Below, one piece after another: positions 1 to 64,000 of a stretch of 64,000 bases of DNA. The notes beneath the pieces are model-generated. The model was not told the origin of the DNA. It made no database searches and saw nothing but the letters and a program-made list of their open reading frames with translations. Every line of letters starts with the position of its first letter. Within the stretch, counting starts at the first letter, position 1. The stretch spans positions 1 through 64,000 of the IMG/VR virus record IMGVR_UViG_3300007770_001284, one strand, 5' to 3'. The position numbers and the translations under genes were made by a program.

Positions 1-69
1 TATCATCGATTATCACGAATCTAAATACCTAGCCGTAATGCTTCTTGGTGTTGGTGATGATAATCCCGC

Positions 70-98
70 TTGACACACTTCTGAAATAATGTTATGAT
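70..98 (+). promoter_or_regulatory. sigma70-type promoter
   Basis: TTGACA (70-75), 17-bp spacer, TATGAT (93-98), with extended -10 TG at 90-91. Confidence 0.75.
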
Positions 99-104
99 CC
101 TTTA

Positions 105-206
105 ATGGGCGATCAGAAGCTGTGGGACGAAAATCGACACTCTACATATGAAGAGCTAGAGCGTAGACTAGAGCACTGGGCAGGACGAATGAGGCCAGTA
201 AGATGA
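105..206 (+). CDS. 33-aa hypothetical peptide
   Basis: ATG just after the promoter; MGDQKLWDENRH...; stop overlaps the next start (ATGA). Confidence 0.4.
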   Translation: MGDQKLWDENRHSTYEELERRLEHWAGRMRPVR

Positions 207-604
207 AAATTACAAAAAGACAATTGAGAAGAATTATTAAGGAAGAGTTAGAGTACGGGGAGTTCGCACGAACACCGGAAGTTCAGGCAATGCTCCAAGC
301 TGCTGGCTTCAATGCCGATGGTAGCTTCGGTATGGATGGCTATCCTGGTCCTGCCGATTGGCGATTATACGCTCCAGAAACTATAGAAGATGCAGAGCGT
401 TGGATCGATGCTGCCATCGCTATGAATGATGCGCTGAGGCAAGCAGAGACAGCGCTGGATCGAGGCACATACCAGTACGCAAGCGATGCATGGCAGAAGA
501 TCGTCTATCCAGTCCAAATTGAATATAGCGATACTGGCGCGGCAGACACCGAAGGTCGAGAAGTCGCCGGTAACTGGCTTGAAAAAGCAGGATTTGAGTG
601 GTAA
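203..604 (+). CDS. leader-tagged protein (MKITKRQLRRIIKEE); paralog of 21792..22205
   Basis: N-terminal leader motif; shares GYPGPADW, VYPVQI and GAADTEGR with 21792..22205. Confidence 0.85.
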   Translation: MKITKRQLRRIIKEELEYGEFARTPEVQAMLQAAGFNADGSFGMDGYPGPADWRLYAPETIEDAERWIDAAIAMNDALRQAETALDRGTYQYASDAWQKIVYPVQIEYSDTGAADTEGREVAGNWLEKAGFEW

Positions 605-605
605 A

Positions 606-863
606 ATGAAAATTAGTAATCGTCGATTGCTACAGATCATCAAGGAAGAGTTAGAGACTCCTCCGTATGTGTTAGAGCGAAGTGGAGTGAGCTGGGATGA
701 ACGCTTCTTTGTTGAGATTGTCGGAGGAAGAACGATCGTATACGGTCCATTCGAGCTAGCAGAGCAGTTCTTGAGCATACAAGACGCAGAGCGAGCGCAG
801 CGCATTATTGATGATATCGACGGCTACTACACGTCTGTTCGTCCCACAAGCTTTTTCCAGTAA
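606..863 (+). CDS. leader-tagged protein (MKISNRRLLQIIKEE)
   Basis: ATG at 606 in TAAAATG context; start trimmed from track ORF 486..863. Confidence 0.8.
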   Translation: MKISNRRLLQIIKEELETPPYVLERSGVSWDERFFVEIVGGRTIVYGPFELAEQFLSIQDAERAQRIIDDIDGYYTSVRPTSFFQ

Positions 864-894
864 AAAAACTCGACAGATCTATTAGAATAACGGT

Positions 895-1623
895 ATGATT
901 GTACCGATATGCATCGGCATGCCAAGATCGGCATCTCGGATGACATGGCAACTGGCTAAACAACTGTCACCGCCAGAACCAAGCTGGTGGCAGGATAGAA
1001 TGAATATTGATGCCCCGAGTGCTCGCGTAGAGAACCCACAGGATTCTCCTTGGCCACACAGGTCTCACAACTATGTTTCTGGTAGCGATCCTGTAATCTA
1101 TACATACCGGAACCCTGTGGAGGCATACCTTTCTTTTCTTTCAAGGGTGAGCCCGGCGGTGGTATGGTATCCTAATCGAACAGCAGTAAATGAGATCCTA
1201 CAACACGTTCGAACACAGAGAAAATTGCAGCTAGACAAAGGAAGGGCAAGAAATGTCTTGTGGCTACGATACGAAGACTATTTCGGTGATGACAGAAAAC
1301 GACTTAATGACATCATGGAATTTATGGGAGTAGTAAGATCGCCCGCTGAACAAGAGAATATTCTAAAATATGTGAGCCTTTCTGCAAATCGAGCAAGATC
1401 AAAAGACATTCCGACCAATATTGATGATGCTGTGGCTTTTCACAAGTGGGAGAATACAGTGACCGGAATCCAGGGTCATCATATCAATGAAGCCACGCAA
1501 GGCCGAGTTGGTGCTTATATAGATGCTTATCCTGATGAAGTATCTCAGATTAGGTCAGCTCGACCCAACGAGCCTCTTGGCGAGTTACGACTTTTTGCCG
1601 AGTCACTTGGATATACGGTGTAG
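895..1623 (+). CDS. sulfotransferase-family protein (Sulfotransfer_1-like)
   Basis: 5'-PSB-like GMPRSASRM, 3'-PB-like YTYRNPVEAYLS, LRYED motif. Confidence 0.7.
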   Translation: MIVPICIGMPRSASRMTWQLAKQLSPPEPSWWQDRMNIDAPSARVENPQDSPWPHRSHNYVSGSDPVIYTYRNPVEAYLSFLSRVSPAVVWYPNRTAVNEILQHVRTQRKLQLDKGRARNVLWLRYEDYFGDDRKRLNDIMEFMGVVRSPAEQENILKYVSLSANRARSKDIPTNIDDAVAFHKWENTVTGIQGHHINEATQGRVGAYIDAYPDEVSQIRSARPNEPLGELRLFAESLGYTV

Positions 1624-1624
1624 C

Positions 1625-2086
1625 ATGCTTATTTTCATGTCTATTCTGGCTGGTGTCCTATATGCGAATCTAATTGAATATTGCATTCATCGTTATTTGT
1701 TCCACGGTTTTGGTCGATCGGGTTCAAGCGTCTTTGCATTCCACCTAAGAGTGCATCATTCGATAGCTAGAAGTAACGGGTTTCTTGATGACCGTGTGTC
1801 TCACAATGAGCTGATTGGACTACCGATCGTTGTCCTGCTTCATATTCCGTTCTTGTCGATACTTCCTGTGTTCTTCTACACCATCACGACATACGCATTC
1901 CTGTTCATCGTCGTCCATAACTTGATTCATCGTTATCCGCTTTTCGCACAACGATATTTTTGGTGGCACTGGAACCATCATATGCGGAACCAGAATAAGA
2001 GCTGGGGTGTTGTATTACCGATCACTGACGTCATAGTCGGAACGCTAGAAGACAACAGGATCAAGACTAAGAATCGGCGCGGCTAA
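1625..2086 (+). CDS. fatty acid hydroxylase / sterol desaturase superfamily membrane enzyme
   Basis: His boxes EYCIHRYLFH, HLRVHH, HNLIH, HWNHH; terminal WGVVLPITDVIVGT; hydrophobic segments. Confidence 0.85.
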   Translation: MLIFMSILAGVLYANLIEYCIHRYLFHGFGRSGSSVFAFHLRVHHSIARSNGFLDDRVSHNELIGLPIVVLLHIPFLSILPVFFYTITTYAFLFIVVHNLIHRYPLFAQRYFWWHWNHHMRNQNKSWGVVLPITDVIVGTLEDNRIKTKNRRG

Positions 2087-2094
2087 TAACAGAA
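2072..2094 (+). repeat. 23-bp direct repeat, copy 1 (AATCGGCGCGGCTAATAACAGAA)
   Basis: identical to 2641..2663; the pair flanks CDS 2165..2641. Confidence 0.9.
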
Positions 2095-2164
2095 AGAAAG
2101 TGTGTATTTATCGACCGCGAAGTCTAAAATAAGAAAGGTTCACAAATGAAAGGAGCAACCGATA

Positions 2165-2641
2165 ATGTCAATTTTTGAAACGCTGCGGGAAATGAATATG
2201 CCAGGAGACTCTGTTGTCAGTCTGTCTTTGAGCGAGGGCACCGATGTCTTCGTACATAACGAGTCAGAGGTCGAGACAGCGCTAACGGAGACAACTGTGG
2301 TATCAGAGTTTGCAGAGCTCGTCGCGACCAAGGGACTTGAAGTTACCACTGCATACGGAACGAACGTGCTTGACTCTCTCCGTGATGATGGTTTGCTGGA
2401 TGATTACGATCGAGAAGGGTGGTTCTCTGACTATCTTGCGGAGACGATGAACGATAACTTCTACGATCTAGATCTTATCGAGTATTCTACCGAGAAGTAC
2501 GATTACAAGCGCGGGTTCTGTACCTTGACCGCTGATGTCCGAGTCACTCTTGAGAATCTTCTTGATGTGTGTCCGCCTCTTACTGGGTGGGATGTTCAAG
2601 TGAAGACTCCAAACGGGACGCTCACTGTTACCAACGACTAA
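2165..2641 (+). CDS. acidic hypothetical protein
   Basis: 158-aa ORF with upstream AAGGAG Shine-Dalgarno. Confidence 0.8.
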   Translation: MSIFETLREMNMPGDSVVSLSLSEGTDVFVHNESEVETALTETTVVSEFAELVATKGLEVTTAYGTNVLDSLRDDGLLDDYDREGWFSDYLAETMNDNFYDLDLIEYSTEKYDYKRGFCTLTADVRVTLENLLDVCPPLTGWDVQVKTPNGTLTVTND

Positions 2642-2663
2642 ATCGGCGCGGCTAATAACAGAA
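2641..2663 (+). repeat. 23-bp direct repeat, copy 2
   Basis: identical to 2072..2094. Confidence 0.9.
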
Positions 2664-2678
2664 GTATTATAAGGTGCC

Positions 2679-3470
2679 ATGCATAAAAGAGAAATAATAC
2701 ACATACACATTCCAAAAACAGGCGGTACTTGGTTGAATGAGACCCTAGCAGCTGTTATTCCAGATTATTTTTCGTTTGGTGAGCGTGATCATGTAGCAGT
2801 TGGTGCGCAATTGGAAGGGATTAAGTCATGGAGACGTACGGCACAACAGGTTGTTGATGATATACCGTGTACGTTGGTTGTGGCGCCTACAGGACCAGCC
2901 AAATATCCGCAACGATATCTTTCGGCTACCAAAATCAGCGTGTGTCGAAATCCTTACGATCTTCTTGTCAGCTATTATTGCCATGACTGGGATTGTGCTG
3001 GTGCTCCAGCTAGTGCCGACCTTGGTGATCATCCTATGGGTTGGGACAATATCAATGCGATTCATGGGATTCGTGATTTTGATGGCTTCATAAAAAGATA
3101 TTGCGATCCGGATTTTAAGTGGCATCATGTGCACCGACAACGACACCTGTTTTACCAGATGTACGACGCATCGGGTAGCTGTGGTATCGATATTATCATG
3201 CGGAATGAACGATTGCACGAAGCAATAAGCACATTTTTAGTATCAATGGATTATTGCACTGTTGATGAGATGAAAGTACATGATAGGCGAGTAAATACAT
3301 CTCCGGGAAAGACCCGAGATTATCGTAGTTATTATACTGATGAATTGATGGATCTTGTGACAGAGAAGTGCGCAAAAGAATTGCGAGATTATGCTTACGA
3401 TTTCGACGGCCCTACCGATGCCGACGCATTTCTTGAGAACAGTCGTGAATTGTATTACGATTTTGCCTGA
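2679..3470 (+). CDS. sulfotransferase family 2 protein
   Basis: IHIHIPKTGGT, VCRNPYDLLVSYY, C-terminal YRSYYTDEL...YDF. Confidence 0.85.
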   Translation: MHKREIIHIHIPKTGGTWLNETLAAVIPDYFSFGERDHVAVGAQLEGIKSWRRTAQQVVDDIPCTLVVAPTGPAKYPQRYLSATKISVCRNPYDLLVSYYCHDWDCAGAPASADLGDHPMGWDNINAIHGIRDFDGFIKRYCDPDFKWHHVHRQRHLFYQMYDASGSCGIDIIMRNERLHEAISTFLVSMDYCTVDEMKVHDRRVNTSPGKTRDYRSYYTDELMDLVTEKCAKELRDYAYDFDGPTDADAFLENSRELYYDFA

Positions 3471-3480
3471 TGTTGATGGT

Positions 3481-3526
3481 GGCTAATAACAGAAATCCCT
3501 AAAGGAAGAGAGCAATGCAGAAGAAG
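3481..3526 (+). repeat. 46-bp direct repeat, copy 1 (GGCTAATAACAGAAATCCCTAAAGGAAGAGAGCAATGCAGAAGAAG)
   Basis: matches 4669..4714 with 1 mismatch; includes the SD and the first codons MQKK. Confidence 0.9.
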
Positions 3527-4690
3527 TCAACCCGCAAGAAAACCTCTGAAAAGATTATCCACATACACCAATCAAAGACCGGTGGCACTTGGTTGAACAC
3601 GATACTACCGAAGTATCTAAAAAACGATTATATTGCTATGCCAACCGCATACAATATAGCATCGCAGGTCTGGAAGTATGGAGACGCTGGAGCTCGTTTA
3701 AACCTCTCCCGGAAACATCTTAACGATATCTATCACAGCCCTGAATTTCATGATGTAACAAAAGTCAGTATTTGTAGGAATCCATTCGATTATCTTGTAA
3801 GTCGATATCATCAAGATGGCTTCCAGGGCACGTTTCACCCATTAGAAAAATATAGCATCCCCGGGGTACCAGCTGGAATGGATTGTGCTAACGTAGTTCA
3901 TAAAATAGGTTCTTTTGACGAGTATATCAAAAAATACTGCGACCCGGACTTTCCCTTTGTGGACCCGGATACTAGAACGTTTTTCTTTCATACGATGTTT
4001 CAAGTAGACGGATCGTGCGGTGTCGACATAATAATAAGAAATGAGATGCTTAATTCTGCTGTTGGAAAGATTGTGAGTCTACACTCTCGTTTTCGGGGTA
4101 AAGAGGAGGAGGTAAGACAGGAGATTTTACAAGAATCTATCATCAATGCTTCACCCGCGCGCGAGAAGAAAGATTACAGATCATATTACACTGATGAGTT
4201 ACGTGAATTGGTCGAAAAAAAATGTGATGCTGAACTGATGTTATTTGAATATGACTTCGATGGACCGATTAATGATTATGAGTTTATTAATCCAGACGGA
4301 TTATTCTATCATGTCATGACTTTAACAGCGATGAAAAATGTTAACCCTACAATGAAATCAGATATCCAAGAGGGTATCGTGCGCGCAATGGACATGATTT
4401 TCAACGGCCCTGACGGAATTGATCAGGAGGGATTAAAGATGCTAATGGCAGCTCATCACCATATCACACCAAATGTATTTCTTCCATACGATTCGAACAC
4501 TCTTGTATGGAATGTGGGAAATGATTGGAATGACAATCCAATCTGGAAGATGCTGCCCTCTCAAGTGAGAGTAAGCGGGGTTGGCCTTAAACGATGGGGA
4601 GTGACTGACGAAGAGATAGCACAAGCAAAGGCGAGTAACAACGGCGATGTGCTAGCCCTGCTCCGCGCGGCTAAAAACAGAAATCCCTAA
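3515..4690 (+). CDS. sulfotransferase family 2 protein with C-terminal extension; paralog of 2679..3470
   Basis: IHIHQSKTGGTWLN, ICRNPFDYLVS, KKYCDPDF, GSCGVDIIIRNE and YRSYYTDEL shared with the upstream gene. Confidence 0.85.
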   Translation: MQKKSTRKKTSEKIIHIHQSKTGGTWLNTILPKYLKNDYIAMPTAYNIASQVWKYGDAGARLNLSRKHLNDIYHSPEFHDVTKVSICRNPFDYLVSRYHQDGFQGTFHPLEKYSIPGVPAGMDCANVVHKIGSFDEYIKKYCDPDFPFVDPDTRTFFFHTMFQVDGSCGVDIIIRNEMLNSAVGKIVSLHSRFRGKEEEVRQEILQESIINASPAREKKDYRSYYTDELRELVEKKCDAELMLFEYDFDGPINDYEFINPDGLFYHVMTLTAMKNVNPTMKSDIQEGIVRAMDMIFNGPDGIDQEGLKMLMAAHHHITPNVFLPYDSNTLVWNVGNDWNDNPIWKMLPSQVRVSGVGLKRWGVTDEEIAQAKASNNGDVLALLRAAKNRNP

Positions 4691-4714
4691 AGGAAGAGAG
4701 CAATGCAGAAGAAG
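4669..4714 (+). repeat. 46-bp direct repeat, copy 2
   Basis: see 3481..3526. Confidence 0.9.
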
Positions 4715-4918
4715 CCAGTAAAGAGGAAGAAGAGAGTCAAAGAAAGAGACATGCAGTGGGAAGTAAGAGAGGTAGGAGAGAGAGGCTACGGTGTCTTCCT
4801 CATGGACGAGTACTGCGCTACAGACGAGCCTGTGTGCTATGGTGTCAGTTACTCCAAAGACACTGCCGACAATCGATGTGACCGTCTCAACAACCCGCTG
4901 CACAGAGAAGATATATGA
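4703..4918 (+). CDS. hypothetical protein
   Basis: 71-aa ORF with SD AAGGA; start lies inside repeat copy 2. Confidence 0.7.
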   Translation: MQKKPVKRKKRVKERDMQWEVREVGERGYGVFLMDEYCATDEPVCYGVSYSKDTADNRCDRLNNPLHREDI

Positions 4919-5682
4919 GTCATTATTTAAAATACGCAAAGAATCGATTCTCCCAGAACGGTGAAGACGGTATCCTAGACCAGCTGTTCAAGGACTTGCA
5001 TATCGAGGCAGGTATCGTTGTTGAGTTCGGCGCCTGGGATGGTGTGTATCTTAGTAACACTTACCTGTTATGGAGGTACAAGGACTTCGACGCGGTACTG
5101 ATAGAAAGCGATCTGTGTAAAGCGACAGAACTAGTCTCCGTGACAAGAGGTTTCGATAACGTGGAGGCTGTATACGCTGCGGTGTCTCCTGTTAAAGACC
5201 ACAAGAATTCGCTCGACAATATGTTGGATCGTTCTGCCTTTGATGTTACGGAAGACTCGCTTGCGTTGGTCTCTAGTGATATCGACGGATCCGATTATGG
5301 CATATTCGAGTCTATGGAACGGCATCTTCCAAAAGTTGCTCTTATCGAGACATCCACCGGACCAGATCCACATTCTGGTAATTTGAGACAACTGACCGAT
5401 CTAGCGGAAGCAAAAGGATATACGCTAGTATGTCATACTGGTAATGCGGTCTACGTAAGGAACGATCTTATGCATCATCTAGACCATATAGACTTCGTAT
5501 ACGAAGATATGTGTTGTACTGAAGACGATGTAACTGCGCTACAAAATATCGGCTCTGAGGGTAAGAGTCGAATACCCACAATATACCGTCCTACCCGTGC
5601 GACGACGACTACGTACTTGAATTCTGTTACTAAAGAGATAGCGGCATGCAAGGCCCTCTCTGAGTCGGTGACAGGTGGCTAA
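4915..5682 (+). CDS. FkbM-like SAM-dependent methyltransferase
   Basis: SQNGEDGIL, VVEFGAWDG..LSNT, DIDGSDY, LVCHTGNAVY. Confidence 0.75.
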   Translation: MSHYLKYAKNRFSQNGEDGILDQLFKDLHIEAGIVVEFGAWDGVYLSNTYLLWRYKDFDAVLIESDLCKATELVSVTRGFDNVEAVYAAVSPVKDHKNSLDNMLDRSAFDVTEDSLALVSSDIDGSDYGIFESMERHLPKVALIETSTGPDPHSGNLRQLTDLAEAKGYTLVCHTGNAVYVRNDLMHHLDHIDFVYEDMCCTEDDVTALQNIGSEGKSRIPTIYRPTRATTTTYLNSVTKEIAACKALSESVTGG

Positions 5683-5797
5683 ACGACCATATGTCTTGGG
5701 TCGACAGGGGTAGTTTTTGCACTAGTGCCCTCGGTCGCTCTCCACGTGGAGTATAAAAAAAAGGGAGAATTGAAATCTCTCCTTAGCCCCCGTACGG

Positions 5798-5972
5798 GTG
5801 AGACATTTTTTTGTCTCACTTTTGTATCACATTCTGTAACATTTTTATGTATCATTTGTTACGGTGTTACATTTTTTTGTAACACTATTCCGTAACATTT
5901 ATGTCTCACTTCGGTGGATCTCTCACGCTCAACTCCTCTCAAGTATATTATTGTAACATTACACGTCTCACT
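5798..5972. repeat. iterated TGWNWCA/GTAACA motifs and GTGAGACA-T6-TGTCTCAC inverted repeat in a non-coding region
   Basis: GTAACA at 5836, 5879, 5892, 5953; TGTTAC at 5857, 5865; GTATCA at 5824, 5849; GTCTCACT at 5813, 5903, 5965. Confidence 0.85.
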
Positions 5973-6054
5973 GTTCACGACTGTTTTCCACGAGAGCGTA
6001 CGCTGAGTCTACCCGGCGCGGGGGCGGAAGTGAAAAAAAAGTTTTAACATTATC

Positions 6055-6083
6055 ATGAACAACATCGGCTAACCTCTTATTAT
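6055..6083 (+). promoter_or_regulatory. sigma70-type promoter for 6139..6363
   Basis: ATGAAC-N17-TATTAT; followed by a 5' hairpin GTTGGGGA/TCCTCAAC. Confidence 0.55.
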
Positions 6084-6138
6084 TGGACCACGTTGGGGAT
6101 GGCTCCTCAACATTAACCATGAAGGATGGAAAAAATAA

Positions 6139-6363
6139 ATGCCGTATAGCAAGAATCAGTCCACCAAGCGCTTTAGTTTTGGTATCACACGTAACTCCAC
6201 CAGCAAGAAGGCTGGCGCGAATGTCGTAACAATCGCAACCAACGCGGACGACAGTATGTACTACTCGACCCCCACCACGCAGCTCTCAATGACTGTCAAG
6301 GAAGCCCGAGTACTTCAGAGTTTCCTCAACGAGACTCTCGAGAGTGATATCAGCGTAGGGTAA
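6139..6363 (+). CDS. 74-aa monocistronic hypothetical protein
   Basis: ORF between its own promoter and a strong terminator. Confidence 0.8.
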   Translation: MPYSKNQSTKRFSFGITRNSTSKKAGANVVTIATNADDSMYYSTPTTQLSMTVKEARVLQSFLNETLESDISVG

Positions 6364-6382
6364 TTTTTTACCGACGTGATTT

Positions 6383-6413
6383 AAAGCCGGGGATTTTTCC
6401 CCGGCTTTTTTTT
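6383..6413 (+). terminator. Rho-independent terminator
   Basis: AAAGCCGGGGA-TTTT-TCCCCGGCTTT followed by a T run. Confidence 0.9.
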
Positions 6414-6440
6414 GAACAAAAGGCCGAGCGCTCTTACTAT
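6412..6440 (+). promoter_or_regulatory. sigma70-type promoter for candidate ncRNA
   Basis: TTGAAC-N17-TACTAT; predicted +1 at G6447 coincides with the start of the closing stem. Confidence 0.65.
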
Positions 6441-6446
6441 TGAATT

Positions 6447-6660
6447 GGATCAGGGAGAGGTAAGAAGATGCCGTAGAAACTCGGGGAATGTGGAAGCGGA
6501 AAAAGTCAGCGCGTTGGGGGGACGCAAGGGTGATGTCATCGCCGTGTTTGGGAATGGTGGAACGTCGGCGAAAGCGGTGACGCAAACGAACCGTCAGACC
6601 GCAACATCGCCCGGGTGGTCGGGTCCGAGTTCCGACCACCCACTCCCCCTTCCCTGGTCC
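6447..6660 (+). ncRNA. candidate novel structured ncRNA (~214 nt)
   Basis: closing stem 6447-6456/6651-6660; stems 6528-36/6604-12, 6539-44/6566-71, 6574-78/6598-6602, 6613-22/6632-41. Confidence 0.65.
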
Positions 6661-6691
6661 GATTTACGGAGGAAAATATTTTGCACAGCGC

Positions 6692-6720
6692 GTGCAAAAC
6701 TAGTGGTAATGTGGTACAAT
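6692..6720 (+). promoter_or_regulatory. conserved early promoter, copy 1
   Basis: GTGCAA-N17-TACAAT with extended -10 TG; same motif at 8606, 10068, 13323. Confidence 0.85.
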
Positions 6721-6765
6721 ATAATTGAATGGAGGGATTGGTTCCCCCACTAACTTAGGAAGTAT

Positions 6766-7581
6766 ATGAGACTCCGTGACTACAAAGCCCTCCTCGTATC
6801 AGACCGCAAAGCGGCGATGCTATTCGATCTAACTGAGCGCCACCCACGCGGACCAGAAGCTAAGCTCCGCGCACGTGACTACGAGCCACACGAGGGTTAT
6901 TACAATAACGTCGGTGCTGTGCTGGTGCTGAAAGAGTCTTCAATCCCGGCGACAGCTGAAGGATCACCCGCTACCGGGGGATGGGACCCTCGCGAGATTT
7001 ACGAAATCGAATCCGGCGAGTGGGAGCTTAAGCGACTCCTCGAGCGTATCGAAGTACCTGAGGATGTCGGTCGTGGGTCAACTTGGGGAGTCCAAGATGG
7101 CAATCGGAAGCTGTTCCCCGGGGGAGGATCGGCACTGACTCGTAGGTCCCGCCGCGCTAGCGGACGTATCTACCAAGCGAAGCGGTGGGTCAAGGAAAAT
7201 ATCAAGACTGCTATCTACAGCGTCTCCCTCGGCTACGGCACTGAGGTCCACGTCCACGGTGACAGTGACGAACAAGCGTTCATGCAGTACGAAATGTTCC
7301 TCAAGGGTGGAGTGGCCGGAATCCCGGACGCTCGTAAAGGGTACGACAATCAAGCTCGCTACGTTAAGCCGGCCGATAGTCCGACCGCGCTGATGACTCT
7401 CAACTCGAAGTTCGTCAATGACATGGACAGTCAGGTTGCTGCTAGCCTGGCTAACATTGAAAAGCTGAAGAAGGAAGTGGAAGCGATGAAGGCCGCTAGG
7501 GAGTTGGTGTACAGCTACTCGGTCAACATGGCAGCTACCTACGGTATCGATGATGATGAAGATGACGAGGCGGCAGCATAA
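6766..7581 (+). CDS. hypothetical early protein with C-terminal coiled coil and acidic tail
   Basis: 271-aa ORF with SD AGGAAG; first gene after the promoter at 6692. Confidence 0.85.
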   Translation: MRLRDYKALLVSDRKAAMLFDLTERHPRGPEAKLRARDYEPHEGYYNNVGAVLVLKESSIPATAEGSPATGGWDPREIYEIESGEWELKRLLERIEVPEDVGRGSTWGVQDGNRKLFPGGGSALTRRSRRASGRIYQAKRWVKENIKTAIYSVSLGYGTEVHVHGDSDEQAFMQYEMFLKGGVAGIPDARKGYDNQARYVKPADSPTALMTLNSKFVNDMDSQVAASLANIEKLKKEVEAMKAARELVYSYSVNMAATYGIDDDEDDEAAA

Positions 7582-7844
7582 TGGAAGAAGAACGTACACT
7601 CGGTCCACCTCAGATCCACGTCGGACTGTTCGCTCAAGCACATGAATTCGTGGATGAGTTGTGCGCCGGTATTGTCTATGGCGCGGCAGTCCAAGAGCTG
7701 GCCACACAGCAAGTCAGGATAACCACTGCGCTGGCTGAGACGAAATCTTTGGACGATCCAGGCGTGCAAGAATTGGCGGAGATTGACATGGAGATGGAAT
7801 TGAAGTGGCAACTTGCGTCTGAATTGTTTGGTATCGAGGCTTAA
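7581..7844 (+). CDS. hypothetical protein
   Basis: 87 aa; TAATG-coupled to the upstream gene. Confidence 0.75.
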   Translation: MEEERTLGPPQIHVGLFAQAHEFVDELCAGIVYGAAVQELATQQVRITTALAETKSLDDPGVQELAEIDMEMELKWQLASELFGIEA

Positions 7845-7882
7845 CTAACACCATATTTAATAAGGAATGGAGGTAATGTCGA

Positions 7883-8170
7883 ATGGCAGATAATCTCGCA
7901 GTCTTTCACACTCTCTCGAAAACGTTGGATAATACTGAACTACGTGCAGCAATCAATATTCTGATTCGTGAGCGTAAATCCCGTGATGAGAGAAAGTCCA
8001 ATGATAATAGGTACTTGCTTAAGGTCGGTGACCGCGTTGAGTGGAACGGTCGAGCTGGGAATGCTACCGGTACTGTAACGAAGGTCAAGCGTAAGAAGGC
8101 TCTCGTCACGGAAGATATAATGAAGAGTCGGTGGGATATCCCGCTTAGCATGCTTACAAAGGTTTCATAG
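7883..8170 (+). CDS. hypothetical protein with C-terminal SH3/KOW-like domain
   Basis: LKVGDRVEW...GTVTKVKRKKALV...WDIPLSML; SD GGAGG. Confidence 0.8.
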   Translation: MADNLAVFHTLSKTLDNTELRAAINILIRERKSRDERKSNDNRYLLKVGDRVEWNGRAGNATGTVTKVKRKKALVTEDIMKSRWDIPLSMLTKVS

Positions 8171-8178
8171 GAGTCATC

Positions 8179-8352
8179 ATGGTTTGGACAGTCATATACA
8201 GCGAGGCGACCGTCAGCTATTCGATCACAATCACGACATGTGGCAACGATTACAACGAAGCGTTGCTAGAAGCAGAACGCCGCAAGCCACTTCACAGTAG
8301 TGTCTTCGCCATCCTAAAGGGAAGTCACACAGATACAGTCCGGTTCTACTAA
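8179..8352 (+). CDS. 57-aa hypothetical protein
   Basis: SD AGGAG; MVWTVIYSEATVSY...; below the track length cutoff. Confidence 0.65.
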   Translation: MVWTVIYSEATVSYSITITTCGNDYNEALLEAERRKPLHSSVFAILKGSHTDTVRFY

Positions 8353-8362
8353 GGAGGATACC

Positions 8363-8578
8363 GTGTCAGTAGCAGCAGAGAAGACTAGTCAAGAAAGTAG
8401 ATCGTATAGGAATTACGATTACATCAGCACGTCGTATTGCGACATGTGCAGGGTTCGAACCAGTGTCGTCAACATCGTGGCAACTGGTAGGAAAGTATGT
8501 GGCCGCTGCGATGAGGAACACTATCTCATCGTCGGTGAGCTGGAGAAGAACAGGTGGATGAGGACGGGGAGGCGGTGA
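8363..8578 (+). CDS. small zinc-ribbon protein
   Basis: CDMC...CGRC; SD AAGGAGG; GTG start. Confidence 0.7.
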   Translation: MSVAAEKTSQESRSYRNYDYISTSYCDMCRVRTSVVNIVATGRKVCGRCDEEHYLIVGELEKNRWMRTGRR

Positions 8579-8605
8579 AATAAAGTGAATTTTATTTGCA
8601 GCTTC

Positions 8606-8634
8606 GTGCAATTCTTCCCATAATATGGTACAAT
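8606..8634 (+). promoter_or_regulatory. conserved early promoter, copy 2
   Basis: GTGCAA-N17-TACAAT, then ATAAATGAAGG. Confidence 0.85.
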
Positions 8635-8700
8635 ATAAATGAAGGTGGGGAAAGGAAGAGGTCCTTCTCCCCCCAAATAGTCACCCACTAAGGACAAATC

Positions 8701-9789
8701 ATGGACGTCAAAACTCTCAAAACATGTATCGCAGCCCTTCCACCCAATATCGCTGCGCTAATGCGCGGTCCCACCGGTGTCGGTAAGTCACACGTAGCCA
8801 AGGATGTCGCAGATGTCCTCGGGCTCCCATTCCTCGATGTCCGCGGAAGCACCATGGACGAGGCTAAGGTCGGCGGAATCCCGGATTTCGAGACCTCAAA
8901 GGAACGTGGGGTGTCCACCTTCTGTCCTCCCTCTTGGTTCAAGCGCGCTTGCGATGAGCCAGTTCTCCTGATGCTCGATGAGCTCAACCGCTCGATGCCG
9001 CAGGTACAGCAGGCCTTCTTTCAGATTGTCCTGGACCGAGAGCTCGGTAACGACGCTGACGGTGTACCTCTGAGGCTCCACCCCGGAACGCGTATCATCG
9101 CGGCAGTTAACTGCGGTAACGAATACGATGTCAACGACATGGATCCCGCCCTCTTGCGGCGCTTCTGGGTCTGTGACCTCGAGCCTACCGTAGCCGACTG
9201 GATTGAGTGGGCAACCGAAGCCGGTCTCGATAAGGTCCTGGTGGAGTTCATCCAGCAGAACCCCGAGCACTGGAGAGTCGACCCCGCCGATGTGGAATCT
9301 GGAACGGTCGTTCCTACTCCCGCCTCCTGGCACCGTCTCAGCGACACTCTGGTCTCGGCCGGATTGGAGCCTGCAAAGATGGCTGGATTCGAGGTTAGCT
9401 CGACTACCTACCCTCTGACCATGGGCTTCGTAGGTACGGAAGCTGCGATCTCCTTCGTTGACTTCCTCAAGAACTACGAACGTAACATTACCGCAGAGGA
9501 TGTCCTGGCCGGTAAGGTCACGGCAGAAGATGTCAAGGAGCTCCCCGCTTCTCAGAAGACTGCCCTCATCGACAAGATCAGCACTCACGCTGCTGAGAAC
9601 AAGTGGAAGAAGGCAGAGGTCAAGAGGATCGCGGCGTTCGCAACCGAACTCGGTGGTGAGTTCCTGATTGCAACCTTCACGGCAGTGCAGAGAGCCAACA
9701 ACATGGCGAACCTGCTCCCCCTCAACAAGTTGATTGGAATGGAAGTAGTCTCCCTGGTCAACGATGCACGGGCAGTGTCGAAGGACTAA
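8701..9789 (+). CDS. MoxR-like / AAA_5 family AAA+ ATPase
   Basis: Walker A GPTGVGKS, Walker B LMLDELNR, sensor IAAVN, MDPALLRRF. Confidence 0.9.
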   Translation: MDVKTLKTCIAALPPNIAALMRGPTGVGKSHVAKDVADVLGLPFLDVRGSTMDEAKVGGIPDFETSKERGVSTFCPPSWFKRACDEPVLLMLDELNRSMPQVQQAFFQIVLDRELGNDADGVPLRLHPGTRIIAAVNCGNEYDVNDMDPALLRRFWVCDLEPTVADWIEWATEAGLDKVLVEFIQQNPEHWRVDPADVESGTVVPTPASWHRLSDTLVSAGLEPAKMAGFEVSSTTYPLTMGFVGTEAAISFVDFLKNYERNITAEDVLAGKVTAEDVKELPASQKTALIDKISTHAAENKWKKAEVKRIAAFATELGGEFLIATFTAVQRANNMANLLPLNKLIGMEVVSLVNDARAVSKD

Positions 9790-9806
9790 AGGGGAATGAC
9801 GTCCCC

Positions 9807-9844
9807 GGTGTCGGGGGGTGGGTGACCCCCCGGCGCCATCTTTT
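9807..9844 (+). terminator. GC-rich hairpin terminator
   Basis: GGTGTCGGGGGG/CCCCCCGGCGCC 12-bp stem followed by ATCTTTT. Confidence 0.65.
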
Positions 9845-9860
9845 ATCACCCAGGAAAGAT

Positions 9861-10055
9861 ATGACGAATCAACCCACAGATACTGAAGTCATACAAGCTG
9901 TCCAACGATGGCTTATAGAAGCACGAGACTTCAGGAATGATGGGTATGTCCAGCACGGGTATAAAGAGAAATTGCTAGCGGTGCATGCCACCACAACAGC
10001 AGCTCTACAAACGCTGGGATTGATCACTAATATTTCCTCAGAAAAGAGTAATTAA
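9861..10055 (+). CDS. hypothetical protein
   Basis: ATG at 9861 with AGGAAAG SD; trimmed from track ORF 9822. Confidence 0.7.
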   Translation: MTNQPTDTEVIQAVQRWLIEARDFRNDGYVQHGYKEKLLAVHATTTAALQTLGLITNISSEKSN

Positions 10056-10067
10056 ATCTAACACTTC

Positions 10068-10096
10068 GTGCAATTGTGCTCAACATGTGGTACAAT
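10068..10096 (+). promoter_or_regulatory. conserved early promoter, copy 3
   Basis: GTGCAA-N17-TACAAT, then ATAATTGAAGG. Confidence 0.85.
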
Positions 10097-10118
10097 ATAA
10101 TTGAAGGTAGGAATGGAT

Positions 10119-11537
10119 ATGGCCGCTAAATCAAATACCCCAGAAGCTGGACGCGACATCGGCACGGTAACCCACGCTGATAAGGCAACTGCCGCCGCAT
10201 TCACTCTTAAGCCACACATCGTAGCGATGATGCTCGAAGAGCCCTTCTACGGAAAGGTCCTTCGGAAGGTCTCGAAGATTCGCACCGAGCAGGTCTCAAC
10301 CGCCGGTGTTCTCTGCCAAGATGGTGATCTTAAGCTCTGGTGGAACCCACGGTTCATGGCTGGTCTCCGGGCCAAGCACGTACGTGGAGTCATGAAGCAC
10401 GAAATGCTCCACCTGGTCTTCGAGCACACCACAACTCGTAAGTTCACTCCTCACATCATCTGGAACTACGCTACCGACCTGGCTATCAACAGCCACCTGG
10501 CCGATGAGCTCCCCGAGTTCTGTCTCCTCCCAGGTCGCGGGTTCAAGGCCCTCACCGCGGAAGATAAGGAAAAAATGGGAGAGGAAGCCGTCCGTCGGTA
10601 TGAACTGGTCTCCGCTAAGATCGAATCCTTCCCGCTGCACATGGCAGGGGAATGGTACTTCGCACGGTTGATGGAAGACAAGGACGTCGCTGACTCCATC
10701 CAGGATCCTAACCCCGATAAGAACGATTGTGAAGGTGATGGTGGCGGCGAAGGTCAGCCTGGAGAGGGTCAGCCCGGTCAGGGTGGTGGTCCCGGAAACG
10801 GAACTCCTCAGATGCCCGGTACTCTCGATGACCACGGTGGGTGGGGAGAGATGACGGACGAAGAGCGTGAGTTCGTGAAGGCCAAGATCAAGCAGGCCGC
10901 CGGCGATGCTGCTCGGGAGTGTGATGCTAAGGGTGGCTGGGGTAACGTCCCCGCGGAACTTCGGAAGAAGATTCGGGAAGCCCTCATCAGTGAACTTCCC
11001 TGGCAGAAGGTGCTGGATCGGTTCCTCGGCTACAGCCGTCGGGCCAACCGGTCTACCAGCTGGTCGACCATCCACTCCGCTTACGGTCCCATCACTCCTG
11101 GCGCGAAGCGAGGGTACACTTCTTCGGTAGCCACCTACATCGATCAGAGTGGGTCGGTTGGAGATGAGGAGCTTACGCTGCTCTTCGGTGAGTTGTCCGG
11201 TCTGGCTAAGAAGACTGAGTTCACTTGCTTCCACTTTGACACTGAGATTGATGAGGCCTCCAAGACAGTCTGGAAGAAGGGTCGGACACAGCCGCCGCAC
11301 CGGACTCGGGGTGGAGGTACTTGCTTCATCGCTCCTTCCAAGCACGCAAACGATCGGCGGAAGGAGTTCGACGGTTACGTCATCCTGACGGATGGTTACG
11401 CTAGCGACCCCGGTCCCAGCAAGTTGCCCCGGGCATGGATCATCACCCCTGACGGTGCAGTCCAAGACTGGATGAACAAGTACAAGAAGGACACCATCAT
11501 CCACATGAAGTGGCCGGCCAGCAGGGTCGCCGCTTAA
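10119..11537 (+). CDS. DUF2201-type protein: metallopeptidase-like N-domain, Gly-rich linker, vWA-like C-domain
   Basis: KHEMLHLVFEH (HExxH), WNYATDLAIN, DDHGGW, IDQSGSV (MIDAS), GGGTCF, ILTDGY. Confidence 0.88.
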   Translation: MAAKSNTPEAGRDIGTVTHADKATAAAFTLKPHIVAMMLEEPFYGKVLRKVSKIRTEQVSTAGVLCQDGDLKLWWNPRFMAGLRAKHVRGVMKHEMLHLVFEHTTTRKFTPHIIWNYATDLAINSHLADELPEFCLLPGRGFKALTAEDKEKMGEEAVRRYELVSAKIESFPLHMAGEWYFARLMEDKDVADSIQDPNPDKNDCEGDGGGEGQPGEGQPGQGGGPGNGTPQMPGTLDDHGGWGEMTDEEREFVKAKIKQAAGDAARECDAKGGWGNVPAELRKKIREALISELPWQKVLDRFLGYSRRANRSTSWSTIHSAYGPITPGAKRGYTSSVATYIDQSGSVGDEELTLLFGELSGLAKKTEFTCFHFDTEIDEASKTVWKKGRTQPPHRTRGGGTCFIAPSKHANDRRKEFDGYVILTDGYASDPGPSKLPRAWIITPDGAVQDWMNKYKKDTIIHMKWPASRVAA

Positions 11538-11551
11538 AATCAGGAGACTAC

Positions 11552-11728
11552 ATGTCTACCACGGAAGTCGAGTTCATTATGCTACAGCTGGCGGCTTTTA
11601 GCTTCGTCTGCTTTTCAATCGCCTTTGGAATCATTGGTGTGATGCTCAAGCGTAAGGCCAATGGAGAGATCCGGCCGCGGGTCAAGCGTCATCCTAACGG
11701 TCGTGTCATTCGAAACGCACGCGGCTAA
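11552..11728 (+). CDS. small membrane protein
   Basis: SD AGGAG; one hydrophobic segment followed by a basic tail. Confidence 0.7.
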   Translation: MSTTEVEFIMLQLAAFSFVCFSIAFGIIGVMLKRKANGEIRPRVKRHPNGRVIRNARG

Positions 11729-11773
11729 AAACAAAAACATCTAAAGAGCTAATAACTCCAATAGGAGAAGTGA

Positions 11774-12067
11774 ATGCAACATCGTAAGAAGGTAGAGTGT
11801 GCAGACGGATTCACGGTCTCGGTACAGGGTCACGAGGGTGCGTACTGTTCTCCCAGGAACGATGTCGGTCCCTACGAGTCTGTCGAGTGCGGGTTCCCAA
11901 GTCACTACGATATCCACCTGCAACCCTACGCCGAGGACCCGAGCCGACCGACCGAGACGGTCTACGGTTGGGTCCCGGCCGTCGTGGTCCAGCTCTGTAT
12001 CGACTCCCACGGCGGCATGGTCGCCGGGGAGTTGCCACCCTTTGTCCAGGGATACAAATCCGTGTAA
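11774..12067 (+). CDS. conserved phage hypothetical protein
   Basis: CADGFTVSVQ...YCSPR...VECGFPS...VYGWVP pattern; SD AGGAG. Confidence 0.8.
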   Translation: MQHRKKVECADGFTVSVQGHEGAYCSPRNDVGPYESVECGFPSHYDIHLQPYAEDPSRPTETVYGWVPAVVVQLCIDSHGGMVAGELPPFVQGYKSV

Positions 12068-12345
12068 CAAATAACAGATACATGTAACACCGTAACATTT
12101 ATGTTACACATGGGGTGAACCAAGGGGCCGTAACATTAATGTTTCACCCCCCATACGAGGCCCCTATTTCAAGGCCCATAGGGGCCTACCTCAAGGGCCC
12201 CAAAATTGGCCCCATCTGAGCCCCAAATTTAGGCCCCTCTGTACTCACCCAGAGGCCACTGGTAGGGGTTGCCTTAGGCGAGGGAAATTTTTTTTTCGAG
12301 CTAATTTGAAAACCAAAAGCTAATTTCACACAAAAAATTCTCGAA
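12063..12345. repeat. second GTAACA iteron cluster, followed by phased GGCCCC repeats and A/T tracts
   Basis: TGTAACA at 12063, 12083; CCGTAACATTTATGT at 12090; CCGTAACATTAATGT at 12128; GGCC(CC) at 12126, 12159, 12173, 12183, 12196, 12208, 12232, 12254; GCTAATTT twice. Confidence 0.85.
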
Positions 12346-12561
12346 GCAAATTCTAAAACAGCACCGGTATCATGAAACATCAACTACACCCAAGAGAAAT
12401 AAAAGCTCGCACTCTCATGATATTGATCTCCATAGGGCTAGCACTCATCGTGCATTACTTCGCCAATGAGGCGCATGATATCCCACCACAGTCAGATTGT
12501 GAGTGTATGTGCCCAGACCACCGTGAACACGACACCACCGACCGTTAAAATAAGGAATACC

Positions 12562-12996
12562 ATGAGCAAGTACAACATCCGCATCAAGCCAAGAGATCTC
12601 GCCATAGTGAAAGAGCACATCAAGGATGGGCGTAAGATCGCAGCCATCAAGCACGCGAGGTCGACCGGGAAGCAATACCCTCCCCGCGAGAGCTCCATGC
12701 CCGGGGAAGAGAACAAGCTGGATTACTCCCCTGCCTTGAAATGCGCGAAAGACGCCGTTGAGGTATTGATGGGATCGTGCCAACGACAAGCCGCCCATGC
12801 TCTGTTCACCCCTATGTTCAAGATCCTCAGCTTCAAAGTAGAGACCGAAGATGGTACAGTAGAGGTCGATGTCGACGAATTGCGCATAAGACTCCTGGAT
12901 GGCATGAGCGAAATGAGCCTGTCTGAGATGTCCCACATGACTGACCTCGCAGTATACGTTGCCAAGTGGCAAGGTGATGATGTCGATAATAGTTAA
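12562..12996 (+). CDS. protein with ribosomal bL12 C-terminal-like motif
   Basis: KIAAIKHAR...LKCAKDAVE resembles KI.AIK.VR...LKEAK..VE; SD TAAGGA. Confidence 0.6.
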   Translation: MSKYNIRIKPRDLAIVKEHIKDGRKIAAIKHARSTGKQYPPRESSMPGEENKLDYSPALKCAKDAVEVLMGSCQRQAAHALFTPMFKILSFKVETEDGTVEVDVDELRIRLLDGMSEMSLSEMSHMTDLAVYVAKWQGDDVDNS

Positions 12997-13124
12997 ACGC
13001 CGGAAGGTGTATCATTTCGAAGCGCGAAGATCCTATCCCGATCAATCACTTAGCTGGGCCGATACACCTAAGCGGCGATATCATCTATTTTTATCCTAAC
13101 AGTGATTGGGAAACTACTGGTGTC

Positions 13125-13307
13125 GTGTGTCATGATAGCGATGGAGCTGCTTACGATCAATCGGGTACTGCCTTATACACAGGTATCGTCGTGAGTAACG
13201 TCTACGTGTATACTGCTGACTGTCTGTATTTCTACGACGTGTTATGTGGTGATGGCAGGATCCGGCGCTTGAAATCTACGGAGATCTACGGTATCTCAAA
13301 GGGATAA
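13125..13307 (+). CDS. possible small SH3-like protein (start uncertain)
   Basis: frame open from 12993; GIVV...YDVLCGDGRIRRL; no clear ATG or SD. Confidence 0.4.
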   Translation: MCHDSDGAAYDQSGTALYTGIVVSNVYVYTADCLYFYDVLCGDGRIRRLKSTEIYGISKG

Positions 13308-13322
13308 CTTTTGTTTTTCTTC

Positions 13323-13351
13323 GTGCAAACTGAGCCCACGTGTGGTATAAT
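13323..13351 (+). promoter_or_regulatory. conserved early promoter, copy 4
   Basis: GTGCAA-N17-TATAAT, then ATAAATGAAGG. Confidence 0.85.
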
Positions 13352-13357
13352 ATAAAT

Positions 13358-13740
13358 GAAGGTCGGGGTAGATAGTCCTCTTCCCTCTGTTCTTTGAATC
13401 TCGTAAAGGAAGTAGCAAATGGCTTGGCTCCACGTGTCCGGCTCAATATTGAGCGGCAAAGCTTAGGATGACGATGGTATAAGACCCATCGAGCAAGTAG
13501 AGAGCGTCTGACCCGCAAGGGATGTCCGGTTCTCGATCACGCACCTGTGCCAATCACGTGGCCTTTACGCAATATTATGAGGAGCTGTTGGGGATACCCA
13601 GCAGAGTCGATGGGAGTCGGCAGTCGTCGTTGAAGTCGAAGCTCGCGAGCCAGTTAACTAATGTATCGCGTCTCTCTGAGGGCTGGTGAACAGTTAAATA
13701 ACCAATACCCGCATCGTACGGACGGGCTCCCATCTCTCCT
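13358..13740 (+). ncRNA. candidate structured ncRNA or long structured leader (two modules)
   Basis: stems 13426-36/13555-63, 13441-54, 13472-77/13486-91, CCC-GCAA-GGG 13512-21, 13580-84/13736-40, 13585-92/13597-604, 13609-16/13727-34, 13650-55/13681-86; no credible ORF. Confidence 0.55.
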
Positions 13741-13782
13741 CTACCCTTTTACCCATTACACTCTACCCTTTTACCCATTACA
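13739..13782 (+). repeat. perfect 2 x 22-bp tandem duplication (CTCTACCCTTTTACCCATTACA)
   Basis: copies 13739-13760 and 13761-13782 are identical. Confidence 0.95.
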
Positions 13783-13786
13783 CATC

Positions 13787-14344
13787 ATGTCGAATTACGA
13801 TCCCACTGTACCAATGCTCCGTCAACTGCTGGCTCTCTCTATCCTTGGGAGGCTAGAGGAGGCCGGCTTTGAATTGGAGCCACCGAAGCGTAAGCTCGTC
13901 AAACCCGAGCGAGCGGAGAAGATCTTCTCACGAGTGGTCGGTGACCCGACGACCGGGCTCAAGGTGATGGTATACACGACTGTCATCGGGGATGGTGATA
14001 CAATGCCCTACGAGGTACGTCTCGCGGGGTCTGATGCTATCCGGGTGTCGGCGGTATATGTGACCAAGGACGGAGAGACGAGGGGCCTGACAAGCGATAA
14101 GAGGGTGAACCGTACGGGAGATATCGAGGACATTGTAGATCGCATGGTGACACGTATGCGTGACGCCTGGCGTAGCTGCAAGACGGGAGTTCGTTGTCAT
14201 AGCTGCAATGCTCCTAAGTTCGTTACGAAGAATGGGAAGCAAGTCTGCGCTGAAATCTGCTGGAAGACCGATGAAGAAAAGGATCGGGACTCTGTGGCTT
14301 GGAACTATAGAAAACGTCGCCGGCGCTGGGGTGTCCGGTACTAA
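13787..14344 (+). CDS. hypothetical protein with C-terminal zinc ribbon
   Basis: CHSC...CAEIC; start trimmed to ATG 13787 because the upstream part overlaps the structured RNA and the tandem repeat. Confidence 0.75.
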   Translation: MSNYDPTVPMLRQLLALSILGRLEEAGFELEPPKRKLVKPERAEKIFSRVVGDPTTGLKVMVYTTVIGDGDTMPYEVRLAGSDAIRVSAVYVTKDGETRGLTSDKRVNRTGDIEDIVDRMVTRMRDAWRSCKTGVRCHSCNAPKFVTKNGKQVCAEICWKTDEEKDRDSVAWNYRKRRRRWGVRY

Positions 14345-14356
14345 TGAGGAGAGAAT

Positions 14357-14608
14357 ATGTCTGATGGAAATATTGTTTATCTAGATCGCGACCAATGTAT
14401 CGACTTTGGAGTCGAGTACTTTGGCGCGGGGTCGCTATGCGTCCCGGCTGATAGGCTGCTACGCTCAAAGGATTACGATCGTGTGCACCGAGATCTGCTC
14501 GAACCGCTGGGCCAGAATCTCGTGCACCTCGAGCGGCGTAGCCGCGATGCACCCGGGTGGTTCAATCTTTTCGAAACTCCAAGTCGCTCTCCCGCCCAAG
14601 GCGGGTAA
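14357..14608 (+). CDS. hypothetical protein
   Basis: SD GAGGAG; 83 aa. Confidence 0.75.
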   Translation: MSDGNIVYLDRDQCIDFGVEYFGAGSLCVPADRLLRSKDYDRVHRDLLEPLGQNLVHLERRSRDAPGWFNLFETPSRSPAQGG

Positions 14609-14619
14609 GAGAAGAATTA

Positions 14620-14829
14620 ATGAAGAAGATCTTCGGTTGGTTTGGTTGGCTCTTTTGCGAATTCGCATTTCGCTTGTGGGATATATCGACTGACCATGCA
14701 TGGGAAACCCACTGGATCGCCACGGGGGAGGAGCTTCCTCGCCCCATCCGTCAGCGCCTCGGCGACTTCGTCGCTCGTATCTTTTACGCTATCGGACGCA
14801 AGTTCTATTATTTGGAAGACAGATCATGA
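14620..14829 (+). CDS. hypothetical protein
   Basis: ATG 14620; coupled (ATGA) to the next gene. Confidence 0.65.
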   Translation: MKKIFGWFGWLFCEFAFRLWDISTDHAWETHWIATGEELPRPIRQRLGDFVARIFYAIGRKFYYLEDRS

Positions 14830-15227
14830 GTGCACATAAGCTGTATCCTGTCAGGGATGAAGACATCCCTCGATACATCAACCCACATGACTCCATGGTA
14901 AAATTCGCGGAGCGTGAGCGGTGGAAGATCATGCTGACGGGGAAGAAGATCGTTCCGTGGAAGACCGACATGATCGGTGCACTAGTCAGATACCTCCCAA
15001 CATTTCAGCACGACATCCGTAGAAATGAAGAGAGTCGACCCCTGCTCGGTGCTATGGGTACTGTCATCTCCGGTGAGTGGGTCAGTAACGCTTCTGTCGG
15101 TACTGATTTCTGTTTTTACAATATTCTCTGGCACGGAGTTGGATGTAGCGAAGACATGTCAGCTCGAGCAGATTTTCTCACCAAGACCGTACGTGTCGTT
15201 GACTTGGTGAGCAAGGAAGATAAGTGA
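14826..15227 (+). CDS. hypothetical protein
   Basis: ATG 14826 overlapping the upstream stop. Confidence 0.7.
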   Translation: MSAHKLYPVRDEDIPRYINPHDSMVKFAERERWKIMLTGKKIVPWKTDMIGALVRYLPTFQHDIRRNEESRPLLGAMGTVISGEWVSNASVGTDFCFYNILWHGVGCSEDMSARADFLTKTVRVVDLVSKEDK

Positions 15228-15231
15228 TATT

Positions 15232-15699
15232 ATGACAAAGATTTTGTTCCTGCACGGAAAGGAATCGAAGCCCGGTGGCGAAAAGGTTAGTCGGCTCGAG
15301 CGAGACGGATACACTATTTTTAACCCCCTATTGACAAAGCACTCGTTCGAAGAGTCTGTTGCAACTGCTCAAGAGGTTGTTGATACCCAATCGCCCGATA
15401 TCATTGTGGGCTCGAGCCGCGGGGGTGCAATTGCCATGTGCCTCGAGACGCATGCGCGTCTCGTATTGATCGCTCCCGCCTGGTCTCACTATCGCCAGAC
15501 GGCGGGGAAGAAGCTAGCTAGCGACACTGTGGTCCTCCATTCTAGAGATGATACGATTATCAGGTTCGAAGACAGTAAGCGTCTTGTAGAAGTATACGAT
15601 GCCACCTTAGTTGAAACAGGTACCGACCATCGGATGAAAGATGAAGAAGCGCTAGAGTCTCTGGCAAGTACAGTAAGAAGGTGTGTTAATGAAAGTTAG
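15232..15699 (+). CDS. alpha/beta hydrolase (YqiA/UPF0227-like esterase)
   Basis: LFLHGKES oxyanion motif, GSSRGG nucleophile elbow, LHSRDD (Asp), DHRM (His). Confidence 0.85.
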   Translation: MTKILFLHGKESKPGGEKVSRLERDGYTIFNPLLTKHSFEESVATAQEVVDTQSPDIIVGSSRGGAIAMCLETHARLVLIAPAWSHYRQTAGKKLASDTVVLHSRDDTIIRFEDSKRLVEVYDATLVETGTDHRMKDEEALESLASTVRRCVNES

Positions 15700-15997
15700 C
15701 AATTTCCTGATTGGACTTTTTCTTGGAGCCGTATTCGCTTCTGTCTTTATGTCACATCGCCATGACTCAGAGATAGAGCAGCGCGATTTCCGATGTAACG
15801 AGAGAATATCGAAGATGAGTAGAGACCACCAGACGTATATTAACAATATTGAAGATGTCGATGAAGCATGCGCTGAGCTGCTTGAACGAAACACAGAGCT
15901 GGAGACAGCAGTGGTTGTTCTAAACCAGACAATCATACAAGACGAAGTGAATTGTTTGTGGAGGATTAACCAAGTTGAAAAGGAGTGCTGCCAATGA
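15689..15997 (+). CDS. membrane-anchored coiled-coil protein
   Basis: N-terminal hydrophobic helix followed by a heptad-rich region. Confidence 0.7.
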   Translation: MKVSNFLIGLFLGAVFASVFMSHRHDSEIEQRDFRCNERISKMSRDHQTYINNIEDVDEACAELLERNTELETAVVVLNQTIIQDEVNCLWRINQVEKECCQ

Positions 15998-16185
15998 ACA
16001 AGCTGGAAAAAGTAATCGTGTGGAGATTAATCTCTATCGTCATTACTCTCTTTGTGCTATTAGCTGCGACAGGAAATATGAAAGCCGCTACATGGGTTAC
16101 TGTACTTCTTCATGTAGTGTTGACCGCTGCACATCTTACATTCGAATCAGTTTGGGATGAATGGAGGGCTAATGATAGTGGGTGA
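15994..16185 (+). CDS. DUF2061-like small membrane protein
   Basis: KVIVWRLIS...TG...A...H...FESVW pattern. Confidence 0.65.
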   Translation: MNKLEKVIVWRLISIVITLFVLLAATGNMKAATWVTVLLHVVLTAAHLTFESVWDEWRANDSG

Positions 16186-16387
16186 TCTAGTACGGCCTAA
16201 GGAGTCCCATGCAGACATGTTCTCGTCACATGACGATATCGGTGTGGTTCTAGAGGTACACCATCCAAGAACAGCCCAACCCGATTATCGAACACCTACA
16301 TCATTGCTTGTTTTTTTTCCGCATGCTGGATTGAAGAAAAAGTGGTTTCACAAATATGAACTGGAGATGGTTAATGTACGCGGGTGA
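16172..16387 (+). CDS. SH3-like miniprotein (MIVGDLV)
   Basis: GDLV...IGVVLEV...LLVFF...ELEMV; SD GGAGG. Confidence 0.75.
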   Translation: MIVGDLVRPKESHADMFSSHDDIGVVLEVHHPRTAQPDYRTPTSLLVFFPHAGLKKKWFHKYELEMVNVRG

Positions 16388-16550
16388 TATTGTAAAAGCA
16401 GATTCATGGCTAGAGGAAATTGGTGGAAAGGTGGGGATTATCATCTTGGTACATGGCGGAGAGCATTGCAGATCAGCAAGAGTATTGTTCGACACAGGAA
16501 TTACTCTCATACGTCTAGACAACTTGAGGCTAGCAAATGAAGGTTGGTGA
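16374..16550 (+). CDS. SH3-like miniprotein (MYAGDIV)
   Basis: GDIV...VGIII...RVLF...NLRLA. Confidence 0.75.
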   Translation: MYAGDIVKADSWLEEIGGKVGIIILVHGGEHCRSARVLFDTGITLIRLDNLRLANEGW

Positions 16551-16695
16551 CTCAGTGATGTTGACAAACGCGGTGGTGGAGCAGTGGATAAGAATTGGCC
16601 TCGTGCTGGGATACTCTCGTGGGATGGTGCTGGTATTTTGGGGGGAAGATTTCCCTTGTGAAGAAGAGTATCCAGAACAAATACGGGTGGTGTGA
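16537..16695 (+). CDS. SH3-like miniprotein (MKVGDSV), 52 aa
   Basis: read directly from sequence: MKVGDSVMLT...IGLVL...VLVFW...QIRVV. Confidence 0.75.
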   Translation: MKVGDSVMLTNAVVEQWIRIGLVLGYSRGMVLVFWGEDFPCEEEYPEQIRVV

Positions 16696-16940
16696 TGAAA
16701 ATTGGCGATACAGTTAGACAAAACTTCAAGCTCATCGAGTTTAGAGGCAGTAAAGTACCGAAGCGTCCTGATCAAGTTGGCGTGGTTGTTGAGGTCTCTG
16801 ACCGCCGACACGAGTTCCCTGAAAAATATGCCAAGTGGGCAGAGTGGCTCGGACGCTCTGTTACTGTGCTGTGGTCGAATGGAAAGCTAATCGAGAATAT
16901 GGCAGAGAATTCTTTGGACGTAATCGATGAAAGTCGGTGA
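16695..16940 (+). CDS. SH3-like miniprotein (MKIGDTV)
   Basis: GDTV...VGVVVEV...VTVLW...SLDVI. Confidence 0.78.
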   Translation: MKIGDTVRQNFKLIEFRGSKVPKRPDQVGVVVEVSDRRHEFPEKYAKWAEWLGRSVTVLWSNGKLIENMAENSLDVIDESR

Positions 16941-17127
16941 TATAGTGGTCGGTCTTGCTCAAGATCCGTGGGGTGAGGAGGCAACCTGGCACACAGACGT
17001 CACGGGGCTCATAATTCGTGTGATTAAAGATGTGGAGTACCCACCTCTTATCGAAGTTTTGTGGGATGACGGTTACGTTTCTAAAGTATGCCAAGATGAA
17101 TTGGGGGTGCTTAATGAAGGTAGGTGA
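16927..17127 (+). CDS. SH3-like miniprotein (MKVGDIV)
   Basis: GDIV...TGLII...IEVLW...ELGVL. Confidence 0.78.
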   Translation: MKVGDIVVGLAQDPWGEEATWHTDVTGLIIRVIKDVEYPPLIEVLWDDGYVSKVCQDELGVLNEGR

Positions 17128-17281
17128 CACGGTGCGCTGGAAAAACGTGCGAGTCCATGGGACAGTCATTGGTGTTGTAGTGAACGAGCTTCGTCACGGC
17201 ATGAATTCATCTTTCGTAGATGTACTTGTAAATGGAGAAGTGGTACCTGTCAACTGGCTAGCGTTAGAGGTGATTAAATGA
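17114..17281 (+). CDS. SH3-like miniprotein (MKVGDTV)
   Basis: GDTV...IGVVV...VDVLV...ALEVI. Confidence 0.75.
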   Translation: MKVGDTVRWKNVRVHGTVIGVVVNELRHGMNSSFVDVLVNGEVVPVNWLALEVIK

Positions 17282-17457
17282 GTGAATACGAAGCAGTTGG
17301 AATTGCAGAAGGATTTATTGAGTGTGACGATAACAAGAAGATTATCGAAGCGTGGCAATACTTAATTGATACTGGTCTATGCTGGCGACTGCAAGGCTGG
17401 TTTGGAAGAGCTGCTATGGAAATGATCGAAGAAGGCCTGTGTCACGAAAGCGGATAA
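17278..17457 (+). CDS. 59-aa conserved phage hypothetical protein
   Basis: read directly: EAWQYLIDTGLCWRLQGWFGRAA...IEEG. Confidence 0.75.
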   Translation: MSEYEAVGIAEGFIECDDNKKIIEAWQYLIDTGLCWRLQGWFGRAAMEMIEEGLCHESG

Positions 17458-17460
17458 GAA

Positions 17461-17811
17461 ATGATTAGATTCTCTTTACTAGTTTTATTGCTTAGCTGCG
17501 GCCCTAACAAGCTGTTCAAAACCAAGTATCTTTCTCTATCAGAGAGTCCTTGTGTCGACGGCACAGTACTCAACATCGAACAAGCAGGATGCGAGAGTTT
17601 CTACTGGGGTACAATGTCTAGCGGTGAAGTTCTAAAAATCAGGTGTACATACTCTCCTAACGAAAGCTGGTGGACTAGTACATCTTTTTATGCGGTGCCG
17701 TACGGCCATCCCCTCATAGAAAGTAGCTGGGGAATGTACTGTGAAGATAGACATGTCAAGATGTTCGCTCTTCCGCGTGATGTTCGTCTAGACAAAGAGA
17801 GTGTTAAATGA
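17461..17811 (+). CDS. putative lipoprotein
   Basis: MIRFSLLVLLLS-C lipobox-like signal. Confidence 0.7.
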   Translation: MIRFSLLVLLLSCGPNKLFKTKYLSLSESPCVDGTVLNIEQAGCESFYWGTMSSGEVLKIRCTYSPNESWWTSTSFYAVPYGHPLIESSWGMYCEDRHVKMFALPRDVRLDKESVK

Positions 17812-17916
17812 CAGAGCGTGAATTTATCCATTGGCTACGAGGATACATCTCTCTTGATGAATCTCTAGATAAACCACGTGTAAATAGAATAAGAGAATAT
17901 TTAAAGCGGGTTCAAG

Positions 17917-18162
17917 TTGAAACAAAAAATTAAAGAATGGGCTGGTAGCTGCCAGCGGTGTGATAGAGAAAGTGACGTACATATTATGTCTATGTTTGAT
18001 ATATCTCTTATCTGTATGGAGTGCTTTGAAGAAGAGCAAGTCCACCCAAGGTATGAAGCAGCTCGAGATGCCGAGCTCAGAGAGTTAAAGAAGGGCAATA
18101 CGAATTTTGAGGGAATTGGGTATCCGGCAAATGACATTGCAAATGACCCTATCGATTGGTAA
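17917..18162 (+). CDS. small zinc-binding protein
   Basis: CQRC...CMEC; TTG start. Confidence 0.7.
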   Translation: MKQKIKEWAGSCQRCDRESDVHIMSMFDISLICMECFEEEQVHPRYEAARDAELRELKKGNTNFEGIGYPANDIANDPIDW

Positions 18163-18178
18163 CCACATAAGAAATAAA

Positions 18179-18988
18179 ATGAAAGATAAAGCGACAGAGA
18201 CGCTTGAAAACATTTATCACAGAGGACAAGAAAAAATCTGGGACGGCCGAGTTGTGCTACGAGAACTTGTCGAAAAACACGGTGCCCCCCACGAGCTACC
18301 ACCAGGAAAGAAGCGCGCCTTGCAGAATATTTTTGCAGTCATTCTTGCCGGTGAGGCCGCGGCCTGGAAAATATCTCTTCAATTGGCAGATAGCGTAGAA
18401 GAAGTTGAAGCGAGAATGGCTGCGACCAGTCAAGCGCATGACGAGGCGCGCCACTTTTACGTGATGCGAGACTATTTGGAGTTGACTGACTACGTTCCCC
18501 GTCCCGTACCTCATCCCGTTCGCGAAGCATTGAGGATGGTAGTCTCTACTAAAAATTTATCGAAGAAGCTCCTCGGTATGCAATTAATGGTTGAACCGGT
18601 GGCTCTAACCATCTTTCAAGAGGTCCGACGTACTTCACCTGAACCAATATTGGCTGAGCTGCTTGAGTACTTTGAGAGGGACGAGGCTCGGCATGTTGCA
18701 TTGGGCGTCTACCATCTCCCGTCAGTCGTGAAAGATCTATCCACGCCGCAGCTTATCTCTCTTATCATGTGGCAGATGAGAGTGTTTATGCTCGAGCTTC
18801 ATGGATTAAAAGAACTGCGTGAAGATTTTGAAGCCATCGGTCTAGACCCAAAAGACTTATTCGAGCTAGCAGAGAAAAAACAATTAAGCGCTCTTCAGGA
18901 TTTTGTTGCCGAGCTGGGACTGAGCCCTAAGGTGTGGGAGCCAATACGTTATTTTATCCGTTGGCAGAAGGAAAGAATTCTGCAATGA
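18179..18988 (+). CDS. ferritin-like diiron-carboxylate protein
   Basis: E(AAAW)...DEARH...VE...DEARH, the canonical two ExxH ligand pattern. Confidence 0.8.
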   Translation: MKDKATETLENIYHRGQEKIWDGRVVLRELVEKHGAPHELPPGKKRALQNIFAVILAGEAAAWKISLQLADSVEEVEARMAATSQAHDEARHFYVMRDYLELTDYVPRPVPHPVREALRMVVSTKNLSKKLLGMQLMVEPVALTIFQEVRRTSPEPILAELLEYFERDEARHVALGVYHLPSVVKDLSTPQLISLIMWQMRVFMLELHGLKELREDFEAIGLDPKDLFELAEKKQLSALQDFVAELGLSPKVWEPIRYFIRWQKERILQ

Positions 18989-19212
18989 GGGTAGGAGATA
19001 TTGTCAAGGTAAGAGATCATGTTGATATTAATGTGCATCGGTTTTTCGGTTTAGATACGCTCCAAAAAAAGAAAGAAACGAGGGTCGGTCTTATCATTGA
19101 TTGCCAAGAGATGTATGATGGTTTCTGCGAATATGAAGTAATTTTTGAGGGGTGGTCTAGTTGGTTCCGTGATCTAGAGCTTGAGGTGCTTAATGAACAG
19201 GATATTCTCTAA
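18985..19212 (+). CDS. SH3-like miniprotein (MRVGDIV)
   Basis: GDIV...VGLII...YEVIF...ELEVL. Confidence 0.75.
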   Translation: MRVGDIVKVRDHVDINVHRFFGLDTLQKKKETRVGLIIDCQEMYDGFCEYEVIFEGWSSWFRDLELEVLNEQDIL

Positions 19213-19774
19213 AGAAAATAATGACATTTATAAATTAGACTTTAGATTTGATCAAGAAAAAATGGTTGAAGCTTACCACATTGCGGAGGATCGAATCGGA
19301 TTTTCTAGCGGTGTGGTTAATTGTATAAGCATCACAAAACGAGTTGATGGCTCATCCAGTAATCCTCGTGGAATATTTTGGATGAACAATAAAGACTATA
19401 AAGAAGTGCAAGTCGAAAAGTACGTTGATGAAACGAAATATAGCAAATTCGAAGAGCTTTTAGAAGACACCTACTTCAGAAAAGTTTATGATGATATGTC
19501 TAGACGTTTTGTGATGGGACGTGTTCGAATATTGCGATTGGGCTCAAGAAAATGTTTAAGCTATCACCGCGATCCTGAACCGAGAATTCACATTCCGATT
19601 ATAACAAACCCAGGAAGCATGATGATCGTTAATAATTTCGCAACTCATATGAAGGCAGATGGGTCTGCATATTTTATGGACACAACGAAGTACCACACAG
19701 CCTTAAACGGCGGAGAAGAAGAACGTATACATCTCGTAGCAACTGTTCTCGAAAGGACAGATGAACGTCGGTGA
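19193..19774 (+). CDS. 2OG-Fe(II) oxygenase, aspartyl/asparaginyl beta-hydroxylase-like
   Basis: YHRD (HxD), RIHIPIITN, YHTALN (distal His), RIHLV. Confidence 0.8.
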   Translation: MNRIFSKENNDIYKLDFRFDQEKMVEAYHIAEDRIGFSSGVVNCISITKRVDGSSSNPRGIFWMNNKDYKEVQVEKYVDETKYSKFEELLEDTYFRKVYDDMSRRFVMGRVRILRLGSRKCLSYHRDPEPRIHIPIITNPGSMMIVNNFATHMKADGSAYFMDTTKYHTALNGGEEERIHLVATVLERTDERR

Positions 19775-19952
19775 TTTAGTCAACATAAGGGATCCCATCG
19801 ACGACACAATAAAATGTGCTGTGCTGCTTTCCGTACCAACAAAAAATCCCTATGTCGGATACACTGCAGTTGTGCTACTCAACGGTAGAACATTTGAAAT
19901 ACTCTGGGAGACGCTCTTTGAGCTCAACAAAAAAGTGTGGGATGATACTTAA
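19761..19952 (+). CDS. SH3-like miniprotein (MNVGDLV)
   Basis: GDLV...AVLL...AVVLLNG...LFEL. Confidence 0.7.
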   Translation: MNVGDLVNIRDPIDDTIKCAVLLSVPTKNPYVGYTAVVLLNGRTFEILWETLFELNKKVWDDT

Positions 19953-19961
19953 TACATTGGA

Positions 19962-20258
19962 ATGAATAAGGTTGGCGGGCTCCTTTTTTTATTAACCTTG
20001 TGCGCATGCGCGCACACAGGCCCGAGTAGACGCACCGCTGAAAGGTGCACCCCACTGCTCGAAGAAATTCTTATCATCCAAGATTTTAGAGAAGAATTAA
20101 ATCAAGAGATCGCAGTCGCTATCCATAGTCGTAAAGCGGGGGAGCTCACAAAAGAGCAGTACCACGAAATATTTGAGCTGTGGTTAAGCCGTGAAAACGG
20201 ATTACGTTCTTACGTGACAGAATTATATGACAGAGCTTACAAGACAGGATGCTTATAG
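19962..20258 (+). CDS. putative lipoprotein
   Basis: MNKVGGLLFLLTLCA-C signal. Confidence 0.7.
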   Translation: MNKVGGLLFLLTLCACAHTGPSRRTAERCTPLLEEILIIQDFREELNQEIAVAIHSRKAGELTKEQYHEIFELWLSRENGLRSYVTELYDRAYKTGCL

Positions 20259-20259
20259 T

Positions 20260-20288
20260 GTGTAAACGTAACAGTCTATTATTACAAT
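20260..20288 (+). promoter_or_regulatory. sigma70-type promoter
   Basis: GTGTAA-N17-TACAAT, a variant of the early promoter motif. Confidence 0.65.
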
Positions 20289-20308
20289 ATGTTAAGTGAG
20301 GGGTTAGT

Positions 20309-20803
20309 TTGAGTAACATAGTAGAACGAGCTAAACAATTTGCATTGGAACACCACAAGGGTCAAGTTCATGGTCCGAGACCTTTTTGGCACCACCTTAG
20401 AGATGTTGTGAATGTTTTGAAAGAATTCGGCGTGAAGGACGCAGATCTTCTTGCTGCTGCATGGCTTCACGACGTAGTTGAAGATACATCAGTTACTATA
20501 ACTAAGGTTAAGACAGAATTTGGTGATCGGGTCGGTGTACTAGTTGATGCATTGACCGACGGTCCGGGAAAGACGAGAGCAGAAAAGAAAGCGAAGCCGT
20601 ACCGCATGCTCCCTACAATTCCTGGTGCAACAACAGTGAAGGTAGCTGATCGAATCGCAAACGTCCGTTTTTCCCATAAGCAGCACGCGCAACGTTATCT
20701 GACATGCTACAAGACAGAGCATCCAGGTTTTTTGAAAGCCCTGCGAGTGCAGGATGAGCTAAAAGAAATGTGGCATCATTTAGACTCATTGCTGACCGAT
20801 TAA
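20309..20803 (+). CDS. HD-domain (p)ppGpp hydrolase-like protein (small alarmone hydrolase / MESH1-like)
   Basis: A..FA...H.GQ, HLRDV, AAWLHDVVEDT, EFGDRV..LVDALTD, VKVADRIANVR. Confidence 0.85.
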   Translation: MSNIVERAKQFALEHHKGQVHGPRPFWHHLRDVVNVLKEFGVKDADLLAAAWLHDVVEDTSVTITKVKTEFGDRVGVLVDALTDGPGKTRAEKKAKPYRMLPTIPGATTVKVADRIANVRFSHKQHAQRYLTCYKTEHPGFLKALRVQDELKEMWHHLDSLLTD

Positions 20804-20806
20804 TAT

Positions 20807-20829
20807 AAAGGGCAGTTAGCTCTTTTTTT
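20807..20829 (+). terminator. Rho-independent terminator
   Basis: AAAGGGC-AGTTA-GCTCTTT followed by a T run. Confidence 0.6.
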
Positions 20830-21018
20830 AGGTTTACAGCAATAATATTAATATGCTGGGGTGACTATTTAGTTGCAAAGATAGAGCTTTGTGAGAGAGT
20901 CGACATTTTGAAGGCTGTAATTGAGGACAGTTCCAGCCAGAAGCAATATTTAGTAACCAGATCACCTGCTTCAGGTTGTGGTGTGTGTACACGCTTAAGT
21001 CCTCGAGGGAATGCTAGA

Positions 21019-21354
21019 ATGAAAATAACAAAAAGACACCTTAGAAAGATTATTAAAGAAGCCATTAATGAGGCCCGTGAACCGATGACTCCGGATTATG
21101 TTTTTAATGCATTGACGAAGGGAAAAAGCGCTCGCACAGGGACGCCGTTCATCGATACAGCTATGGACGGACTCGCGACCGGTGATGGTCGCATAGTCGC
21201 CAATGCTATTATGGACGCGCTATGGGTTGATGATCCTCCCGTGGGTGCAGATAAAGAATTAGAAGGTCTCGTGCTTGACCTACCTCCCGACGCTGACGAA
21301 TACGATCTAGCTGCCGTCGCAGCAGAGTGGGGAACCCGGCACTTCAGAGGCTAA
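21019..21354 (+). CDS. leader-tagged protein (MKITKRHLRKIIKEAINE)
   Basis: leader motif; start trimmed from track ORF 20908. Confidence 0.8.
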   Translation: MKITKRHLRKIIKEAINEAREPMTPDYVFNALTKGKSARTGTPFIDTAMDGLATGDGRIVANAIMDALWVDDPPVGADKELEGLVLDLPPDADEYDLAAVAAEWGTRHFRG

Positions 21355-21379
21355 AGACTTTATTTAGGAGAATAATGTT

Positions 21380-21790
21380 ATGTTAGAACTATTACAAGCG
21401 TGCTGGAATTTAGTAGCAGGACTTGTTGCGTCTCTTTGGGGACTAGTGGTTACGGTATCGGTTTTAGTTGGTGATGTTTTGCTACATCTTCATACCGACG
21501 CTCCTCGTCTTGAGGGGTTGGTGGTTGGTGTCACGCTAGCGTGGTTGCTTCTTCGCCGAGATCGTCATCCGGTATTACGCGTCTTAAGTGCACCTTTGAA
21601 ATTGGTGCTCGATGTTTTAGACCTCGCCTGGGATCAGGTTGTAGAAGTAGCAAGTGATGGTTGGAATATCATTAACGGTTCCATTCGAGGAGCGGTAGGT
21701 TGGTGTTGGGGTAAGATTTCCAGCACTGGCTCATGGGTAATGAATAGATTACGTGCGCTCAAAGCACGATTAGAAAAAGCTGGAGAATAA
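21380..21790 (+). CDS. membrane protein
   Basis: SD AGGAG; hydrophobic amphipathic helices. Confidence 0.75.
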   Translation: MLELLQACWNLVAGLVASLWGLVVTVSVLVGDVLLHLHTDAPRLEGLVVGVTLAWLLLRRDRHPVLRVLSAPLKLVLDVLDLAWDQVVEVASDGWNIINGSIRGAVGWCWGKISSTGSWVMNRLRALKARLEKAGE

Positions 21791-21791
21791 A

Positions 21792-22205
21792 ATGAAGATG
21801 TCCAAAAGACAATTAAGAAAAATTATTAGAGAAGTAGCTGCAGAGTCTGAACACGGTGACTTTTCAAAGAATTCCATAATCCGAGCCGCCCGGCCGGAGA
21901 TCAGCGGTTTCAGTCCTGACGGCAGCTCTGGCAGTTCTGGTTATCCTGGCCCTGCCGATTGGAAGTTGTATCCACCAGAAACCATGGACGAAGCTGAAGG
22001 CTGGATCGCCGCTGCTATAGAGATGAACGATGGGTTGATGAAGGCTGAAGAAGCCCTTGAGAAAGGAGAGTTCTACGAGGCGCGAGATGCTTTTGTTAAA
22101 TATGTCTATCCTGTGCAGATAAAATTTGAAGAGCACGGTGCCGCAGATACCGAAGGTAGAAGGGTAGCTGCTTCGTGGCTGGAAGATAAAGGATTTAGAT
22201 GGTAA
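21792..22205 (+). CDS. leader-tagged protein (MKMSKRQLRKIIRE); paralog of 203..604
   Basis: leader plus the shared GYPGPADW/VYPVQI/GAADTEGR domain. Confidence 0.85.
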   Translation: MKMSKRQLRKIIREVAAESEHGDFSKNSIIRAARPEISGFSPDGSSGSSGYPGPADWKLYPPETMDEAEGWIAAAIEMNDGLMKAEEALEKGEFYEARDAFVKYVYPVQIKFEEHGAADTEGRRVAASWLEDKGFRW

Positions 22206-22206
22206 A

Positions 22207-22665
22207 ATGAAAATTACAAAGAGACAGCTCAAAAGAATTATTAGAGAAGAAAAACGAAAAATGATGGATGAGTGTCCTGGTGATATGGACATGGGTCACT
22301 CCGCTGACGTCGTTGAAATTAGTCCAGAACCCGTTGAGTCTGATTCTGGGTTGATGGCAGAGACAACCTCTGCTGACGGTGAGCTAGTTGTTGAAATGGA
22401 ACTAGCAAGTAGGGCCCTCGAACAAGTTGTTGAGTCAGTCCAGAATGCTGCTCATCTATGCCCGGATTGTACCGGTCCAGTAGCTGCTCAAGCTCAGATA
22501 ATGGAAGCAATGGTCGCACAGGCCGAAGCCCTCCAGGAGATGCTGGAGGCACAAGCTGGTCTTGTTGCAGAATCTGTTGAACTTGACTTTACAGGCGATG
22601 TCGGTGAGCTTCCTGGTGAAGATGCCTTCGCTATAGGTTACACAGCCGGCTCTCAAGGGTTATAA
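22207..22665 (+). CDS. leader-tagged acidic protein (MKITKRQLKRIIREE)
   Basis: leader motif; acidic helical body. Confidence 0.85.
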   Translation: MKITKRQLKRIIREEKRKMMDECPGDMDMGHSADVVEISPEPVESDSGLMAETTSADGELVVEMELASRALEQVVESVQNAAHLCPDCTGPVAAQAQIMEAMVAQAEALQEMLEAQAGLVAESVELDFTGDVGELPGEDAFAIGYTAGSQGL

Positions 22666-22670
22666 TACAA

Positions 22671-23204
22671 ATGAAGGTTACACGACAGCGCCTCAGACAG
22701 ATCATCAAGGAAGAGCTTGGTTCAATCGTAACGGGTAGGGAAAAAGGGATGCAAGTTTCAGAGCACCCACCTGCAGGGACAACAGGTCTGGAGATTGGAG
22801 ATGTCGTGTATCTTACACCTGAGGCATACGGTGATGCTGACCTACATAAGTTTGGTAGCGATTGGCCACCGATAACAGTCACAGAACTTGGCAACGTCGA
22901 AGATCTCCACGGTACAACTGTACCTGCGAAAACAGACCCACCGTCTGACTGGGATTGGGTCGCTGGTGCAACCGGGCCTGGATTTGTTGGAGAGTATGAA
23001 GCTGCTCCAGGTCTTGGGAACCACGAAGATCTTGTTTTTCCGATGCATGCTATCGATTGGGAATACACAAAACGAGGACCCAAAGAACCGTGGAAGATGC
23101 CTCCGGGACCAGGAATGTACGTCGGCGGATCCGAGCAATGGGATAACGTTACAGAGTCATATTCATTGTTAGACGCGCTAGGGTTAAGGAAGACACCAAA
23201 ATGA
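22671..23204 (+). CDS. leader-tagged protein (MKVTRQRLRQIIKEE)
   Basis: leader motif. Confidence 0.85.
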   Translation: MKVTRQRLRQIIKEELGSIVTGREKGMQVSEHPPAGTTGLEIGDVVYLTPEAYGDADLHKFGSDWPPITVTELGNVEDLHGTTVPAKTDPPSDWDWVAGATGPGFVGEYEAAPGLGNHEDLVFPMHAIDWEYTKRGPKEPWKMPPGPGMYVGGSEQWDNVTESYSLLDALGLRKTPK

Positions 23205-26032
23205 AAACGCAATTTTACGGTGCGGCGCTTACGCGGCGTCTGCAGGAAGAGCGGGAAACAATATTATTTGAATTAGCTAAGGAGAAGAAAAGCTTACGTC
23301 TTTTGTTCGAAGCTTCAGGTAATCCCCAGTTCGATGCGTTAGCTCTTCAATTAGAGCTGATCCAATTAAATGAGTTCATTCTACCTGAAAGTCGCCTTCT
23401 GGTTTCCTGTGGTCTGGATCTAAAGAGTAGAATTGTTGAGGGGACCGTCAGGGAAATTCAAGAATATTATGAGTTAACTGACGAAGAAGCCGAGGTACTA
23501 CGCGAGGGATTTTGGGATGCTGTCCAGTCTGGAATTGGAAACTTTGCGGGTGGCGTTGATAAAGTTTTAAAGAAAGTTAAACTAAAGAAAGAGCCCGCGG
23601 GGTGGGACCAGGCACAAAAGATATTTCAAAAAGTTGCAGAAAAAGAAGGAAACCAAGTAGTCAAAGACCTTGTGAAAGCAATTGACGAGGAAGCCAGAGA
23701 GCTTGAATCAGGTCTCGGTTCTGGAAAGAACGACCTTACTTTTCCGTACAACAAGCATTCAAATGTGTTCCAGTCTGGTGTTAATACAATCGCTTCCGTT
23801 TACGACACCGTTGTCGACGCGACAGACAAAGATGCAGGTGCTGAGGGGTATCTCCCTGTTGAAGTAGCCAACGAGATAATCGAGCAATTGCGGATTATTG
23901 TCAACAAATATATCGCTGATGTTGAACGAGAAAAAGGTGGGATGTACGTTTCTTTCGGAGGAACAGGCGAGGCTATAGCAGACGAAAAAGCATTGCCAGC
24001 TCGAGAAGCCTACACCCGTTACGAAAGATTACTTCAAGAAGCAGAAGAGGGTGAAGCGCAGTTAGACCCAGAAGAGGAATACGAAAAGATTATGCGGGGT
24101 CAAGATTCCCCCACATTTAAGCGTATGTCTTCTATGAAGGCGCCTGTGATTATTGCTGGACTTGGTGTTTCGCTTGCCGCGCTGGGGTGGATGTCACAAA
24201 TGCCCTGGTTCCAGGATCTTATTTTACGGATTCTAGGTCTAGAGAAACCTACAGGCCCAAAGATTGTAGATGAAATCAAGGCCGCACCTCCCTTTCAGTT
24301 TTCGGGTGACTTAAAAAGCGGAGAAGGACTGACACAGTTTTTCGAAAGAGCCGTTGAAGGTGCTCCCGATCTCGGTCCGAATGCATCATCAGATAATTTT
24401 CTTAAAGTTGCTGAAAAGCTCGGCGGGGGTGATCTTGACAAGGGCCTAAAAAATATAGCATCTTTTACAGAGGGTGCAGGTGATCCTGGTGCTGCATACA
24501 CCGCGCTAAAGGGTTTAGCAGATAGTGGCAAGTCAATGCCCATCGGAGAATTCTTCAAACAGGCAACAGAAATGTCTGGCACAGGTGGTACAATTTTTGC
24601 AGTCCACCCTGGTGAGAAGATAGCACAGGGTGTTGCAAAGAAAGTTGTTAAAGAGGTTGTTAAGGGTGGTGTAAAGTCTGCCGGCGGCGGTGGCGCCGCG
24701 GCGGCAGTAGCCACAATGACAGCTGCAGGACCTATTTTAGCCGGTATTGGTCTTGGTGCTGTTGTCGCCGGTGCATCGTTAGCTGCGATCCGACAGCGGG
24801 CCAAGAAAAAATCTCGAATGGGAGTATTGAACGATTTGTTAGCTACGCTGAATTTGGTCGAACCAAAACCGGTGGACCTACCTCCCCAGGAAGATGTAAC
24901 GGTCCAGGTTGTGCTTACCAACCCCGAAGAGGGTGAGGTAGTCGAAGGTCGCAGATACAACAAGTATAGCCTCGTAAATGCCCTGTATGACCCCATGGAC
25001 GAAGCGACGGTGGTGGCCATGGCTGGTCTTGAGGGTGACCCTGACTTAGAGAAGACAGGCGGAAAATTGAGTTTTATGTTACCAAGCGTTGCTTTAACTG
25101 ATCCCGCGCCGAAAGTAGCGGACATCGACGAAATTCCAGATGTCATTAAAGGAATTAATGCTAAGTTACCTGATTTAGATCTGGACGATCCGACGGTAAA
25201 TGTAAAAGTTGTTGACAACAGAAAAGCAAAAAAGACGAAACCAGTTAAGCCTCCCGTTCCAGTTGTTCCTGACAATATTGCAAAGGGAGAGCATGCAGTC
25301 TGCGTATTCACTGTAAAGGATGGTGCAGAGGTATGGAGAATCTTAAAGAAGGTAACGTATAGGAAATATGCTTCTGATGCGAAGAAATCCGGTGATAAGG
25401 ATGCACCAAAGTTTGCTGATCGCTACAAGCGATATGACGATATTCTAGCCAGCCTAAGAGCCGACGGCGTGTTCGTTGATACTCCCGAGCTAGAGAAAGA
25501 GTTAACGCAAATTTCCAGTGGACCTCAGGGAGATCAGTACAAAGCAACCTACACCAGGACCCGAAAGAACAAGAAGACAGGTGAAACCACTCGCAAAAAG
25601 TCAGTGACAGGTGGGTACACAACAGCTGGAGAAGTTGCCTCAATCGGTGATATCAGGAAGAACATTAAGGGTGCAGGAAACAAGCGCCCCCGCGGGGTAG
25701 ACAAGTACACAGTGATTTACCTTGTAGGAAATGATGTACTAAGTGCTGTTGAAAAAGCTGGAATGAGCAAGGACGAGGCAAAGAATATCATCATGGCAGC
25801 CCTGTCAAAATGGTCAAACGACGAAAAGCGTCCTAAGATGAAAGACCTCGGTGTAACAGACGACGCAGTAGCTGGCGTTTTACGGTCGGCTAGCCTTGCA
25901 GAAACCTATCAAATATCTACCGGCCGACAGAGAGTTATGGTGGTAGGTGTGAAACAATTCTCAAAGATCCTAAGAGAAAACCATGCCGCAAATGAATTGG
26001 GAAGGTGGCAAAAGTTAGCAGGGATCAGATGA
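23201..26032 (+). CDS. 943-aa candidate internal head / ejection protein
   Basis: embedded in the leader-gene cluster; two hydrophobic Gly/Ala segments; repeated L/I-x-E sites; ends RWQKLAGIR. The ORF is secure; the function is inferred. Confidence 0.75.
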   Translation: MKTQFYGAALTRRLQEERETILFELAKEKKSLRLLFEASGNPQFDALALQLELIQLNEFILPESRLLVSCGLDLKSRIVEGTVREIQEYYELTDEEAEVLREGFWDAVQSGIGNFAGGVDKVLKKVKLKKEPAGWDQAQKIFQKVAEKEGNQVVKDLVKAIDEEARELESGLGSGKNDLTFPYNKHSNVFQSGVNTIASVYDTVVDATDKDAGAEGYLPVEVANEIIEQLRIIVNKYIADVEREKGGMYVSFGGTGEAIADEKALPAREAYTRYERLLQEAEEGEAQLDPEEEYEKIMRGQDSPTFKRMSSMKAPVIIAGLGVSLAALGWMSQMPWFQDLILRILGLEKPTGPKIVDEIKAAPPFQFSGDLKSGEGLTQFFERAVEGAPDLGPNASSDNFLKVAEKLGGGDLDKGLKNIASFTEGAGDPGAAYTALKGLADSGKSMPIGEFFKQATEMSGTGGTIFAVHPGEKIAQGVAKKVVKEVVKGGVKSAGGGGAAAAVATMTAAGPILAGIGLGAVVAGASLAAIRQRAKKKSRMGVLNDLLATLNLVEPKPVDLPPQEDVTVQVVLTNPEEGEVVEGRRYNKYSLVNALYDPMDEATVVAMAGLEGDPDLEKTGGKLSFMLPSVALTDPAPKVADIDEIPDVIKGINAKLPDLDLDDPTVNVKVVDNRKAKKTKPVKPPVPVVPDNIAKGEHAVCVFTVKDGAEVWRILKKVTYRKYASDAKKSGDKDAPKFADRYKRYDDILASLRADGVFVDTPELEKELTQISSGPQGDQYKATYTRTRKNKKTGETTRKKSVTGGYTTAGEVASIGDIRKNIKGAGNKRPRGVDKYTVIYLVGNDVLSAVEKAGMSKDEAKNIIMAALSKWSNDEKRPKMKDLGVTDDAVAGVLRSASLAETYQISTGRQRVMVVGVKQFSKILRENHAANELGRWQKLAGIR

Positions 26033-26361
26033 AAATCACAAGGCGACAGCTAAGAAGAATAATCAAAGAGCAGATGTCAAACCCACAGGTTGGGTTTAAG
26101 CCGCTGGAGTCTTTCCAGATCCCATATCGCAATTATGGGTATGAGGGTCGTAGGATCATTGATCGAGATCGAGCGTGGCTTGAATTTGTTCCAAAGGGTT
26201 CACCACCAAAGACTCAAGAAGACATGTTTAGAACAGTAACACTTTTAGATAGCGATGATCCAGAAATAGGGCTCGCTATGGCAACTGTGCACGCTCCGAA
26301 GTCTGCCGGTCCGGTGGAAAGCTATGACGTTTACAGCGTATACGCTACCACTACAGGATAA
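26029..26361 (+). CDS. leader-tagged protein (MKITRRQLRRIIKEQ)
   Basis: leader motif; ATGA-coupled. Confidence 0.85.
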   Translation: MKITRRQLRRIIKEQMSNPQVGFKPLESFQIPYRNYGYEGRRIIDRDRAWLEFVPKGSPPKTQEDMFRTVTLLDSDDPEIGLAMATVHAPKSAGPVESYDVYSVYATTTG

Positions 26362-26364
26362 ATA

Positions 26365-26664
26365 ATGAAAATTACTCGCCGCCAGCTTAGAAGAATTATT
26401 AGGGAAGCGATCCACGATCCTGGTGATGATGCGCTTATCGATACCCTTATATTTGGGTGGGAACAGTCGGGCATCGCCGATCCAGATCTCCCCCCCCAGC
26501 GGAAAGGAGACGCAGCTCTGGCATGGGTTTCTAAGAATGAGCCAGATATTGCACGTCAAATTAACGCACTTTCTACTCATAAGCTAAAAGCCTTGTACAG
26601 CGCGGCATTTGACGAAGATGCAGACCGCGGTCATAAAACAAGCGCGATGGACTGGAATAGATAA
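26365..26664 (+). CDS. leader-tagged protein (MKITRRQLRRIIREA)
   Basis: leader motif. Confidence 0.85.
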   Translation: MKITRRQLRRIIREAIHDPGDDALIDTLIFGWEQSGIADPDLPPQRKGDAALAWVSKNEPDIARQINALSTHKLKALYSAAFDEDADRGHKTSAMDWNR

Positions 26665-27041
26665 TGAAAATTACTCGCCGCCAGCTTAGACAGATAATTC
26701 GAGAGTCTATCTTGGAAGAGAGGAAAGGCGCATCAGCATCTGATATCGCTCGTTTCAAACCACAGCTTATTGAGTGGACAGAGATTCTAATCGATGAATT
26801 GGCTGAGGCGGTACCTACTATGAAAGAGATGAGTGAGAAGGCTCGGACAAATATGGTGCGAAGCCTTGCTGACAAAGTTTCTGTTGAGCTAACTGGCTTG
26901 ACAAGCGGCATGAGTTATTCTTCGCAGAAGCGAATTGAAAAAAGAGCTGAGGATAAAGCTCATCAGAAATGGGACAGAGACCGAAGAGCTCGAGCGTCAA
27001 ATGTACGTTATTATGGTGAGTGGGAAGGATTTTCAGGGTAA
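26664..27041 (+). CDS. leader-tagged protein (MKITRRQLRQIIRES)
   Basis: leader motif; the 30 bp around the start are identical to those of the previous gene. Confidence 0.85.
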   Translation: MKITRRQLRQIIRESILEERKGASASDIARFKPQLIEWTEILIDELAEAVPTMKEMSEKARTNMVRSLADKVSVELTGLTSGMSYSSQKRIEKRAEDKAHQKWDRDRRARASNVRYYGEWEGFSG

Positions 27042-27042
27042 A

Positions 27043-27321
27043 ATGAAGATTACAAAAAATCAGATTAGAAGAATTCTCAAAGAAACCATGTACAATTTGT
27101 GGGCAAATTACAGTCCTGAATCGATCAAGGCAGCCGAGGCGGCCTTAAATATTTTAGGCCATGACCCGAACGTTCGCGGTGCAGAAGTTGAAAATGAAAT
27201 TCACAATTATCTAGAGAATACCCTTGGCATGAGCTCATCAAGCGATGAAATTTTTGCTATCGGTGATGAAGCAATGGAAGCAGCAGAAGTGATGCTTGGT
27301 CTTCCGAAGGATACGCTCTAA
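27043..27321 (+). CDS. leader-tagged protein (MKITKNQIRRILKET)
   Basis: leader motif; ATG 27043 in TAAAATG. Confidence 0.82.
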   Translation: MKITKNQIRRILKETMYNLWANYSPESIKAAEAALNILGHDPNVRGAEVENEIHNYLENTLGMSSSSDEIFAIGDEAMEAAEVMLGLPKDTL

Positions 27322-27617
27322 TGAAAATTACCACTAGACAGCTTAGAAGTCTCATCCGCGAAGTTCTTATTAAAGAACAAGTTGTCGGCTATACAGCTCC
27401 AGAAGAAAAAGGGGATGATGACGATGGTGGTGGATACTTAGATGTGGGTGATATGGGAGTTGACATCTCTCAATCGTCTGAGGAAGGAACGCAAGCATCA
27501 GGACAAGCAGTGAAGAGTCTAACGCAGCAGCGACAACAAGATCTAGATACTGGTGATGTCGAGGCAGCCGAATCAGATGAACAACAACTGTCAGCAGCTC
27601 AAAAGATGAGAGGATAA
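27321..27617 (+). CDS. leader-tagged acidic protein (MKITTRQLRSLIRE)
   Basis: leader motif. Confidence 0.85.
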   Translation: MKITTRQLRSLIREVLIKEQVVGYTAPEEKGDDDDGGGYLDVGDMGVDISQSSEEGTQASGQAVKSLTQQRQQDLDTGDVEAAESDEQQLSAAQKMRG

Positions 27618-27618
27618 A

Positions 27619-28242
27619 ATGAAAGTTACAAAAAGACAACTATTAAAGATTATACGCGAAGAGGCCGAAGCGTCAGACGAAGCCGGCTCGGTAACTGTCA
27701 CCACTGAAACTGATGAAGTTGATGAAAATGACGAACAAATGAAGCACGATGATGATGGGGATGTCACGGAATCTTTTCGTAGAGAGCTGCGACGTATCGT
27801 AAGAAAAGAATATCGACGAGGAATCCGTGAGGGCCGGACCGGGCACGCTGTGGGGACTGGCTTTGCAGGATGGAGACCGTCGAGTCGTCCCAATTTTGCA
27901 ACATCATATTCCAGCGAAGCAAAATACGCGGATTCGAGATATCAGACTCATCCCAAGTATAAAACAGGTGAGCTGGATACGCTGGCTGAGGTACAGGGGT
28001 GGACTTCCGAATATACGTTGGAGAGTAACGAGAGTGGTGCTTTGAGAACAAAGGCTCGTATCGATCACGGCTCTGTTGTTGTAGAGTTCGGACATTCAAT
28101 GACTTTAAGACTAGACGCTGACGATACTTTTGCGCTATCTAAATTACTACAGGACGCCGCGAGCAGACTCGCCATCGACGAACGAGAATACATCACATTA
28201 CGTGATCCGCAAGCAGGCGGTCTCACAGAGGAAGACTACTAG
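27619..28242 (+). CDS. leader-tagged protein (MKVTKRQLLKIIREE) with an internal second leader-like segment
   Basis: leader; internal FRRELRRIVRKEY. Confidence 0.85.
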   Translation: MKVTKRQLLKIIREEAEASDEAGSVTVTTETDEVDENDEQMKHDDDGDVTESFRRELRRIVRKEYRRGIREGRTGHAVGTGFAGWRPSSRPNFATSYSSEAKYADSRYQTHPKYKTGELDTLAEVQGWTSEYTLESNESGALRTKARIDHGSVVVEFGHSMTLRLDADDTFALSKLLQDAASRLAIDEREYITLRDPQAGGLTEEDY

Positions 28243-28245
28243 AGC

Positions 28246-28386
28246 ATGGCGAACCCACTTAAAAAAATCCGTGACTGGATGGAATGGAGGGGTCTTACAC
28301 CCAAAGATGCCCTTGGTGCCTTAGTTCCAATGGCTTTCCTGGTTGGAATAACGCTATTGTTTTTATGGGGAGCGTGGCAGGCATGA
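28246..28386 (+). CDS. 46-aa membrane peptide
   Basis: read directly: MANPLKKIRDWMEW...LVGITLLFLWGAWQA. Confidence 0.6.
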   Translation: MANPLKKIRDWMEWRGLTPKDALGALVPMAFLVGITLLFLWGAWQA

Positions 28387-28580
28387 ACCATACGGCACCA
28401 TTGGTGGGAATTCTTTTGATGGCTGGTTGCCCAAAGAAAATCGAAGAAGAAAAACCGGTGCATATTTGGCCTACTGACCCGATTAGACTAGAGCTGCCAG
28501 AAGAAGATTATGATCTAGAAGATTTACCAGAAGCTGGAGAAGATACCGGCGCTAAGGAAGAAAGCAATGAAATTCACTAA
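28383..28580 (+). CDS. small putative lipoprotein
   Basis: MNHTAPLVGILLMAG-C lipobox; ATGA-coupled. Confidence 0.6.
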   Translation: MNHTAPLVGILLMAGCPKKIEEEKPVHIWPTDPIRLELPEEDYDLEDLPEAGEDTGAKEESNEIH

Positions 28581-29262
28581 GCGACAAATTTTAAGAATTA
28601 TACATGAAGAAGTTAAAGGTCTCGAAGATCTTGAAGGCGTTGATAGCATTGAGGGTATCGAATCACCAGTTGACGTCGAAGCAGTTGAAGATGCCTGGGC
28701 TGGTGGCGAGAACATAGTCGAGCCCATGGACCATTCAGAAGCGGGTGGTGGTGAAAAAGAACCAACCACAGGAGTTGAGGTCCAAGAAATAGTCGAACGT
28801 GTTGCTCGTAAACTACGAATCAAGCGGCTTATTAAAGAAATTGATTGGGTTGATCCTATGGCATTCTTACCAGACGCAGAAGCAACAGAACAAGCTTGGG
28901 CTGCAGGAGATAGACTTTCACTCATGATCGATCAGCCGGGTCTAGTTGGCGAAGAAGAACCAGCAGAGGAGAGCGAAGAAGAAATTTCTGAACGGATTCT
29001 TCGAAAGGTACGACTTAAGAAATTAGTGCGGGAAGCAGAAGAAGAAGCTGCTCCAGCTAATCCTGAAGCGAAGACAACAGCAGGGAAAAAAGCTGGTAAA
29101 GCCCTCGATAAAAGTGGCGTTCAACCTTTACTAATCGCGATTGATGAAGCAGGATCAGAGGCAGCAGTGGAAGAAATATTGACTCAACTAATCGGTCAGC
29201 TTTCAGATGATGGGAAAAAGTATCTTAAGAAAGCAATGTCAGATATTATTCGAGCACAATAA
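28567..29262 (+). CDS. leader-tagged acidic protein (MKFTKRQILRIIHEE) with internal repeats of a leader-like segment
   Basis: leader; internal RKLRIKRLIKE and RKVRLKKLVRE; repeated E.AWA.G. Confidence 0.85.
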   Translation: MKFTKRQILRIIHEEVKGLEDLEGVDSIEGIESPVDVEAVEDAWAGGENIVEPMDHSEAGGGEKEPTTGVEVQEIVERVARKLRIKRLIKEIDWVDPMAFLPDAEATEQAWAAGDRLSLMIDQPGLVGEEEPAEESEEEISERILRKVRLKKLVREAEEEAAPANPEAKTTAGKKAGKALDKSGVQPLLIAIDEAGSEAAVEEILTQLIGQLSDDGKKYLKKAMSDIIRAQ

Positions 29263-29270
29263 GAGTACAC

Positions 29271-29549
29271 TCACGCTACTTCTTTTAATATTTTTATAGC
29301 TCTTAATTTTAAGGACTTTGGACAAGCCTTAATAAAAGCTTCTGTCTTACGAGCAGTAGATTGAGATAACCCTGCTATGGAATCAAGCAGCAGGACCGGT
29401 CTTCTTGTTCGAGTGTACTTGGCACCTTTTGTTGAATTATTATGCTCCCATAACCTGCGCTCCAAACCCGTTGTGATGCCGCAGTATAAAGAACCGTCTT
29501 TGCATTCGACCAGATAGACAGACCACAAAATTTCTTTTTTGTATGACAT
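29271..29549 (-). CDS. GIY-YIG nuclease (UPF0213/YhbQ-like)
   Basis: VYLVECKDGSLYCGITT..ERRL.EHN...GAKYTR. Confidence 0.9.
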   Translation of the reverse strand: MSYKKEILWSVYLVECKDGSLYCGITTGLERRLWEHNNSTKGAKYTRTRRPVLLLDSIAGLSQSTARKTEAFIKACPKSLKLRAIKILKEVA

Positions 29550-29866
29550 CTAAAGATAATAAAAGAAAATTCAAACCAGGACAACTGGTCCTTACAGATT
29601 CCCATGCTGGTGTACAGGTGAAGGTAAAGCTTACAAAGCGTGACAGCCAGGATCTGGGGTGGTTCGGGGTCCTCACAGATAAAGAAGATGCCAAGGCGTT
29701 AAAGGAGGCCGGGGTACCTTGGATCGAGCCAGAAAAAGATGAGACCTTTACGTACGACTACCAAATACTTAAACTTGTCTACAGGAGTAGAAAAAAACTA
29801 GAGGTTCGTGAAACTAATGGAAAACGTACTATCCGGAAGCGCAGGTCAAAACGATCAGAAAGATAA
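29543..29866 (+). CDS. hypothetical protein
   Basis: 107 aa; FKPGQLV beta-barrel-like start and a basic tail. Confidence 0.7.
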   Translation: MTSKDNKRKFKPGQLVLTDSHAGVQVKVKLTKRDSQDLGWFGVLTDKEDAKALKEAGVPWIEPEKDETFTYDYQILKLVYRSRKKLEVRETNGKRTIRKRRSKRSER

Positions 29867-29867
29867 A

Positions 29868-30116
29868 ATGATCGGACCATTCGACGCTGCTCGTGAGGAT
29901 GCTTTAAAGTTTATTTGTGGGATGCAAACGTTTTCAACATTTCAAGCTATTGCCGACCGGCTTGCGTTGTTAGATGCGTTGACAAACATGTCACTTATAA
30001 AATCTGGAACGCTTGTAGAATATGAAACCGTTTTAAATCAGCACAACGCCGAGATTAAAGAAATAGAGAGCGTCATTGCAGTATTTTGCTCTCTCCCCGA
30101 TGCACCTCAAGCTTGA
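29868..30116 (+). CDS. hypothetical protein
   Basis: ATG in TAAAATG directly after the upstream stop; trimmed from track ORF 29808. Confidence 0.65.
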   Translation: MIGPFDAAREDALKFICGMQTFSTFQAIADRLALLDALTNMSLIKSGTLVEYETVLNQHNAEIKEIESVIAVFCSLPDAPQA

Positions 30117-31018
30117 GAGTCGATACCGTAGGTAACCTCTACTAAGGCACCCGGATCAGGTGCAGTTGTAAAGAAAACAGTGTTTATCTGCTGATCGTAG
30201 TCCCACGCACTTTCAGCGATCTGGGCCTCGTCTATGAATACTGTGATTGTCTCTATAACAGGAGTGAATGTTAATTCGATTTCTTCAATCGGTTCGTAAG
30301 CCTTACTAGCTTCCTCTACGCCGGGAGTCCAGTCATCATCGCATATATCAACTTCGACTCCATTAAAATCTCTTGCTAATTCAAGGTAAGCTTCCCCCAC
30401 TTGGTCAGCGCAAGAACTTTCATCTAACCCAACGATTGATGCGACATATACCCTAGATCGGATGCTAGTTATCCAATCAGCAAATGTTGCTGCTGTCCAG
30501 CTAAATGACTGTTCATCTTCGTCTGAAACAAACACAACTAGTAAAGCAGCTGTATTACGCATCCAGGTAGATGAGTACGCACCTAGCTCCATGTAAGAAT
30601 GAACTGCTTCGAAACCGGCTTCGCCCCAAGAGCTATAACCAGTGCCAAGTGCGTTTAATGCGTCGGTTGCGTCGACGATATCATCACCAGGCACGAGTGG
30701 AAACGTTGAATTAGAAAGCGCTTCATCAGGATCTGCGCTGATTATTCCCAATCGCCAAGATGTTGTTATTGGCAAACTTGTTAACATTTCTTCCAGTCCC
30801 AACAAAAGCTGCGTGTCATGATTATTCATACTTCCAGATCGATCAATAACCCATAGGATATCGTACCCGTCTGTTTCATCTGGCTGAATAAATGAGTCGA
30901 CCCACAGCTGTGGATACGTCTCAACGGGTACCTCATATGTTAGTATATTATCAGATGTGCACCCAAGCCCACTAAGCAAAGTTGTGGCTAAGAGAAGTAA
31001 AAATGTAAAGCCCCTCAT
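30107..31018 (-). CDS. vWA-domain lipoprotein
   Basis: signal ...LLSGLG-C; ILWVIDRSGSM (MIDAS), VVFVSDEDE; SD AGGAGG. Confidence 0.8.
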   Translation of the reverse strand: MRGFTFLLLLATTLLSGLGCTSDNILTYEVPVETYPQLWVDSFIQPDETDGYDILWVIDRSGSMNNHDTQLLLGLEEMLTSLPITTSWRLGIISADPDEALSNSTFPLVPGDDIVDATDALNALGTGYSSWGEAGFEAVHSYMELGAYSSTWMRNTAALLVVFVSDEDEQSFSWTAATFADWITSIRSRVYVASIVGLDESSCADQVGEAYLELARDFNGVEVDICDDDWTPGVEEASKAYEPIEEIELTFTPVIETITVFIDEAQIAESAWDYDQQINTVFFTTAPDPGALVEVTYGIDSQA

Positions 31019-31063
31019 CTCTTCCTCCTATTTTAACTATAGGAAAAAAAAATCAATTTCCGT

Positions 31064-31092
31064 GTGTACTTTTACCTTGTGGTGATTATCTT
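31064..31092 (+). promoter_or_regulatory. possible promoter for hsp20
   Basis: GTGTAC-N17-TATCTT. Confidence 0.45.
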
Positions 31093-31154
31093 TTATATGT
31101 TCCCCCGGATTGGGGAATTATAAAGATAAAAGTTAATCTGGAGGTAATTTAACA

Positions 31155-31625
31155 ATGAATCTTTTTCCTGTTACTCGTATGAGTATTCTTAATCCCGTCT
31201 CTGAGTTTGATCGTGTTTTTGATGCACTTTTGAATGCAACCACAGCCACCCGTGCTAGCACGGCGGCGGGATCTCCCAGCGCATATGATGATATGCGTAC
31301 GCCTACTATCCCTCGCGCAAATATTCTAGAAAGTAAGGGAGGGTACTCAATCGAGATGGCCGTGCCCGGGTTTTCTCGAGGTGATTTCAACATTTCTGTT
31401 GATGATAATGTACTGACTGTATCCGTCAGCTCTGAAGATACGCCAGAATATACGGACGCTCTAAAGCGACAAGAGTTTAACTACGCCTCATTTGAGCGTA
31501 GCTGGACGTTGCCTGATGGAGTGAGTGCTGGTGGAATTGACGCTGAATATAATTCGGGTATTCTTTCTCTAAGCATTCCTGTTGAGTCTAAGTCTGCGCG
31601 GAAGCTTCAGATTGAAGTTAAGTAA
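31155..31625 (+). CDS. hsp20: small heat-shock protein (Hsp20 / alpha-crystallin)
   Basis: EMAVPGFSRGDF, FERSWTLP, AEYNSGILSLSIP. Confidence 0.93.
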   Translation: MNLFPVTRMSILNPVSEFDRVFDALLNATTATRASTAAGSPSAYDDMRTPTIPRANILESKGGYSIEMAVPGFSRGDFNISVDDNVLTVSVSSEDTPEYTDALKRQEFNYASFERSWTLPDGVSAGGIDAEYNSGILSLSIPVESKSARKLQIEVK

Positions 31626-31645
31626 AAGAACGAATATGTTCTTTC

Positions 31646-31674
31646 AAGCGGCCCGGAATTCCGGGCCGCTTTTG
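31646..31674. terminator. Rho-independent terminator
   Basis: AAGCGGCCCGG-AATT-CCGGGCCGCTT followed by TTT. Confidence 0.9.
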
Positions 31675-31777
31675 TTTGTGCTGCTATATTTAAGCGTGCT
31701 GGATCCTCTTATGTAGACGATTACATTTATTACGAATGCTAAGTTGTGAGTACTAATTTGAAGAAGGAAATTCTGTT

Positions 31778-31948
31778 ATGCAAAACCCAAGGCATTCACA
31801 AACATTATACCACCTGCGAAAGTCGTTATTATCGCTCACAAGAGCAAGAAGCAATGCGTTAGCTGCAGGAAATTTTGAGACTGCGCATGCACTAAAGAAG
31901 TGCATCGAGATTATCACGACTCAGATTAAACTGCAGAATTTAAAATGA
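31778..31948 (+). CDS. 56-aa hypothetical protein
   Basis: SD AAGGA; MQNPRHSQTLY...; ATGA-coupled to the next gene. Confidence 0.6.
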   Translation: MQNPRHSQTLYHLRKSLLSLTRARSNALAAGNFETAHALKKCIEIITTQIKLQNLK

Positions 31949-32247
31949 AAAAGATCAAAGAAGAAATCGGTAGAAATTATAAAACAATCGACCCAACGCC
32001 TATTGACTTTTTCCACGATTCTCGAGTGAGCGTTGAAATATCTCCAACAGGTCTTGGGGACTTCGCTGTGTCGATTACAGCTCCTGAGTTAAAATATAAG
32101 TCTGGTATGAGAAAGTTCGGATCAGAGGAAGAAGCAACAGCGTTTGCAAGAAACGAGTATACTCGTCTGATCACGCAGATTAATAACGCAAATACGCTGG
32201 AAGAACGACTGTTTATTCGAGTTCTTCAACGTCTACAAAGAAAGTGA
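31945..32247 (+). CDS. hypothetical protein
   Basis: 100 aa; converges on the protease gene. Confidence 0.75.
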   Translation: MKKIKEEIGRNYKTIDPTPIDFFHDSRVSVEISPTGLGDFAVSITAPELKYKSGMRKFGSEEEATAFARNEYTRLITQINNANTLEERLFIRVLQRLQRK

Positions 32248-33030
32248 AGCTTTTCCAGCCAACACAAAATTTCTTAATGCTGGTGTTACGCATCCAATAG
32301 TGAATTCATCAAACGATATTGCTGCGCCGCTTATTATAGATATGATTTCGCCGTCTTCATTTAGTATTGGAGACCCGCTACTACCAGGCGCAGCTGGTAC
32401 AGAGAATATGTATATGTCTGAGACTTGTCCCACAAAGTATCCATCAAAGACTGGAACTGCTAATGGAACAGCCAAGTTGTGTGGCGATGACATGGTATAA
32501 ATTTTTTCGTGCAAGATAACATCATCATCTGCAACCTGTAGCTCTGGACCCAGGTTTGCATCTGCTATCAACATGCACAAATCGTTGTTTGAGTCAACGG
32601 CTATGATTGTGCCATATCCCTCTCTACCAAAGCCAGACTGAAGATGCATTTTATATTGTATGCTTAGATCTTTCGTTACTGGAGTTGAGTTTCCAGGCGC
32701 GCTACAAACATGTCCAGCTGTCAGGACCAGCGAACGACCATCATGCTCACCGATGATCACACCAGAACCGGTTGCAGATATTCCTGCAACTGGTTCTCCA
32801 GCAGGAGCGCAGTTTATTTTGTTATCATCGCAAGCAAGGTTGTAAAGATCAATGTCCTGTGTTACCATTATAAACGATTCAATAGGAAACTTATCAGATG
32901 CTGTCTGCACCGTTGGACTTCGAAGCACCGCCCCGAGCTTCATAGCATACATCAAGTTAGCAGCACCCAGCACTGTTGCTACAAAGCAAAGTGACAAAAA
33001 AACAGTACGGCTAGTCAAGAAATTTCGCAT
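32233..33030 (-). CDS. membrane-anchored trypsin-like serine protease
   Basis: GSGVII, LTAGHVC (His), NDL (Asp), PGSSGSP (Ser); N-terminal TM segment. Confidence 0.9.
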   Translation of the reverse strand: MRNFLTSRTVFLSLCFVATVLGAANLMYAMKLGAVLRSPTVQTASDKFPIESFIMVTQDIDLYNLACDDNKINCAPAGEPVAGISATGSGVIIGEHDGRSLVLTAGHVCSAPGNSTPVTKDLSIQYKMHLQSGFGREGYGTIIAVDSNNDLCMLIADANLGPELQVADDDVILHEKIYTMSSPHNLAVPLAVPVFDGYFVGQVSDIYIFSVPAAPGSSGSPILNEDGEIISIISGAAISFDEFTIGCVTPALRNFVLAGKASLSL

Positions 33031-33110
33031 GTGCCCCTATTAATATCTATTGGTCGGTTTCTTTTTAGTTCCGTACATAGCTAAATGGTTCTCCTGATAT
33101 TTGCGCAAGA

Positions 33111-33139
33111 TTGTAAATTACTAGAAAAGTCCTTACGAT
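33111..33139 (+). promoter_or_regulatory. sigma70-type promoter for the helicase
   Basis: TTGTAA-N17-TACGAT. Confidence 0.6.
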
Positions 33140-33155
33140 ATAATATGGATAACAT

Positions 33156-34784
33156 ATGAGCTTTACGTATAACGGGTACTTTCCGTATCCATCAATTAGA
33201 GACCAGCAGTCAGAAGCTGTCGACTTTATCTTAGATTCTTTCATTAATAAACAAAAGCGTTTTGTTATTTTGGAAGCAGGGACTGGTGTGGGGAAAAGTG
33301 CTGTAGGTCTCACGGTTGCTCGTTATATGACCGCGAATTTCTCGCCGAAGGGGGAGAGTGTTGCTGGTGGATATTTCCTCACAACTCAAAAAATCCTACA
33401 GCAACAATACATCAATGATTTTGGTGGAACAGCTGGAGCGATGAAGTCGATTATGTCTTCAACAAACTACAAGTGCAGCTATAACAAGAAGGCCACTTGT
33501 GCTGAAAGTTTACGAGCATTAAGGACGGCAGAAAAAGGATCACCGTTTTGGAGAGCATGCACGTTTAGTTGCAAGTATAGAAAAACAAAAGATGAATTTA
33601 TTCAGTCTTCCGAAGGCGTCACCAATTTTCCATACTTTCTGGCAGAAACGCAGTACGCGGGAAAGCTAAAACAGCGACAAGTTCTTGTGATTGATGAAGC
33701 TCACAACGCATGTGGAGAGCTCAGCAAATTTATTGAAATAACAATATCAGATAAATTTTGCAAGGACTTTCTAAAATTTCCGTTACCAACTGGGGGCACC
33801 CCCGCTCAATACATCAAGTGGATAAAAGACACGTACGTTCCAGCCATCGCTTCGAGGCTTAAGCATCTTGAGCAAATGATGGAAAAATATGTTGGTCTAA
33901 AAGACAAGATGCGTAGCGGAGAATTTGCTAACGTTGCAAAGAAATTCGAGATGTTAGATAAGCATGTATGTAAAATGCGGAGATTTCTAAAGCTATACTC
34001 TACTGATAACTGGGTGTTAAATGAAATTCCCGCAGATGGAAGGTCAGGAAGAAAAATAGAATTTAAGCCTATTGATGTTGCTCCCTTTTCAAGCGAAATG
34101 CTTCTAAATTATGGCGACCACGTTTTGCTTATGTCTGCCACGATATTAGACGCGGAAGCGTTTGTGGAAATGTTGGGTATACCCAAAGACCAGTACACCT
34201 TTATTTCTATGCCCACACCATTCCCGCCCGAGAATCGTCCTGTTTTTTATTCTGGTATGGGGAAAATGAGCTCTAAAACGATCGAAGAAACGTTACCCAA
34301 GATGGCACAGGCAGTAAAAGCGATTCTTGAGCAGCACAAGGGTGAGAAGGGTATCATTCACTGCCATTCTTACAGGATCGTGAATTATCTTAAAAAGAAC
34401 ATCCGCAGCAAGAGATTGCTTTCCCATAATTCTGATAATCGCGATGCGATATTAGAAAAGCATCGAAAATCAAAATCTGCAACGGTTTTGTTATCACCCT
34501 CTATGACAGAGGGTGTTGATTTGCACGGTGATTTAAGCCGGTTTCAAATCATATGTAAGATACCATACCCATATTTGGGCGATAAACTTATAAGAAAAAA
34601 AATGAATAAGTGGAAGTGGTGGTATCCACTGCAGACGGCCAAAACTATTGTACAAGGAACAGGCAGGTCTGTTAGATCGCTAGATGACACTGCTGTAACG
34701 TACATCTTAGATTCTGACTGGGAGCTTTTTTACAATCGAAATCGAAATATATTTCCAGATTCTTTTAGGGAGTCATTAAAATGA
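33156..34784 (+). CDS. DinG/XPD-family SF2 helicase
   Basis: Q motif IRDQQ, AGTGVGKS, DEAHN, MSAT, EGVD, QGTGRSVR; Cys cluster consistent with an Fe-S domain. Confidence 0.9.
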   Translation: MSFTYNGYFPYPSIRDQQSEAVDFILDSFINKQKRFVILEAGTGVGKSAVGLTVARYMTANFSPKGESVAGGYFLTTQKILQQQYINDFGGTAGAMKSIMSSTNYKCSYNKKATCAESLRALRTAEKGSPFWRACTFSCKYRKTKDEFIQSSEGVTNFPYFLAETQYAGKLKQRQVLVIDEAHNACGELSKFIEITISDKFCKDFLKFPLPTGGTPAQYIKWIKDTYVPAIASRLKHLEQMMEKYVGLKDKMRSGEFANVAKKFEMLDKHVCKMRRFLKLYSTDNWVLNEIPADGRSGRKIEFKPIDVAPFSSEMLLNYGDHVLLMSATILDAEAFVEMLGIPKDQYTFISMPTPFPPENRPVFYSGMGKMSSKTIEETLPKMAQAVKAILEQHKGEKGIIHCHSYRIVNYLKKNIRSKRLLSHNSDNRDAILEKHRKSKSATVLLSPSMTEGVDLHGDLSRFQIICKIPYPYLGDKLIRKKMNKWKWWYPLQTAKTIVQGTGRSVRSLDDTAVTYILDSDWELFYNRNRNIFPDSFRESLK

Positions 34785-35272
34785 AAGTTTATCAAAACGT
34801 TGAAGACCTACGAGCGTATATCGACGCCACTGGGTGGGGCGCAGATATCCCGGTCTATATTACCAGTGGTGGATTTGACCCACTTCACATTGGACACTTG
34901 CGGTGTATCTTGGAAACAGCTGATAAGGCAGATCTAGACGGTGGTGTTGTTGTGGTGGTTGTTAACGGCGACGGATTCTTACAGCGAAAAAAGGGAGCGG
35001 TGTTTATGCCAGAAGATGAGCGTTGCGAAATAATTGCAGGGATTCGGGGAGTCGACGCAGTCGTAAAATGGGACGATGGTAGCCAAACAGTCATCGGTGC
35101 GATTGAAGTGCTTAAGCCGAATTACTTCACGAAGGGTGGAGACAGGGCATCACCAGAAGATATTCCAGAATGGGATATATGTCAAGAAGTTGGGTGCAAA
35201 GTACTTTTTAACGTTGGTGGGAAGAAAATACAAAGCTCTTCATGGTTGGTTGGTAGCGATAGCACAAGGTGA
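34781..35272 (+). CDS. cytidylyltransferase / nucleotidyltransferase (HIGH family)
   Basis: SGGFDPLHIGH, VNGD, KGGDR. Confidence 0.9.
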   Translation: MKVYQNVEDLRAYIDATGWGADIPVYITSGGFDPLHIGHLRCILETADKADLDGGVVVVVVNGDGFLQRKKGAVFMPEDERCEIIAGIRGVDAVVKWDDGSQTVIGAIEVLKPNYFTKGGDRASPEDIPEWDICQEVGCKVLFNVGGKKIQSSSWLVGSDSTR

Positions 35273-35314
35273 AATATTTAAGTGATATAATATGGTTGGA
35301 GCTGGAGAACAATT

Positions 35315-35743
35315 ATGAAAAAAAAAGAGTTTCACGGTGCTGGATTTTTCTTAATAGATCCTGCAACGAATCTTATGTTGGCGCTCGTTAACAATCATGG
35401 GCTTTATGATTTTCCGAAGGGTGTTAAAGAGCCTGGGGAGCTACCATTAGAAACAGCAACAAGAGAATGCTTCGAAGAATGCTCTATATTAATAGAAGAA
35501 GAAGAGTTGATGAGCTGCGGTCCTTTTAGAGAAGGTGGACTAATAATGTTTTGCGCAGAAACGTCAAAGAAGCCAGTAATTTTCCCAAATGAAAAAACTG
35601 GTATCTTAGAGCATACGTCATATGAGTGGGTAAAACCAGAAGTGTTTAAAGAAAGTTGTGTTGGATATCTAAAGCCGATGCTTCAGAAAATTGTGTCATC
35701 GCTGGCAGACCAATCACACCCTCTAGTCTCGGACCATACTTAA
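35315..35743 (+). CDS. NUDIX hydrolase
   Basis: FPKG-x5-E-x7-RECFEEC Nudix box. Confidence 0.88.
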   Translation: MKKKEFHGAGFFLIDPATNLMLALVNNHGLYDFPKGVKEPGELPLETATRECFEECSILIEEEELMSCGPFREGGLIMFCAETSKKPVIFPNEKTGILEHTSYEWVKPEVFKESCVGYLKPMLQKIVSSLADQSHPLVSDHT

Positions 35744-35756
35744 GCACAGGGATAGC

Positions 35757-36923
35757 ATGTCAATTTTTCAAAGACACAAGACAATCGCTGATCGATCTGC
35801 TGGAGATCGATCCCGACATCGCAAAAAAATTGAGCGCGCTATTAAAGAGGGTATCTATAATATCGTTGCAGAAGAATCCATAATAGGAAAAGAGGGAAAG
35901 AAGAAATTTCGGATTCCTGTCCGCGGTATTAAGGAGTATCGTTTTGTCTATGGTGACAACGGATCAAAAAGAGTGGGCTCTGCGCAGGGTAAAGATGTCA
36001 AGCGTGGACAAGTGATCGGTAAAAAAGAGCAAGCAGAAGCTCCCGGAGAAGGCGAGGCTGGAAACCAGAAAGGAGAAGAGTATTACGAAGTAGAGCTTAC
36101 GCTAGACCAATTATCAGAATATCTTTTCAAAGATTTAGAGCTTCCAAACTTTGAAAAAAAGAAAAACATGAATGTGATATCGAAAAAGATCAAACGTCAT
36201 GGCTACAGAAGCAAAGGTATCCGACCACGATTAGACAAAAAAAAGACTGTAGTTGAAAAACTTAAGCGAAAAAATAAAAGCAAATTTATTTCAAGTGCAG
36301 AAAAGCAAGAAGAAGAAAGTTTCCCGTTCCACGATAATGACCTAAAGTATAGACACTACAAGGTTCACGAGAAAAAAAGCTCTAATGCAGTCATATTCTT
36401 CTTAATGGATATTTCAGGATCGATGTCAAAGCCAAAAAAATATCTAGCGCGAAGCTTCTTTTTTCTGTTATATCATTTTATTAGAGCGAGATATGATACA
36501 GTTGATTTAGTTTTTGTGGCTCATGATGTAGAGGCCTACGAAGTGACAGAAGAACAATTTTTTGGACGAGGATCTTCAGGGGGAACACTGGTATCCAGCG
36601 CGCTGAGCATGACAGATAACGTTATATCATCTAGATATCACCCTAATAGTTGGAATGTATATATTTTTCAGTGCTCTGATGGTGATAACTGGCCTACTGA
36701 TAACCAGAAGACGACTGAGCTAGCAAATCGGTTGCTTGAAAAAGTTCAATTTTTTGGATATTGTCAAATAGAGCCGAACGCAGAAAGAGCCGCTCACCCC
36801 AACCATGGCAGCTTACAAGAAGTGTATCAGCCTCTTATAGGACAAAAGTTTAAAACTGCTGAGGTCAGCTCAAAAGAGCATATCTGGCCAGCATTTAGAA
36901 CGTTTTTTGGAAATGATTTATGA
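35757..36923 (+). CDS. yeaH: YeaH/YhbH (DUF444) family protein
   Basis: DRSRHRKKI, FLMDISGSM, GGT.VSSAL, WNVYIFQCSDGDNW. Confidence 0.9.
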   Translation: MSIFQRHKTIADRSAGDRSRHRKKIERAIKEGIYNIVAEESIIGKEGKKKFRIPVRGIKEYRFVYGDNGSKRVGSAQGKDVKRGQVIGKKEQAEAPGEGEAGNQKGEEYYEVELTLDQLSEYLFKDLELPNFEKKKNMNVISKKIKRHGYRSKGIRPRLDKKKTVVEKLKRKNKSKFISSAEKQEEESFPFHDNDLKYRHYKVHEKKSSNAVIFFLMDISGSMSKPKKYLARSFFFLLYHFIRARYDTVDLVFVAHDVEAYEVTEEQFFGRGSSGGTLVSSALSMTDNVISSRYHPNSWNVYIFQCSDGDNWPTDNQKTTELANRLLEKVQFFGYCQIEPNAERAAHPNHGSLQEVYQPLIGQKFKTAEVSSKEHIWPAFRTFFGNDL

Positions 36924-38230
36924 GCGCTAATTTCTTAAAATCTCTTGAAGCGTGGGATGAAAAGATAGTCAAGCTAGCTAGCGAATACGGGTTAGATTGG
37001 TTTCCTATCATTTATGAAACCTGTGACTATTATGAGATGATTGGTAACATGGCATATCACGGCATGCCCACGCATTATAGGCATTGGAGCTTCGGGAAAT
37101 CATTCGAGCGTACCCATGCAATGTATGATGCTGGACTAGAGGGTCTTCCATACGAACTAATAATAAACAGCGATCCTTCGTTAGCCTACTTGATGGAAGA
37201 AAACCCATTGTACTTACAAGTTTTGATTATGTGCCACTGCGTTGGTCACTCAGATTTTTTTAAGAACAATATTACTTTTGCAAATACAGGGCCAGACCAT
37301 ATTCTATTACGCATGCGCAATGCAAAGAGATTTGTCGACGGTCTAATAGAAGATCCTTCAATCGGTGTACAAAGGGTAGAAGAAATTCTAGATGCTGCTC
37401 ATGCCCTTTCTCTTCAAGTGCCAAGACGTTATAAAAAATATGTGACGCAGAAAGAACAAAAAATGCACTTAATTCATGATATCAAAAACGGTAAATATGA
37501 GAATGCTGACATAACACCCAGCCCTAAAGCAATACCGGTTAGTCCAGAGCAAAATATTTTGGCATTCCTCGCCGAGTGCAGTCCTCATCTCGAAGACTGG
37601 GAGCGGGAGCTATTACACTTCGCGCGCGAGGATGCTGAATATTTCATGCCACAAATTAGGACAAAGATCATGAATGAAGGGTGGGCGTCATTTTGGCATT
37701 ACAGATTGATGCACGACCTTCAGCTCCCAACCTCGATGCATATTCCTTTTCTCAAAATGCACAATGAAGTTACAAAACCTCACCTGGGGAGCATTAACCC
37801 TTACCATTTGGGATTTTATCTTTTTAGAAAAATAGAAGAGCGCCACGGGCTAAAAGAATGTTTCATCGCAAGAGAAGCATTAAATGATGAATCGTTTATA
37901 AGACAATATTTAACAGAGGAAGATTGTGTTAATTTAAACTTGTTTACGTTTGGACTGGACAAAAAAAGCTATGTAATAGAGGATGTATCGGATGAACCTG
38001 GATGGAAATCAGTGAAAGAAAACCTAATCAAACAGGTTTCTGCGAATAATATTCCTTCAATTATAGTTGACAGAGTGGACAGCGCAAACATACTGTGCTT
38101 GAAACACGATCATGACGGCCGCGATTTGGAGCTAGAGTATGCAGAATCAGTTATTGAACACATCACAACGTTATGGGGGGATGTAGTTAAACTTGATACG
38201 TTCATTGAAGATGAGCCATTTGAGATTTAA
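36920..38230 (+). CDS. spoVR: SpoVR/YcgB family protein
   Basis: GMPTHYRHWSFGK, YELIINSDP, HCVGHSDFFKNN, TKIMNEGWASFWH, NPYHLG. Confidence 0.93.
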   Translation: MSANFLKSLEAWDEKIVKLASEYGLDWFPIIYETCDYYEMIGNMAYHGMPTHYRHWSFGKSFERTHAMYDAGLEGLPYELIINSDPSLAYLMEENPLYLQVLIMCHCVGHSDFFKNNITFANTGPDHILLRMRNAKRFVDGLIEDPSIGVQRVEEILDAAHALSLQVPRRYKKYVTQKEQKMHLIHDIKNGKYENADITPSPKAIPVSPEQNILAFLAECSPHLEDWERELLHFAREDAEYFMPQIRTKIMNEGWASFWHYRLMHDLQLPTSMHIPFLKMHNEVTKPHLGSINPYHLGFYLFRKIEERHGLKECFIAREALNDESFIRQYLTEEDCVNLNLFTFGLDKKSYVIEDVSDEPGWKSVKENLIKQVSANNIPSIIVDRVDSANILCLKHDHDGRDLELEYAESVIEHITTLWGDVVKLDTFIEDEPFEI

Positions 38231-38244
38231 TACGGAGCAAAAAT

Positions 38245-40179
38245 ATGTCAAAGAATAAGAGCAAATATCTTGATATCATTACTAGTCAAAGAAAAAAGAA
38301 GTCTTCTGAAAAGTTTGAGGGAAGTTTGCTTGACTATTTTGCACTCTTAGAAAAGAATCCATCGTTAGCTGACCGCGCGCATAAGAGGCTTTACGATGTT
38401 ATAACGTCACACGGGGTCTCAGTACTTGAAGACGAAGACCCACGAAAGTACAAGCTTTTTGATGGTGACAATGTTAAGATTTATGATTATTTCGCTGATG
38501 AATTTTTTGGAATGGAAAATGTTATTTCAAAAATCTTAAGATACCTGAGGTCTGCTGCGCATAATGGTGAAGAGTCCAGACAGGTGTTATTATTAATGGG
38601 TCCAGTTGGTGCCGGGAAATCTGCTTTAACAGAGCATATCAAAGCTTCGCTTGAAAGTGTAAAATATTATCACCTAAAAGACGATCCGCAGAGAGGCGAT
38701 CCACTACAGCTAGTTCCGCGATCGCTACGGAAACGTTTCAGCAAGATGCTTAACGTTTCAATTGAGGGAGATATTTCTCCTGTTGCCAGGTTCTTATTGT
38801 TCGAAAAGTACGAGGGGTCTTACGAAGAATTTGAAGTTGTTGAAACAACATTCTCTCAACGTGCTCGTCGGGGGATCGCAACAGTACCGCCAATGGATGC
38901 AAACAGCCAAGATGTTTCAGTGTTAATTGGGTCAGAAGACATTTCGAAGCTAGACAAATATTCTGAAGATGACCCCCGGGCGCTATCCCTAAATGGTGCG
39001 TTTAACGTCGGTAACAGAGGGCTGGTCGAACTTGTGGAGGTCTTTAAGAACGAAATTGAGTTTCTCCATACTATCATTACTGCAACACAGGAGAAGAGGA
39101 TTCCTTCCCCCGGAAAGCATGACATGCTACACTTCGACGGTGTTATTCTTGCTCATTGTAATGAAGCCGAATGGAACCGGTTTCAAAGCGAACATACAAA
39201 CGAGGCAATATTAGATAGAATTGTTAAAGTTGAAGTACCGTATGTTCTAGAGCTAGCGCAAGAAATGAAGATATATCAAAAAATTCTTGATCGTTCCCAT
39301 TTTTCTTCTCATATCGCGCCTCATACACTTCGTGTGGCGTCAATGTTTTCTATTCTTAGTCGGCTCCATGCTAGCCAAAAGTGCGATCTTCTTACGAAGC
39401 TTAAGATTTATAACGGCGAAGATGTTGTTGAAAAGGGTCGTGTCAAAAAAATTGATATTAAAGACCTAAGAGACGAAGCTCCGCATGAGGGAATGCAGGG
39501 TATTTCAACGCGCTTTATAATGAAGGCTATCGATAATGCTTTGAGCGATTCTGATAAAGATTTTATTACTCCTGTTTCTATTCTTGACTCATTAGTGAAG
39601 CAGGTCAAAGAGCAACTTACTGATTTTGATTTTCAAAACCACTGTCTAGATCTGCTCAGAAATACCGTACGTGACGAGTATCTTCGTATGCTGGAAAACG
39701 AAATTGCAAAAGCGTTTATAACAGCATACGAAGAACAAGCACAGGCTATTTTCGAAAATTACCTCGACAATGCCGAAGCCTTCACAACTCACTCTAAAAT
39801 GAAAGACAAAGTAACAAAGGAAGAGCGCACCCCTGACGAAGAATTTATGAAAGCAATTGAGGGAGCGATCGGGGTGAGCAATTCTGGAAGAGAGGGCTTC
39901 AGGGCTGACGTTACCGCATATATGTTTTCAAAAATGAGACGTGGCGAAGTTGTAGACTATACATCTTATGAACCGTTAAAAGACGCAATCGAAACATATC
40001 TCATCACATCTGTGAAAGATCTGGCACGAATTGTTACAAAATCAAAAACAAGAGATGACGACCAAAAACAAAAGTACTCAAGCATGGTACAAACGCTGAT
40101 CGACGAATATGGTTATACAGCTGCGTCCGCGGAAGAGATCTTGGTGTTCGCCAGCAATAACTTATGGAGAGATAGCTAA
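38245..40179 (+). CDS. prkA: PrkA/YeaG AAA+ serine protein kinase
   Basis: FFGME, LMGPVGAGKS, GNRGLVELVEVFK, NEAILDR, GISTRF. Confidence 0.93.
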   Translation: MSKNKSKYLDIITSQRKKKSSEKFEGSLLDYFALLEKNPSLADRAHKRLYDVITSHGVSVLEDEDPRKYKLFDGDNVKIYDYFADEFFGMENVISKILRYLRSAAHNGEESRQVLLLMGPVGAGKSALTEHIKASLESVKYYHLKDDPQRGDPLQLVPRSLRKRFSKMLNVSIEGDISPVARFLLFEKYEGSYEEFEVVETTFSQRARRGIATVPPMDANSQDVSVLIGSEDISKLDKYSEDDPRALSLNGAFNVGNRGLVELVEVFKNEIEFLHTIITATQEKRIPSPGKHDMLHFDGVILAHCNEAEWNRFQSEHTNEAILDRIVKVEVPYVLELAQEMKIYQKILDRSHFSSHIAPHTLRVASMFSILSRLHASQKCDLLTKLKIYNGEDVVEKGRVKKIDIKDLRDEAPHEGMQGISTRFIMKAIDNALSDSDKDFITPVSILDSLVKQVKEQLTDFDFQNHCLDLLRNTVRDEYLRMLENEIAKAFITAYEEQAQAIFENYLDNAEAFTTHSKMKDKVTKEERTPDEEFMKAIEGAIGVSNSGREGFRADVTAYMFSKMRRGEVVDYTSYEPLKDAIETYLITSVKDLARIVTKSKTRDDDQKQKYSSMVQTLIDEYGYTAASAEEILVFASNNLWRDS

Positions 40180-40433
40180 TGTCAAAAATTGGGTTTAGCG
40201 AGGGGCTATTAGTGTTTGCAATAGCTGCATTATGGCACAATCAGATACTGGCCATTATTGCGATGAGTTTGGCAATTTTCGGTGCAGTCGTTCGTGTATC
40301 AATAGAGCAAAATCAAAAAGCTAAAGAAAACGAAGCAAAGGCGGAGGCGGCAAAATTATTGAATGAACAAGTTCAAGAAGTCGGCGATGCCATTGGCAGC
40401 GTTTTTAGGAAAAAAAAGAATAATTTTCACTGA
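40179..40433 (+). CDS. small membrane protein
   Basis: two hydrophobic helices followed by a charged tail. Confidence 0.7.
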   Translation: MSKIGFSEGLLVFAIAALWHNQILAIIAMSLAIFGAVVRVSIEQNQKAKENEAKAEAAKLLNEQVQEVGDAIGSVFRKKKNNFH

Positions 40434-40441
40434 GGCTTCTT

Positions 40442-41779
40442 ATGGACCTGTACGCCTCAGTTGTTGCCGGCGAAGAAGCTGATAAAGTTACTCGTGCAGC
40501 TGTAAATTCTATCGATCACCTTATAAATGATTTGCGTGACAATCGAAATTCAATAATTCTTGGTCATAGATTGCATACACTTGGGTGGTCTGATTCTTTT
40601 CGTCTTCTCATTGACGGCTTAGATGCATGTCCACTAGTATACCGAAATTTAATATTAAATTCAGCTCACACTATATATCGTCAGTGCTCACTGGCTGTTC
40701 CGCTTTACCTTGTTACACTACAAGAATTATTAAAAAATCACAAAAGAGAAGAGCTAACAAAAAAGCTTAGAGCTACTATTGATAAGCAAGTTCTTCATAA
40801 AAAAAGAGTTTCTTCTATAGCTGCGAAAGATGTATGGAAAAAAACAGTCCATGATGAATTAACAAACCAGATTTTGTGTGTTTTATCAGATGCAATTGAT
40901 TCAGCGGGGGCACTGGGCGCTATAGAGCTAAAAAGAGACAAGTCACTTCGTGTAGAGGTTGACGAGGGTGTTGTTGTGTCTGCATCTATCCACCCTCAAT
41001 TTGCCGCTAGGGTTTCTAGTTTTCTTAGATTAGAAGACTGCAAGGTTGTTGTCATTGACGGAGCTGTTACAAGCGTCGGTGAATTGAACAGGCTGTTAGT
41101 ACGTGCAAATGAGAGCAAGCTAAAAATTGCAATATTTGCCAGCCAGTTCTCTGATGAAGTGCTGAATACGCTGGTAGTGAATTGGCAGCAGGGAAAGCTA
41201 ATAGTCGTTCCTGCAATTTTCAATGAAGATCTTGATGATATTAACCAGGTTAGAGATCTTGCTTCTACTGCTGGTGTTATACCAATTTCAACAGACGTAG
41301 GTAATTCATTGTCATCACTTGATATCGATGAAGTTAAAGAGATGAAAGGAGTGATATTTGATAACATACGAAAGCAGTGTGAAATTATTTTAGACACCGA
41401 TAGTCTGGGAAGAGTTCTTACATTGAGAGCGGAATTACAGACAAAGAGAAGTAAAGAAGAAGTTGAAGACATTAAAGACGTTTTGGCTAGTCGCTTAACC
41501 AAGCTAACAAGCAGAAAAACAACAATCTATATTCCCTGCGAATCTGATGAGTTCGGGCTAGTTAAAGATAGAGCTGCTAGCTTATTTACATTTGTGAAGT
41601 GTTGCGCAAATGAAGGTGTTATCCACACTCACGAAATCTATAAAGATGTGGGTGCCAGTACGCTCCCACAGCTGCCTATTTTTTTACCAGCTTACTCTGC
41701 ACACCTTTCTATTCTTAAAGCAATTACAGACTGTGAACAGATACATAAAATTGGTGCATTAATTTTAGTGGATCGGTGA
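40442..41779 (+). CDS. divergent Cpn60/GroEL-like protein
   Basis: apical-domain-like VVVIDG...EVLNTLVVN...DLA...RLTKL; lacks GDGTT; 445 aa. Confidence 0.7.
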   Translation: MDLYASVVAGEEADKVTRAAVNSIDHLINDLRDNRNSIILGHRLHTLGWSDSFRLLIDGLDACPLVYRNLILNSAHTIYRQCSLAVPLYLVTLQELLKNHKREELTKKLRATIDKQVLHKKRVSSIAAKDVWKKTVHDELTNQILCVLSDAIDSAGALGAIELKRDKSLRVEVDEGVVVSASIHPQFAARVSSFLRLEDCKVVVIDGAVTSVGELNRLLVRANESKLKIAIFASQFSDEVLNTLVVNWQQGKLIVVPAIFNEDLDDINQVRDLASTAGVIPISTDVGNSLSSLDIDEVKEMKGVIFDNIRKQCEIILDTDSLGRVLTLRAELQTKRSKEEVEDIKDVLASRLTKLTSRKTTIYIPCESDEFGLVKDRAASLFTFVKCCANEGVIHTHEIYKDVGASTLPQLPIFLPAYSAHLSILKAITDCEQIHKIGALILVDR

Positions 41780-42252
41780 TGCCGAAAGAGCTAGAAGAAA
41801 AACATTGGTTCAATGGAAGCTCTTCGCCAGTGAGTTTTTGTGATATAATTGAAAGCATTAAAGAGCACGCTGAATTCGAATTGTTTGTCGGGTGTGATTC
41901 TCATAAGATCAGTGAAAAATATATTTTTGCTACAGTGATTGCGTTGCACAAACCCGGTAAGGGGGGACATTTTTTCTTTTATAGGAGAAAAGTAAAAGAT
42001 AAGCGCTTTGACAATATTAAGATAAGACTGCTGGAAGAGACAGAGTTGGCCATCAGCGTGGCAAGATTAGTAAGAGAGTATTTCCCAACAAAGGCTGTTG
42101 CCGTGCATCTCGACATTAACGCTGATCCGTGTTACCGATCAGCAGCAGTATTACGACCAGCTACATCATACGTAATTTCTTCAGGGTTTCAGGTAGCGAT
42201 TAAGCCTCTATCTTGGGCTTCTTCAAGCCTGGCGGATGCTTTTGCAAAATAA
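41776..42252 (+). CDS. RNase H-like YkuK (DUF458) family protein
   Basis: LFVGCDS, RLLEETELAI, VHLDIN, IKPLSWASSSLAD. Confidence 0.85.
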   Translation: MMPKELEEKHWFNGSSSPVSFCDIIESIKEHAEFELFVGCDSHKISEKYIFATVIALHKPGKGGHFFFYRRKVKDKRFDNIKIRLLEETELAISVARLVREYFPTKAVAVHLDINADPCYRSAAVLRPATSYVISSGFQVAIKPLSWASSSLADAFAK

Positions 42253-42296
42253 TTTGTTTACTTGCTAAGCATCAGCCTTAAATTTGTTGAAGGATT

Positions 42297-42518
42297 ATGG
42301 AGGGAAATATGAACCCACAAGAAGTGCGAGACTTAGTTCATAATATTATTAATTTTACAGGTGATGAAGTTGGCAGGAAGCTTGTTGAAACCACAACTGT
42401 ATCGTGGAGTGAAAATAATAATGTTGATGTGTTGACCAACGAACAAGCGCAAGCAATATTGGCGGCATTAACAGAGACTATAAGACAGTCAGCATTCACA
42501 ATTTTGTCAAAGTATTAA
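42297..42518 (+). CDS. hypothetical protein
   Basis: 73-aa ORF (start may be ATG 42309). Confidence 0.7.
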   Translation: MEGNMNPQEVRDLVHNIINFTGDEVGRKLVETTTVSWSENNNVDVLTNEQAQAILAALTETIRQSAFTILSKY

Positions 42519-42526
42519 TTGCTAAA

Positions 42527-42991
42527 ATGCGTGGTATAAAGCACATCATAGAGTGTAGATGTATTTTGCCTACGTTAAAAAATAAGAAAGACCCACCATT
42601 ACATCAGTTTGTAGTTTTTTCTGTTATAGATGATAATGACAAGGTATGCGAAAAATATGCTCAATGTAATAATTGCGGCGTAGTACACAAAGTATACGAT
42701 TTATGCAAATCAGAAATTTTAGCATCAAGAGAAGAATTAAAGAGCGCGCTTACAATTGAAGATATTAAATTTACACTTCCAGAATCTGTCGCTGGCATTT
42801 TAGAAAATTATGAATGTGACTTACCAACATACGAGCATGTAAAATTTATGTACGATTTTAATGTAAAGGGCGAATTTACAATTTTGACAAAGGAACAAGA
42901 AGGCTCCAAAATAGAAGGAAAGATCCTTAGGTACAAAGAGGGAAAAACATTTTCCATAGAACCCTTTGTCTCCACCACTGAAATAAAATGA
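42527..42991 (+). CDS. hypothetical protein, possible zinc binder
   Basis: ECRC and CNNC. Confidence 0.75.
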   Translation: MRGIKHIIECRCILPTLKNKKDPPLHQFVVFSVIDDNDKVCEKYAQCNNCGVVHKVYDLCKSEILASREELKSALTIEDIKFTLPESVAGILENYECDLPTYEHVKFMYDFNVKGEFTILTKEQEGSKIEGKILRYKEGKTFSIEPFVSTTEIK

Positions 42992-43248
42992 AGACTATTA
43001 CCGAAAAAATCAAAGCAAAAAAAGATGCGGAATGGCTAAACGAAACCAAAGAATCTCGTGAAATTACAAAAGAAATTTTAAAATACGGTGTGTCTCAATC
43101 ACAGATAAAAACCATCATTAAGTTATTGGCGCTCGAACTTGAAGATGTTCCAACAATGAAAGCAATTTCAGAAATTTTATCTGAAAATGTTAACGAGCCG
43201 TTAGATACAGTTAATATACTTCAACCGGGAGGGAAAACAAATGAGTGA
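42988..43248 (+). CDS. hypothetical protein
   Basis: 86 aa; ATGA-coupled. Confidence 0.75.
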   Translation: MKTITEKIKAKKDAEWLNETKESREITKEILKYGVSQSQIKTIIKLLALELEDVPTMKAISEILSENVNEPLDTVNILQPGGKTNE

Positions 43249-43435
43249 TTCTAACAATATTCTTGAGAATTGGGAAAGCATTAAAGAGCTTGTAAATGCT
43301 TTGGAGCTTGACATTCATAAGAATGCGAATGGAAACAAGTCTGCTGGAGTCCGCGCAAGAAGAGGTCTTCGTCAACTTAAGAATGATGCTGGCTCTCTTG
43401 TTAAGTTGACGCTAAGCGTAGAAAAAGCAGATTAA
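43241..43435 (+). CDS. histone H1-like nucleoprotein Hc1 family
   Basis: GNKSAGVRARRGL matches the Hc1 signature GNKAAG.RAR. Confidence 0.8.
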   Translation: MSDSNNILENWESIKELVNALELDIHKNANGNKSAGVRARRGLRQLKNDAGSLVKLTLSVEKAD

Positions 43436-43467
43436 TCAAATTCTACCGTAGTATATCCTTTTAAGAG

Positions 43468-43492
43468 GGAGGGCTTTGCCCTCCTTTTTTTT
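43468..43492 (+). terminator. Rho-independent terminator between convergent genes
   Basis: GGAGGGC-TTT-GCCCTCC followed by a long T run. Confidence 0.85.
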
Positions 43493-43512
43493 GTTTTTTT
43501 GAAACGCAATAC

Positions 43513-43839
43513 TTAATGTTTGTGATGGGGGCCCTTAAATTCTTTGAGTGTTTTTGGGCCCGAGGTTTTCAAAAATTGCTTCGCTGCTTTCTCGATTTGA
43601 CAAATACGCATCCTGGTAACATTAAACATGTCTCCCACCTCTTGCAACGTAAACGGTCCGGTTCGCGCAGCCAGAATGATACAGTTATGATGCTTTTCAT
43701 TTTCCATGGCATGCCAATAACGACATGAAGTTTTTTCGCACATCTGACCCGCTTCTTTATGCGCCGCAAAGCAAGTCATACCCTCGATTATCTCAGGCTC
43801 ATCGATGTTATCATTTTTTAGTGAATCATTATTATCCAT
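43513..43839 (-). CDS. sigma-70 region 4 HTH protein with Cys-rich N-terminus
   Basis: FTLQEVGDMFNVTRMRICQIEKAA; Cys/His cluster upstream. Confidence 0.85.
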   Translation of the reverse strand: MDNNDSLKNDNIDEPEIIEGMTCFAAHKEAGQMCEKTSCRYWHAMENEKHHNCIILAARTGPFTLQEVGDMFNVTRMRICQIEKAAKQFLKTSGPKTLKEFKGPHHKH

Positions 43840-43909
43840 ATAGCTTCCTCTTAGTTCGATCTAACGTTATTCTAAAAGGAAACAATTGCATTTTTCAAGG
43901 AGAATAAAT

Positions 43910-45217
43910 TTGAAAGATAAAAGAAAGAGGTTTGTCTTAGACACGAGTGTATTGCTGTACGATAAAAAAGCCATCCATTCGTTCCCTGGAAATGATGTTA
44001 TCTTACCTCTACAAGTGATGGATGAGCTTGATAGATTTAAAGAAAAATCTGGAATTGTAGGAGAAGCAGCAAGATATATCAATCGATTTCTCGATGACTT
44101 GCGTGACATTGGGCGACTAGACGAAGGAGTGGAAGTACCTGATGAGTATTCAGAAAAACAAACAATTCGTATTACACTTAATGATAACAAGAGCATGTTA
44201 CCCCCCGGGTTAGCTCATGATAGCGGCGATAATATGATACTAGCCACATGTATGAATGAGAAGGCCAAGGGGGATGCAGATGCCATCGTGGTCATCACCA
44301 AGGACATCAACCTAAGGGTAAAGTGCGATGCACTTGGAATACGATCTGAGGACTATTACAAGGACCATATAGAAGTAGGTCAGGTGGAATATTCTGGATG
44401 GCGAAAGATTACGATCGTTAAAGAAGAGATTGATAATTTTTTCAAAAATGGTGTGATCGATATTGACGGAGATTTTTTCCCAAATGAGTTTGTTGTTTTA
44501 AGCGATGGTGGAAACTCATCAGCTTTGTCAATGCATCGTAAGGGACGTCTACACTCATTAGAATGTAAGCCGGCACCTATGATGTCAAATTTTGAAGCAA
44601 AAAATAAAGAGCAGGCTTTCGCGGCTGAGGCCTTGTTACGAAGTGATATTCCGTTAGTGAGCTTAACAGGTCTAGCAGGTTCCGGTAAAACCTACGTTGC
44701 GCTAATGGCTGGACTCGATGGAATTCAGCGCGGGAACTACGATCGTATTGTAATAAGTCGTTCTATCCAGCCCGTTGGTCGAGAACTCGGCTTTTTACCA
44801 GGAGATGTTGATGATAAAATGCAGCCCTGGCTGGCACCGATTTTAGATAATTTTCGAACTATGTTATCAGACAAAGATTACACATACTTCCAGTTGATGA
44901 AAGATCGTGGTGAGCTCGAGGTTGCGCCGCTGGCGTACATCCGCGGGCGAACATTCAACAACTCATTTATTATCGTTGATGAAGCACAGAATGCAACAAT
45001 CCACGAATTGAAAACCCTCATCACCAGGGTGGGGAAAAATTCAAAGATTGTTTTGCTAGGTGATACTGACCAGATAGATACACCGTATATAAATAAATTG
45101 AGCAATGGGTTGTCTATCGTAGTACATAAATTCAAAAATGAACCGGACGCTGCACACATCAAATTGGTAAGAGGTCAAAGATCAAATATAGCTTCTAGGG
45201 CTTCTGCTATTCTTTAA
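43910..45217 (+). CDS. phoH: PIN-PhoH protein (PhoH2/YlaK type)
   Basis: PIN FVLDTSVLLYD...D..IL...TKDINLR; GLAGSGKT, RGRTF, DEAQN, GD..QID; TTG start after AAGGAG. Confidence 0.92.
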   Translation: MKDKRKRFVLDTSVLLYDKKAIHSFPGNDVILPLQVMDELDRFKEKSGIVGEAARYINRFLDDLRDIGRLDEGVEVPDEYSEKQTIRITLNDNKSMLPPGLAHDSGDNMILATCMNEKAKGDADAIVVITKDINLRVKCDALGIRSEDYYKDHIEVGQVEYSGWRKITIVKEEIDNFFKNGVIDIDGDFFPNEFVVLSDGGNSSALSMHRKGRLHSLECKPAPMMSNFEAKNKEQAFAAEALLRSDIPLVSLTGLAGSGKTYVALMAGLDGIQRGNYDRIVISRSIQPVGRELGFLPGDVDDKMQPWLAPILDNFRTMLSDKDYTYFQLMKDRGELEVAPLAYIRGRTFNNSFIIVDEAQNATIHELKTLITRVGKNSKIVLLGDTDQIDTPYINKLSNGLSIVVHKFKNEPDAAHIKLVRGQRSNIASRASAIL

Positions 45218-45229
45218 CTTCTCGTTCAC

Positions 45230-45236
45230 ATATTTA
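45230..45236 (+). promoter_or_regulatory. ATANTTA motif, putative late promoter (one of several copies)
   Basis: ATATTTA 15 nt upstream of 45252; also at 7853, 17897, 19945, 35274, 35736, and on the minus strand at 31034. Confidence 0.4.
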
Positions 45237-45251
45237 GTTCAGAGGTGGTTT

Positions 45252-45611
45252 ATGTCTAGCGCACGCACTAAGAAATATAATAGGAATAGATACAGGAAAA
45301 CCTACCAACCCGTGCGTGCATTGCCCGTTTGGGGGATTCATTCTGATAAGGAAATCGTATTAGAGACGTTGCGCGTTTCGTTTAAGGGCTTAGACGAAAT
45401 TACCTTTACTCTTAACGGAAGATACAGCAGTCTACCAGGTATTGTGGTAACACCCATCGGTTCGACAGCTGATCTTGGAGACGTCAACATCTTCATCTCT
45501 TCGTTAACACTTGGTAGCGTACCATCGGGCGGAGGAAAATCCGTGTCGGTAGTACTGGGCGCGAGCACTCATTTCGAGGGTGACGTTTTCGTACAGGCAT
45601 TAATGATATGA
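45252..45611 (+). CDS. hypothetical (virion-associated?) protein
   Basis: 119 aa; P.IV.TPIG motif shared with the N-terminus of the next gene. Confidence 0.75.
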   Translation: MSSARTKKYNRNRYRKTYQPVRALPVWGIHSDKEIVLETLRVSFKGLDEITFTLNGRYSSLPGIVVTPIGSTADLGDVNIFISSLTLGSVPSGGGKSVSVVLGASTHFEGDVFVQALMI

Positions 45612-46723
45612 TATTTAATCAAACAGACCACATCATTGCCCACGGCTCCTTTGAGATTCTAGATGAATACGATAGCGTGAGTTTTTATGTACCGGGTTAT
45701 AAAAATTCAATGCCGTCGCTAGTGCTGACGCCCATTGGGACGAATGCTAATGTGAACGTCTTTGTTGATGAGTCGGCAACAGCTTACACGACATCGACAT
45801 ACGATCTCACAAAACCCTTTTTCAGCAAAGATGGTGAGCCCTTCAACCTGTACGATCCCAATACTGCCGCCTGGGCCGATGATGACTACCCGCACAAGGG
45901 TACGCTGGTGGCCTGGTGGCGGCTAAATGAAGATATAACAGGTGACGGTATAGCCAAGGACAGCGGAGCGAATGGCGCATATGATGGATCACAACCTACA
46001 TCCGCCGATCGACCAACATTTTCTCAGACATTGTTTCCATCTCGTTATGTCCAGAGTGGTAGTTGTACATTTGACGGTACAACAGACCATATCGAACTTG
46101 GTGGTTTCTGGGATAGTATTATAGGAAACGGCACCAATGGAACGTCGCAAATGACGTTTTCAGCTTGGGTCTATCGCGACATCACCGCTAGTGGTACTCA
46201 GACCATCATCTCGTTCGGTGGGACAGACGTGCTGCTCTATCTGAGCGGCGAAGACGTCAAATTCTACACCCTCTGGGGATCAGGTCCCTCCGCGGTTACG
46301 TGGGAAGCGACTTCATATGTGGTGCCTATCAATACATGGACTCATGTGGTCGTGACATATGACGCCACCGACGCAACCAATAATCCACGCATTTATATCG
46401 ATGGAAATCTCAGCAACGCTACCGAAACTGGGACTACCCCAGTTGCCCCTTGGTACGGTATCGTTGGGGATTCCTATATTGGCGCGTACTCCGCAACCCC
46501 AGCCGGACCGTGGAACGGCCAGATAGCTGACGTTGCCGTATGGAACTCAATCTTGACGGGAACACAAATAAAGGCAATCTACAACGCTAGCATAGCGGGT
46601 ATCGAGCCCAGCGAGGGATGGTCATTTACAGTGAGACGCTCTTCCGATGTCGGTAACCAAACTATTCATTGGCAATCAATTGCCCCGGACGGCATAAGAG
46701 CCCCCAACATTAGGTCAATATAA
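45608..46723 (+). CDS. LamG / concanavalin A-like lectin domain protein
   Basis: LVAWWRLNE, MTFSAWVY, WTHVVVTYD, IYIDG, WNGQIADVAVWNSILT..QI.AIYN. Confidence 0.88.
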   Translation: MIFNQTDHIIAHGSFEILDEYDSVSFYVPGYKNSMPSLVLTPIGTNANVNVFVDESATAYTTSTYDLTKPFFSKDGEPFNLYDPNTAAWADDDYPHKGTLVAWWRLNEDITGDGIAKDSGANGAYDGSQPTSADRPTFSQTLFPSRYVQSGSCTFDGTTDHIELGGFWDSIIGNGTNGTSQMTFSAWVYRDITASGTQTIISFGGTDVLLYLSGEDVKFYTLWGSGPSAVTWEATSYVVPINTWTHVVVTYDATDATNNPRIYIDGNLSNATETGTTPVAPWYGIVGDSYIGAYSATPAGPWNGQIADVAVWNSILTGTQIKAIYNASIAGIEPSEGWSFTVRRSSDVGNQTIHWQSIAPDGIRAPNIRSI

Positions 46724-46724
46724 G

Positions 46725-49700
46725 ATGGCAAAAGACTTTCGCACAAATCAGATTAGAACCTCAACGATCATCGGTTCCGGATCGCTCAGCACAGCAACAC
46801 CATCAGGTCATCAGGTTGGGTTAGTAATATGTAGCGGCTCGGGCGCATCGGATTTCGATGGAGGATATGTAGACCCCAATATACTCAAGTTCGTAGGCGA
46901 TGATGTCTGGATGGTCGTTAGTGGTACAGCTGACCATACTTCGTATATGGCAGAACAAAAACCTGCTGGTGGGTCTGTCTTGTTCCTGGGTGACGTCGTA
47001 GTTAGCGGAACGCTGTGGGCTGAAAGAAGCGTCATCGAAGTTGACAACCAAGTTATCGGTGACATGATGGTACCGAACGCGTTGGTGGCCGGCACCGAAC
47101 CTGAGGATCTAGCGGGTGGGGTAGCAGCCAAACTTCTTGTCGATCCGTTCACAACGAACGCAGGAGGAACTGGAACGCAGGATGGTACAGTATCGTTCAA
47201 TATCGTTACAGCGCCCGGCGCTGGTGTCGCTTGGAGATACGACGGCACATTAAAGACAGACGTTTTCTTCCACGTTTCAGGTAGCCGTGACGTAAGGAAT
47301 ACTAACAATAGGGGTCTTGCACTGTTCGACGGTGACGTGCACGTCTCAGGTAACTTCAGTGTCGATGAAGGCGGTACCTTCACCACAGACATTATTCTCG
47401 ATAACGATACGACCGCCCCTCCTGTCATAAAGCATGCTAAGGATTACGGCGGCAGTGGTGAGGTGGTCTATAGCGAGTACGCGATTAGAAACGTGGACTC
47501 CGGTCCGAGCTGGTGGCATCTCGACATTGTACACTCTGGAGCGAATGCTTCTCCCAGCGGCATAGACTCTGGCATAAGACTGAAGGTAAACGACGGTGCT
47601 ACAGATCTTGCAGATCGATCGGCATTCGTTGTATCAGCATCAGGTGATATTGCCATTGACCCAGGGAAAGAGATAAGGTTCGCTGGCAGAAGCGGCGGGT
47701 ATGGACCACATATCGAATATAATGTGCCAGATAGTTCCTCACCGACCAATTACGCCAATGGGCAACTTGCCTTTAAGCATTATTATTCATCACTTGACAC
47801 CCCAACATCATTCAACTTTACGGGTGGTGTAGTAACAGCGTCGAATGGAATTTACTTACCTGATGCGGATACATTTGGAGGTGATTATATCGCCTCGGCC
47901 CGAGGGCAAACTCGGGGAATTATGTTCGCGGGTAGCTCTGGAGACGACGGTGATGGAGTCGGCCCAGGCGATGCAGGGATATATTACAACGAAGATAACC
48001 TAGTAAATGAAGTCTTGGGCGGAACTTATAACACTCTGTGCATGGTCGCGTCGAATACCGGCTCCAACATCCATATCGAAGCTGGAAATTATTTAACCTT
48101 ACGTGCCGGAACGCGCGCTGAGCCGGGTGATATCGAGATCAGTGGTTCGAATGACATGTGGCTCAGGGCCCTCGGGTCACTTAGGGCAGATGTTGAAACA
48201 AATATACTCATGGTTCCGCAAGGTTACACAACTTTTGCGGGGGATCTTGCCGCTGTTCCTACCCCACAAGGTGACGTCAAGTTCTTTGTTTCAGGTGCGG
48301 TTGGTGGAAAACATGGGGGATCAAGAAGCATAGCGCTATTCGGTGGGGACCTTGTCACGAGTGGAGTCCTTTATGTTGATGGTACCACAGGCGACGGCGG
48401 CGCTCCTGTTTACGGTGGTTCTGCTCTGGTCCTGCGTGGGGGTATTACATGGGATATGAGCGGATCGACGGATCCCGATGGAGATTCCTGGATATGGGAA
48501 AATAGTGACGATCTCTTTGTGAAGGGGAGAGACCACCTCTATCTTCATGCTTCAGGTACTGCTGGTTCTGGTACCGTAACAGTGTCTGGATCGGTTGCTG
48601 ATGTCTATGCCGCGGCGGGTAGTGCTACGGTAAGCGGTTCTAATCAAGTTATCCTCCTCGCTGGTAATGATGTACTCTCTACAGCGGCCGATGACCATGT
48701 GTTCATAAGCGGTGAAACGGCATTCTTTGCAGGTGACGACAAGTCGGTTCCTGTCGCTGCTAGCGATGTTCACTTCTTAGTCTCTGGCTCGCTAAATACA
48801 AGACATACCTCAACGAGGGGTACAGCATTATTCACCGGTGATCTTGTCACGAGTGGAGTCCTTTATGCTGACGGTGCTATCACTGATGGTGGCGCACCTG
48901 GATATGGTGGATCCAGTTTGGTCCTCCGTAACGGAATCGCATGGGATGTATCGGGTTCTGCTGGAGACAATGGTCAAGCCTGGTTGTGGGAATTTGGCGA
49001 TGTTCTTTACTTGAAGGGCAAAGATGGTGTAACTCTCCACGCATCTGGTACAGACGGTTCTGGAACAGCAAATATAAGCGGATCAATTGTCAATGTTTAT
49101 GCAGGCGCAGGGAGTGCTACTTTAAGCTCATCTCTAGATACCTTCATCAAGTCTGGCGATGATATTGTACTGTCGGCATCTGACAAGATCTTCATGTATC
49201 CCGAAGGCGGAAAGATCTACGCGGCAGAGAATACAGCTGTTGGCTACAATCAGTGCACAATTGATTTAACAGTTCCTGCCTTCCAACTGAGAGCCTCAGA
49301 CTCAGATTATTTCCAGATTGATGTGGGCGCTGATGGTAGCACCATATTCACTACGGTGGATGGAGACGCCAATGCGGCGAACTTGACCATGAACGTCGAT
49401 GGTGCCGTTGACATAAACGCAGTGAGTAATGTGACACTTGACGTTTCGGCCGGCCCTATCTCAATCGGAACTACTGCAGTTGCGCAACAAATAACAATCG
49501 GTGGAGACACCAGCACCCGGACCGAGATTGAGCTGAACGCGATAGCTATAGACGTTAATGCCGGAAGCGGCGGTGTAGACATCGGAGCGGGTGGTGACAT
49601 AACGTTAAGCGGCTCCGGCGATCTGGAGCTAATCGGAACCACCGGCGTTACGATTCGGGGTGATGTATCACTAACAGACAACCTAACTGTATTTGGTGAT

Positions 49701-52700
49701 TTCATTAAGGGTCACGTCATATCAGCATCGATCCAGGATCCAGTTCTTCTATTGAACTCTGGATCACTCACCAGTAATTCTGGTGGTGGTATCGCCATTG
49801 CATCTGGATCAAACATCGCCAATGTAGCATTAGTGTTTGGACGTGATGTAAGCAATAACAATTCCTTTCTGGCTGGTCGATTAGATGTCCAAGACGGTGA
49901 TGAGATAGATTTCACCGGAGCAGTTCCGGTGGATCTCAGAGCGGCGGGTCTACGAATAAGAAACATGCTATTCGTAACTTCGAGTCATGGTAGCGGTGGT
50001 GGTAACTTCGATATTGATGTTAATAACCCTACCGATGGGAAGCTTACAGTCTATACAGGCGATGGCAGCTTACTTCTTTCATCGTCGGGTGGTAACGCTG
50101 CTCTTGAATCTAGCGGTGGAACAGCTAGTCTAAGCGCTTCTGCAGACACGAACGTCGTCGCGGGGCAAGACGTTAAGATTAAGTCGACAAGAGCCGTAAG
50201 AGTTATGGGTAACGAGGCCGGGAACAGCCACCCGTCGCTTAAGCCTGACATCGCATTCTACGTTTCTGGAGCAATCGGCTCTCAAGGTGGGGCAACAAGA
50301 GGCACCTCGGTTTTCGGTGGGGATCTTGTCATCAGTGGAAACACTCACACAGAAAACATCTACGCTGGGGAGTACATCTACCACAGAGATGATGACGATA
50401 CGTTTATAAGACTCCAGGGCGACGACGTCATGGTTAACGTAGGCGGAACTACTTTCATAAAGATGTCCGAGCTTGCGGCTGCACAAGACAAGGTCGTTAT
50501 AAACGGTGGTCAGAGTGATATAGACTTTAGAGTCGCTTCGGTAAATCGGTCTGGGGCATTGCTCGTCGACGCAGCCGCGGATCAGGTCCTTATATTATCT
50601 GGCGGTGGAGACTCTTCTGCTAACGAGGCGAATTATTCTGACACCGCGTTCTTTGTCTCTGGTAGTGTGGGCTCTAAGGACGGCGGTAGCAAAGGCGCGG
50701 CGCTGTTCGGCGGAGATCTCGCTACCAGCGGTGCGCTCTATATCATGGGTAGCGTATCCGACGGGGCTGGTGATGCAAGCTTAGTGCTTTCAAATGGAAT
50801 CACTTGGAACCTCGACTCAAGTGGTGTCGGTGACGCGTGGATATACGAAGATTCCAACGATCTTTTTGTGAAGGGTCGCGACGATCTATACCTCCACGCA
50901 TCAGGTGCTGCTGGCTCTCTTGGGACAATGCAACTCTCTGGCTCTGTGGTGAATATATTTGCTGGCGCTGGCGACGTTGCAGTCAGCGGATCTGACGATA
51001 TTTCATTGCAGGCTGGCGATTATATGTTCACAACAGTCGCTCAGGCGGCGCTCTTTAACGGAGGCGGCAGAACAGGTTTTGACGCGGTGGGCTCAGATAC
51101 GGTCTTCTTTGTTTCGGGCGCGATTGGTTCGAAAGATGGGACGACAAGAGGGACGACAGTCGTCGGTGGAGACCTGGTCGTTTCGGGCGCAATATCTCTC
51201 CTGACAGATATCTCGCTAGGCGACGGTGTGGACCTTGCCCTAGACGCTGGTGATAAATTTTACTTCAACGGTCTTAGCGGTGATCAATTTATTACTGGAG
51301 ACGGCACCACTCTTACGATCGATGGTGATGACACCGTCACAGTGGACTACGATGTCGACACTAATTTCCAGCGCGGTGGTGTCGCACAGCTCACCATGGG
51401 CAGCTCAGGCTTTGTATGGAACGAAGATGGACTGGCGGGGACCGCTGTAGACTTTAGGGTAGAGTCGAACACAAGAGAAGGTGCAATATTCATTGACGCT
51501 TCTGAAGATCAAGTGCTTATTTTGTCTGGTGGGGGTGACTCATCAGATAATGAAGCCTCCTATACTGATACTGCGTTCTTTGTCTCCGGTAGTGTTGGGT
51601 CGAAGGGCGGTGGAAGCAAGGGCGCGGCCCTCTTCGGAGGAGATCTTGTTCTTAGTGGAAATCTCCACGCGGCCGAATACATCTATCATGATGGAGACGA
51701 TGACACTTTCCTAAGACTCCAGGCTGACAATATCATTGCGAATGTGGGTGGCTTGCAATTCTTGAAGATGAAGGAAGCAAGTCAGGATGAATTCGTCATT
51801 AACGAGGGCGCAAATGATATAGATTTCCGAGTTCAATCATCCAACCTCCAGGGAATGTTACTGTTAGATGCTGCCGAGGACCAGCTTCTGCTTGGTACAA
51901 ATTCCACCGATGCAAGTGGTGAAAGTCTTGGCACTGATACGAATATATTCATATCAGGATCGATCGATTCTATGGATTCCACGACAAAGGGAACCGCGGT
52001 ATTCGGTGGAGACCTCTATGTATCAGGTACAGCCAACCTACAAGCAGTGCAGCTTGGTAACCTTACTCTCACAAACACAAACGCATATCTCAGATTCTAT
52101 GACACGGATCATTACGTAAGAAAGAATGGCACGAATGTAGAATTTAGAGACTCGGCTGGAGGAACCACTTACACACTCACTCAGCTTGCAGCACTTTCCG
52201 TCACGGACAACACAGATGTATTCTCCATCACTCATGGTGTGCCGTCATACGTCGTTACGACTGGGTCGTTCTCCTTCGACACAGATGGGAGGCCCACCAA
52301 CTACACACCCGGTGCGGGGGGGCCAGGAGCCGACACATATTTCTTCATAAGCGGCTCGAAGGGTGTGAAAGATACCGCCACTCGGGGGGCTGCTGTCTTT
52401 GGTGGCGATACACTTACATCTGGAACGATATATCTCGGTAAGCAATCCGCTGATGATGCGCCTTCGACAGTCACAGCTAACGCAATCGCACTCTACGCTT
52501 CTGCTAGCGCAGGTGTTACTCAACTCTACTTTAGAAACTCAGTGACCGAAACAAAGATCGGTTCAGGCGGCAGCCTTGACGACGCGTATGACACCCCCGC
52601 GGGCGGAGGGTCGCCAAGTACGGGTGCCGGCGCAGTTATAACAGTCGATGGACAACCAGTTCAGTTTGTTAATACCGGAACAAATATAGCAGTTGCAATA

Positions 52701-53171
52701 ACAGGATCATTAGCTTTCCAAGATACCTCCAGTAACTCAACACCCCCAATGGTTAAGAGCCTCACTGAGGGTTCTGATCTGAAATTCGGTAACTACATAT
52801 CAGGCGGAGGATCAGTTAGTGAAGTATTCAAGCTCACCGGTGGGGCTGGAAACATTATGTTGGCGTCTAATAAAAAAGTTGCTTTCTCACCATCGGAGAC
52901 GAATGCATTCTTGGCGCACAAGACGATCTCTTCTCATGGTGGTACGACCAGCGCAGTGGCTACCCGTAACTTCGTTCCGGATGTCGACAATACTTACACA
53001 TTGGGAACGGCAGCGTATCGCTGGTCCGATATATATACGGGCGACTTACATCTTAAGAATGATCGCGGGGACTGGACAATACTCGAGGAAGCTGATATGT
53101 TGGTTGTAGTTAATAACCTAACAGGAAAAAGATACAAAATGAATCTCACACCCCTCGAGGAGAACGAATAA
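46725..53171 (+). CDS. 2148-aa repetitive tail-fibre / adhesin-like protein
   Basis: about 10 copies of D..FFVSG-x10/11-G.ALFGGDLV.SG; C-terminal PDVDNTYTLGTAAYRWSDIYTGDLHLKNDRGDW fibre-end motif. Confidence 0.8.
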   Translation: MAKDFRTNQIRTSTIIGSGSLSTATPSGHQVGLVICSGSGASDFDGGYVDPNILKFVGDDVWMVVSGTADHTSYMAEQKPAGGSVLFLGDVVVSGTLWAERSVIEVDNQVIGDMMVPNALVAGTEPEDLAGGVAAKLLVDPFTTNAGGTGTQDGTVSFNIVTAPGAGVAWRYDGTLKTDVFFHVSGSRDVRNTNNRGLALFDGDVHVSGNFSVDEGGTFTTDIILDNDTTAPPVIKHAKDYGGSGEVVYSEYAIRNVDSGPSWWHLDIVHSGANASPSGIDSGIRLKVNDGATDLADRSAFVVSASGDIAIDPGKEIRFAGRSGGYGPHIEYNVPDSSSPTNYANGQLAFKHYYSSLDTPTSFNFTGGVVTASNGIYLPDADTFGGDYIASARGQTRGIMFAGSSGDDGDGVGPGDAGIYYNEDNLVNEVLGGTYNTLCMVASNTGSNIHIEAGNYLTLRAGTRAEPGDIEISGSNDMWLRALGSLRADVETNILMVPQGYTTFAGDLAAVPTPQGDVKFFVSGAVGGKHGGSRSIALFGGDLVTSGVLYVDGTTGDGGAPVYGGSALVLRGGITWDMSGSTDPDGDSWIWENSDDLFVKGRDHLYLHASGTAGSGTVTVSGSVADVYAAAGSATVSGSNQVILLAGNDVLSTAADDHVFISGETAFFAGDDKSVPVAASDVHFLVSGSLNTRHTSTRGTALFTGDLVTSGVLYADGAITDGGAPGYGGSSLVLRNGIAWDVSGSAGDNGQAWLWEFGDVLYLKGKDGVTLHASGTDGSGTANISGSIVNVYAGAGSATLSSSLDTFIKSGDDIVLSASDKIFMYPEGGKIYAAENTAVGYNQCTIDLTVPAFQLRASDSDYFQIDVGADGSTIFTTVDGDANAANLTMNVDGAVDINAVSNVTLDVSAGPISIGTTAVAQQITIGGDTSTRTEIELNAIAIDVNAGSGGVDIGAGGDITLSGSGDLELIGTTGVTIRGDVSLTDNLTVFGDFIKGHVISASIQDPVLLLNSGSLTSNSGGGIAIASGSNIANVALVFGRDVSNNNSFLAGRLDVQDGDEIDFTGAVPVDLRAAGLRIRNMLFVTSSHGSGGGNFDIDVNNPTDGKLTVYTGDGSLLLSSSGGNAALESSGGTASLSASADTNVVAGQDVKIKSTRAVRVMGNEAGNSHPSLKPDIAFYVSGAIGSQGGATRGTSVFGGDLVISGNTHTENIYAGEYIYHRDDDDTFIRLQGDDVMVNVGGTTFIKMSELAAAQDKVVINGGQSDIDFRVASVNRSGALLVDAAADQVLILSGGGDSSANEANYSDTAFFVSGSVGSKDGGSKGAALFGGDLATSGALYIMGSVSDGAGDASLVLSNGITWNLDSSGVGDAWIYEDSNDLFVKGRDDLYLHASGAAGSLGTMQLSGSVVNIFAGAGDVAVSGSDDISLQAGDYMFTTVAQAALFNGGGRTGFDAVGSDTVFFVSGAIGSKDGTTRGTTVVGGDLVVSGAISLLTDISLGDGVDLALDAGDKFYFNGLSGDQFITGDGTTLTIDGDDTVTVDYDVDTNFQRGGVAQLTMGSSGFVWNEDGLAGTAVDFRVESNTREGAIFIDASEDQVLILSGGGDSSDNEASYTDTAFFVSGSVGSKGGGSKGAALFGGDLVLSGNLHAAEYIYHDGDDDTFLRLQADNIIANVGGLQFLKMKEASQDEFVINEGANDIDFRVQSSNLQGMLLLDAAEDQLLLGTNSTDASGESLGTDTNIFISGSIDSMDSTTKGTAVFGGDLYVSGTANLQAVQLGNLTLTNTNAYLRFYDTDHYVRKNGTNVEFRDSAGGTTYTLTQLAALSVTDNTDVFSITHGVPSYVVTTGSFSFDTDGRPTNYTPGAGGPGADTYFFISGSKGVKDTATRGAAVFGGDTLTSGTIYLGKQSADDAPSTVTANAIALYASASAGVTQLYFRNSVTETKIGSGGSLDDAYDTPAGGGSPSTGAGAVITVDGQPVQFVNTGTNIAVAITGSLAFQDTSSNSTPPMVKSLTEGSDLKFGNYISGGGSVSEVFKLTGGAGNIMLASNKKVAFSPSETNAFLAHKTISSHGGTTSAVATRNFVPDVDNTYTLGTAAYRWSDIYTGDLHLKNDRGDWTILEEADMLVVVNNLTGKRYKMNLTPLEENE

Positions 53172-56100
53172 TGCCTGTTGTTACTTCTGTTATAAGCGGT
53201 TCTAATGATAGTTTAATTCTATCAGGTGGGGTGAACGAGGGAGTTCACCTTACTGGGTCTGTTTTCTTTAAGAATGCCGCTAAGTTTGGTGGTGGTTACG
53301 GTGACTCTGGGGTAACCATCACATCAGCCGGCGCAGTTTCTGCAGATGGGAATGTAGTAGCCGGCGGAAATATAACAATTGGCGGAAATATCTCTGGAGA
53401 CGGAGACGAAAGCAAAACTATTTTCGCAGAAACGGCTACTTCTTCAAACACGATTACAATCGGTGGTGGTGGTAAGGTCGTCGCGTCTGGAGACTTGCAG
53501 ATTACCCACACGGGTTCATTTGGTGCGCTGCAGGTCGGAACAGATTACGATGGTAACAATGTTCCTGATGCTGGATATCCGTTCAGAGTGTCAAATGATG
53601 CTGATGACGTAGGAATAGTCATTGATGCTGGAAACAACAAGGTCGCTTCGCTTCTTTTTTCTGAGCGAAGTCTAGAAACCGCGGCACCTGGATGGTTTGT
53701 AGACCACAATGCAGACGTTAAAAATAGATCATCATGGCGCACACAGGGCGAAGAGCAAGGCCAGGGTGCGATAGTAATTCATAATGACCTAAAATCTGTA
53801 AGAATCGGTGGGGGTGATATTGCAGGCGATGGGTATGACGCGGAGAGTCTTGTCATCACAAGCTCTGACTATCGTGATCCGTCAATGATTCGTATTCGTA
53901 CCAAGCACGGTTCCCGAAGCAAAGAAGCGTATCCTGCAATTTCGTGGATGATGGAAGCAGCCACAAGCACCAACACTGGTCATTGGGTTATGGGAATTGA
54001 TCCCTACTCTGACGGTGATGGTGATAGCGCTGGCGAGTATCTCAAGATAAACGCATCAAGTCCCGGCAGCTCAACTGGTATGTCAAATACTACTGCAATG
54101 ACATTTAGAAAGGGTGGCGATGACGCAGCTGTAGGCGTTGGAGGCTCCACTAACAGCAGATCCTTAATTCCTACGGGCACGCTCCACGTGGAAAATGCGA
54201 AAGCCATCGCGTACTCGATGACCAAAGATCTGACAAGCGCGCAGCTCTTCATTGGAAACTCATATAACTCAACAAACGCTGCATCGGCCGGAATATATCT
54301 TGACGTGTCATCTGACTCAGATGATACAAAGCACTCTGCTCACTTGATAGCTGTTAGCAACGGCGTTGCAGCAGAACATACTGCGTATTTCTCACTTGGC
54401 CTGTATGACGGTTCTGGAAACGCAAACTCAACAAGAAGTCGATTTAGGGTGGACGACCAAGGTGGCGCTCTTTTTATAAGCGGTACTAACCCATCCGCTG
54501 GAGCTGGTTGGCCGAAACCAGAAGTCTCGAATAATGAGGTAAACGTTGAGGTACCGTCTGGGTCGCTGACGCTGTTATCTAATGTGAATTTTGCCAGCCA
54601 GCCAACGCTCAACTTTGTGGCTTGGCCCGCCAACGCATACGCTGCCCGATCAGTCACCTCTGGTCAAGAAATGGGCAGAATTTCTTGGTGGAGTTCCGAT
54701 ACGGATCTTTCTGAAGGGGAGCGAGTTGGTGCATTTATAGAAGCGGTTGCAGACGCTAACCATACAGCCGTTGCCAAGTCTCCAATGAAGCTAGATTTCT
54801 ACACTAGGGGAAATGCCGCGGCAAGCCCAGACGTAAGACTGTCAATCAGCTCGAGCGGCAGGGTGACCATAGCTGGTGACGCGGATGTTGGTGGCGATCT
54901 TACTGTTGAGGGTAACGATATCAAGGACTCCGGTGGGAACGCAGCTGTCACATTTGACGGTTCACAAAATACGACGTTGGGTGGCAATTTGACGGGGTCC
55001 AATGCTCTCCTGTCAGGTGACCTCAACCTGGGTACGGGTATTGCCTTCCAGCAAGCCAGCTCTAATCTCACTGTTGAAGTAACAAATAGTATCGTACTAG
55101 ACTCAGACAGCGGATTTGTCCACATCAAAGATGGCGGTGCTAGCCACTTTAAGTTTGATTGCAACAATACAGCATTCACGATCTACGATGACACGTTCGC
55201 AGCAGATTATCTTTCATTCCAAGTTGCGGCAGATGGCGCGTCGACGATCTCGACAGGTGATAACGGATCGGGTGAGTCAGGTCACTTAACGCTGGCCCCG
55301 GATGGAGAAATATATCTGGAAACTAAGGGAGCTGTGCACGGTCCTATAGACTTACCCTTATCTATGTCTTCCGATAAGAGCATGATCCTTCAAACTGATG
55401 CGGATGGTGATGACACGGGTGACGTCAGTACGATGCATTGGGATTTCCTACGCTATACAACACTCGTCGCCCAGATGAATGGTTACGGTGATCTTTGGCT
55501 CAATGGTGATCTTACTATTGAGGGTAACGATCTTAGGGACTCTGGTGATAACGCTGTCATTACCTTTGATGGTTCCGGTAACGTTCACAACAACGTTAAG
55601 TTCAATAACGGCTTGACAGTCGGAAGTACGAAATATCTTTACGACGATACGGGTGGTGCCCTATATTTCGCCGGAAGCACACACCTCCAGACAGCTGGTG
55701 ATTTCACAGTTGGTGGCAATCTTAAGAAGGGCACACTGACAATCACTGCCAATGAAATCGATGCGTCTTCCGGCGATCTCACATTAGACGTTGCAGGGGA
55801 CATCGCGTTGGACGCCGCAGGCGATCAGATAGCGTTTAAAGATAGCGGTGTCACACGTCTGACCGTTGATATGACAGAGAGTCTTCCAGTACTAAGTGGT
55901 AGCGGTGACTTTTACATTAAGTCAAGCGAGTCTCTTATCTTCCAAATTGACACAGATAACAACGGATCGGAGAAATATTCATTCCTGGATGGTGCTGGGA
56001 CTGAAGTCTTTAGTATCGCTGAAACTGGAACGCTCTTTGTATCCGGGAATGTGATCCAAGATAGCGGTGGAAACAACAACATCTTATTCGATGGTGATGG

Positions 56101-58606
56101 TCACACTACAATAAATACCACCACCACGTTAACAGCTACTGGCGGGGGACAGTTGACAATCCAGGGTACAGCAACCACGAACAACAACGCCACTGCTTCC
56201 TCTAACAACACTGCCACTGTTTTAATCGAACCAGCCTCAATAACTGCCGCTGCTCATGTAAGCAGAATTTCATCCCTTCAGATCGATGAACCAAATATTA
56301 GCACAGGCGGTAATTCTATAGCTGAGGCGGCCGCTCTATGGATTGATGCACCCCCAACGGAAGCTGTCGGTAAATATTTGACTTCCAACGCGTCAGGACA
56401 ACAGATAGATAATTTAGCGGCATATTTTTCTGGGTCTATCAGGTCTAACACTAGCTGGGTCGGAGAAAATGTCCTTGCAGAGGCGGACAATATCTATAAA
56501 AATGACAGCTCCTTGCCCGGTTCATACCTCTCTACCGCCCGTGATACTTCCACTGCGGCCGCGGCCGATGTCCCGACAGTAAGAAATCTCTTGGCGACAC
56601 ATGACGGAAAGACCACTGGTAATTATGCCATCAGCATCGGCGGCGCTAGCGGCGATAATTACAATTGGCCGGCCGATGTTGTACCGAGGTGGGGATTGAA
56701 TCCTTCATCTACAACCAATGATGGTACAACTGCAATTGACGTCTGGACAGGATACCTTCCAGGAACTCTAACTACTGGCGCCACGACCTCTTGGTCGGCA
56801 AGCGCAAATGCTCATAATTTGCATGGCGGCAGTGCCGCATCTTCGCTAGGGGACTCTTCATCTGATACGACACCAGATCATGATGCCGCTAAACACACAT
56901 TAGATCCGATCGGCGGAGACGTCGTCGACGCACATATAGAAGTTCATAACGGCTATTCTTCGGGAAACAACGGTATTCGTTTCGCCCTTGGTAATTTTAT
57001 AAACCAAGGTACATATTCTGCTACTCCTAATGCTAATTCTGATAATTTCGTCTTTCATTTTACATGCTGGACTGATAATGCCAGTTGGGAGAGCAGTGAT
57101 GACTTCATTGTATATTTTACTAAATCCGATGGCACCCAGCTAAGTGCTACTAATATTACAGTCCTCGCCCGGAAAGTTTCGAATTCGGCTACTTGGGAAA
57201 ATTCTGATGCCACCACCGACACCGGCAGTGCTACAGCAAATGTTGAGTTTCGTCCTCAAGATACTTCCGGGTGTGTTCTTGCCAGTTCGGCCTTAGGGGA
57301 GGGGTTCGCGAATAGGGCTCAAGTAAAAATCACCGTCCAGGCATCGAACATGGGTTCTCTCAGTCATGTGTTTATAGCAAACTCCGCGACTGGGAACGTC
57401 GAAAAACTTCATATTTCCAATGTGTTTGCTTTTGCTTACGACACAGGAGCTAACCCTCCGTACGAAGACGTCGCAGCGAAAACTTATCTTGATAATGATA
57501 CCCCAGGAACTGCTGGGAATATTGCAACCGCTCTAGAATTTAATAATGCAGTTTATACTGGCGCTGAAGGCGCTTCGTGGACCACCCTAAGGTTTCTGAT
57601 GTCGACTGGTGGCGCAGCAATTGACCAACCAGATAGTGACGGAGCCATGAGCGCCATGAGCAATAACGAACACGCCGTCTTTATGGTTTCGTACGACGGC
57701 GGTACAAATTACAGCACAGCGGATTGGAAGTGGAGAAAGTATACCGCCACAGGCGCGCCGCCAGCAGTACCTTCCCACGGCCTTGGCCAAGATTACTGGA
57801 TCGATCTGGCCAATAACGGTGTTATTGACGGTTCGGAAATGGGCTATGAATGGCAATGGTTTGAAATAGATCTTCCGCTGGACTCTGAACATGATCTTTC
57901 ATCGTTTAGAGGTAGGTTTGGCTGCGATGCAACGTCTGAAGACAGGGGGTTTGCTGTACATCAACATTCTATTAACCAGTATCACCAACAGGGTGTCAAA
58001 ACTTATCGTGATGCAAACTCAATTGTTCATGAAACGTTTTCAGGAAAACAGGATATAGAGTGGAAAGCCAGAAGTTATGCTAACGAAGGGACTACCAACA
58101 CTTGGCTCAAGTATGATGCTACCGCAGAAACTGTCTCACTTGGAACCATGGCGCCGGCGCTGTCTGGAAGTCATAACATTTATGCACCGGCTTATATTTC
58201 TGTCACTAGTGGGGAAACGTCATCTACTCTCACAAACGTACAAAATGTTTGGGACGAAGCCAATTATCCCGGGGGCAACATAACCTATGACCAGCATGTA
58301 CAACAAGGGATTACATACACTGCCTCTAACGGAAGATTTACCGTCGATGCAGCTGGAGTATACGACGTCACTTTCGTTGGTATCCTAGAAGCGCAGTCCA
58401 CAGACTGCAGTCTTCTCCTATATGTCAACACCACTGCAGAAATAACGGCGACAACCCAAGTCCACACATCAGTCGATCCAGTGGAGAGAACCCTCACAGG
58501 AATATTTCACCTGAATGCTAATGACTACATCCAGATTTATATAGATGACACTTCTGGCGGTACTGTCAATACCGGGTCGACAATTAGTATTAGAAAAATT
58601 GGTTAA
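53171..58606 (+). CDS. 1811-aa fibre-like protein with C-terminal C1q/TNF-like domain
   Basis: beta-rich G/S/T/D composition; repeated GDLTVEGND..DSG.NA..TFDGS; NGRFTVDAAGVYDVTF...LNANDYIQIY. Confidence 0.78.
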   Translation: MPVVTSVISGSNDSLILSGGVNEGVHLTGSVFFKNAAKFGGGYGDSGVTITSAGAVSADGNVVAGGNITIGGNISGDGDESKTIFAETATSSNTITIGGGGKVVASGDLQITHTGSFGALQVGTDYDGNNVPDAGYPFRVSNDADDVGIVIDAGNNKVASLLFSERSLETAAPGWFVDHNADVKNRSSWRTQGEEQGQGAIVIHNDLKSVRIGGGDIAGDGYDAESLVITSSDYRDPSMIRIRTKHGSRSKEAYPAISWMMEAATSTNTGHWVMGIDPYSDGDGDSAGEYLKINASSPGSSTGMSNTTAMTFRKGGDDAAVGVGGSTNSRSLIPTGTLHVENAKAIAYSMTKDLTSAQLFIGNSYNSTNAASAGIYLDVSSDSDDTKHSAHLIAVSNGVAAEHTAYFSLGLYDGSGNANSTRSRFRVDDQGGALFISGTNPSAGAGWPKPEVSNNEVNVEVPSGSLTLLSNVNFASQPTLNFVAWPANAYAARSVTSGQEMGRISWWSSDTDLSEGERVGAFIEAVADANHTAVAKSPMKLDFYTRGNAAASPDVRLSISSSGRVTIAGDADVGGDLTVEGNDIKDSGGNAAVTFDGSQNTTLGGNLTGSNALLSGDLNLGTGIAFQQASSNLTVEVTNSIVLDSDSGFVHIKDGGASHFKFDCNNTAFTIYDDTFAADYLSFQVAADGASTISTGDNGSGESGHLTLAPDGEIYLETKGAVHGPIDLPLSMSSDKSMILQTDADGDDTGDVSTMHWDFLRYTTLVAQMNGYGDLWLNGDLTIEGNDLRDSGDNAVITFDGSGNVHNNVKFNNGLTVGSTKYLYDDTGGALYFAGSTHLQTAGDFTVGGNLKKGTLTITANEIDASSGDLTLDVAGDIALDAAGDQIAFKDSGVTRLTVDMTESLPVLSGSGDFYIKSSESLIFQIDTDNNGSEKYSFLDGAGTEVFSIAETGTLFVSGNVIQDSGGNNNILFDGDGHTTINTTTTLTATGGGQLTIQGTATTNNNATASSNNTATVLIEPASITAAAHVSRISSLQIDEPNISTGGNSIAEAAALWIDAPPTEAVGKYLTSNASGQQIDNLAAYFSGSIRSNTSWVGENVLAEADNIYKNDSSLPGSYLSTARDTSTAAAADVPTVRNLLATHDGKTTGNYAISIGGASGDNYNWPADVVPRWGLNPSSTTNDGTTAIDVWTGYLPGTLTTGATTSWSASANAHNLHGGSAASSLGDSSSDTTPDHDAAKHTLDPIGGDVVDAHIEVHNGYSSGNNGIRFALGNFINQGTYSATPNANSDNFVFHFTCWTDNASWESSDDFIVYFTKSDGTQLSATNITVLARKVSNSATWENSDATTDTGSATANVEFRPQDTSGCVLASSALGEGFANRAQVKITVQASNMGSLSHVFIANSATGNVEKLHISNVFAFAYDTGANPPYEDVAAKTYLDNDTPGTAGNIATALEFNNAVYTGAEGASWTTLRFLMSTGGAAIDQPDSDGAMSAMSNNEHAVFMVSYDGGTNYSTADWKWRKYTATGAPPAVPSHGLGQDYWIDLANNGVIDGSEMGYEWQWFEIDLPLDSEHDLSSFRGRFGCDATSEDRGFAVHQHSINQYHQQGVKTYRDANSIVHETFSGKQDIEWKARSYANEGTTNTWLKYDATAETVSLGTMAPALSGSHNIYAPAYISVTSGETSSTLTNVQNVWDEANYPGGNITYDQHVQQGITYTASNGRFTVDAAGVYDVTFVGILEAQSTDCSLLLYVNTTAEITATTQVHTSVDPVERTLTGIFHLNANDYIQIYIDDTSGGTVNTGSTISIRKIG

Positions 58607-58786
58607 TTGATCAATTAAATTATTAAATTAGAAAAATTTACTAAAGAAAACAGATATACTGGATTACTGAGGAGCTGAATTCAGAATTAGAATAATAGCT
58701 CTGTAAAATTTGTACAGGAAAATAATTCAATTTCTTTTCTTTATACAGTGGCCCGCCAGGGGTTATTATTCTGGTGAGGTACCTGA

Positions 58787-60709
58787 ATGTTTAGTAGTCC
58801 GTTTGAAACCAACACAGTAACAATTGATCAATCTGCTGATGTTGTATTCGTTGCAGACATGTTTGTTGAAGATTACGTAGGTGGAGCTGAATTAACCACA
58901 GAAGCGTTAGCATCTTCCTCAGGCTTGAATGTACAGAAATTACATGCAGCACATGTCACAATGGAACTGTTGGCCGCTGGAGTGGAAAAATATTGGATAT
59001 TTGGAAATTTCAGTTCGCTTAATCCAGAACTAATTCCTAGTATAGTGGGGAATATGAAATATTCTATTCTAGAATATGACTATAAGTTCTGTGCATATCG
59101 TTCAATAGAAAAACACAAGTTTGAAACAGGAAATGAATGTAACTGTCATGATCAAATTCATGGTAAAATTATATCATCTTTCTTCCACGGTGCCCAGTCT
59201 ATCTGGTGGATGAGCGAAGAACAAGAACAAAGATATTTAGAGAGATTTCCTTTCTTGTCAGAAAATACAAGGGTTGTTCTTAGCAGCGTATTTGATGAAA
59301 GTTTCTTTGCTGCTATCAAGGTATTGACTGAGCAAAATAAAGACACAGAAAAGAAAGGATGGATTGTCCTCGGTTCTGATTCTTGGATTAAGGGTGCCGG
59401 CGCTGCAGAAGCCTATTGTCAGGAAAACAATTTAGAGTATGAGGTTGTTTGGAATATTCCGTATCAAGATATTCTTCAGAAGCTAGCTGTTGCACAAGGA
59501 TTCGTTTACCTTCCAGAGGGTGGTGATACATGTCCGCGAATGGTAATTGAGGCAAAGCTTTTGGGATGTGAGCTAGTATTGAATGACCACGTTCAACATA
59601 AGGACGAAGAATGGTTTACTTCTTCTTCGATTATAGACACATTGTCGTATTTGTACGCAGCTCGTAATCGATTCTGGAGCACGATTAAAAATACAATGAA
59701 CTATGTTCCAACGCTTAGTGGATATGTGACTGTTAGAAATGCAAATGATATGGGATATCCATGGAAGGCTTGTATAGAGTCAATGCTCGGATTTTGTAAT
59801 GAGGTTGTTGTTGTAGACGGTGGTTCAACCGACAACACTTGGGAGGAGCTGGAAGCGTATTCAAGAGATGAATCGCGATTAGTCGTTAAGCGTTTCGCAA
59901 TTGATCCGACACACCCAAGCTTTGCATATGAATCTGATGGTAAATTAAAGGCTCGCGCAAGAGAGCTATGCACTAGCGACTATTGTTGGCAAATGGACGC
60001 TGATGAAATTGTGCATGAAACAGACTATGCAAAAATTCATCAAATCTTAATGTCATTTCCGAAGCTTATCGATGTTATTGCGTTACCTATTATTGAGTAT
60101 TGGGGGTCGATTGAGAAAGTTAGGGTTGATGTGAATCCTTGGAAATGGCGTTTGAGCAGGAACCTGCCACACATCACACAAGGTATACCAGCAGATTTGC
60201 GTCGGTTTGATGATGATGGTAATGAGTACGCTGCATTTGGCACTGACACGTGCGATTACATCCATGCCGAATCACGGGAGAGACTACAGTTTTGGTCATT
60301 TTACTCTCAGGATGTACATGAAATGAGGGCTGCGTCGCTGTCAGGGAACGCAGATGCTTTAGAAGCATACGAAGAGTGGTTTAACGCCGTTGTCGATCAT
60401 CTCCCCGGCGTACACCATTATTCATGGTTTGACATTGGTAATAAGATAAAGCAATATAAGAAGCACTGGGGGGCGTTTTGGAAAAGCCAATATCGTCATG
60501 ATGCTGAGGACACCGCCGAGAACAACGTCATGTTTGATAAGCCGTGGGAGGAAGTGACGGATAACGATATTGATAATTTGGCAGTTCGATTGGCTGATCA
60601 ACTTGGTGGGTGGATATTTCACAGAAAGATTGATTTTTCTGAACCGACACCACACATAACGATTAATAGAGAACATCCCGTTGCATTTCTTAAGAAGCAC
60701 TCAGATTAG
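58787..60709 (+). CDS. two-domain glycosyltransferase (GT-B-like N-half plus GT2 C-half)
   Basis: GFVYLPEGGDTCPRMVIEAKLLGC; VTVRNA...VVVVDGGSTD; WQMDADE. Confidence 0.82.
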   Translation: MFSSPFETNTVTIDQSADVVFVADMFVEDYVGGAELTTEALASSSGLNVQKLHAAHVTMELLAAGVEKYWIFGNFSSLNPELIPSIVGNMKYSILEYDYKFCAYRSIEKHKFETGNECNCHDQIHGKIISSFFHGAQSIWWMSEEQEQRYLERFPFLSENTRVVLSSVFDESFFAAIKVLTEQNKDTEKKGWIVLGSDSWIKGAGAAEAYCQENNLEYEVVWNIPYQDILQKLAVAQGFVYLPEGGDTCPRMVIEAKLLGCELVLNDHVQHKDEEWFTSSSIIDTLSYLYAARNRFWSTIKNTMNYVPTLSGYVTVRNANDMGYPWKACIESMLGFCNEVVVVDGGSTDNTWEELEAYSRDESRLVVKRFAIDPTHPSFAYESDGKLKARARELCTSDYCWQMDADEIVHETDYAKIHQILMSFPKLIDVIALPIIEYWGSIEKVRVDVNPWKWRLSRNLPHITQGIPADLRRFDDDGNEYAAFGTDTCDYIHAESRERLQFWSFYSQDVHEMRAASLSGNADALEAYEEWFNAVVDHLPGVHHYSWFDIGNKIKQYKKHWGAFWKSQYRHDAEDTAENNVMFDKPWEEVTDNDIDNLAVRLADQLGGWIFHRKIDFSEPTPHITINREHPVAFLKKHSD

Positions 60710-60723
60710 CCAGGAAGGATTCA

Positions 60724-61506
60724 ATGGCTAAGGTCAGTATTGTACTAGCAGTTCACAATGGCGGAAAAACGATCGGTCGAGCACTTAAGTCCGTTGCTGA
60801 GCAGACGTATCGGGATTTTGAAACAATTTTAGTGGACAACAATTGTACTGATAATACACTTGAGATAGCAAAAGAATATTCTGAGACTGCGAACATACGA
60901 GTTGTTAAGTGCAAGACTCCTGGCCATCCAGCAGCTTTAAACACTGGGATATACAACAGCGATTCTCCTTATATCGCTCGACAAGACGATGATGACTATT
61001 GGTATCCAAGTAAGCTAGAGAAGCAGGTCGCATTTTTAGATTCAAATCCAGAAGTAGGTGTTCTGGGAACTCGAATACGATTAGTGAATGCGGCCGGCGA
61101 AGAAGAAGAGCTTGGATCAATGGGGCGCCCAGTTGTGTACCCGCCTGATGATCACAATATCAAGTATTTTTTGATCCAAGGGCAGAACGCTTTTTGTCAT
61201 TCTTCTGTTGTCATGAGACGAGAGGTGCCGCTAATAGCTGGTGGTTATAGTGAGCATTTTCCACTAGCGCAAGATATGCATTTATGGTTAAAGGCTATAC
61301 CATATTTCGCCTTTGCAAATTTACCAGAAGTATTAGTTGATTACACTCAGGCACCGACCGACTGGGACAATCAAAAATATGATCCGAGAGTTGTCAGAGT
61401 TTTGTCGACGATGTATTACCAACTATACAAACTTCAGGGTGTAATTTCTGGTGATAGGCAGGAAGTGATTTACGATTGGGAGATTGAAAGGAAATATGAG
61501 CGATAG
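60724..61506 (+). CDS. GT2 family glycosyltransferase
   Basis: VSIVLAVHNG, LVDNNCTDNT, YIARQDDDD, HSSVVMR, QDMHLW. Confidence 0.92.
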   Translation: MAKVSIVLAVHNGGKTIGRALKSVAEQTYRDFETILVDNNCTDNTLEIAKEYSETANIRVVKCKTPGHPAALNTGIYNSDSPYIARQDDDDYWYPSKLEKQVAFLDSNPEVGVLGTRIRLVNAAGEEEELGSMGRPVVYPPDDHNIKYFLIQGQNAFCHSSVVMRREVPLIAGGYSEHFPLAQDMHLWLKAIPYFAFANLPEVLVDYTQAPTDWDNQKYDPRVVRVLSTMYYQLYKLQGVISGDRQEVIYDWEIERKYER

Positions 61507-62638
61507 TCAATGGGCACCCAAAGCGCTAAAAGATATGATCAATTTCGATGGTACTGCTCCTGAAATCGATTGGCGACTCTTAGGACAGGGTCGGTTGCTG
61601 GATAGGTGCACACGTTCCAATCCAGAGCTCACTTTTATGATACCTTTCGCTGCAGATTCTTTATCACGGGTAATCAATTTATGTCTTGTTGTATCGCACT
61701 TATTGATGAACACCAGTTCAAAGATTCTTCTTACAATAGCAGACGTAAATTACACACTGGATGAATTACAAAATAACCCGAGACTTGGTAACAACGGTAG
61801 AAACTGGAATTACGAGGGTTATTTTTTTGCTACGCTTGCTCAATGGTGGGGTGGCGACACCTTTGAAAAGGTAGCGCTTGGTCGGCTCACTGTAATATTA
61901 CGACCCCGGAAACCTGGAGAACCATTTCATCGAACACTTTATCTTAATGATATGCTTGAGCAAGTTACAACTCGATATGTCGCAAATTTAGACGCCGACG
62001 TCTTAATCGACGCATCGACGATCAGGCTGGCACAGACTATGTTAAGCACCACACTGGATGGAGATGGCGTTGCTGATTTTATTTATCCATACGGTCATGG
62101 CCAGTATTCTTTAAGGGTATGGGCAAAGCACCAGCTTGAGACCTCAAGCGCCCCCGACGGCCACCGCGAAGCTGAAGAAGCAGCTTCAGCGGAGTTGGCA
62201 TATGCAATCATTGAATTGATTGCAAAAGACAATATTGATTTGTTATATTATCAAAATACAATATTAGACGTAGTGAGTGTTCCCTGGTCATCGGCCTTTG
62301 GTCACATATTTTTTGCGAAGACAGAAGCTTATTTGAGGGCGTACGGAGAGAATGAGAATTTTGTTTCGTGGGGTGCTGAAGATATAGAGAGGTTTACTAG
62401 GTTTTCGAAGCTTGGGTTTAAAGTTATGAGATTTCCTTATCCTGTTGTACATCTCGAGCATCCTCGAGGTCTTGATTCTGGAAAGTCTAATCCGCATTTT
62501 CAATCGAATGAAGACTTGTGGGTTTCGCTACAAGACAAAGATGTTGATTGGATCAAGAATTATTATGAAAATTGTGAATATTACAAAGCTCGAAAATGGA
62601 AGAGCCTGGACATGGGTGAATTATTTAAATGGCAATAG
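61496..62638 (+). CDS. glycosyltransferase with GT7 C-terminal-like domain
   Basis: FMIPF, FHRTLYLN, NLDADV, YGENENFVSWGAEDIE. Confidence 0.8.
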   Translation: MSDSQWAPKALKDMINFDGTAPEIDWRLLGQGRLLDRCTRSNPELTFMIPFAADSLSRVINLCLVVSHLLMNTSSKILLTIADVNYTLDELQNNPRLGNNGRNWNYEGYFFATLAQWWGGDTFEKVALGRLTVILRPRKPGEPFHRTLYLNDMLEQVTTRYVANLDADVLIDASTIRLAQTMLSTTLDGDGVADFIYPYGHGQYSLRVWAKHQLETSSAPDGHREAEEAASAELAYAIIELIAKDNIDLLYYQNTILDVVSVPWSSAFGHIFFAKTEAYLRAYGENENFVSWGAEDIERFTRFSKLGFKVMRFPYPVVHLEHPRGLDSGKSNPHFQSNEDLWVSLQDKDVDWIKNYYENCEYYKARKWKSLDMGELFKWQ

Positions 62639-62649
62639 GTGAAAATTAG

Positions 62650-63450
62650 ATGTTTTTTTATTCTGAATTAGGAAAAAATGGAAGGATTGGAAATCAAATG
62701 TTCCAATATGCCACGCTTTTTGCGTTGGGCAAAAATAGACAAATTGACATTGGTATACCTGCCGCTGCAGTTGAGGTGTTTAAGAATACTACAAAGCCGC
62801 TTAGTATTGTTGAGGCCTTCCCCAATTTGTCCGCGAAAAAAATAGACGACATTGAGGCTAAAGGGCAATATCAAGAAGAGAGCTTTTTATTTTCACCAAA
62901 CCTGTTTTTGTTAATGGACAATTGTGATATTCATGGTTACTTCCAGTCTCCCCTTTACTTCTCTAAATTCCAGGAGGAGTTGAGAGAAGAGTTTCAATTT
63001 AGCAGAGATATAGATTCTGTTGCTCAAGGAAAAATAGATGATATTCGATCTTCTGATTCTCTTGTATGTGCCGTACATTTCAGGCGCTCCGATTATCTAG
63101 AGTTCCCAAATTTTCACACTAATCTAGAAGCAGAATACTACAACACGGCAATCTCGATTATGCTAAATAAATTTCCTGACATTAAATTTGTAGCGTTTTC
63201 AGATGATGCTGAGTGGCTTCAAGAGACTTTGCCCCCAGAGATTTTGGCTTCCCCAGGTGAAAACCAATTCGAAGATATGTGTATGATGACTAAATGTGAC
63301 GCTCACGTAATCGCTAATTCTTCGTTTAGCTGGTGGGGGGCTTGGTTATCAACAAGTACTAATCTTGTTATCGCGCCCCAGCGCTGGTTTGGTCCTGAGG
63401 GGCCGAAAGACTGGAGTACAATTTACCCACCGGGATGGGGCTTGCTGTAG
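62650..63450 (+). CDS. alpha-1,2-fucosyltransferase (GT11)
   Basis: GRIGNQMFQYA, GYFQS, VHFRRSDY, FSDD, IIANSSFSWWGAWL. Confidence 0.92.
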   Translation: MFFYSELGKNGRIGNQMFQYATLFALGKNRQIDIGIPAAAVEVFKNTTKPLSIVEAFPNLSAKKIDDIEAKGQYQEESFLFSPNLFLLMDNCDIHGYFQSPLYFSKFQEELREEFQFSRDIDSVAQGKIDDIRSSDSLVCAVHFRRSDYLEFPNFHTNLEAEYYNTAISIMLNKFPDIKFVAFSDDAEWLQETLPPEILASPGENQFEDMCMMTKCDAHVIANSSFSWWGAWLSTSTNLVIAPQRWFGPEGPKDWSTIYPPGWGLL

Positions 63451-63458
63451 GAGAAATA

Positions 63459-64000
63459 ATGTCTTGGTTTCCAGATGATATGAAAAATGCTGAGTGGGGT
63501 AACGTAGAGCTCGATACAGAGAGTACGTTATACAAATTGCTGTACCGTCCTGATGAGAAAAAACTCGACTTGAGCGATCACACATTTATTATTCCATATG
63601 CAACAGATTCTTATGTAAGATTATGGAATCTTGTAACCAGCGTTTTATACCTGCGAATTCATACATCTGCCAATATACTGATTTTCGCAGCAGAAGACCC
63701 AACTCTCAATATAGAACAAAATTTAGTTGCTGGGTTACAAGGCTTGTACACACCGAATATTACAAATGAATTTCTCCAAAAATTTATTGAAAGAGTAAAA
63801 ATAATAAGTGCTACTCGTTCGACTGATCAACCGTTCCATCGTACACGCTATTTGAATGAAATGTTGGCAGTCGTAGATACACCGTATGTCGTAAATTTCG
63901 ATGCAGACATATTGCTTCCATTGGGAACAATGGCAGTTTCTGCATTGGCACTTAGAGATGAAAATGCTGACTTTGTTTATCCGTATGGTCATGGTAAGAA
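63459..64000 (+). CDS. glycosyltransferase, paralog of 61496..62638 (runs off the window end)
   Basis: read directly: MSWFPDD...FIIPYATDS...PFHRTRYLNEML...NFDADI...FVYPYGHG. Confidence 0.85.
   Translation, partial: MSWFPDDMKNAEWGNVELDTESTLYKLLYRPDEKKLDLSDHTFIIPYATDSYVRLWNLVTSVLYLRIHTSANILIFAAEDPTLNIEQNLVAGLQGLYTPNITNEFLQKFIERVKIISATRSTDQPFHRTRYLNEMLAVVDTPYVVNFDADILLPLGTMAVSALALRDENADFVYPYGHGK

Follow-up and report, generated by a model that had tools for sequence, protein, structure and literature searches.

A shared N-terminal leader on thirteen genes of an uncultured marine T4-type jumbo phage as a putative capsid-targeting propeptide

The window, meaning the whole analysed stretch of 64,000 nucleotides, makes up the start of a marine phage contig that is 255 kb long. 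Thirteen of its open reading frames (85–231 aa), all on the + strand and all with an ATG start, begin with a common N-terminal leader of 14 residues, for which the consensus MK(I/V)TKRQLRRII(K/R)E was derived. The positions of these genes and of three neighbouring ones are given in Table 1.

Table 1. Leader genes of the window and neighbouring features.
Feature	Position	Strand	Length	Remarks
Leader gene	203..604	+	133 aa	'YPGPADW...AADTEGRE' family body; paralogue of 21792
Leader gene	606..863	+	85 aa	MKISNRRLLQIIKEE; HMM score 20.2 bits
Leader gene	21019..21354	+	111 aa	Opens the main array; preceded by a terminator-like hairpin at 20807-20825
Hydrophobic protein without leader	21380..21790	+	136 aa	Membership of the system uncertain
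Leader gene	21792..22205	+	137 aa	Paralogue of 203
Leader gene	22207..22665	+	152 aa	Acidic body
Leader gene	22671..23204	+	177 aa	
ORF inside the array	23201..26032	+	943 aa	A/G/K-rich; two hydrophobic segments; start MKTQFYGAALTRRLQEE
Leader gene	26029..26361	+	110 aa	
Leader gene	26365..26664	+	99 aa	Highest-scoring of the 13 on the HMM (38.3 bits)
Leader gene	26664..27041	+	125 aa	Sole near-neutral body, pI 7.9
Leader gene	27043..27321	+	92 aa	
Leader gene	27321..27617	+	98 aa	
Leader gene	27619..28242	+	207 aa	Internal segment weakly resembling the leader, 27766-27813 (TESFRRELRRIVRKEY)
Leader gene	28567..29262	+	231 aa	Two internal segments weakly resembling the leader, 28798-28845 (RVARKLRIKRLIKEID) and 28993-29040 (RILRKVRLKKLVREAE)
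Trypsin-like serine protease	32233-33030	-		N-terminal signal peptide

Homologues of the hydrophobic protein without leader were identified by tblastn in L001, L002, L014, L017 and L024 (43–55% identity), and all of them adjoin leader genes. For the long ORF inside the array, no relative was found in Pfam, PHROG or Atlas.

All 13 N-termini fit the pattern MK[IVMF][TS]xxxLxxI[IL][KRH]E. With a position matrix built from these 13, their own scores ranged from 41.0 to 53.7 bits, and the next-best 16-mer in the six frames of the 64 kb reached 11.1. An independent leader HMM, constructed from 295 distinct leaders that all came from other contigs, yielded 18.5–38.3 bits for the 13 genes versus 7.1 bits for the next match in the window, which confirmed the common leader that a sequence-only reading of this DNA had described. 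The internal leader-like segments noted in the same reading for the genes at 27619 and 28567 are present, at weak scores of 3–7 bits.

The leader is conserved as protein and not as nucleotide sequence, since its codons vary and its flanks are identical only at the random level. Five Leu codons are in use at the Leu8 position, with Ile instead in two genes, and five Arg codons are in use at the Arg positions. Nucleotide identity between genes was 67% in the leader, 31% in the 30 nt upstream and 28% in codons 16–30. Pairs of the same residue within the leader shared the same codon in 50% of cases versus 35% expected, with a modest excess of A/T-rich codons. No enrichment of the T4 late promoter (TATAAATA) was observed at leader genes; the candidate late-promoter motif of the lineage was weakly enriched upstream of them (23% versus 12% in controls, p = 0.046).

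The leader has a pI of 11–12, a net charge of about +5 and a hydrophobic moment of 0.69, which lies in the top 5% of shuffles. No h-region of the Sec/Tat type (at least 7 hydrophobic residues after a short basic n-region) was found in it, and a Sec/Tat signal peptide was rejected on the grounds of the missing hydrophobic run, the mean hydrophobicity of −0.66 and the 5–6 basic residues. In 338 of 356 leaders, [IL]-x-E ends at residue 14; of the 345 leaders having such a site, 302 continue with E, A or S at the next position (P1'), and conservation collapses past position 15. In a subfamily without E14, L-I-K-E was found 4–5 residues further on. L/I-x-E is a short motif, common in helical proteins, and its depletion within the bodies of leader proteins was not found.

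The remainders of the 13 proteins (residue 17 to end) were compared by BLASTP. As had been stated in the sequence-only reading, they are unrelated except for the pair 203/21792, which shares 60% identity across 83 aa (E = 7e-34); E was above 0.8 for the remaining pairs. Among 351 leader proteins, 183 unrelated body clusters were distinguished; the median body pI was 4.6, and 88% of the values lay below 6. In the alignment of the 203-type family, the leader is kept and is followed by a variable linker of 0–35 aa and then by the conserved body, a well-folded domain with 45–86% identity among members and about 20 invariant residues. In the AF2 model of the 203 protein, the body exceeded a pLDDT of 90; residues 1–20 had values of 56–60 and included a detached helix at 5–14. 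To judge from these alignments, the tag is modular: the bodies that carry it number in the hundreds and are unrelated, and the linkers between tag and body vary.

No enzyme domain or other confident Pfam domain was detected on the leader proteins scanned, comprising 10 from the window (E to 1) and 73 longer ones (E to 0.001). The sole MuF-related match among them was a weak one to Mu-like_Pro (6.7e-4). MuF-type head-packaged polymorphic toxins, which carry a large N-terminal MuF domain, were rejected because no such domain appeared in the Pfam scans.

In related phages, the leader recurs on small proteins that number in the hundreds, are for the most part acidic and are unrelated to one another; their genes often form arrays within blocks of head or tail genes. 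The tag is spread lineage-wide across uncultured marine phages, so that the earlier description "phage-wide" understated its occurrence. Up to 15 leader genes were counted per 11-kb locus. The arrays occupy variable, insertion-like genome positions, and their content differs strongly among relatives; in L184, an array lies directly 3' of the capsid gene, and in L082 and L018 arrays are flanked by the genes for the tail tube and the baseplate hub. Ten large contigs contain both leader arrays and a T4-type head module. Arrays are present at just 7 of the 80 related sheath loci and are therefore dispensable. Two to three leaders per ORF were observed in 934 protein clusters; several leaders would be tolerable if each is a cut site.

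In the searches made, no cultured member of the leader-bearing lineage was found. The closest cultured relative found was Flavobacterium phage vB_FspM_immuto, whose T4-type head module includes a gene annotated as prohead core protease and whose capsid protein is 46.7% identical to that of the window phage over 59% of its length. Its gp080 starts with MKKSQLRQIIKEAL and scores 21 bits on the leader HMM, and its head-module gene gp072 starts with MKKSQIVKAVQEVLEE. One or two leader-type genes and no arrays were seen in this phage in a scan of its genome outside 100,001–110,499. No virion proteomics for vB_FspM_immuto was found in the literature searched.

The head module of the window's own phage could be assigned through contig overlaps. 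L080 is 99.956% identical to window positions 52650-64000, L398 is 100% identical to L080, and L398 and L399 lie on a single 123-kb contig; given these overlaps of 99.96–100% identity, the head module on L399 belongs to the phage of the window. It codes for Terminase_6N, Portal_T4, Peptidase_S77 (206 aa), an acidic scaffold of 582 aa, Gp23 and T4 gp13. The source genome is that of an uncultured marine T4-type jumbo myophage. The module is located at about 134–147 kb along the contig, and the leader array of the window has no adjoining structural genes.

T4 gp21 cleaves after L/I-X-E (PMC9026906, section 2.5). The protease of L164, a related leader-bearing contig, matched T4 gp21 (PDB 5JBL) with E = 1.4e-13, and PF03420 was present in 120 of its 120 best homologues. 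In the L399 protease, the catalytic His and Ser are kept, and the N-terminal L-T-E9 corresponds to LIE-9 of T4. At least 8,000 relatives of the protease gene occur in public data. In the capsid alignment, the T4 sites FLTE|AEIGG (gp23) and LLRE|S (gp24) fall over marine QILRE|Q or QVL[RK]E|A. Between protease and scaffold, two conserved genes (p88 and p143) have the leader-like N-termini MAKISKSMLKGIVKECL and KKLTPSLLRRLVLQERKK. On the leader HMM, genes of this head-core type reach as much as 20 bits in certain phages; the window phage's own two score about 0, so their likeness to the leader is one of pattern only. The scaffold of this phage is long and poly-acidic.

These observations point to the leader being, probably, a putative capsid-targeting propeptide removed by the prohead protease, analogous and not homologous to that of T4. 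In such a scheme, the leader helix would dock the protein on the acidic scaffold or core during prohead assembly; a basic tag, acidic cargo and a poly-acidic scaffold together suggest that docking would be electrostatic. The prohead protease would then cleave after Glu14 at L/I-x-E, so that, within the head, the body comes free of the core. For this second step, what is observed is that the cut motif matches and that the phage encodes the protease. The freed bodies may then be retained until the DNA is delivered and pass into the host along with it, or they may exit the head. The part of the sequence-only reading that proposed T4-style targeting and a cut at I/L-x-E thus fits the gp21-family protease, the I-x-E end, the capsid site, the head-core N-termini and the arrays; its terms "effector" and "injection" found no support. 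Points against the propeptide interpretation are the shortness and commonness of L/I-x-E, the near-zero leader scores of the window phage's own head-core genes, the acidic bodies, the distance of the window array from structural genes, and the lacking or weak enrichment of late promoters.

The leader might also target the prohead and be cut there while the bodies serve only as dispensable filling of the core or scaffold, helping to build a very large head and, like T4 gp67, gp68 and gp22, being expelled at maturation instead of reaching the host. Acidic bodies, as in scaffold and core proteins, leader-like head-module genes where gp67/gp68 would sit, and a jumbo genome would all agree with this. 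The large number of unrelated body clusters and their strongly variable content are unlike structural parts, however, at least one body is a well-folded conserved domain, and the arrays are dispensable, so that such a role was considered rather unlikely.

A basic amphipathic helix working in the infected cell, on a membrane, nucleic acid or common partner of host or phage origin or in oligomerisation, with no capsid or cleavage role, was likewise judged improbable. It would leave unexplained why conservation stops exactly at the Glu of I-x-E and why the motif returns one turn later in leaders without E14, as well as the likeness to the maturation site of the capsid protein, the head-core leader-like N-termini and the arrays within head/tail blocks. 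What speaks for it is the strong amphipathicity and charge of the leader, the position of the window array among non-structural genes, and the avidity that multi-leader proteins could merely gain.

A 5' element acting at the DNA or RNA level, such as a translation-initiation site, a repressor site or a body-shuffling recombination cassette, would suit the excess of shared A/T-rich codons and the insertion-like positions of the arrays; it is very improbable in view of the codon diversity at Leu and Arg positions, the random identity of the flanks, and the recurrence of the same peptide in hundreds of genes from many genomes, also internal to ORFs. Processing by the nearby trypsin-like serine protease instead of the prohead protease deserves hardly any credence, even with its homologues near leader arrays in 7 loci and a Lys/Arg-rich leader, since the enzyme is probably exported, as its signal peptide indicates, the leader proteins have no export signal, and the I-x-E end would be left unexplained.

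The propeptide interpretation was compared with known systems. In T4, IPI, IPII, IPIII and Alt carry a short N-terminal propeptide, the CTS (PMC9026906, sections 2.5-2.6 and 3.1); the ipI, ipII and ipIII sequences were taken from NC_000866. Both systems share a short N-terminal propeptide common to unrelated small proteins, with an MK start and an I-x-E end, in a phage with a gp21-family protease, a scaffold and a Gp23 capsid, and the genes lie in variable regions. In contrast, comparison of the leader with the T4 CTS (MKTYQEFIAE / MKTFKEF...) revealed no homology, only MK and I-x-E being common to MKTYQEFIAE and MKITKRQLRRIIKE. The marine leader has 14 residues and is highly basic, whereas that of T4 has 10 and is near-neutral; several leaders per protein are frequent in the marine phages, unlike in T4. 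Three to four tagged proteins in T4 stand against 13 genes in 64 kb here and at least 183 body families. Bodies of T4 internal proteins are basic (pI 7.9–9.7), in contrast to the acidic marine ones, a further departure from T4. Acidic bodies are odd for proteins stored with DNA, which counts against packaging.

T4 gp67 and gp68 are small acidic proteins, coded between the portal and scaffold genes and cut by gp21. Marine p88 and p143 resemble them in location and in their leader-like N-termini, and gp67 contains ...DLIKEEK... and an acidic tail. The 13 window genes, in contrast, lie outside the head module, at a distance of about 70–130 kb; their bodies are unrelated, and the genes are not conserved in related phages. 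They were rejected as gp67/gp68-like core proteins on the grounds of distance and lack of conservation.

In phiKZ, 201phi2-1 and SPN3US, many proteins are head-loaded, and propeptides are removed after Glu by a gp21-related protease (PMC5694885; PMC9026906, section 3.2). These propeptides are mostly longer than 100 residues, with no shared sequence and the motif S/A/G-x-E (PMC5694885). As with these inner-body and ejection proteins, a giant phage and a candidate set of head-loaded proteins are concerned here. The marine tag, in contrast, is short and near-identical, ends in I-x-E and is found in a lineage that is truly T4-type and has a Gp23 capsid protein; a long propeptide of the phiKZ type was accordingly rejected. 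Phage P1, a myophage, reportedly loads the non-structural anti-restriction proteins DarA, DarB and Hdf into its head for the next infection, and incorporation is said to be hierarchical via DarA and Hdf. To our knowledge, Dar proteins have no shared short leader, and no homology of the leader proteins to them was seen.

The principle of a short tag is known from T4; by this analogy, the marine system would differ from it in form and far exceed it in scale. If the propeptide interpretation is true, the range of proteins packaged by these abundant ocean phages goes well beyond that of every T4 relative studied so far, and a tag of 14 residues would suffice for predicting from sequence which proteins are packaged. 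Hundreds of marine viral genes now called "hypothetical" would then fall into one class of virion-delivered proteins, probable counter-defence factors, and metagenomes and viral metaproteomes could be used to test what phages inject besides DNA. Foreign proteins could also be put into T4-type heads by means of a second capsid-targeting tag, unrelated to that of T4, and the contrast with T4, with a basic tag, acidic cargo and a poly-acidic scaffold, would inform how targeting works. More tentatively, and with considerable doubt, the leader may be a universal loading signal for a large and rapidly evolving arsenal, by which dozens of different acidic proteins per virion, including head-cleaved polyproteins, are injected with the DNA against host defences; in that case, the head of these abundant marine T4-like phages would function much as a secretion system does, with one signal peptide for all its cargo.

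The N-terminal leader shared by thirteen genes of the window is best explained as a capsid-targeting propeptide that is cut off by the prohead protease. The sequence-only reading had listed the 13 starts, and all of them were recovered: each is an ATG on the + strand, opens an ORF of 85–231 aa and encodes MK[IVMF][TS]xxxLxxI[IL][KRH]E. A matrix built from the 13 leaders gave them scores of 41–54 bits, and across all six frames of the 64 kb the runner-up reached 11. An HMM of the leader trained solely on other contigs returned the window leaders at 18.5–38.3 bits, and the next window match reached 7.1. The bodies, i.e., the remainder of each protein, had been described as unrelated except for one pair, and this was confirmed. 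The bodies of 203 and 21792, genes named after their start positions, share 60% identity (E = 7e-34), and all remaining pairs gave E > 0.8.

The leader was also found far beyond the window. When protein 203 was searched against 5.8 billion proteins, its own family formed 47 clusters, and dozens of otherwise unrelated marine-metagenome proteins matched it over the leader alone (identity 100%, 11% of the query covered). In IMG/VR, a degenerate DNA pattern of the leader matched 73 stretches on about 45 contigs, many of them 170–293 kb long. These stretches contain 396 leader ORFs (356 non-redundant, median length 102 aa), with up to 10 such genes in a row, and the bodies fell into 183 BLAST clusters, of which 122 were singletons. 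A 16-position leader profile gave 934 matches (E ≤ 0.001) among 1.84 billion representative proteins; this cut-off excludes single leader copies, so the 934 are mainly multi-leader proteins and carriers must in fact be far more numerous. Each of the 138 newly returned top matches examined (P0241–P0378) carried two to three leader copies per ORF, about 120 aa apart, with Met kept in 65% of the internal copies. Such ORFs resemble fused neighbouring leader genes and are possibly polyproteins. No cultured carrier of leader arrays emerged from 50,697 phage records compared by megablast and tblastn, the motif string did not occur in 8.4 million full texts, and literature searches on the T4 capsid targeting sequence (CTS) and T4-like phages turned up T4 and giant-phage work only.

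The leader proteins are modular in build. In the alignment of the 203 family (36 members), a conserved leader is followed by a linker of 0–35 residues after E14 and then by a conserved body; three members carry a second leader upstream. The AF2 model of protein 203 showed a confident helical body (pLDDT > 90) and a detached N-terminal helix (residues 5–14, pLDDT 56–60), and the model had no structural match in PDB or BFVD. For the leader, the hydrophobic moment is high (0.69) and the pI 11–12. The median pI of the bodies was 4.6, and values below 6 were found in 88% of them compared to 45% of control ORFs. Pfam and PHROGs yielded nothing usable for body function in the window leader proteins, and Pfam searches of 73 leader proteins of at least 150 aa gave three weak matches only, none to an enzyme. 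Single-linkage clustering had also suggested a Nudix family with leaders, which proved to be an artefact of that method. One of the two main rivals of the propeptide explanation takes the bodies to be disposable core fillers, and we consider it rather improbable.

The window represents the first 64 kb of JGI contig Ga0105015_1000011 (254,743 bp), and no close relative of it was present among the 50,697 phage records. Its genes (helicase, DUF444/SpoVR/PrkA triad, PhoH, sulfotransferases, glycosyltransferases and two giant ORFs) are in themselves undiagnostic of virus type. Elsewhere, the neighbourhood of leader arrays includes tail sheath, baseplate hub and tape-measure-like genes, and next to the sheath lies the gene for a major capsid protein of Gp23 type (PF07068, E = 6e-75; phrog_138). 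A giant-virus origin was considered in view of one GVMAG-named contig and the genes for sulfotransferases and glycosyltransferases. It was rejected, since a tail sheath, a baseplate hub and T4 head genes mark the virus as a tailed phage.

A 293-kb contig carries leader arrays, a homologue of gene 203 (80% identical) and a head module, the gene order of which is listed in the table. The 203-aa protease of this module matched the T4 prohead protease gp21 (PDB 5JBL) with E = 1.4e-13, and PF03420 was found in all 120 best of its at least 8,000 homologues. A head module of the window phage itself was reached by walking through identical assemblies, namely L080, L398 and L399, which are stretches of other contigs. 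L080 overlaps window positions 52650–64000 with 99.956% identity and is matched by L398 at 100% over 11.3 kb, and L398 and L399 belong to one shared 123,373-bp contig. L399 contains genes for Terminase_6N, Portal_T4, Peptidase_S77 (the protease, L399:12835-13455), p143, p88, a 582-aa scaffold (L399:15906-17654), Gp23 and T4 gp13; T4-type head genes are present in the same phage as the leader genes. By offset, the module is situated at about 134–147 kb of the window's contig. Among capsid proteins of cultured phages, the nearest, from Flavobacterium phage immuto and Microcystis phage Mel-JY01, are 47% identical only. In this lineage the sheath is encoded by two tandem paralogues (about 1,050 aa each), and some of its genomes have a 630-aa Gp23-type capsid gene in two tandem copies, which may be a gp23/gp24-like pair.

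In relatives of the window phage, the arrays are physically associated with head and tail genes. On the 318-kb contig of L184, a leader array directly follows the capsid gene, and in L082, L018, L004 and L011 arrays lie between the tail tube and baseplate hub genes. Arrays and the head module occur together on ten large contigs. Since only 7 of 80 related sheath loci carry arrays, these are regarded as insertions at variable spots. The conserved head-module genes p143 and p88 sit between the protease and scaffold genes, in the position of T4 gp67 and gp68. The N-terminus of p143 reads MAK[IV][ST]KxxLKG[IL]VKECL, or MKITKxQLKxIVKECL in some phages, and that of p88 reads K[KL]LTPxLL[RK][RK][IL]VxEE; on the leader HMM they scored up to 20 and 13 bits, respectively. 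The window phage's own p143 and p88 scored about 0, their likeness being at pattern level only. In T4, gp67 includes TIDLIKEEK and its tail is acidic. The second main rival, that the helix works in the cell independently of the capsid, is about as improbable as core filling.

The end of the leader was compared with known processing sites, the position after Glu being marked here by a slash. T4 gp21 cleaves after Glu at L/I-X-E (PMC9026906, section 2.5), and residues 1–10 of IPIII form its CTS, in which residues 4 and 7 were mapped to targeting and residues 8 and 10 to processing (PMC9026906, sections 2.5–2.6). As read from the T4 record, IPII and IPIII both begin with MKTYQEFIAE/A. Among 295 distinct leaders, E14 occurred at 0.99 and I12 at 0.95, both positions being fixed by the search pattern. 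At positions free of the pattern, residue 13 was K/R in 89% and residue 15 was E/A in 80%, with none conserved from 16 on. [IL]-x-E ending at residue 14 was present in 338 of 356 proteins, and a subclade of the 203 family without E14 reads ...IRKQLIKE/GYGDF, with the motif displaced by one helical turn. Within the bodies, [IL]xE was not depleted; it was enriched relative to shuffles in bodies and controls alike.

The propeptide of T4 gp23 comprises 65 residues (PMC5694885). In a MAFFT alignment, FLTE/AEIGG of T4 gp23 and LLRE/S of gp24 were in register with QVL[RK]E/A[NS]S of marine capsid proteins, and the capsid protein of the window phage reads QILRE/QNT at the aligned site. On this alignment, the leader-end motif matches the predicted capsid maturation site, both having the form L/I, basic residue, Glu. 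The protease retains the catalytic His and Ser and has L-T-E9 in place of LIE-9 of T4.

For the propeptide explanation, a docking step is proposed from the poly-acidic character of the scaffold (peptides include EGDDDEEE and EEDVEEEE) and the basic, amphipathic one of the leader, which would bind the scaffold by electrostatic and amphipathic contact. Cleavage would occur after Glu14, and the fate of the bodies thereafter, including any injection or effector role, is likewise conjectural. The leader is analogous, not homologous, to the T4 CTS; it is longer and basic, and it is found on a far larger and more varied gene set. In contrast to the T4 internal proteins, its cargo is acidic, which is a real difference.

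Leader codons were diverse in the 13 genes, with five Leu codons used at Leu8 and five codons for Arg, and DNA identity between leader genes was 0.67 in the leader compared to 0.31 upstream and 0.28 downstream, i.e., at random level. Conservation is therefore at the peptide level, and a DNA repeat or recent gene conversion as the source of the leader was ruled out on the same grounds. Shared A/T-rich codons were modestly in excess in the leader (0.50 versus 0.35 expected); an element acting at the nucleic-acid level is very unlikely. Least likely of all is leader processing by the nearby, probably exported trypsin-like protease, which was set aside because this enzyme carries a signal peptide.

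The T4 late promoter TATAAATA was not enriched, and sigma-70-like sites were at chance level. The 8-mers ATATTTAT, ATACTTAT and ATAGTTAT (ATA-N-TTA[TA]), surveyed upstream of sheath, scaffold and portal genes in L081–L397, were enriched 25–70 nt upstream of structural genes and were found at 52–55% of sheath and scaffold genes compared to about 5% of shuffles. Before leader genes, they were weakly enriched. This element is a candidate late promoter of the lineage, unlike TATAAATA of T4.

Several other window genes were also recorded. Relatives of PrkA (~31% identity) were found in huge uncultured phages, Thermus phages and Ralstonia phage RsoM2USA. The glycan-modification islands are large, extend as far as about 84 kb on the contig (L080, L398) and encode several sulfotransferases, a fatty-acid hydroxylase, GT2, GT7C and GT11 glycosyltransferases, UDP-glucose dehydrogenase, an aminotransferase, epimerases and a nucleotidyl transferase. 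The giant ORFs, the second of which (1811 aa) has a BclA_C-like C-terminus, probably encode fibres or other surface proteins. GC is about 50% in their region versus 39–46% nearby. The 943-aa ORF had no relatives in Pfam, PHROGs, ESM Atlas or the fetched loci. The MoxR/DUF2201 pair, located where the GC content is 52–55%, shows conservation across several related contigs.

Features of the window, of related contigs and of phage immuto
Location	Strand	Feature
Window 895-4690 and 58787-64000		glycan-modification islands
Window 8701-11537		MoxR-type AAA ATPase (AAA_5), then DUF2201 protein with putative metallopeptidase and VWA domains
Window 23201-26032		943-aa ORF mid-array; A/G/K-rich, two hydrophobic segments, begins MKTQFYGAALTRRLQEE
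Window 32233-33030	minus	trypsin-like serine protease; N-terminal signal peptide, His/Asp/Ser triad intact; runs counter to surrounding genes; homologues near leader arrays at seven other loci
Window 35757-40179		phage-encoded DUF444/SpoVR/PrkA triad, a bacterial stress or sporulation-linked kinase module
Window 43886-45217		PhoH-like ATPase with fused N-terminal PIN domain
Window 45608-58606		LamG-domain protein, then giant ORFs of 2148 and 1811 aa
293-kb contig, head-module genes 1-4		portal; 283-aa protein; 203-aa protease; 151-aa protein
293-kb contig, head-module genes 5-8		p143; p88; 174-aa protein; 194-aa protein
293-kb contig, head-module genes 9-12		562-aa acidic scaffold; two capsid protein genes; neck genes; two sheath genes
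L164:8009-11887 and 15620-21885; L109; L082		tandem sheath paralogues and, in some genomes, tandem Gp23-type capsid genes
L164:15575-15590		example of ATA-N-TTA[TA]
L404:2689-3447 and 12856-13077		immuto gp080 and gp072

Among the 50,697 phage records, leader-like genes occurred only in Flavobacterium phage immuto, a cultured distant relative (NC_055915), which has one or two of them. Its gp080 starts with MKKSQLRQIIKEAL and reached 21 bits on the leader HMM, and its head-module gene gp072 starts with MKKSQIVKAVQEVLEE. Two further gene pairs of immuto have other common N-termini, MENFDLKKFLVEN... and MKKQILSEQFRRMQ..., respectively. No virion proteomics of immuto was found in the literature. 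The genes gp080 and gp072 of this phage provide a direct experimental entry to the leader system.

What the first reader, a model, noticed from the sequence alone, without database searches (positions are those of the whole stretch)
5683..12560. Twin iteron regions bracket a ~6-kb GC-richer early block: terminal repeat, first-step-transfer or origin signal
Seen: two non-coding regions (5683-6138 and 12068-12560) carry many copies of a quasi-palindromic TGWNWCA/GTAACA motif. They share the exact 15-mer CCGTAACATTTATGT (5890 and 12090) and a 1-mismatch copy at 12128. Between them lie three conserved early promoters and genes with visibly C-ending codons (by eye; GC not computed). Known: T5 injects its terminal region first, and an injection-stop signal made of repeats and palindromes bounds it. 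Inference: these are protein-binding arrays marking genome ends, a staged-injection boundary, or replication origins.
Basis: partly seen in the sequence, partly recalled or inferred. Interest (0 to 1): 0.7.

Follow-up and report, generated by a model that had tools for sequence, protein, structure and literature searches.

The report
Twin protein-binding repeat arrays, jumbo phage
Two unique non-coding stretches packed with evenly spaced short repeats sit at the two ends of the first-expressed gene block of an uncultured marine giant phage and its many relatives; they look like docking sites for DNA-binding proteins (most likely a replication origin with a helper site), not like genome ends.

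Summary
TGTNWCAY octamers cluster only at 5798-5971 and 12062-12147 in the 255-kb contig, and the 15-mer, the early promoters and the C-ending codons all check out. About 80 metagenomic relatives (AAA ATPase 68-97% identical) keep the same layout: array 1, a conserved immediate-early module, then array 2, with the arrays 5.4-6.2 kb apart. Sites are phased at about 12 bp and the motif changes between lineages.

Array 2 is followed in nearly all relatives by 6-10 GGCCCC/GGGGCC units at 12-13-bp spacing, invariant boxes and T9/A8 tracts. This locus is single-copy in the window's genome and in a near-complete relative.

The genome-end readings are not supported:
- The terminase is T4 gp17-like.
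- A 281-kb relative closes on itself across region 1.
- No end repeats are recorded.
- The roughly 2x depth block (4685-10690) has branch points and edges that differ between samples, which fits a strain mixture.

RNA-structure tests were negative. No Rep_3, ParB or integrase gene was found.

Best guess, at modest confidence: cis-acting nucleoprotein assembly sites, meaning a replication origin plus an auxiliary site. The main rival is regulation or insulation of the early gene block. Function is unproven.

The parts
5737..5752 (.). Palindrome CTCTCCACGTGGAG at the left edge of region 1; kept in relatives as TCCACG(T/A)GGA
   Evidence: Read. TCCACGTGGA occurs only twice in the genome.
5756..5782 (-). 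A8 run plus hairpin. Read on the minus strand it is a hairpin followed by T8, a terminator-like signal for leftward transcripts.
   Evidence: Terminator scan. The hairpin is kept, with changed stem extensions, in L059, L070 and L071. It is absent in the G001/L076 lineage.
5781..5796 (.). Conserved box CCTTAGCCCCCGTACG
   Evidence: Single copy in the genome at up to 3 mismatches; kept in relatives.
5798..5909 (.). Array 1: ten octamer sites (TGTNWCAY or its complement) spaced 9-14 bp apart, several paired as 7-bp inverted repeats with T6 spacers
   Evidence: The same kind of array sits at the same place in relatives.
5950..5977 (-). Leftward promoter-like site: -35 TGAACA, 16 nt, extended -10 TGTTACAAT. 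It is built on an array octamer and points into array 1. Two further octamers lie at 5952 and 5964.
   Evidence: Promoter scan. TG(N)TACAAT is kept in L053, L058 and L059. Transcription was not tested.
5984..6041 (.). Conserved box TTTTCCACGAGAGC ... GGCGGAAGTG followed by A8, upstream of the p74 promoter
   Evidence: Unique in the genome. Kept in all relatives read.
6056..6083 (+). Sigma-70-type promoter of the small early gene (TGAACA, 16 nt, TATTAT)
   Evidence: TGAACA-N17-TATAAT is found in relatives.
6139..6363 (+). p74, the first gene of the module. It has its own promoter and a strong terminator (6383-6408). The model is a four-strand, one-helix domain.
   Evidence: Found in 36 loci at 50-95% identity. 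AlphaFold2 model pLDDT 70. Weak matches to PUR/Whirly folds and to WGR/SAS-6 folds. Terminator.
6688..6735 (+). Early promoter 1 (CGTGCAA ... TGGTACAATATAA)
8602..8649 (+). Early promoter 2
10064..10111 (+). Early promoter 3
6766..12067 (+). Conserved immediate-early module between the arrays: p271, small ORFs, MoxR-type AAA ATPase (8701-9789), DUF2201 metallopeptidase/VWA protein (10113-11537) and p97 (11774-12067)
   Evidence: Pfam and PHROGs hits. Synteny in relatives.
12062..12147 (.). Array 2: six octamer sites of the same family as array 1, including the shared 15-mer and a 24-nt inverted copy of 5857-5880
   Evidence: Octamers are present here in many relatives but not all.
12124..12237 (.). 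GGCCCC/GGGGCC iteron array (units at 12124, 12159, 12173, 12181, 12195, 12208, 12219 and 12232; the last four are 11-13 bp apart)
   Evidence: Only cluster in the genome. Present in 39 related loci at 12-13-bp spacing. Single locus in the 281-kb relative.
12240..12277 (.). Conserved boxes after the iterons: TACTCA... (TACTCAGTGGG in relatives, degenerate here) and TGCCTTAG (12270-12277)
   Evidence: Invariant columns in the alignments. Single copy in the genome.
12288..12359 (.). A/T-rich stretch: T9, then TTCGAGCTAATTTGAAAAC, an A-run and TTCTCGAAGCAAATTCTAAAAC (two related roughly 20-mers)
   Evidence: Conserved in all relatives. Each is unique in the genome. No conserved hairpin sits directly before the T-run.

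Best explanation
The two regions are single-copy, cis-acting DNA elements. They are phased arrays of short protein-binding sites at the two ends of the immediate-early gene module of an uncultured marine T4-superfamily jumbo phage.

Region 1:
- About 12 octamers (TGTNWCAY) spaced roughly 12 bp apart.
- They lie between a leftward terminator-like hairpin and a pair of divergent promoters.
- The rightward promoter drives p74.

Region 2:
- The same octamers, followed by a nearly universal array of GGCCCC/GGGGCC units every 12-13 bp.
- Then two invariant boxes and an A/T-rich stretch with T9 and A-runs.

The most likely mechanism is inferred, not shown. A sequence-specific protein coats both octamer arrays and may bridge them across the roughly 6-kb module. 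A second factor loads on the G/C iterons. The neighbouring A/T tracts then melt, helped by the strong early transcription that runs through the module. Region 2 would thus act as a replication origin, with region 1 as its auxiliary or control site.

Shown: the arrays are real, unique, phased, conserved in place, lineage-specific in sequence, and not supported as RNA structures or as genome ends. Inferred: protein binding, bridging and origin function.
For: - Uniqueness and enrichment.
- Phasing: octamers 11-13 bp apart, GGCCCC units 12-13 bp apart.
- Conservation: twin arrays 5.4-6.2 kb apart around a syntenic module in relatives whose AAA ATPase is only 68-72% identical.
- Lineage-specific motif: GTAACA, TGTAAAA/TTTACAA, GTGTATAGAGG and others. 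WIN, L075 and L077 show the same motif type in both arrays. This is typical of a site evolving together with its binder.
- The G/C iterons, invariant boxes and T9/A8 tracts are conserved at the sequence level in all relatives.
- No consensus RNA fold and no covariation, and no Rfam family, so the conservation is at the DNA level.
- Strong host-type promoters flank and cross the elements.
[quoted passage not shown] Paired short-iteron sites kilobases apart occur in P4 ori/crr and SPP1 oriL/oriR (my own knowledge, not checked here).
- Genome-end readings are disfavoured.
Against: - No recognisable initiator: Rep_3 is absent from G000 and from the 92%-complete G001.
- The module's proteins (MoxR-type ATPase, VWA/DUF2201 protein, p271, p97, p74) have no known replication role.
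- The DNA polymerase lies about 180 kb away.
- GC skew is positive over the whole contig with no switch.
- T4-type phages mostly start replication from R-loops and recombination, without iteron-binding initiators (PMC3016281).
- The octamer array is missing from region 2 in some lineages, such as L064, L065 and L082, so the 'twin' arrangement is not universal.
- The binding protein was not identified.
- Nothing here measures replication.
Confidence: 0.35

Rival explanations
1. Regulatory or insulator arrays. A phage or host DNA-binding protein coats both arrays to mark off the immediate-early transcription unit. It would control the divergent promoters of region 1 (autoregulation or early shut-off) and block read-through at region 2.
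For: - Region 1 holds two divergent promoter-like sites, and one array octamer forms the extended -10 of the leftward one.
- The arrays sit exactly at the start of the block that carries the family's host-type promoters and at the end of its last conserved operon.
- Relatives have a second promoter-like element directly abutting the GGCCCC array.
Against: - None of the three strong early promoters (6712, 8626, 10088) carries an octamer.
- The same promoter type and the same codon bias continue 3 kb past array 2.
- Operator arrays of 10 or more phased sites, joined to a second universal iteron class and A/T tracts, are more than a repressor needs.
Confidence: 0.25
2. Genes for small RNAs. A roughly 190-nt leftward RNA would be made from the 5958-5950 promoter to the 5782-5756 terminator, carrying the octamers as hairpins. 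A rightward GGCCCC-repeat RNA would end at the T9 run. Either could act as a protein sponge or regulator.
For: - A leftward promoter-like site and a minus-strand hairpin followed by T8 bracket array 1.
- That RNA folds far better than shuffles (z -4.3).
- Single sequences of region 2 form a hairpin around TACTCAGTGGG.
Against: - The order and orientation of the octamers are not conserved between relatives.
- The A8 run and leftward terminator are absent in the G001/L076 lineage.
- RNAalifold finds no consensus pairs.
- The proposed hairpin does no better than shuffles or slid partners.
- No Rfam match.
Confidence: 0.12
3. Packaging or entry signals. These would be a pac-type site for a ring-shaped small terminase (about 10 phased sites could wrap one ring), the boundaries of a long terminal repeat, or a T5-like injection stop.
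For: - Two conserved repeat regions a few kb apart among poorly conserved early genes recall T5 repeat regions 2 and 3 (bioRxiv 10.1101/866236).
- Many related contigs start within about 1.5 kb upstream of array 1.
- Ten to twelve sites at 12-bp spacing would fit one turn around an oligomeric ring (inference).
Against: - TerL is T4 gp17-like (E 5e-46), which by established knowledge of T4 goes with headful packaging of permuted DNA.
- G001 closes on itself across region 1 and L076 crosses the joint.
- IMG/VR records no end repeats for G000 or G001.
- The 2x depth block does not match the arrays and has branch points.
- The arrays have no DnaA boxes.
- The terminase gene is about 130 kb away.
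Confidence: 0.1
4. Centromere-like sites or a sponge for a host factor. The octamers resemble half of the chromosomal parS palindrome and the P1 parS box A heptamer, so host ParB or another host protein might be recruited or titrated.
For: - TGTTTCAC and TGTTACAC match a parS half-site as I recall it (TGTTNCAC; my own knowledge, not checked here).
- TCCACGTGGA at 5741 resembles the parS centre.
- Arrays of short sites in both orientations are typical of plasmid centromeres.
Against: - No full 16-bp parS palindrome is present.
- No ParB_N or HTH_ParB gene is found in G000 or G001.
- The phage looks lytic: T4-like, with no integrase.
- The motif differs between lineages although chromosomal parS is nearly universal.
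Confidence: 0.06

Closest known systems
Phage T4 oriE
   Same: T4-superfamily phage. [quoted passage not shown] The role of the repeats is itself undefined (PMC3016281).
   Different: T4 oriE lies inside gene 5 with repEA/repEB on the opposite strand. Here the repeats are non-coding, have a G/C hexamer core, are joined to a second array type, and occur with a partner array 6 kb away. Homologues of RepEA/RepEB were not searched for.
Satellite phage P4 ori / crr, and SPP1 oriL / oriR (from my own knowledge)
   Same: Two cis regions kilobases apart carry the same short sites in both orientations, bound by one initiator. P4 uses 8-bp sites, and an A/T-rich stretch lies beside them.
   Different: No P4 alpha-type or G38P-type initiator was identified here. 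The G/C iteron class has no counterpart.
T5 first-step-transfer region with its injection stop signal
   Same: Highly conserved non-coding repeat regions a few kb apart share repeats. They lie among poorly conserved early genes driven by strong host-type promoters (bioRxiv 10.1101/866236).
   Different: T5's regions lie in a 10-kb terminal repeat at a fixed genome end and carry paired DnaA boxes. Here there is no terminal repeat, the terminase is T4-type, a relative has a circular map, and there are no DnaA boxes.
Iteron plasmids and P1 (ori iterons - rep - control iterons)
   Same: Two arrays of the same sites flank a gene block; the sites are phased; an A/T-rich stretch is adjacent.
   Different: Plasmid iterons are 17-22 bp long and flank a Rep_3-type initiator gene. 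Here the sites are 6-8 bp at 12-bp spacing, the block is 6 kb, and no Rep_3 gene is found.

Membership tests
T5-type terminal repeat / first-step-transfer region | The block lies in a long direct terminal repeat (a second copy, or 2x depth with the same edges as the block) | tested here: not met
   - The block has no second copy in the contig.
- IMG/VR classes G000 and G001 as having no end repeats.
- The raised-depth block is 4685-10690 in runs X1 and X5, and extends to 12295 or 13036 in X3 and X4.
- Contigs break at its edges in all runs.
T5-type terminal repeat / first-step-transfer region | Fixed physical genome end next to the block | tested here: inconclusive
   Only assembled contigs were available, so read starts could not be examined. 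Indirect evidence points against a fixed end: the terminase is gp17-like and G001 closes on itself across region 1.
T5-type terminal repeat / first-step-transfer region | Paired DnaA boxes in the repeat regions | tested here: not met
   TTWTNCACA occurs at 3555, 6679 and 13173, and at no position inside either array.
Iteron-type origin with Rep_3 initiator (plasmids, P1, F) | Rep_3-family initiator gene beside the iterons | tested here: not met
   PF01051 gives no match in G000 or G001.
Iteron-type origin with Rep_3 initiator (plasmids, P1, F) | Tandem 17-22-bp iterons next to an A/T-rich unwinding stretch | tested here: inconclusive
   The units are 6-8 bp at 11-13-bp spacing, not 17-22 bp. 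An A/T-rich stretch with T9 and A-runs does follow the G/C iterons.
T4 oriE-like origin | [quoted passage not shown] | tested here: met
   GGCCCC units are 11-13 bp apart here and exactly 12 bp apart in L071. Early promoters lie at 10088 and 13343. Origin activity itself cannot be tested with these tools.
ParB/parS centromere | 16-bp parS palindrome and a ParB gene | tested here: not met
   Only half-site-like octamers are present. ParB_N and HTH_ParB are absent from G000, and ParB_N is absent from G001.
Phage attachment site (attP) | Integrase gene in the genome | tested here: not met
   PF00589 gives no match in G000 or G001. Serine recombinases were not searched.
Structured non-coding RNA | Conserved secondary structure with covariation, or an Rfam family | tested here: not met
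   - No Rfam match at E up to 1 in the regions.
- RNAalifold predicts 0 pairs.
- The named hairpin scores below shuffles and no better than partners slid towards the 3' end.
PUR / Whirly-like single-strand nucleic-acid binders (for p74) | Four strands plus one helix, with significant structural or profile similarity | tested here: inconclusive
   - The topology matches.
- Most of the top Foldseek hits are Pur-alpha, MRP1/2 and Whirly, but at E 0.01-0.1 and TM 0.38-0.50.
- VIA-align ranks SAS-6 N-domain and PARP2 WGR higher (Z 5-6.3) than PUR/Whirly (Z 4.1-4.5).
- No Pfam PurA hit.

The most novel reading that the evidence does not exclude
A widespread group of uncultured marine T4-superfamily jumbo phages may use a previously undescribed bipartite cis-element. 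It would combine lineage-specific 8-bp sites at both ends of the immediate-early module with a universal array of 12-nt G4C2-type iterons beside A/T tracts. This element would serve as their replication origin, or master switch, without any classical initiator. It would be served by module proteins of unknown fold (p271) or by the small early protein p74, which may bind the G-rich strand in the manner of PUR proteins.
Probability: 0.15. Interest if true: 0.7.

Novelty: new variant of a known kind. Interest (0 to 1): 0.5.

Why it matters
Origins and other cis-acting control sites are almost unknown for jumbo phages and for uncultured marine phages in general. Even in T4 the role of the oriE iterons is unresolved.

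Here a complex, single-copy element is conserved in dozens of environmental relatives. It has clear sub-parts: lineage-specific octamers, universal 12-nt G/C iterons, invariant boxes and A/T tracts. That gives a concrete, testable candidate for where replication, or early-to-later switching, is controlled in this lineage.

The element also provides a compact DNA signature for recognising members of the lineage in metagenomes. If it turns out to be only a regulatory boundary, it is still a clean example of a binding site and its binder evolving together across a phage family.

Tried and rejected
- **Terminal repeat, from depth.** Logan contigs of four runs show a roughly 2x block. Its edges (4685, and 10690, 12295 or 13036) do not match the arrays, differ between runs and are branch points. 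I read this as co-occurring strains.
- **Loose ends and joints.** Those at 6706/6735, 10085 and 12089 come from shared promoter or array words in related phages, not from rearrangements.
- **The 15-mer and the promoter 18-mer in viral contigs.** Apart from the window's own phage, the hits were unrelated DNA.
- **RNA readings.** Rfam, RNAalifold (twice) and a named-hairpin pair count were all negative.
- **General promoter class.** The boxes of region 2 are single-copy in the genome.
- **Octamers as variants of the -10 element.** The family's promoter does not vary with the octamer type.
- **DnaA boxes.** There are none in the arrays.
- **ParB, Rep_3 and tyrosine integrase genes.** None found.
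- **p271 as the specificity protein.** Its divergence (26-86% identity) is not coupled to the motif type, and its confident model has no PDB match.
- **p97.** No informative relatives.
- **p74 with G-rich single-stranded DNA in complex prediction.** The job was not folded and gives no evidence either way.
- **Arrays in distant relatives (AAA ATPase 36-48% identical).** The k-mer clusters there are in coding sequence; p74, p97 and the G/C iterons are all absent.
- **Vaiskunaite et al. 1999 on T4 oriE.** The paper is not held.

Full report
**Context**

- The window is the first 64 kb of a 254,743-base IMG/VR virus contig. The contig is classed 'linear' and estimated 75% complete, so position 1 is only a contig end.
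- It is a jumbo myovirus of the T4 superfamily. It has a T4-like major head protein, two sheath paralogues and a family-B polymerase. Its large terminase matches T4 gp17 at E 5e-46.
- It also carries a sigma-70-family gene, a tmRNA and five tRNAs.
- Nearly all genes lie on the + strand, and GC skew is positive throughout with no switch.
- The DNA is common in marine metagenomes.
- No cultured phage is close; the best head-protein matches are about 47% identical.

Yes.
- GTAACA/TGTTAC averages 0.17 per 300 nt but reaches 6 and 5 only at about 5.8 and 12.06 kb.
- Written as an oriented octamer, TGTNWCAY gives 10 sites in 5790-5975 and 6 in 12055-12150, against 0.11 and 0.06 expected.
- The 15-mer is found only at 5890 and 12090, with a one-mismatch copy at 12128. 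A 24-nt inverted copy also links 5857-5880 with 12074-12097.
- The three promoters share CGTGCAA-N14-TGTGGTACAATATAA.
- Third-position C is 0.35 in the block against 0.18 elsewhere.
- Two corrections apply. The compositional block and a fourth promoter (13343) extend about 3 kb beyond array 2. The small gene 6139-6363 has its own promoter and terminator.

**Anatomy of region 1 (5683-6138), read left to right**

- A palindrome containing TCCACGTGGA.
- An A8 run and a hairpin which, on the minus strand, read as hairpin plus T8.
- A conserved box, CCTTAGCCCCCGTACG.
- Ten octamers 9-14 bp apart, several forming 7-bp inverted repeats around T6.
- Two more octamers. One of them is the extended -10 (TGTTACAAT) of a leftward promoter-like site.
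- A conserved box ending in GGCGGAAGTG plus A8.
- A rightward promoter, then p74.

**Anatomy of region 2 (12068-12371)**

- Six octamers.
- Eight GGCCCC/GGGGCC-type units, the last four 11-13 bp apart.
- The boxes TACTCA... and TGCCTTAG.
- A T9 run and two related A/T-rich roughly 20-mers.
- Every one of these boxes is single-copy in the contig, and the G/C cluster is the only one.

**Relatives**

- A scan with the AAA ATPase found 244 metagenomic relatives. The best 80 were kept, at 68-97% identity.
- Wherever the contigs reach far enough, the order is the same: array 1, p74, p271, small ORFs, AAA ATPase, p77, VWA/DUF2201 protein, p97, array 2. The arrays are 5.4-6.2 kb apart, while the flanks differ.
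- The array motif changes by lineage: GTAACA/GAAACA, TGTAAAA/TTTACAA, GTGTATAGAGG and GTGTAA. Several lineages use the same type in both arrays.
- The G/C iterons, TACTCAGTGGG, TGCCTTAG, the T8-9 run and the CGGAGC...TTTGAAAAC boxes are kept almost everywhere. They form a single locus in the 281-kb relative G001.
- Some lineages lack octamers in region 2.
- More distant phages (AAA ATPase 36-48% identical) lack p74, p97 and both array types.

**Genome ends?**

- Only assembled contigs of the sequencing runs could be laid on the window, so read starts are unknown.
- Depth is about 1.5-2.4x higher from 4685 to 10690 in runs X1 and X5, and to 12295 or 13036 in X3 and X4.
- Contigs break at the edges in all runs, and extra 95-99% contigs overlap the block.
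- A collapsed terminal repeat gives no branch points and has fixed edges. This pattern instead fits strains that share a conserved core.
- The 92%-complete relative G001 ends and starts within region 1 with a roughly 26-nt overlap, and contig L076 crosses that joint. The map is therefore circular and region 1 is internal.
- Together with a gp17-like terminase, this makes fixed ends, a long terminal repeat and a defined first-entering segment unlikely, though not excluded.
- T5's injection stop signal is a fair formal parallel: two conserved repeat regions among variable early genes. However, its terminal repeat and DnaA boxes are not found here.

**RNA or DNA?**

- Rfam gives nothing.
- The leftward RNA of region 1 would fold well, but the order of the octamers is not conserved, and the terminator is missing in one lineage.
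- For region 2, RNAalifold finds no pairs in two alignments. A hairpin seen in single sequences scores below shuffles in the pair count.
- The conservation is therefore at the level of primary DNA sequence.

**Who binds?**

This is not resolved.
- p74 models as four strands and a helix. Its weak matches are to PUR/Whirly folds and, by another aligner, to WGR and SAS-6 N-domains, none above the level of a common arrangement.
- p271 has a confident model but no PDB match, and its divergence does not track the motif type.
- No Rep_3, ParB or tyrosine integrase gene is present in G000 or G001.
- The complex prediction was not run by the tool.

**Verdict**

- The arrays are real, conserved, phased protein-binding-type DNA elements that frame the immediate-early module.
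An origin is the best remaining guess at about 0.35. The reasons are uniqueness, two iteron classes at 12-bp phase, adjacent A/T tracts, strong early transcription, and the parallel with the 12-nt repeats of T4 oriE.
- Against it stand the lack of an initiator gene and of any replication measurement.
- Regulation or insulation of the early block is the main rival (0.25).
- RNA genes, packaging signals and centromere-like sites follow.

Noticed in passing
window 6139-6363: p74, a 74-aa first early gene with its own strong promoter (A8 upstream) and terminator, is kept in all close relatives. The model is four strands plus a helix, with weak likeness to nucleic-acid-binding PUR/Whirly and WGR folds. 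Its G-rich-strand binding is only a lead.
   Followed up: partly
window 3488-4705 (sulfotransferase-like paralogues 2679-3470 and 3515-4690): In all four runs the contigs are shattered here into pieces of 39-1209 nt at about half the depth of the neighbouring block. This is a strain-variable island of P-loop sulfotransferase-like genes just upstream of region 1.
   Followed up: partly
window 8701-9789 and 10113-11537: A MoxR-type AAA ATPase and a DUF2201 metallopeptidase/VWA protein form the conserved core of the early module. The same pair is found in N4-like phages (best tblastn hits about 28% identical). The VWA gene has a Gly/Pro/Glu-rich linker near 10.7-10.8 kb where the assemblies branch.
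   Followed up: partly
L099, L100, L113, L127, L126, L082, L116, L075 (for example L127:7059-7085): A second promoter-like element, AAAAAGCYAATNAAATCAACCACTTAG, occurs about three times per related locus, roughly 40-50 nt before start codons. One copy directly abuts the GGCCCC array. The window's phage lacks it (one weak copy at 13040).
   Followed up: partly
window 6678-6700 with 6688-6735: The early promoters are near-identical roughly 48-nt cassettes. At least the first overlaps a stem-loop, which recalls the mobile 'promoter-early stem-loop' cassettes described for T4-type phages (from my own knowledge).
   Followed up: no
G000 228165-228509 (minus strand); tRNAs at about 244.3, 245.4, 245.6, 249.3 and 254.6 kb: The phage carries a tmRNA (tag ANNNNHFEYALAA) and tRNAs Met, Lys(ttt), Asn(gtt), Arg(tct) and Leu(taa), which mostly read A/T-rich codons (Lys AAA, Arg AGA, Leu TTA). 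This fits C-ending codons in the early genes and A/T-ending codons in the rest of the genome.
   Followed up: partly
G000 220610-220813: A sigma-70-family gene (region 2 domain, E 1e-22). No phage RNA polymerase was found, so later genes may use host polymerase with a phage sigma factor.
   Followed up: no
window 38245-40179: A full-length PrkA-type AAA/serine protein kinase (Pfam E 3e-132). Among phages it is otherwise seen mainly in Thermus phages, a Ralstonia jumbo phage and uncultured megaphages.
   Followed up: no
window 46725-53171 and 53171-58606: Two adjacent giant ORFs (2148 and 1811 aa) without family matches, except a weak BclA C-terminal-domain hit at the end of the second.
   Followed up: no
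L149 (end of G001) and L075:1-60 (its start): The 281-kb relative's contig breaks inside its own region 1 at a unit that differs by three bases between its two ends. The assembly break lies in the repeat region, and the genome map is circular.
   Followed up: yes
window 12270-12277 and relatives; G000 about 249330: The invariant TGCCTTAGCTCG and TACTCAGTGGG boxes resemble the 5' acceptor/D-arm part of a tRNA (compare the phage's own tRNA-Arg, which begins GCCTCCTTAGCTCAGTGG). ARAGORN finds no tRNA here and no integrase is present, so this may be chance.
   Followed up: partly

What the first reader, a model, noticed from the sequence alone, without database searches (positions are those of the whole stretch)
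6412..6660. Unannotated ~214-nt structured ncRNA with its own promoter
Seen: TTGAAC-N17-TACTAT predicts +1 at G6447, exactly where a 10-bp closing stem (6447-56 / 6651-60) begins. Inside are stems 6528-36/6604-12, 6539-44/6566-71 and 6574-78/6598-6602, a perfect 10-bp hairpin 6613-22/6632-41 abutting the first, and a hairpin 6511-14/6522-25 whose G-run loop could form a pseudoknot with CCCCC 6645-49. It sits between a strong terminator and the next promoter, so it is an independent unit. I see no tRNA, tmRNA, SRP, RNase P or common riboswitch signature. Inference: a novel phage early ncRNA, possibly an anti-defence decoy or an RNP scaffold.
Basis: partly seen in the sequence, partly recalled or inferred. 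Interest (0 to 1): 0.8.

Follow-up and report, generated by a model that had tools for sequence, protein, structure and literature searches.

The report
Conserved structured RNA of marine jumbo phages
The flagged stretch is a real, previously uncatalogued, highly structured non-coding RNA gene that sits in front of the same early gene block in every related uncultured marine jumbo-phage sequence I could check; its fold is well supported, its function is still unknown.

Summary
The window is the start of a 254.7-kb IMG/VR phage contig.

The same unit lies directly upstream of every homologue of the 271-aa gene that has enough flank. These come from about 50 marine metagenome loci with 40-93% protein identity. 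The unit is a P1 promoter, a 170-260-nt RNA, hairpin T, a second promoter P2, then the gene.

A covariance model built from two distant members finds window 6525-6655 at E = 3.5e-5. In the resulting alignment 95.8% of cells pair, against 42-48% for slid partners, and all 28 pairs show two-sided changes.

No Rfam, tRNA or tmRNA match was found. The 113-aa ORF is not conserved.

The fold has a 5'/3' closing helix, one or two small hairpins and a three-way junction with a conserved G-rich loop. A long hairpin abuts the junction. That hairpin is a normal terminator in most lineages, but not in the window's.

My best reading is a stable trans-acting early RNA, probably protein-binding. The function is inferred, not shown. 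A cis-acting leader is the main rival.

The parts
6383..6416 (+). Intrinsic terminator of the upstream 74-aa gene: an 11-bp stem followed by a T-run. It marks the 5' boundary of the unit.
   Evidence: Terminator scan; sequence.
6412..6440 (+). Promoter P1: -35 TTGAAC (6412-6417), 17-nt spacer, -10 TACTAT (6435-6440). The predicted +1 is near G6447.
   Evidence: Sequence. The (T/G)TGAACA and TA(C/T)TAT boxes are kept at constant spacing in 31 distinct related units. The +1 position is inferred.
6447..6660 (+). The structured RNA domain (214 nt). The true 3' end in this genome is not known.
   Evidence: MFE -98.2 kcal/mol, z = -4.08. Homologous units found by nhmmer and by covariance model R1.
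6447..6456 (+). 5' strand of the closing helix. It pairs with 6651-6660.
   Evidence: 10/10 pairs. Family-wide, each RNA's 5' purine-rich region pairs better with its own tail than with tails permuted among members (-14.4 against -11.7 +/- 0.58 kcal/mol, 0 of 5000).
6468..6476 (+). AUG CCG UAG, a two-codon ORF 7 nt after a GGAGAGG Shine-Dalgarno-like run. The G2 relatives have M(I/T/N)EPP(E/V)... mini-ORFs of 6-16 codons at the same place. It is probably incidental.
   Evidence: Sequence read by eye. Not conserved outside groups G1 and G2.
6511..6525 (+). Small hairpin GCGU-UGGGGGG-ACGC (the H2 position). Alternatively, its G-run 6516-6522 pairs with 6644-6650 and extends the closing helix.
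   Evidence: Other groups have one or two covarying hairpins at this position.
6528..6612 (+). P domain, a three-way junction. It consists of the P stem (6528-36/6604-12), hairpin HA (6539-44/6566-71) with the G-rich loop UUUGGGAAUGGUGGAAC (6547-6563), and hairpin HB (6574-82/6592-6602) with the loop CAAACGAAC (6583-6591).
   Evidence: In alignment A5 the P stem is 95.7% paired with two-sided changes in 8 of 8 pairs, HA is 92-93% paired and HB 84%.
6613..6641 (+). Hairpin T: an 11-bp stem with a 7-nt loop, abutting the P stem with no spacer. In most relatives it is the intrinsic terminator. Here it is followed by ACUCCCCCUU.
   Evidence: 99.5% paired, with two-sided changes in 10 of 10 pairs.
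6642..6660 (+). C/U-rich 3' tail. 6644-6650 pairs with the G-run and 6651-6660 pairs with the 5' end.
6691..6720 (+). Promoter P2 of the 271-aa gene: CGTGCAA (6691-6697) - N14 - TGGTACAAT (6712-6720), with an extended -10. It is followed by a 5'-UTR hairpin at 6731-6748.
   Evidence: It is present in every relative. The same promoter type recurs near window positions 8606, 10068 and 13323.
6766..7581 (+). The 271-aa gene always found immediately downstream. It was used as the handle to collect relatives. Its function is unknown.
   Evidence: 59 homologues at 40-93% identity. No Pfam or PHROG family. AlphaFold2 model at pLDDT 78 with no PDB fold match at E <= 0.001.

Best explanation
What it is. 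Window 6447-6660 encodes one member of a previously uncatalogued family of structured non-coding RNAs of about 170-260 nt. The family belongs to a lineage of uncultured marine jumbo phages.

The fold. A sigma-70-type promoter (P1) starts the RNA. Its purine-rich 5' segment pairs with the pyrimidine-rich 3' tail. That closes a multi-helix junction carrying:
- one or two small hairpins;
- a three-way-junction domain, made of the P stem, hairpin HA with a conserved G-rich loop (GGG(G)-N-UGG(G/U)G) and hairpin HB with an A-rich loop;
- a 10-11-bp hairpin T stacked directly on the P stem.

In most lineages T plus a U-tract is an ordinary intrinsic terminator, so a discrete small RNA is released just before the next promoter (P2).

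How it most likely works. I think it acts in trans as a stable RNA with protected ends that presents its conserved loops to a protein partner, as a scaffold or a decoy. I do not think it acts as an antisense RNA or as a leader of the downstream gene.

Shown: the family exists, its fold, its strand, its non-coding nature, its promoter and terminator signals and its fixed genomic position.
Inferred: that it is expressed early, that it accumulates as a free RNA, and the protein-binding mode of action. The partner is unknown.

My confidence that this is a genuine structured non-coding RNA family is about 0.95. The confidence given below (0.4) is for the trans-acting, protein-binding reading.
For: Fold in the window. 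All six stems are perfect, with z = -4.08 against shuffles.

Family.
- nhmmer with the window unit, and then with a profile, finds it upstream of the 271-aa gene in about 50 loci, giving 31 distinct full-length units.
- Covariance model R1 adds about 15 more loci.
- Every locus with at least 450 nt of upstream flank has the unit. L100 was missed by both searches, but reading it shows the element.

Covariation.
- Helix tables from MFE-derived helix ends, with no alignment: T is 10 bp and paired in all 31 sequences. The first four pairs of the P stem always pair and pairs 5-7 pair in 27-30 of 31, with up to six pair types per position. The HA stems differ completely between groups yet always pair.
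- R1 was built from only two G4 members (L117 and L127). It hits window 6525-6655 at 26.3 bits, E = 3.5e-5.
- On alignment A5, 95.8% of cells pair against 42-48% for slid partners. 28 of 28 pairs have two-sided changes. The covariation score is 0.575 against 0.06-0.09 for slides and 0.15 for shuffles (0 of 500).
- On a structure-blind MAFFT alignment of group G2, P is 96.8% paired, HA 89.8% and T 100%, against 35-43% for slides.
- The many G-U pairs fix the + strand.

Non-coding. No ORF is conserved in frame or in length.

Free, stable RNA rather than a leader.
- P2 lies between the RNA and the gene in every member.
- The tail beyond T pairs with the 5' region, and own tails fit better than permuted ones (0 of 5000).
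- T stays conserved and abuts the P stem even where its U-tract is lost, in G1 and G2. So T is part of the fold and not only a terminator.

Not antisense. The window holds no complementary stretch beyond chance: three 11-mers against 3.2 expected, and none of 12 nt or longer.
Against: - There are no expression data at all.
- In the window's own clade there is no U-tract after T and no terminator-like site before position 8000. P1 transcripts may therefore simply continue into the 271-aa operon, which makes the element a long 5' leader there.
- No protein partner is identified. The 271-aa protein has no recognisable fold. The KOW/Tudor-like barrel of the 95-aa protein is a weak and generic match.
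- The closing helix is largely driven by base composition. The z-score against shuffled tails averages only -1.1.
- The covariance-model alignment is fitted to the model's structure, which inflates the pairing counts somewhat.
- Only 64 kb of the 254.7-kb genome was searched for antisense targets. Host targets cannot be searched because the host is unknown.
Confidence: 0.4

Rival explanations
1. Cis-acting leader or attenuator. The structured RNA is the 5' leader of a P1 transcript. A riboswitch-like sensor, or a put/Q-type antitermination element, decides whether RNA polymerase stops at hairpin T or reads on through P2 into the 271-aa - MoxR - VWA early gene block.
For: - It has the same orientation as, and lies immediately upstream of, the same operon in every member.
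- A three-way-junction domain with conserved loops sits directly against a terminator hairpin, which is the typical aptamer-plus-expression-platform layout.
- In G1 and G2 the U-tract is weak, so read-through is likely.
- The early region is a series of promoter-gene-terminator modules that an antiterminated transcript could cross.
- A conserved 95-aa protein two genes downstream has a small beta-barrel whose best matches are the KOW domains of Spt5 and NusG.
Against: - A strongly conserved promoter with an extended -10 (P2) lies between T and the gene in all members, so the gene does not depend on P1.
- No conserved alternative (antiterminator) pairing involving the 5' strand of T was found. 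I checked the candidates by eye, and they do not co-vary with T.
- The sequence downstream of T pairs with the 5' end. That makes sense for a finished, released RNA but not for a co-transcriptional switch.
- No known riboswitch, T-box or leader family matches.
- The KOW-like match is a generic small barrel at E about 1e-3, covering only about half the protein.
Confidence: 0.27
2. Base-pairing regulatory small RNA, of the Hfq or ProQ type or of the phage immunity-RNA type (as in P4 CI, N15 CA, P1 C4). A loop or the purine-rich 5' segment pairs with phage or host mRNAs.
For: - It has its own promoter, and in most members an intrinsic terminator with a U-rich tail.
- The 5' segment is rich in A-R-N-like purine repeats and GGA motifs.
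- The position at the head of an early operon, next to operator-like repeats, resembles the leader-encoded immunity RNAs. That comparison rests on my knowledge of those systems, not on a test here.
Against: - The 64-kb window holds no complementary target beyond chance expectation.
- The candidate seed regions are either paired (the 5' tract with the tail) or G-rich loops that differ between groups.
- The RNA is much larger and more compactly folded than typical seed-type small RNAs.
- The resemblance between the HA loop and the P2 5' UTR does not track across lineages.
- The host is unknown, so host targets cannot be tested.
Confidence: 0.15
3. Structural RNA of a phage machine, for example a phi29-pRNA-like packaging RNA or another RNP subunit. 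It would be built from a 5'/3' helix plus a three-way junction with two interacting loops.
For: - The topology resembles pRNA: the ends are paired, there is a three-way junction with two hairpin loops, and the gene follows an early promoter.
- In G1 the HA loop GUUUG could pair with the HB loop CAAAC. In several G2 members UUGU(A) could pair with (U)ACAA (read by eye).
- The RNA is a strictly conserved core gene of the lineage.
Against: - There is no hit to Rfam's library, which to my knowledge includes a phage pRNA model.
- The loop-loop complementarity is absent in G4 and G5.
- There are extra helices and a terminator hairpin that pRNA lacks.
- To my knowledge, no RNA-dependent packaging motor is known outside the phi29-like phages.
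Confidence: 0.06
4. Not an RNA gene. The region would be protein-coding (the 113-aa TTG ORF at 6412-6753, or a mini-ORF), or merely a promoter plus a terminator with chance structure in between.
For: - An uninterrupted 113-codon frame exists in the window.
- G2 relatives carry a short M(I/T/N)EPP... ORF behind a good Shine-Dalgarno sequence.
Against: - The 113-aa frame is cut to 56 codons in L005 and is shifted or absent in all other groups. Its start codon lies inside the -35 box, upstream of the transcription start.
- Substitutions follow base-pairing, not codons.
- The mini-ORF is limited to G2. In the window it is reduced to Met-Pro-stop.
Confidence: 0.03

Closest known systems
Leader-encoded phage immunity RNAs (P4 CI RNA, N15 CA RNA, P1/P7 C4 RNA)
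   Same: A small stable structured RNA is made from the very start of an early operon, next to an operator-rich control region, in the same orientation as the genes it precedes.
   Different: Those RNAs are about 70-80 nt long, are processed from the leader, and act by pairing with complementary sites in the same transcript. This one is 170-260 nt long, has its own terminator in most lineages, is separated from the genes by a second promoter, and has no complementary site beyond chance in the window. The properties of the known RNAs are from my own knowledge and were not tested here.
Bacteriophage phi29 pRNA (packaging RNA)
   Same: It is phage-encoded and follows an early promoter. The 5' and 3' ends pair into a helix, and the core is a three-way junction with two hairpin loops.
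   Different: There is no Rfam hit. The loop-loop complementarity is not conserved across the family. This RNA has extra hairpins and a terminator hairpin stacked on the junction. The phage is a marine jumbo phage unrelated to any cultured phage in the collection.
Lambda 6S RNA (pR'-tR' short transcript) and HK022 put RNAs
   Same: A short transcript runs from a constitutive-looking promoter and ends at a terminator just ahead of a gene block. The put RNAs are also folded RNA elements placed at the start of early transcripts.
   Different: In lambda no second promoter follows tR', and to my knowledge the 6S RNA has no covariation-supported fold. The put RNAs are two hairpins of about 70 nt in total. 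Here the fold is a five-helix junction whose 3' tail pairs back to the 5' end.
Bacterial Y RNAs (YrlA) and 6S RNA, both stable protein-binding RNAs
   Same: The 5' and 3' ends are paired into a terminal helix. The body is compact and conserved loops are displayed. A protein-binding mode is presumed.
   Different: No Rfam family, including to my knowledge the Y RNA and 6S RNA families, is matched. No TROVE/Ro60 or RtcB gene is among the window ORFs scanned. The RNA is branched, not rod-like as 6S RNA is.
Terminator-coupled riboswitches with a three-way-junction aptamer (purine-riboswitch type)
   Same: A three-way junction has two hairpins whose loops are conserved, and its closing stem lies directly next to an intrinsic terminator.
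   Different: A promoter lies between the terminator and the gene. No antiterminator alternative was found. There are extra 5' hairpins and a tail-to-5' closing helix. No known aptamer family matches.

Membership tests
Any Rfam 15 family (4227 covariance models) | Score at or above the family's gathering threshold, or at least a credible E-value, over the element. | tested here: not met
   There are no gathering-level hits in the 64-kb window. At E <= 10 in 6300-6800, every hit lies on or against the upstream terminator (6383-6408) and none lies in the folded body beyond the first base, 6447. Ten diverse member loci searched at E <= 1 gave nothing on the element.
tRNA / tmRNA | Cloverleaf with an anticodon, or a tRNA-like domain plus a tag ORF, as recognised by ARAGORN. 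| tested here: not met
   ARAGORN finds 0 genes in the whole window.
phi29-type pRNA | A 5'/3' helix plus a three-way junction with two hairpins. | tested here: met
   A closing helix and the P/HA/HB three-way junction are present. This is topology only.
   Possible 4-6-bp HA-HB complementarity exists in G1 and some G2 members, but none in G4 or G5 (read).
Y RNA / YrlA | A Ro60 (TROVE) gene in the neighbourhood, and a match to the Rfam Y RNA model. | tested here: not met
   There is no Rfam hit. No TROVE, Ro60 or RtcB family is among the window ORFs scanned against Pfam. The remaining 190 kb of the genome was not available.
Riboswitch or transcription attenuator | The element sits in the 5' UTR of the regulated gene with no promoter in between. 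| tested here: not met
   The conserved promoter P2, with an extended -10, lies between T and the gene in all members.
Riboswitch or transcription attenuator | An intrinsic terminator as expression platform, with a mutually exclusive antiterminator. | tested here: inconclusive
   A terminator is present in G3-G5 (4-8 U in 9 nt) but not in the window's clade (2 U). I found no conserved alternative pairing by inspection. There was no systematic search.
Seed-type base-pairing small RNA (Hfq/ProQ class, or phage immunity RNAs) | An accessible segment complementary to target RNAs. | tested here: not met
   Within the window there are three complementary 11-mers against 3.2 expected and none longer. 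The host and the rest of the genome were not testable.
Seed-type base-pairing small RNA (Hfq/ProQ class) | Binding to Hfq or ProQ. | not testable with these tools
   This needs a binding assay. The host is unknown.
Protein-coding gene (ORF 6412-6753) | The reading frame is kept in relatives, and substitutions follow codons. | tested here: not met
   The frame is truncated or shifted in L005, L085 and all other groups. The indels between the window and L005 are not multiples of three.
The new family itself (P1-RNA-T unit of this phage lineage) | P stem, HA and T helices in this order with T abutting P, and a position between P1 and P2 upstream of the 271-aa gene. | tested here: met
   The window scores 26.3 bits, E = 3.5e-5, with a model built only from two distant members. 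The helices are perfect and the synteny is identical.

The most novel reading that the evidence does not exclude
This RNA is a core 'housekeeping' RNA subunit of a marine jumbo-phage lineage. It would be a new class of RNP RNA that works with the co-conserved early proteins encoded just downstream (the 271-aa protein of unknown fold and the 95-aa protein with a KOW/Tudor-like barrel). Together they would reprogram a host machine at the start of infection, for example by making RNA polymerase terminator-resistant or by sequestering a global RNA-binding regulator.
Probability: 0.15. Interest if true: 0.85.

Novelty: new variant of a known kind. Interest (0 to 1): 0.62.

Why it matters
Structured non-coding RNAs with strong covariation and no known family are rare finds. 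Past examples led to new riboswitches, ribozymes and RNP machines.

This one is unusually well defined for a metagenomic candidate:
- it has a conserved promoter and a conserved terminator;
- it folds into a five-helix junction supported by many compensatory changes;
- it was present in every member of a diverse, globally sampled but uncultured jumbo-phage lineage that I could check, always at the head of the same gene block.

That pattern suggests the RNA is needed by the phage rather than being an accessory.

It also offers a concrete handle on the early programme of marine jumbo phages, a group whose biology is almost entirely inferred from sequence. The RNA, its promoters and its neighbours can be synthesised and tested in a surrogate host.

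If the function turns out to be ordinary, such as a stable leader fragment, the family is still a useful new entry for RNA family libraries and for annotating marine viromes.

Tried and rejected
1. Known RNA families. Rfam searches at gathering and permissive thresholds on the window and on ten member loci, plus ARAGORN, found nothing.

2. Cultured-phage relatives. There was no DNA or protein match in the 50,697-record phage collection for the region, the first 20 kb, the 943-aa protein or the 271-aa protein.

3. Global MAFFT alignment of 25 cores followed by RNAalifold gave 0 pairs because of misalignment. mafft-xinsi and mafft-qinsi are not installed. I replaced this with MFE-derived helix tables, a covariance model from two sequences and a within-group alignment.

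As a result group G2 is tied to the family by nhmmer and by its own covariation, not by the covariance model.

5. Y-RNA idea. It was prompted by CUGGUCCGA at 6653-6661. That motif is on the wrong strand of the helix for a Ro-binding site, no Rfam hit supports it, and no TROVE gene was found.

6. HA loop as a mimic of the P2 5' UTR (both G-rich, GGAAUGG-like). The UTR variants are mosaic and do not track the RNA groups.

7. Antisense targets in the window. None beyond chance.

8. Host-genome homologues. A 23-base gapped pattern from group G4 gave 12 hits in 596 Gb. That is about my own rough chance estimate of about 16, and none matches the covariance model. The same pattern gave 0 hits in IMG/VR.

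9. Second covariance-model hits about 3 kb downstream in several loci are ordinary terminators after the MoxR gene, not extra copies.

10. T-box, CsrA-sponge, G-quadruplex and tRNA-3'-end-binding (UGGN) ideas were considered from motifs alone. None has a conserved defining feature, so I dropped them.

11. The 271-aa protein gave no Pfam, PHROG, PDB-fold or Atlas lead.

12. Two literature searches found no description of such an RNA.

Full report
**1. Where the window comes from**

The 271-aa gene at 6766-7581 and the hairpin at 6614-6640 occur with identical coordinates in IMG/VR contig IMGVR_UViG_3300007770_001284, which is 254,743 bp long. A second contig of 98,649 bp carries the same sequence. 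The window is therefore the first 64 kb of an uncultured jumbo-phage contig.

Nothing in the collection of 50,697 deposited phage records resembles it, either as DNA or for the proteins I tried. Nearly all long ORFs are on the + strand. Recognisable genes include:
- a MoxR-type AAA+ ATPase and a DUF2201/VWA protein;
- a PrkA kinase next to two genes matching PHROG families, one of them annotated 'sporulation protein';
- PhoH, a helicase, Hsp20, an HD-domain hydrolase, sulfotransferases and glycosyltransferases.

No tRNA gene and no Rfam family is found anywhere in the window.

**2. The observation**

- closing helix 6447-56/6651-60, 10 bp;
- P stem 6528-36/6604-12, 9 bp;
- HA 6539-44/6566-71, 6 bp;
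- HB 6574-78/6598-6602, 5 bp;
- T 6613-22/6632-41, 10 bp;
- the 4-bp hairpin 6511-14/6522-25.

The 214-nt RNA folds at -98.2 kcal/mol, against -78.1 +/- 4.9 for dinucleotide shuffles (z = -4.08).

In that fold the G-run 6516-22 pairs with 6644-50 as a nested continuation of the closing helix. The proposed pseudoknot is therefore not needed.

TTGAAC-N17-TACTAT is present. It is too weak for the consensus scan (8 of 12 positions), but it is phylogenetically conserved, as shown below. The upstream terminator at 6383-6408 is strong.

No terminator-like site follows the element on the + strand up to position 8000.

**3. Relatives**

The downstream 271-aa protein has 59 homologues at 93-40% identity. 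Their names and sources, where given, point to marine metagenomes, including Tara Oceans.

Fetching their contigs shows conserved synteny. The order is a variable upstream region, an uncalled gap of 400-800 nt, the 271-aa gene, an 87-98-aa gene, a gene of about 95-102 aa, small genes, the MoxR ATPase and then the VWA protein.

A profile scan of the JGI metagenomes with the protein family gave 60 more loci. nhmmer with the window's 6412-6765 detects the gap of relatives down to 53% protein identity (L009 at E = 4e-13, L008 at E = 4.5e-7). A profile of eight units finds it in about 50 loci, giving 31 distinct full-length units.

Every locus with at least 450 nt upstream of the gene has the unit. 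L100 was the only one missed by both searches, and reading it shows the element.

**4. Common anatomy**

Folding each RNA on its own gives the same plan in all groups.

- *Promoter P1.* It reads (T/G)TGAACA-N17-TA(C/T)TAT, mostly followed by AAT and a start near (A)UGGA.
- *5' segment.* It is purine-rich.
- *Small hairpins.* There are one or two, and they differ between groups.
- *P domain.* This is a three-way junction with a P stem of 5-9 bp. Hairpin HA has a G-rich loop. Hairpin HB has a short stem and an A-rich loop (GACGAAAC, CAAACGAAC or ACAAAC).
- *HA loop by group.* G4 and G5 have (A)UCCGGGGAUGGGGA. G2 has GGGAUU...AAAUGGUGG. The window's group, G1, has UUUGGGAAUGGUGGAAC.
- *Hairpin T.* It has the form GGGNNNNCGG...CCGNNNNCCC and starts 0-1 nt after the P stem.
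- *Tail.* It is pyrimidine-rich.
- *Promoter P2.* It follows 20-60 nt later and reads CGTGCAA-N14-15-TG(G/T)TA(T/C)AAT, followed by a small 5'-UTR hairpin and the gene.

I distinguish five groups:
- G1: the window, L005, L085 and others;
- G2: L008, L009, L012, L014 and others;
- G3: L015, L105 and others;
- G4: L117, L127, L139 and others;
- G5: L016, L095, L135 and others.

**5. Covariation**

*Helix tables.* Helix ends were taken from each sequence's own MFE fold, and no alignment was used. The 10 pairs of T are standard pairs in all 31 distinct sequences, with up to six pair types per position. In the P stem the first four pairs always pair and pairs 5-7 pair in 27-30 of 31 sequences, with up to six pair types per position. 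HA stems such as CGCGC/GCGCG, GUGUGU/ACACGC, GUCGCC/GGCGAC, GCGUUC/GAAUGC and GGUGA/UCACU share no sequence but always pair.

*Covariance model.* As a more objective test I built a model from only two G4 sequences, L117 and L127. It has 125 positions and 28 pairs. It finds the window's core at exactly 6525-6655 (26.3 bits, E = 3.5e-5). It also finds G1, G3, G4 and G5 members and about 15 loci that nhmmer had missed.

*Pair counts on the resulting alignment (41 distinct rows).*

| measure | observed | slid partners | shuffles |
|---|---|---|---|
| cells forming a standard pair | 95.8% | 42-48% | 63.1% (0 of 500 as high) |
| covariation score | 0.575 | 0.06-0.09 | 0.15 (0 of 500 as high) |

All 28 pairs show changes on both sides. 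Per helix, P is 95.7% paired, HA 92-93%, HB 84% and T 99.5%.

That alignment is fitted to the model, so I also counted pairs on a structure-blind MAFFT alignment of the seven G2 sequences. There P is 96.8% paired, HA 89.8% and T 100%, against 35-43% for slides. HB is length-variable and misaligned by MAFFT.

RNAalifold run on the model-fitted alignment A6 also returns the P and T helices.

The frequent G-U pairs would be A-C mismatches on the other strand, which fixes the RNA on the + strand.

**6. Not coding**

The 113-codon frame at 6412-6753 begins with the TTG of the -35 box. It is cut to 56 codons in the closest relative, L005, and is shifted in L085. It has no counterpart in other groups. 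The indels between the window and L005 are not multiples of three.

G2 relatives have a short ORF, M(I/T/N)EPP(E/V)... of 6-16 codons, behind a good Shine-Dalgarno sequence. In the window this shrinks to AUG-CCG-UAG at 6468-6476, and other groups lack it. I treat it as incidental and record it as something noticed in passing.

**7. The ends of the RNA**

In G3-G5 the nine bases after T hold 4-8 U, so T is an ordinary intrinsic terminator and the RNA would be about 172-223 nt long. In G2 the count is 2-5 U. In the window's clade it is 2 U and 6 C.

Even so, T is as well conserved in G1 and G2 and still abuts the P stem. T therefore belongs to the fold and is not only a terminator.

The tail beyond T pairs with the purine-rich 5' region. 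This gives 8-11 contiguous pairs in several G3 and G4 members and 10 + 7 pairs in the window. In G2 the partner lies at about nt 35-50 of the RNA.

Much of this pairing follows from base composition. The mean z-score against shuffled tails is only -1.1. However, each RNA's own tail fits its 5' region better than tails exchanged among 23 representatives (-14.4 against -11.7 +/- 0.58 kcal/mol, 0 of 5000). C-rich tails also tend to go with G-rich 5' regions (r = 0.60).

**8. Context**

P2-type promoters, each followed by the same initial sequence TGAAGGTGGGG, recur at window positions 6692, 8606, 10068 and 13323. They head successive modules of the early-looking region.

Upstream of P1 lie operator-like palindromes and TGTNNCA repeats at about 5797-5960. 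A GC-rich element conserved across the family follows at about 5985-6046. In most relatives that element directly precedes P1. In the window it precedes a P1-like promoter at 6056-6083 that drives an inserted 74-aa gene, and a second P1 copy at 6412 drives the RNA.

**9. What it does**

*Tests that failed:*
- no known RNA family matches;
- the window holds no complementary target beyond chance;
- the HA loop does not co-vary with the similar-looking P2 5' UTR;
- a gapped-pattern scan of 185,579 genomes found no host homologue, and all 12 hits fail the covariance model;
- no TROVE, RtcB or reverse-transcriptase gene is among the window ORFs scanned.

*Neighbouring proteins:*
- The 271-aa protein has a confident model (pLDDT 78) but no fold match.
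- The conserved 95-aa protein has an N-terminal helix and a small beta-barrel. The barrel's best matches are Spt5 and NusG KOW domains and Tudor domains, at E = 1e-3 to 1e-2. Pfam places it at the threshold for Hva1_TUDOR. This is a generic fold and only a lead.

*Weighing the evidence.* Four features point to a released, stable RNA that displays conserved loops: the paired ends, the compact junction, the conserved promoter between the RNA and the gene, and the retention of T without its U-tract. I favour a protein-binding scaffold or decoy role at about 0.4.

A cis-acting leader or attenuator is the main rival at about 0.27. It is most plausible for the window's own clade, where read-through is likely. 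A base-pairing small RNA comes next (0.15), then a pRNA-like machine RNA (0.06) and then 'not an RNA gene' (0.03).

The existence and fold of the family are shown. The expression, the timing and the mode of action are inferred.

**10. Limits**

- The host is unknown.
- Only 64 kb of the 254.7-kb genome was available.

**11. Verdict**

The family is new as an RNA family, but it belongs to the known general kind of phage-encoded stable small RNAs. Its function remains open.

Noticed in passing
window 5797-5960: An AT-rich control region with operator-like palindromes: GTGAGACATTTTTTTGTCTCAC (5797-5818) and GTGTTACATTTTTTTGTAACAC (5863-5884). It also holds many TGT(A/C/T)(A/T/C)CA repeats. The same kind of repeat array lies upstream of the RNA unit in relatives (L015, L100). 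It looks like a repressor-binding or iteron region.
   Followed up: partly
window 5985-6083: A family-wide conserved element, TTCCACGAGAGC..GAGTCT..GCGGGGGCGGAAGTGAAAAAA, is followed by a P1-type promoter (ATGAACA-N17-TATTAT). In most relatives this element sits directly before the RNA's promoter. Here it drives an inserted 74-aa gene (6139-6363), and the RNA has a second promoter copy. There is also a similar promoter on the minus strand near 5978-5950.
   Followed up: partly
window 6691-6760, 8605-8700, 10067-10110, 13322-13400: Four copies of one promoter type, CGTGCAA-N14-15-TGGTA(C/T)AATATAA(A/T)TGAAGGT(G/A/C)GG. The extended -10 and the initial transcribed sequence are near-identical in all four. 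Three of the four (6692, 8606, 13323) are followed by a G-rich stretch that looks able to form a small 5'-UTR hairpin. They head successive gene modules. The UTR variants are mosaic between related phages.
   Followed up: partly
window 6468-6476; L009:3692-3712 and other G2 loci: A mini-ORF lies behind a good Shine-Dalgarno sequence inside the RNA's 5' part. It reads M(I/T/N)EPP(E/V)... for 6-16 codons in G2 relatives and is reduced to Met-Pro-stop in the window. The Pro-Pro or Pro-stop content is reminiscent of stalling leader peptides, but the ORF is absent from other groups.
   Followed up: partly
window 7883-8170: A conserved 95-aa protein of the syntenic block. It has a long basic N-terminal helix and a small beta-barrel whose best PDB matches are Spt5 and NusG KOW domains and Tudor domains (E about 1e-3). 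It matches Pfam Hva1_TUDOR at the threshold and Phage_ProQ_C_like weakly (E = 0.065). It may bind nucleic acid or RNA polymerase.
   Followed up: partly
window 35757-40179: Three adjacent genes. The gene at 38245-40179 is a clear PrkA kinase (Pfam E = 3e-132). The genes at 35757-36923 and 36920-38230 match PHROG families of unknown function, the first also matching one annotated 'sporulation protein'. The arrangement recalls to me the bacterial yeaG-yeaH-ycgB stress module. The nearest phage PrkA copies are in Thermus phages and megaphage contigs, at about 30% identity.
   Followed up: no
window 46725-58606: Two abutting giant ORFs of 2148 and 1811 aa. I did not analyse them. The preceding 371-aa protein (45608-46723) weakly matches a PHROG virion structural protein.
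   Followed up: no
window 895-4690 and 58787-63450: Clusters of sulfotransferase-like genes (895-1623, 2679-3470) and glycosyltransferase genes (60724-63450). These are unusual auxiliary genes that suggest modification of a glycan or of the cell surface.
   Followed up: no
T hairpin of G4/G5 relatives, e.g. L139:513-532: The apical part of hairpin T keeps GAAA on the 5' side and (R)AGUA on the 3' side. These are the two strand sequences of a sarcin-ricin / loop-E (bulged-G) motif, which often serves as a protein or tertiary-contact site. The motif is absent from the window's shorter T hairpin.
   Followed up: no
window 1-64000: No tRNA gene and no Rfam family at gathering score is found in 64 kb of a jumbo-phage genome.
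   Followed up: yes
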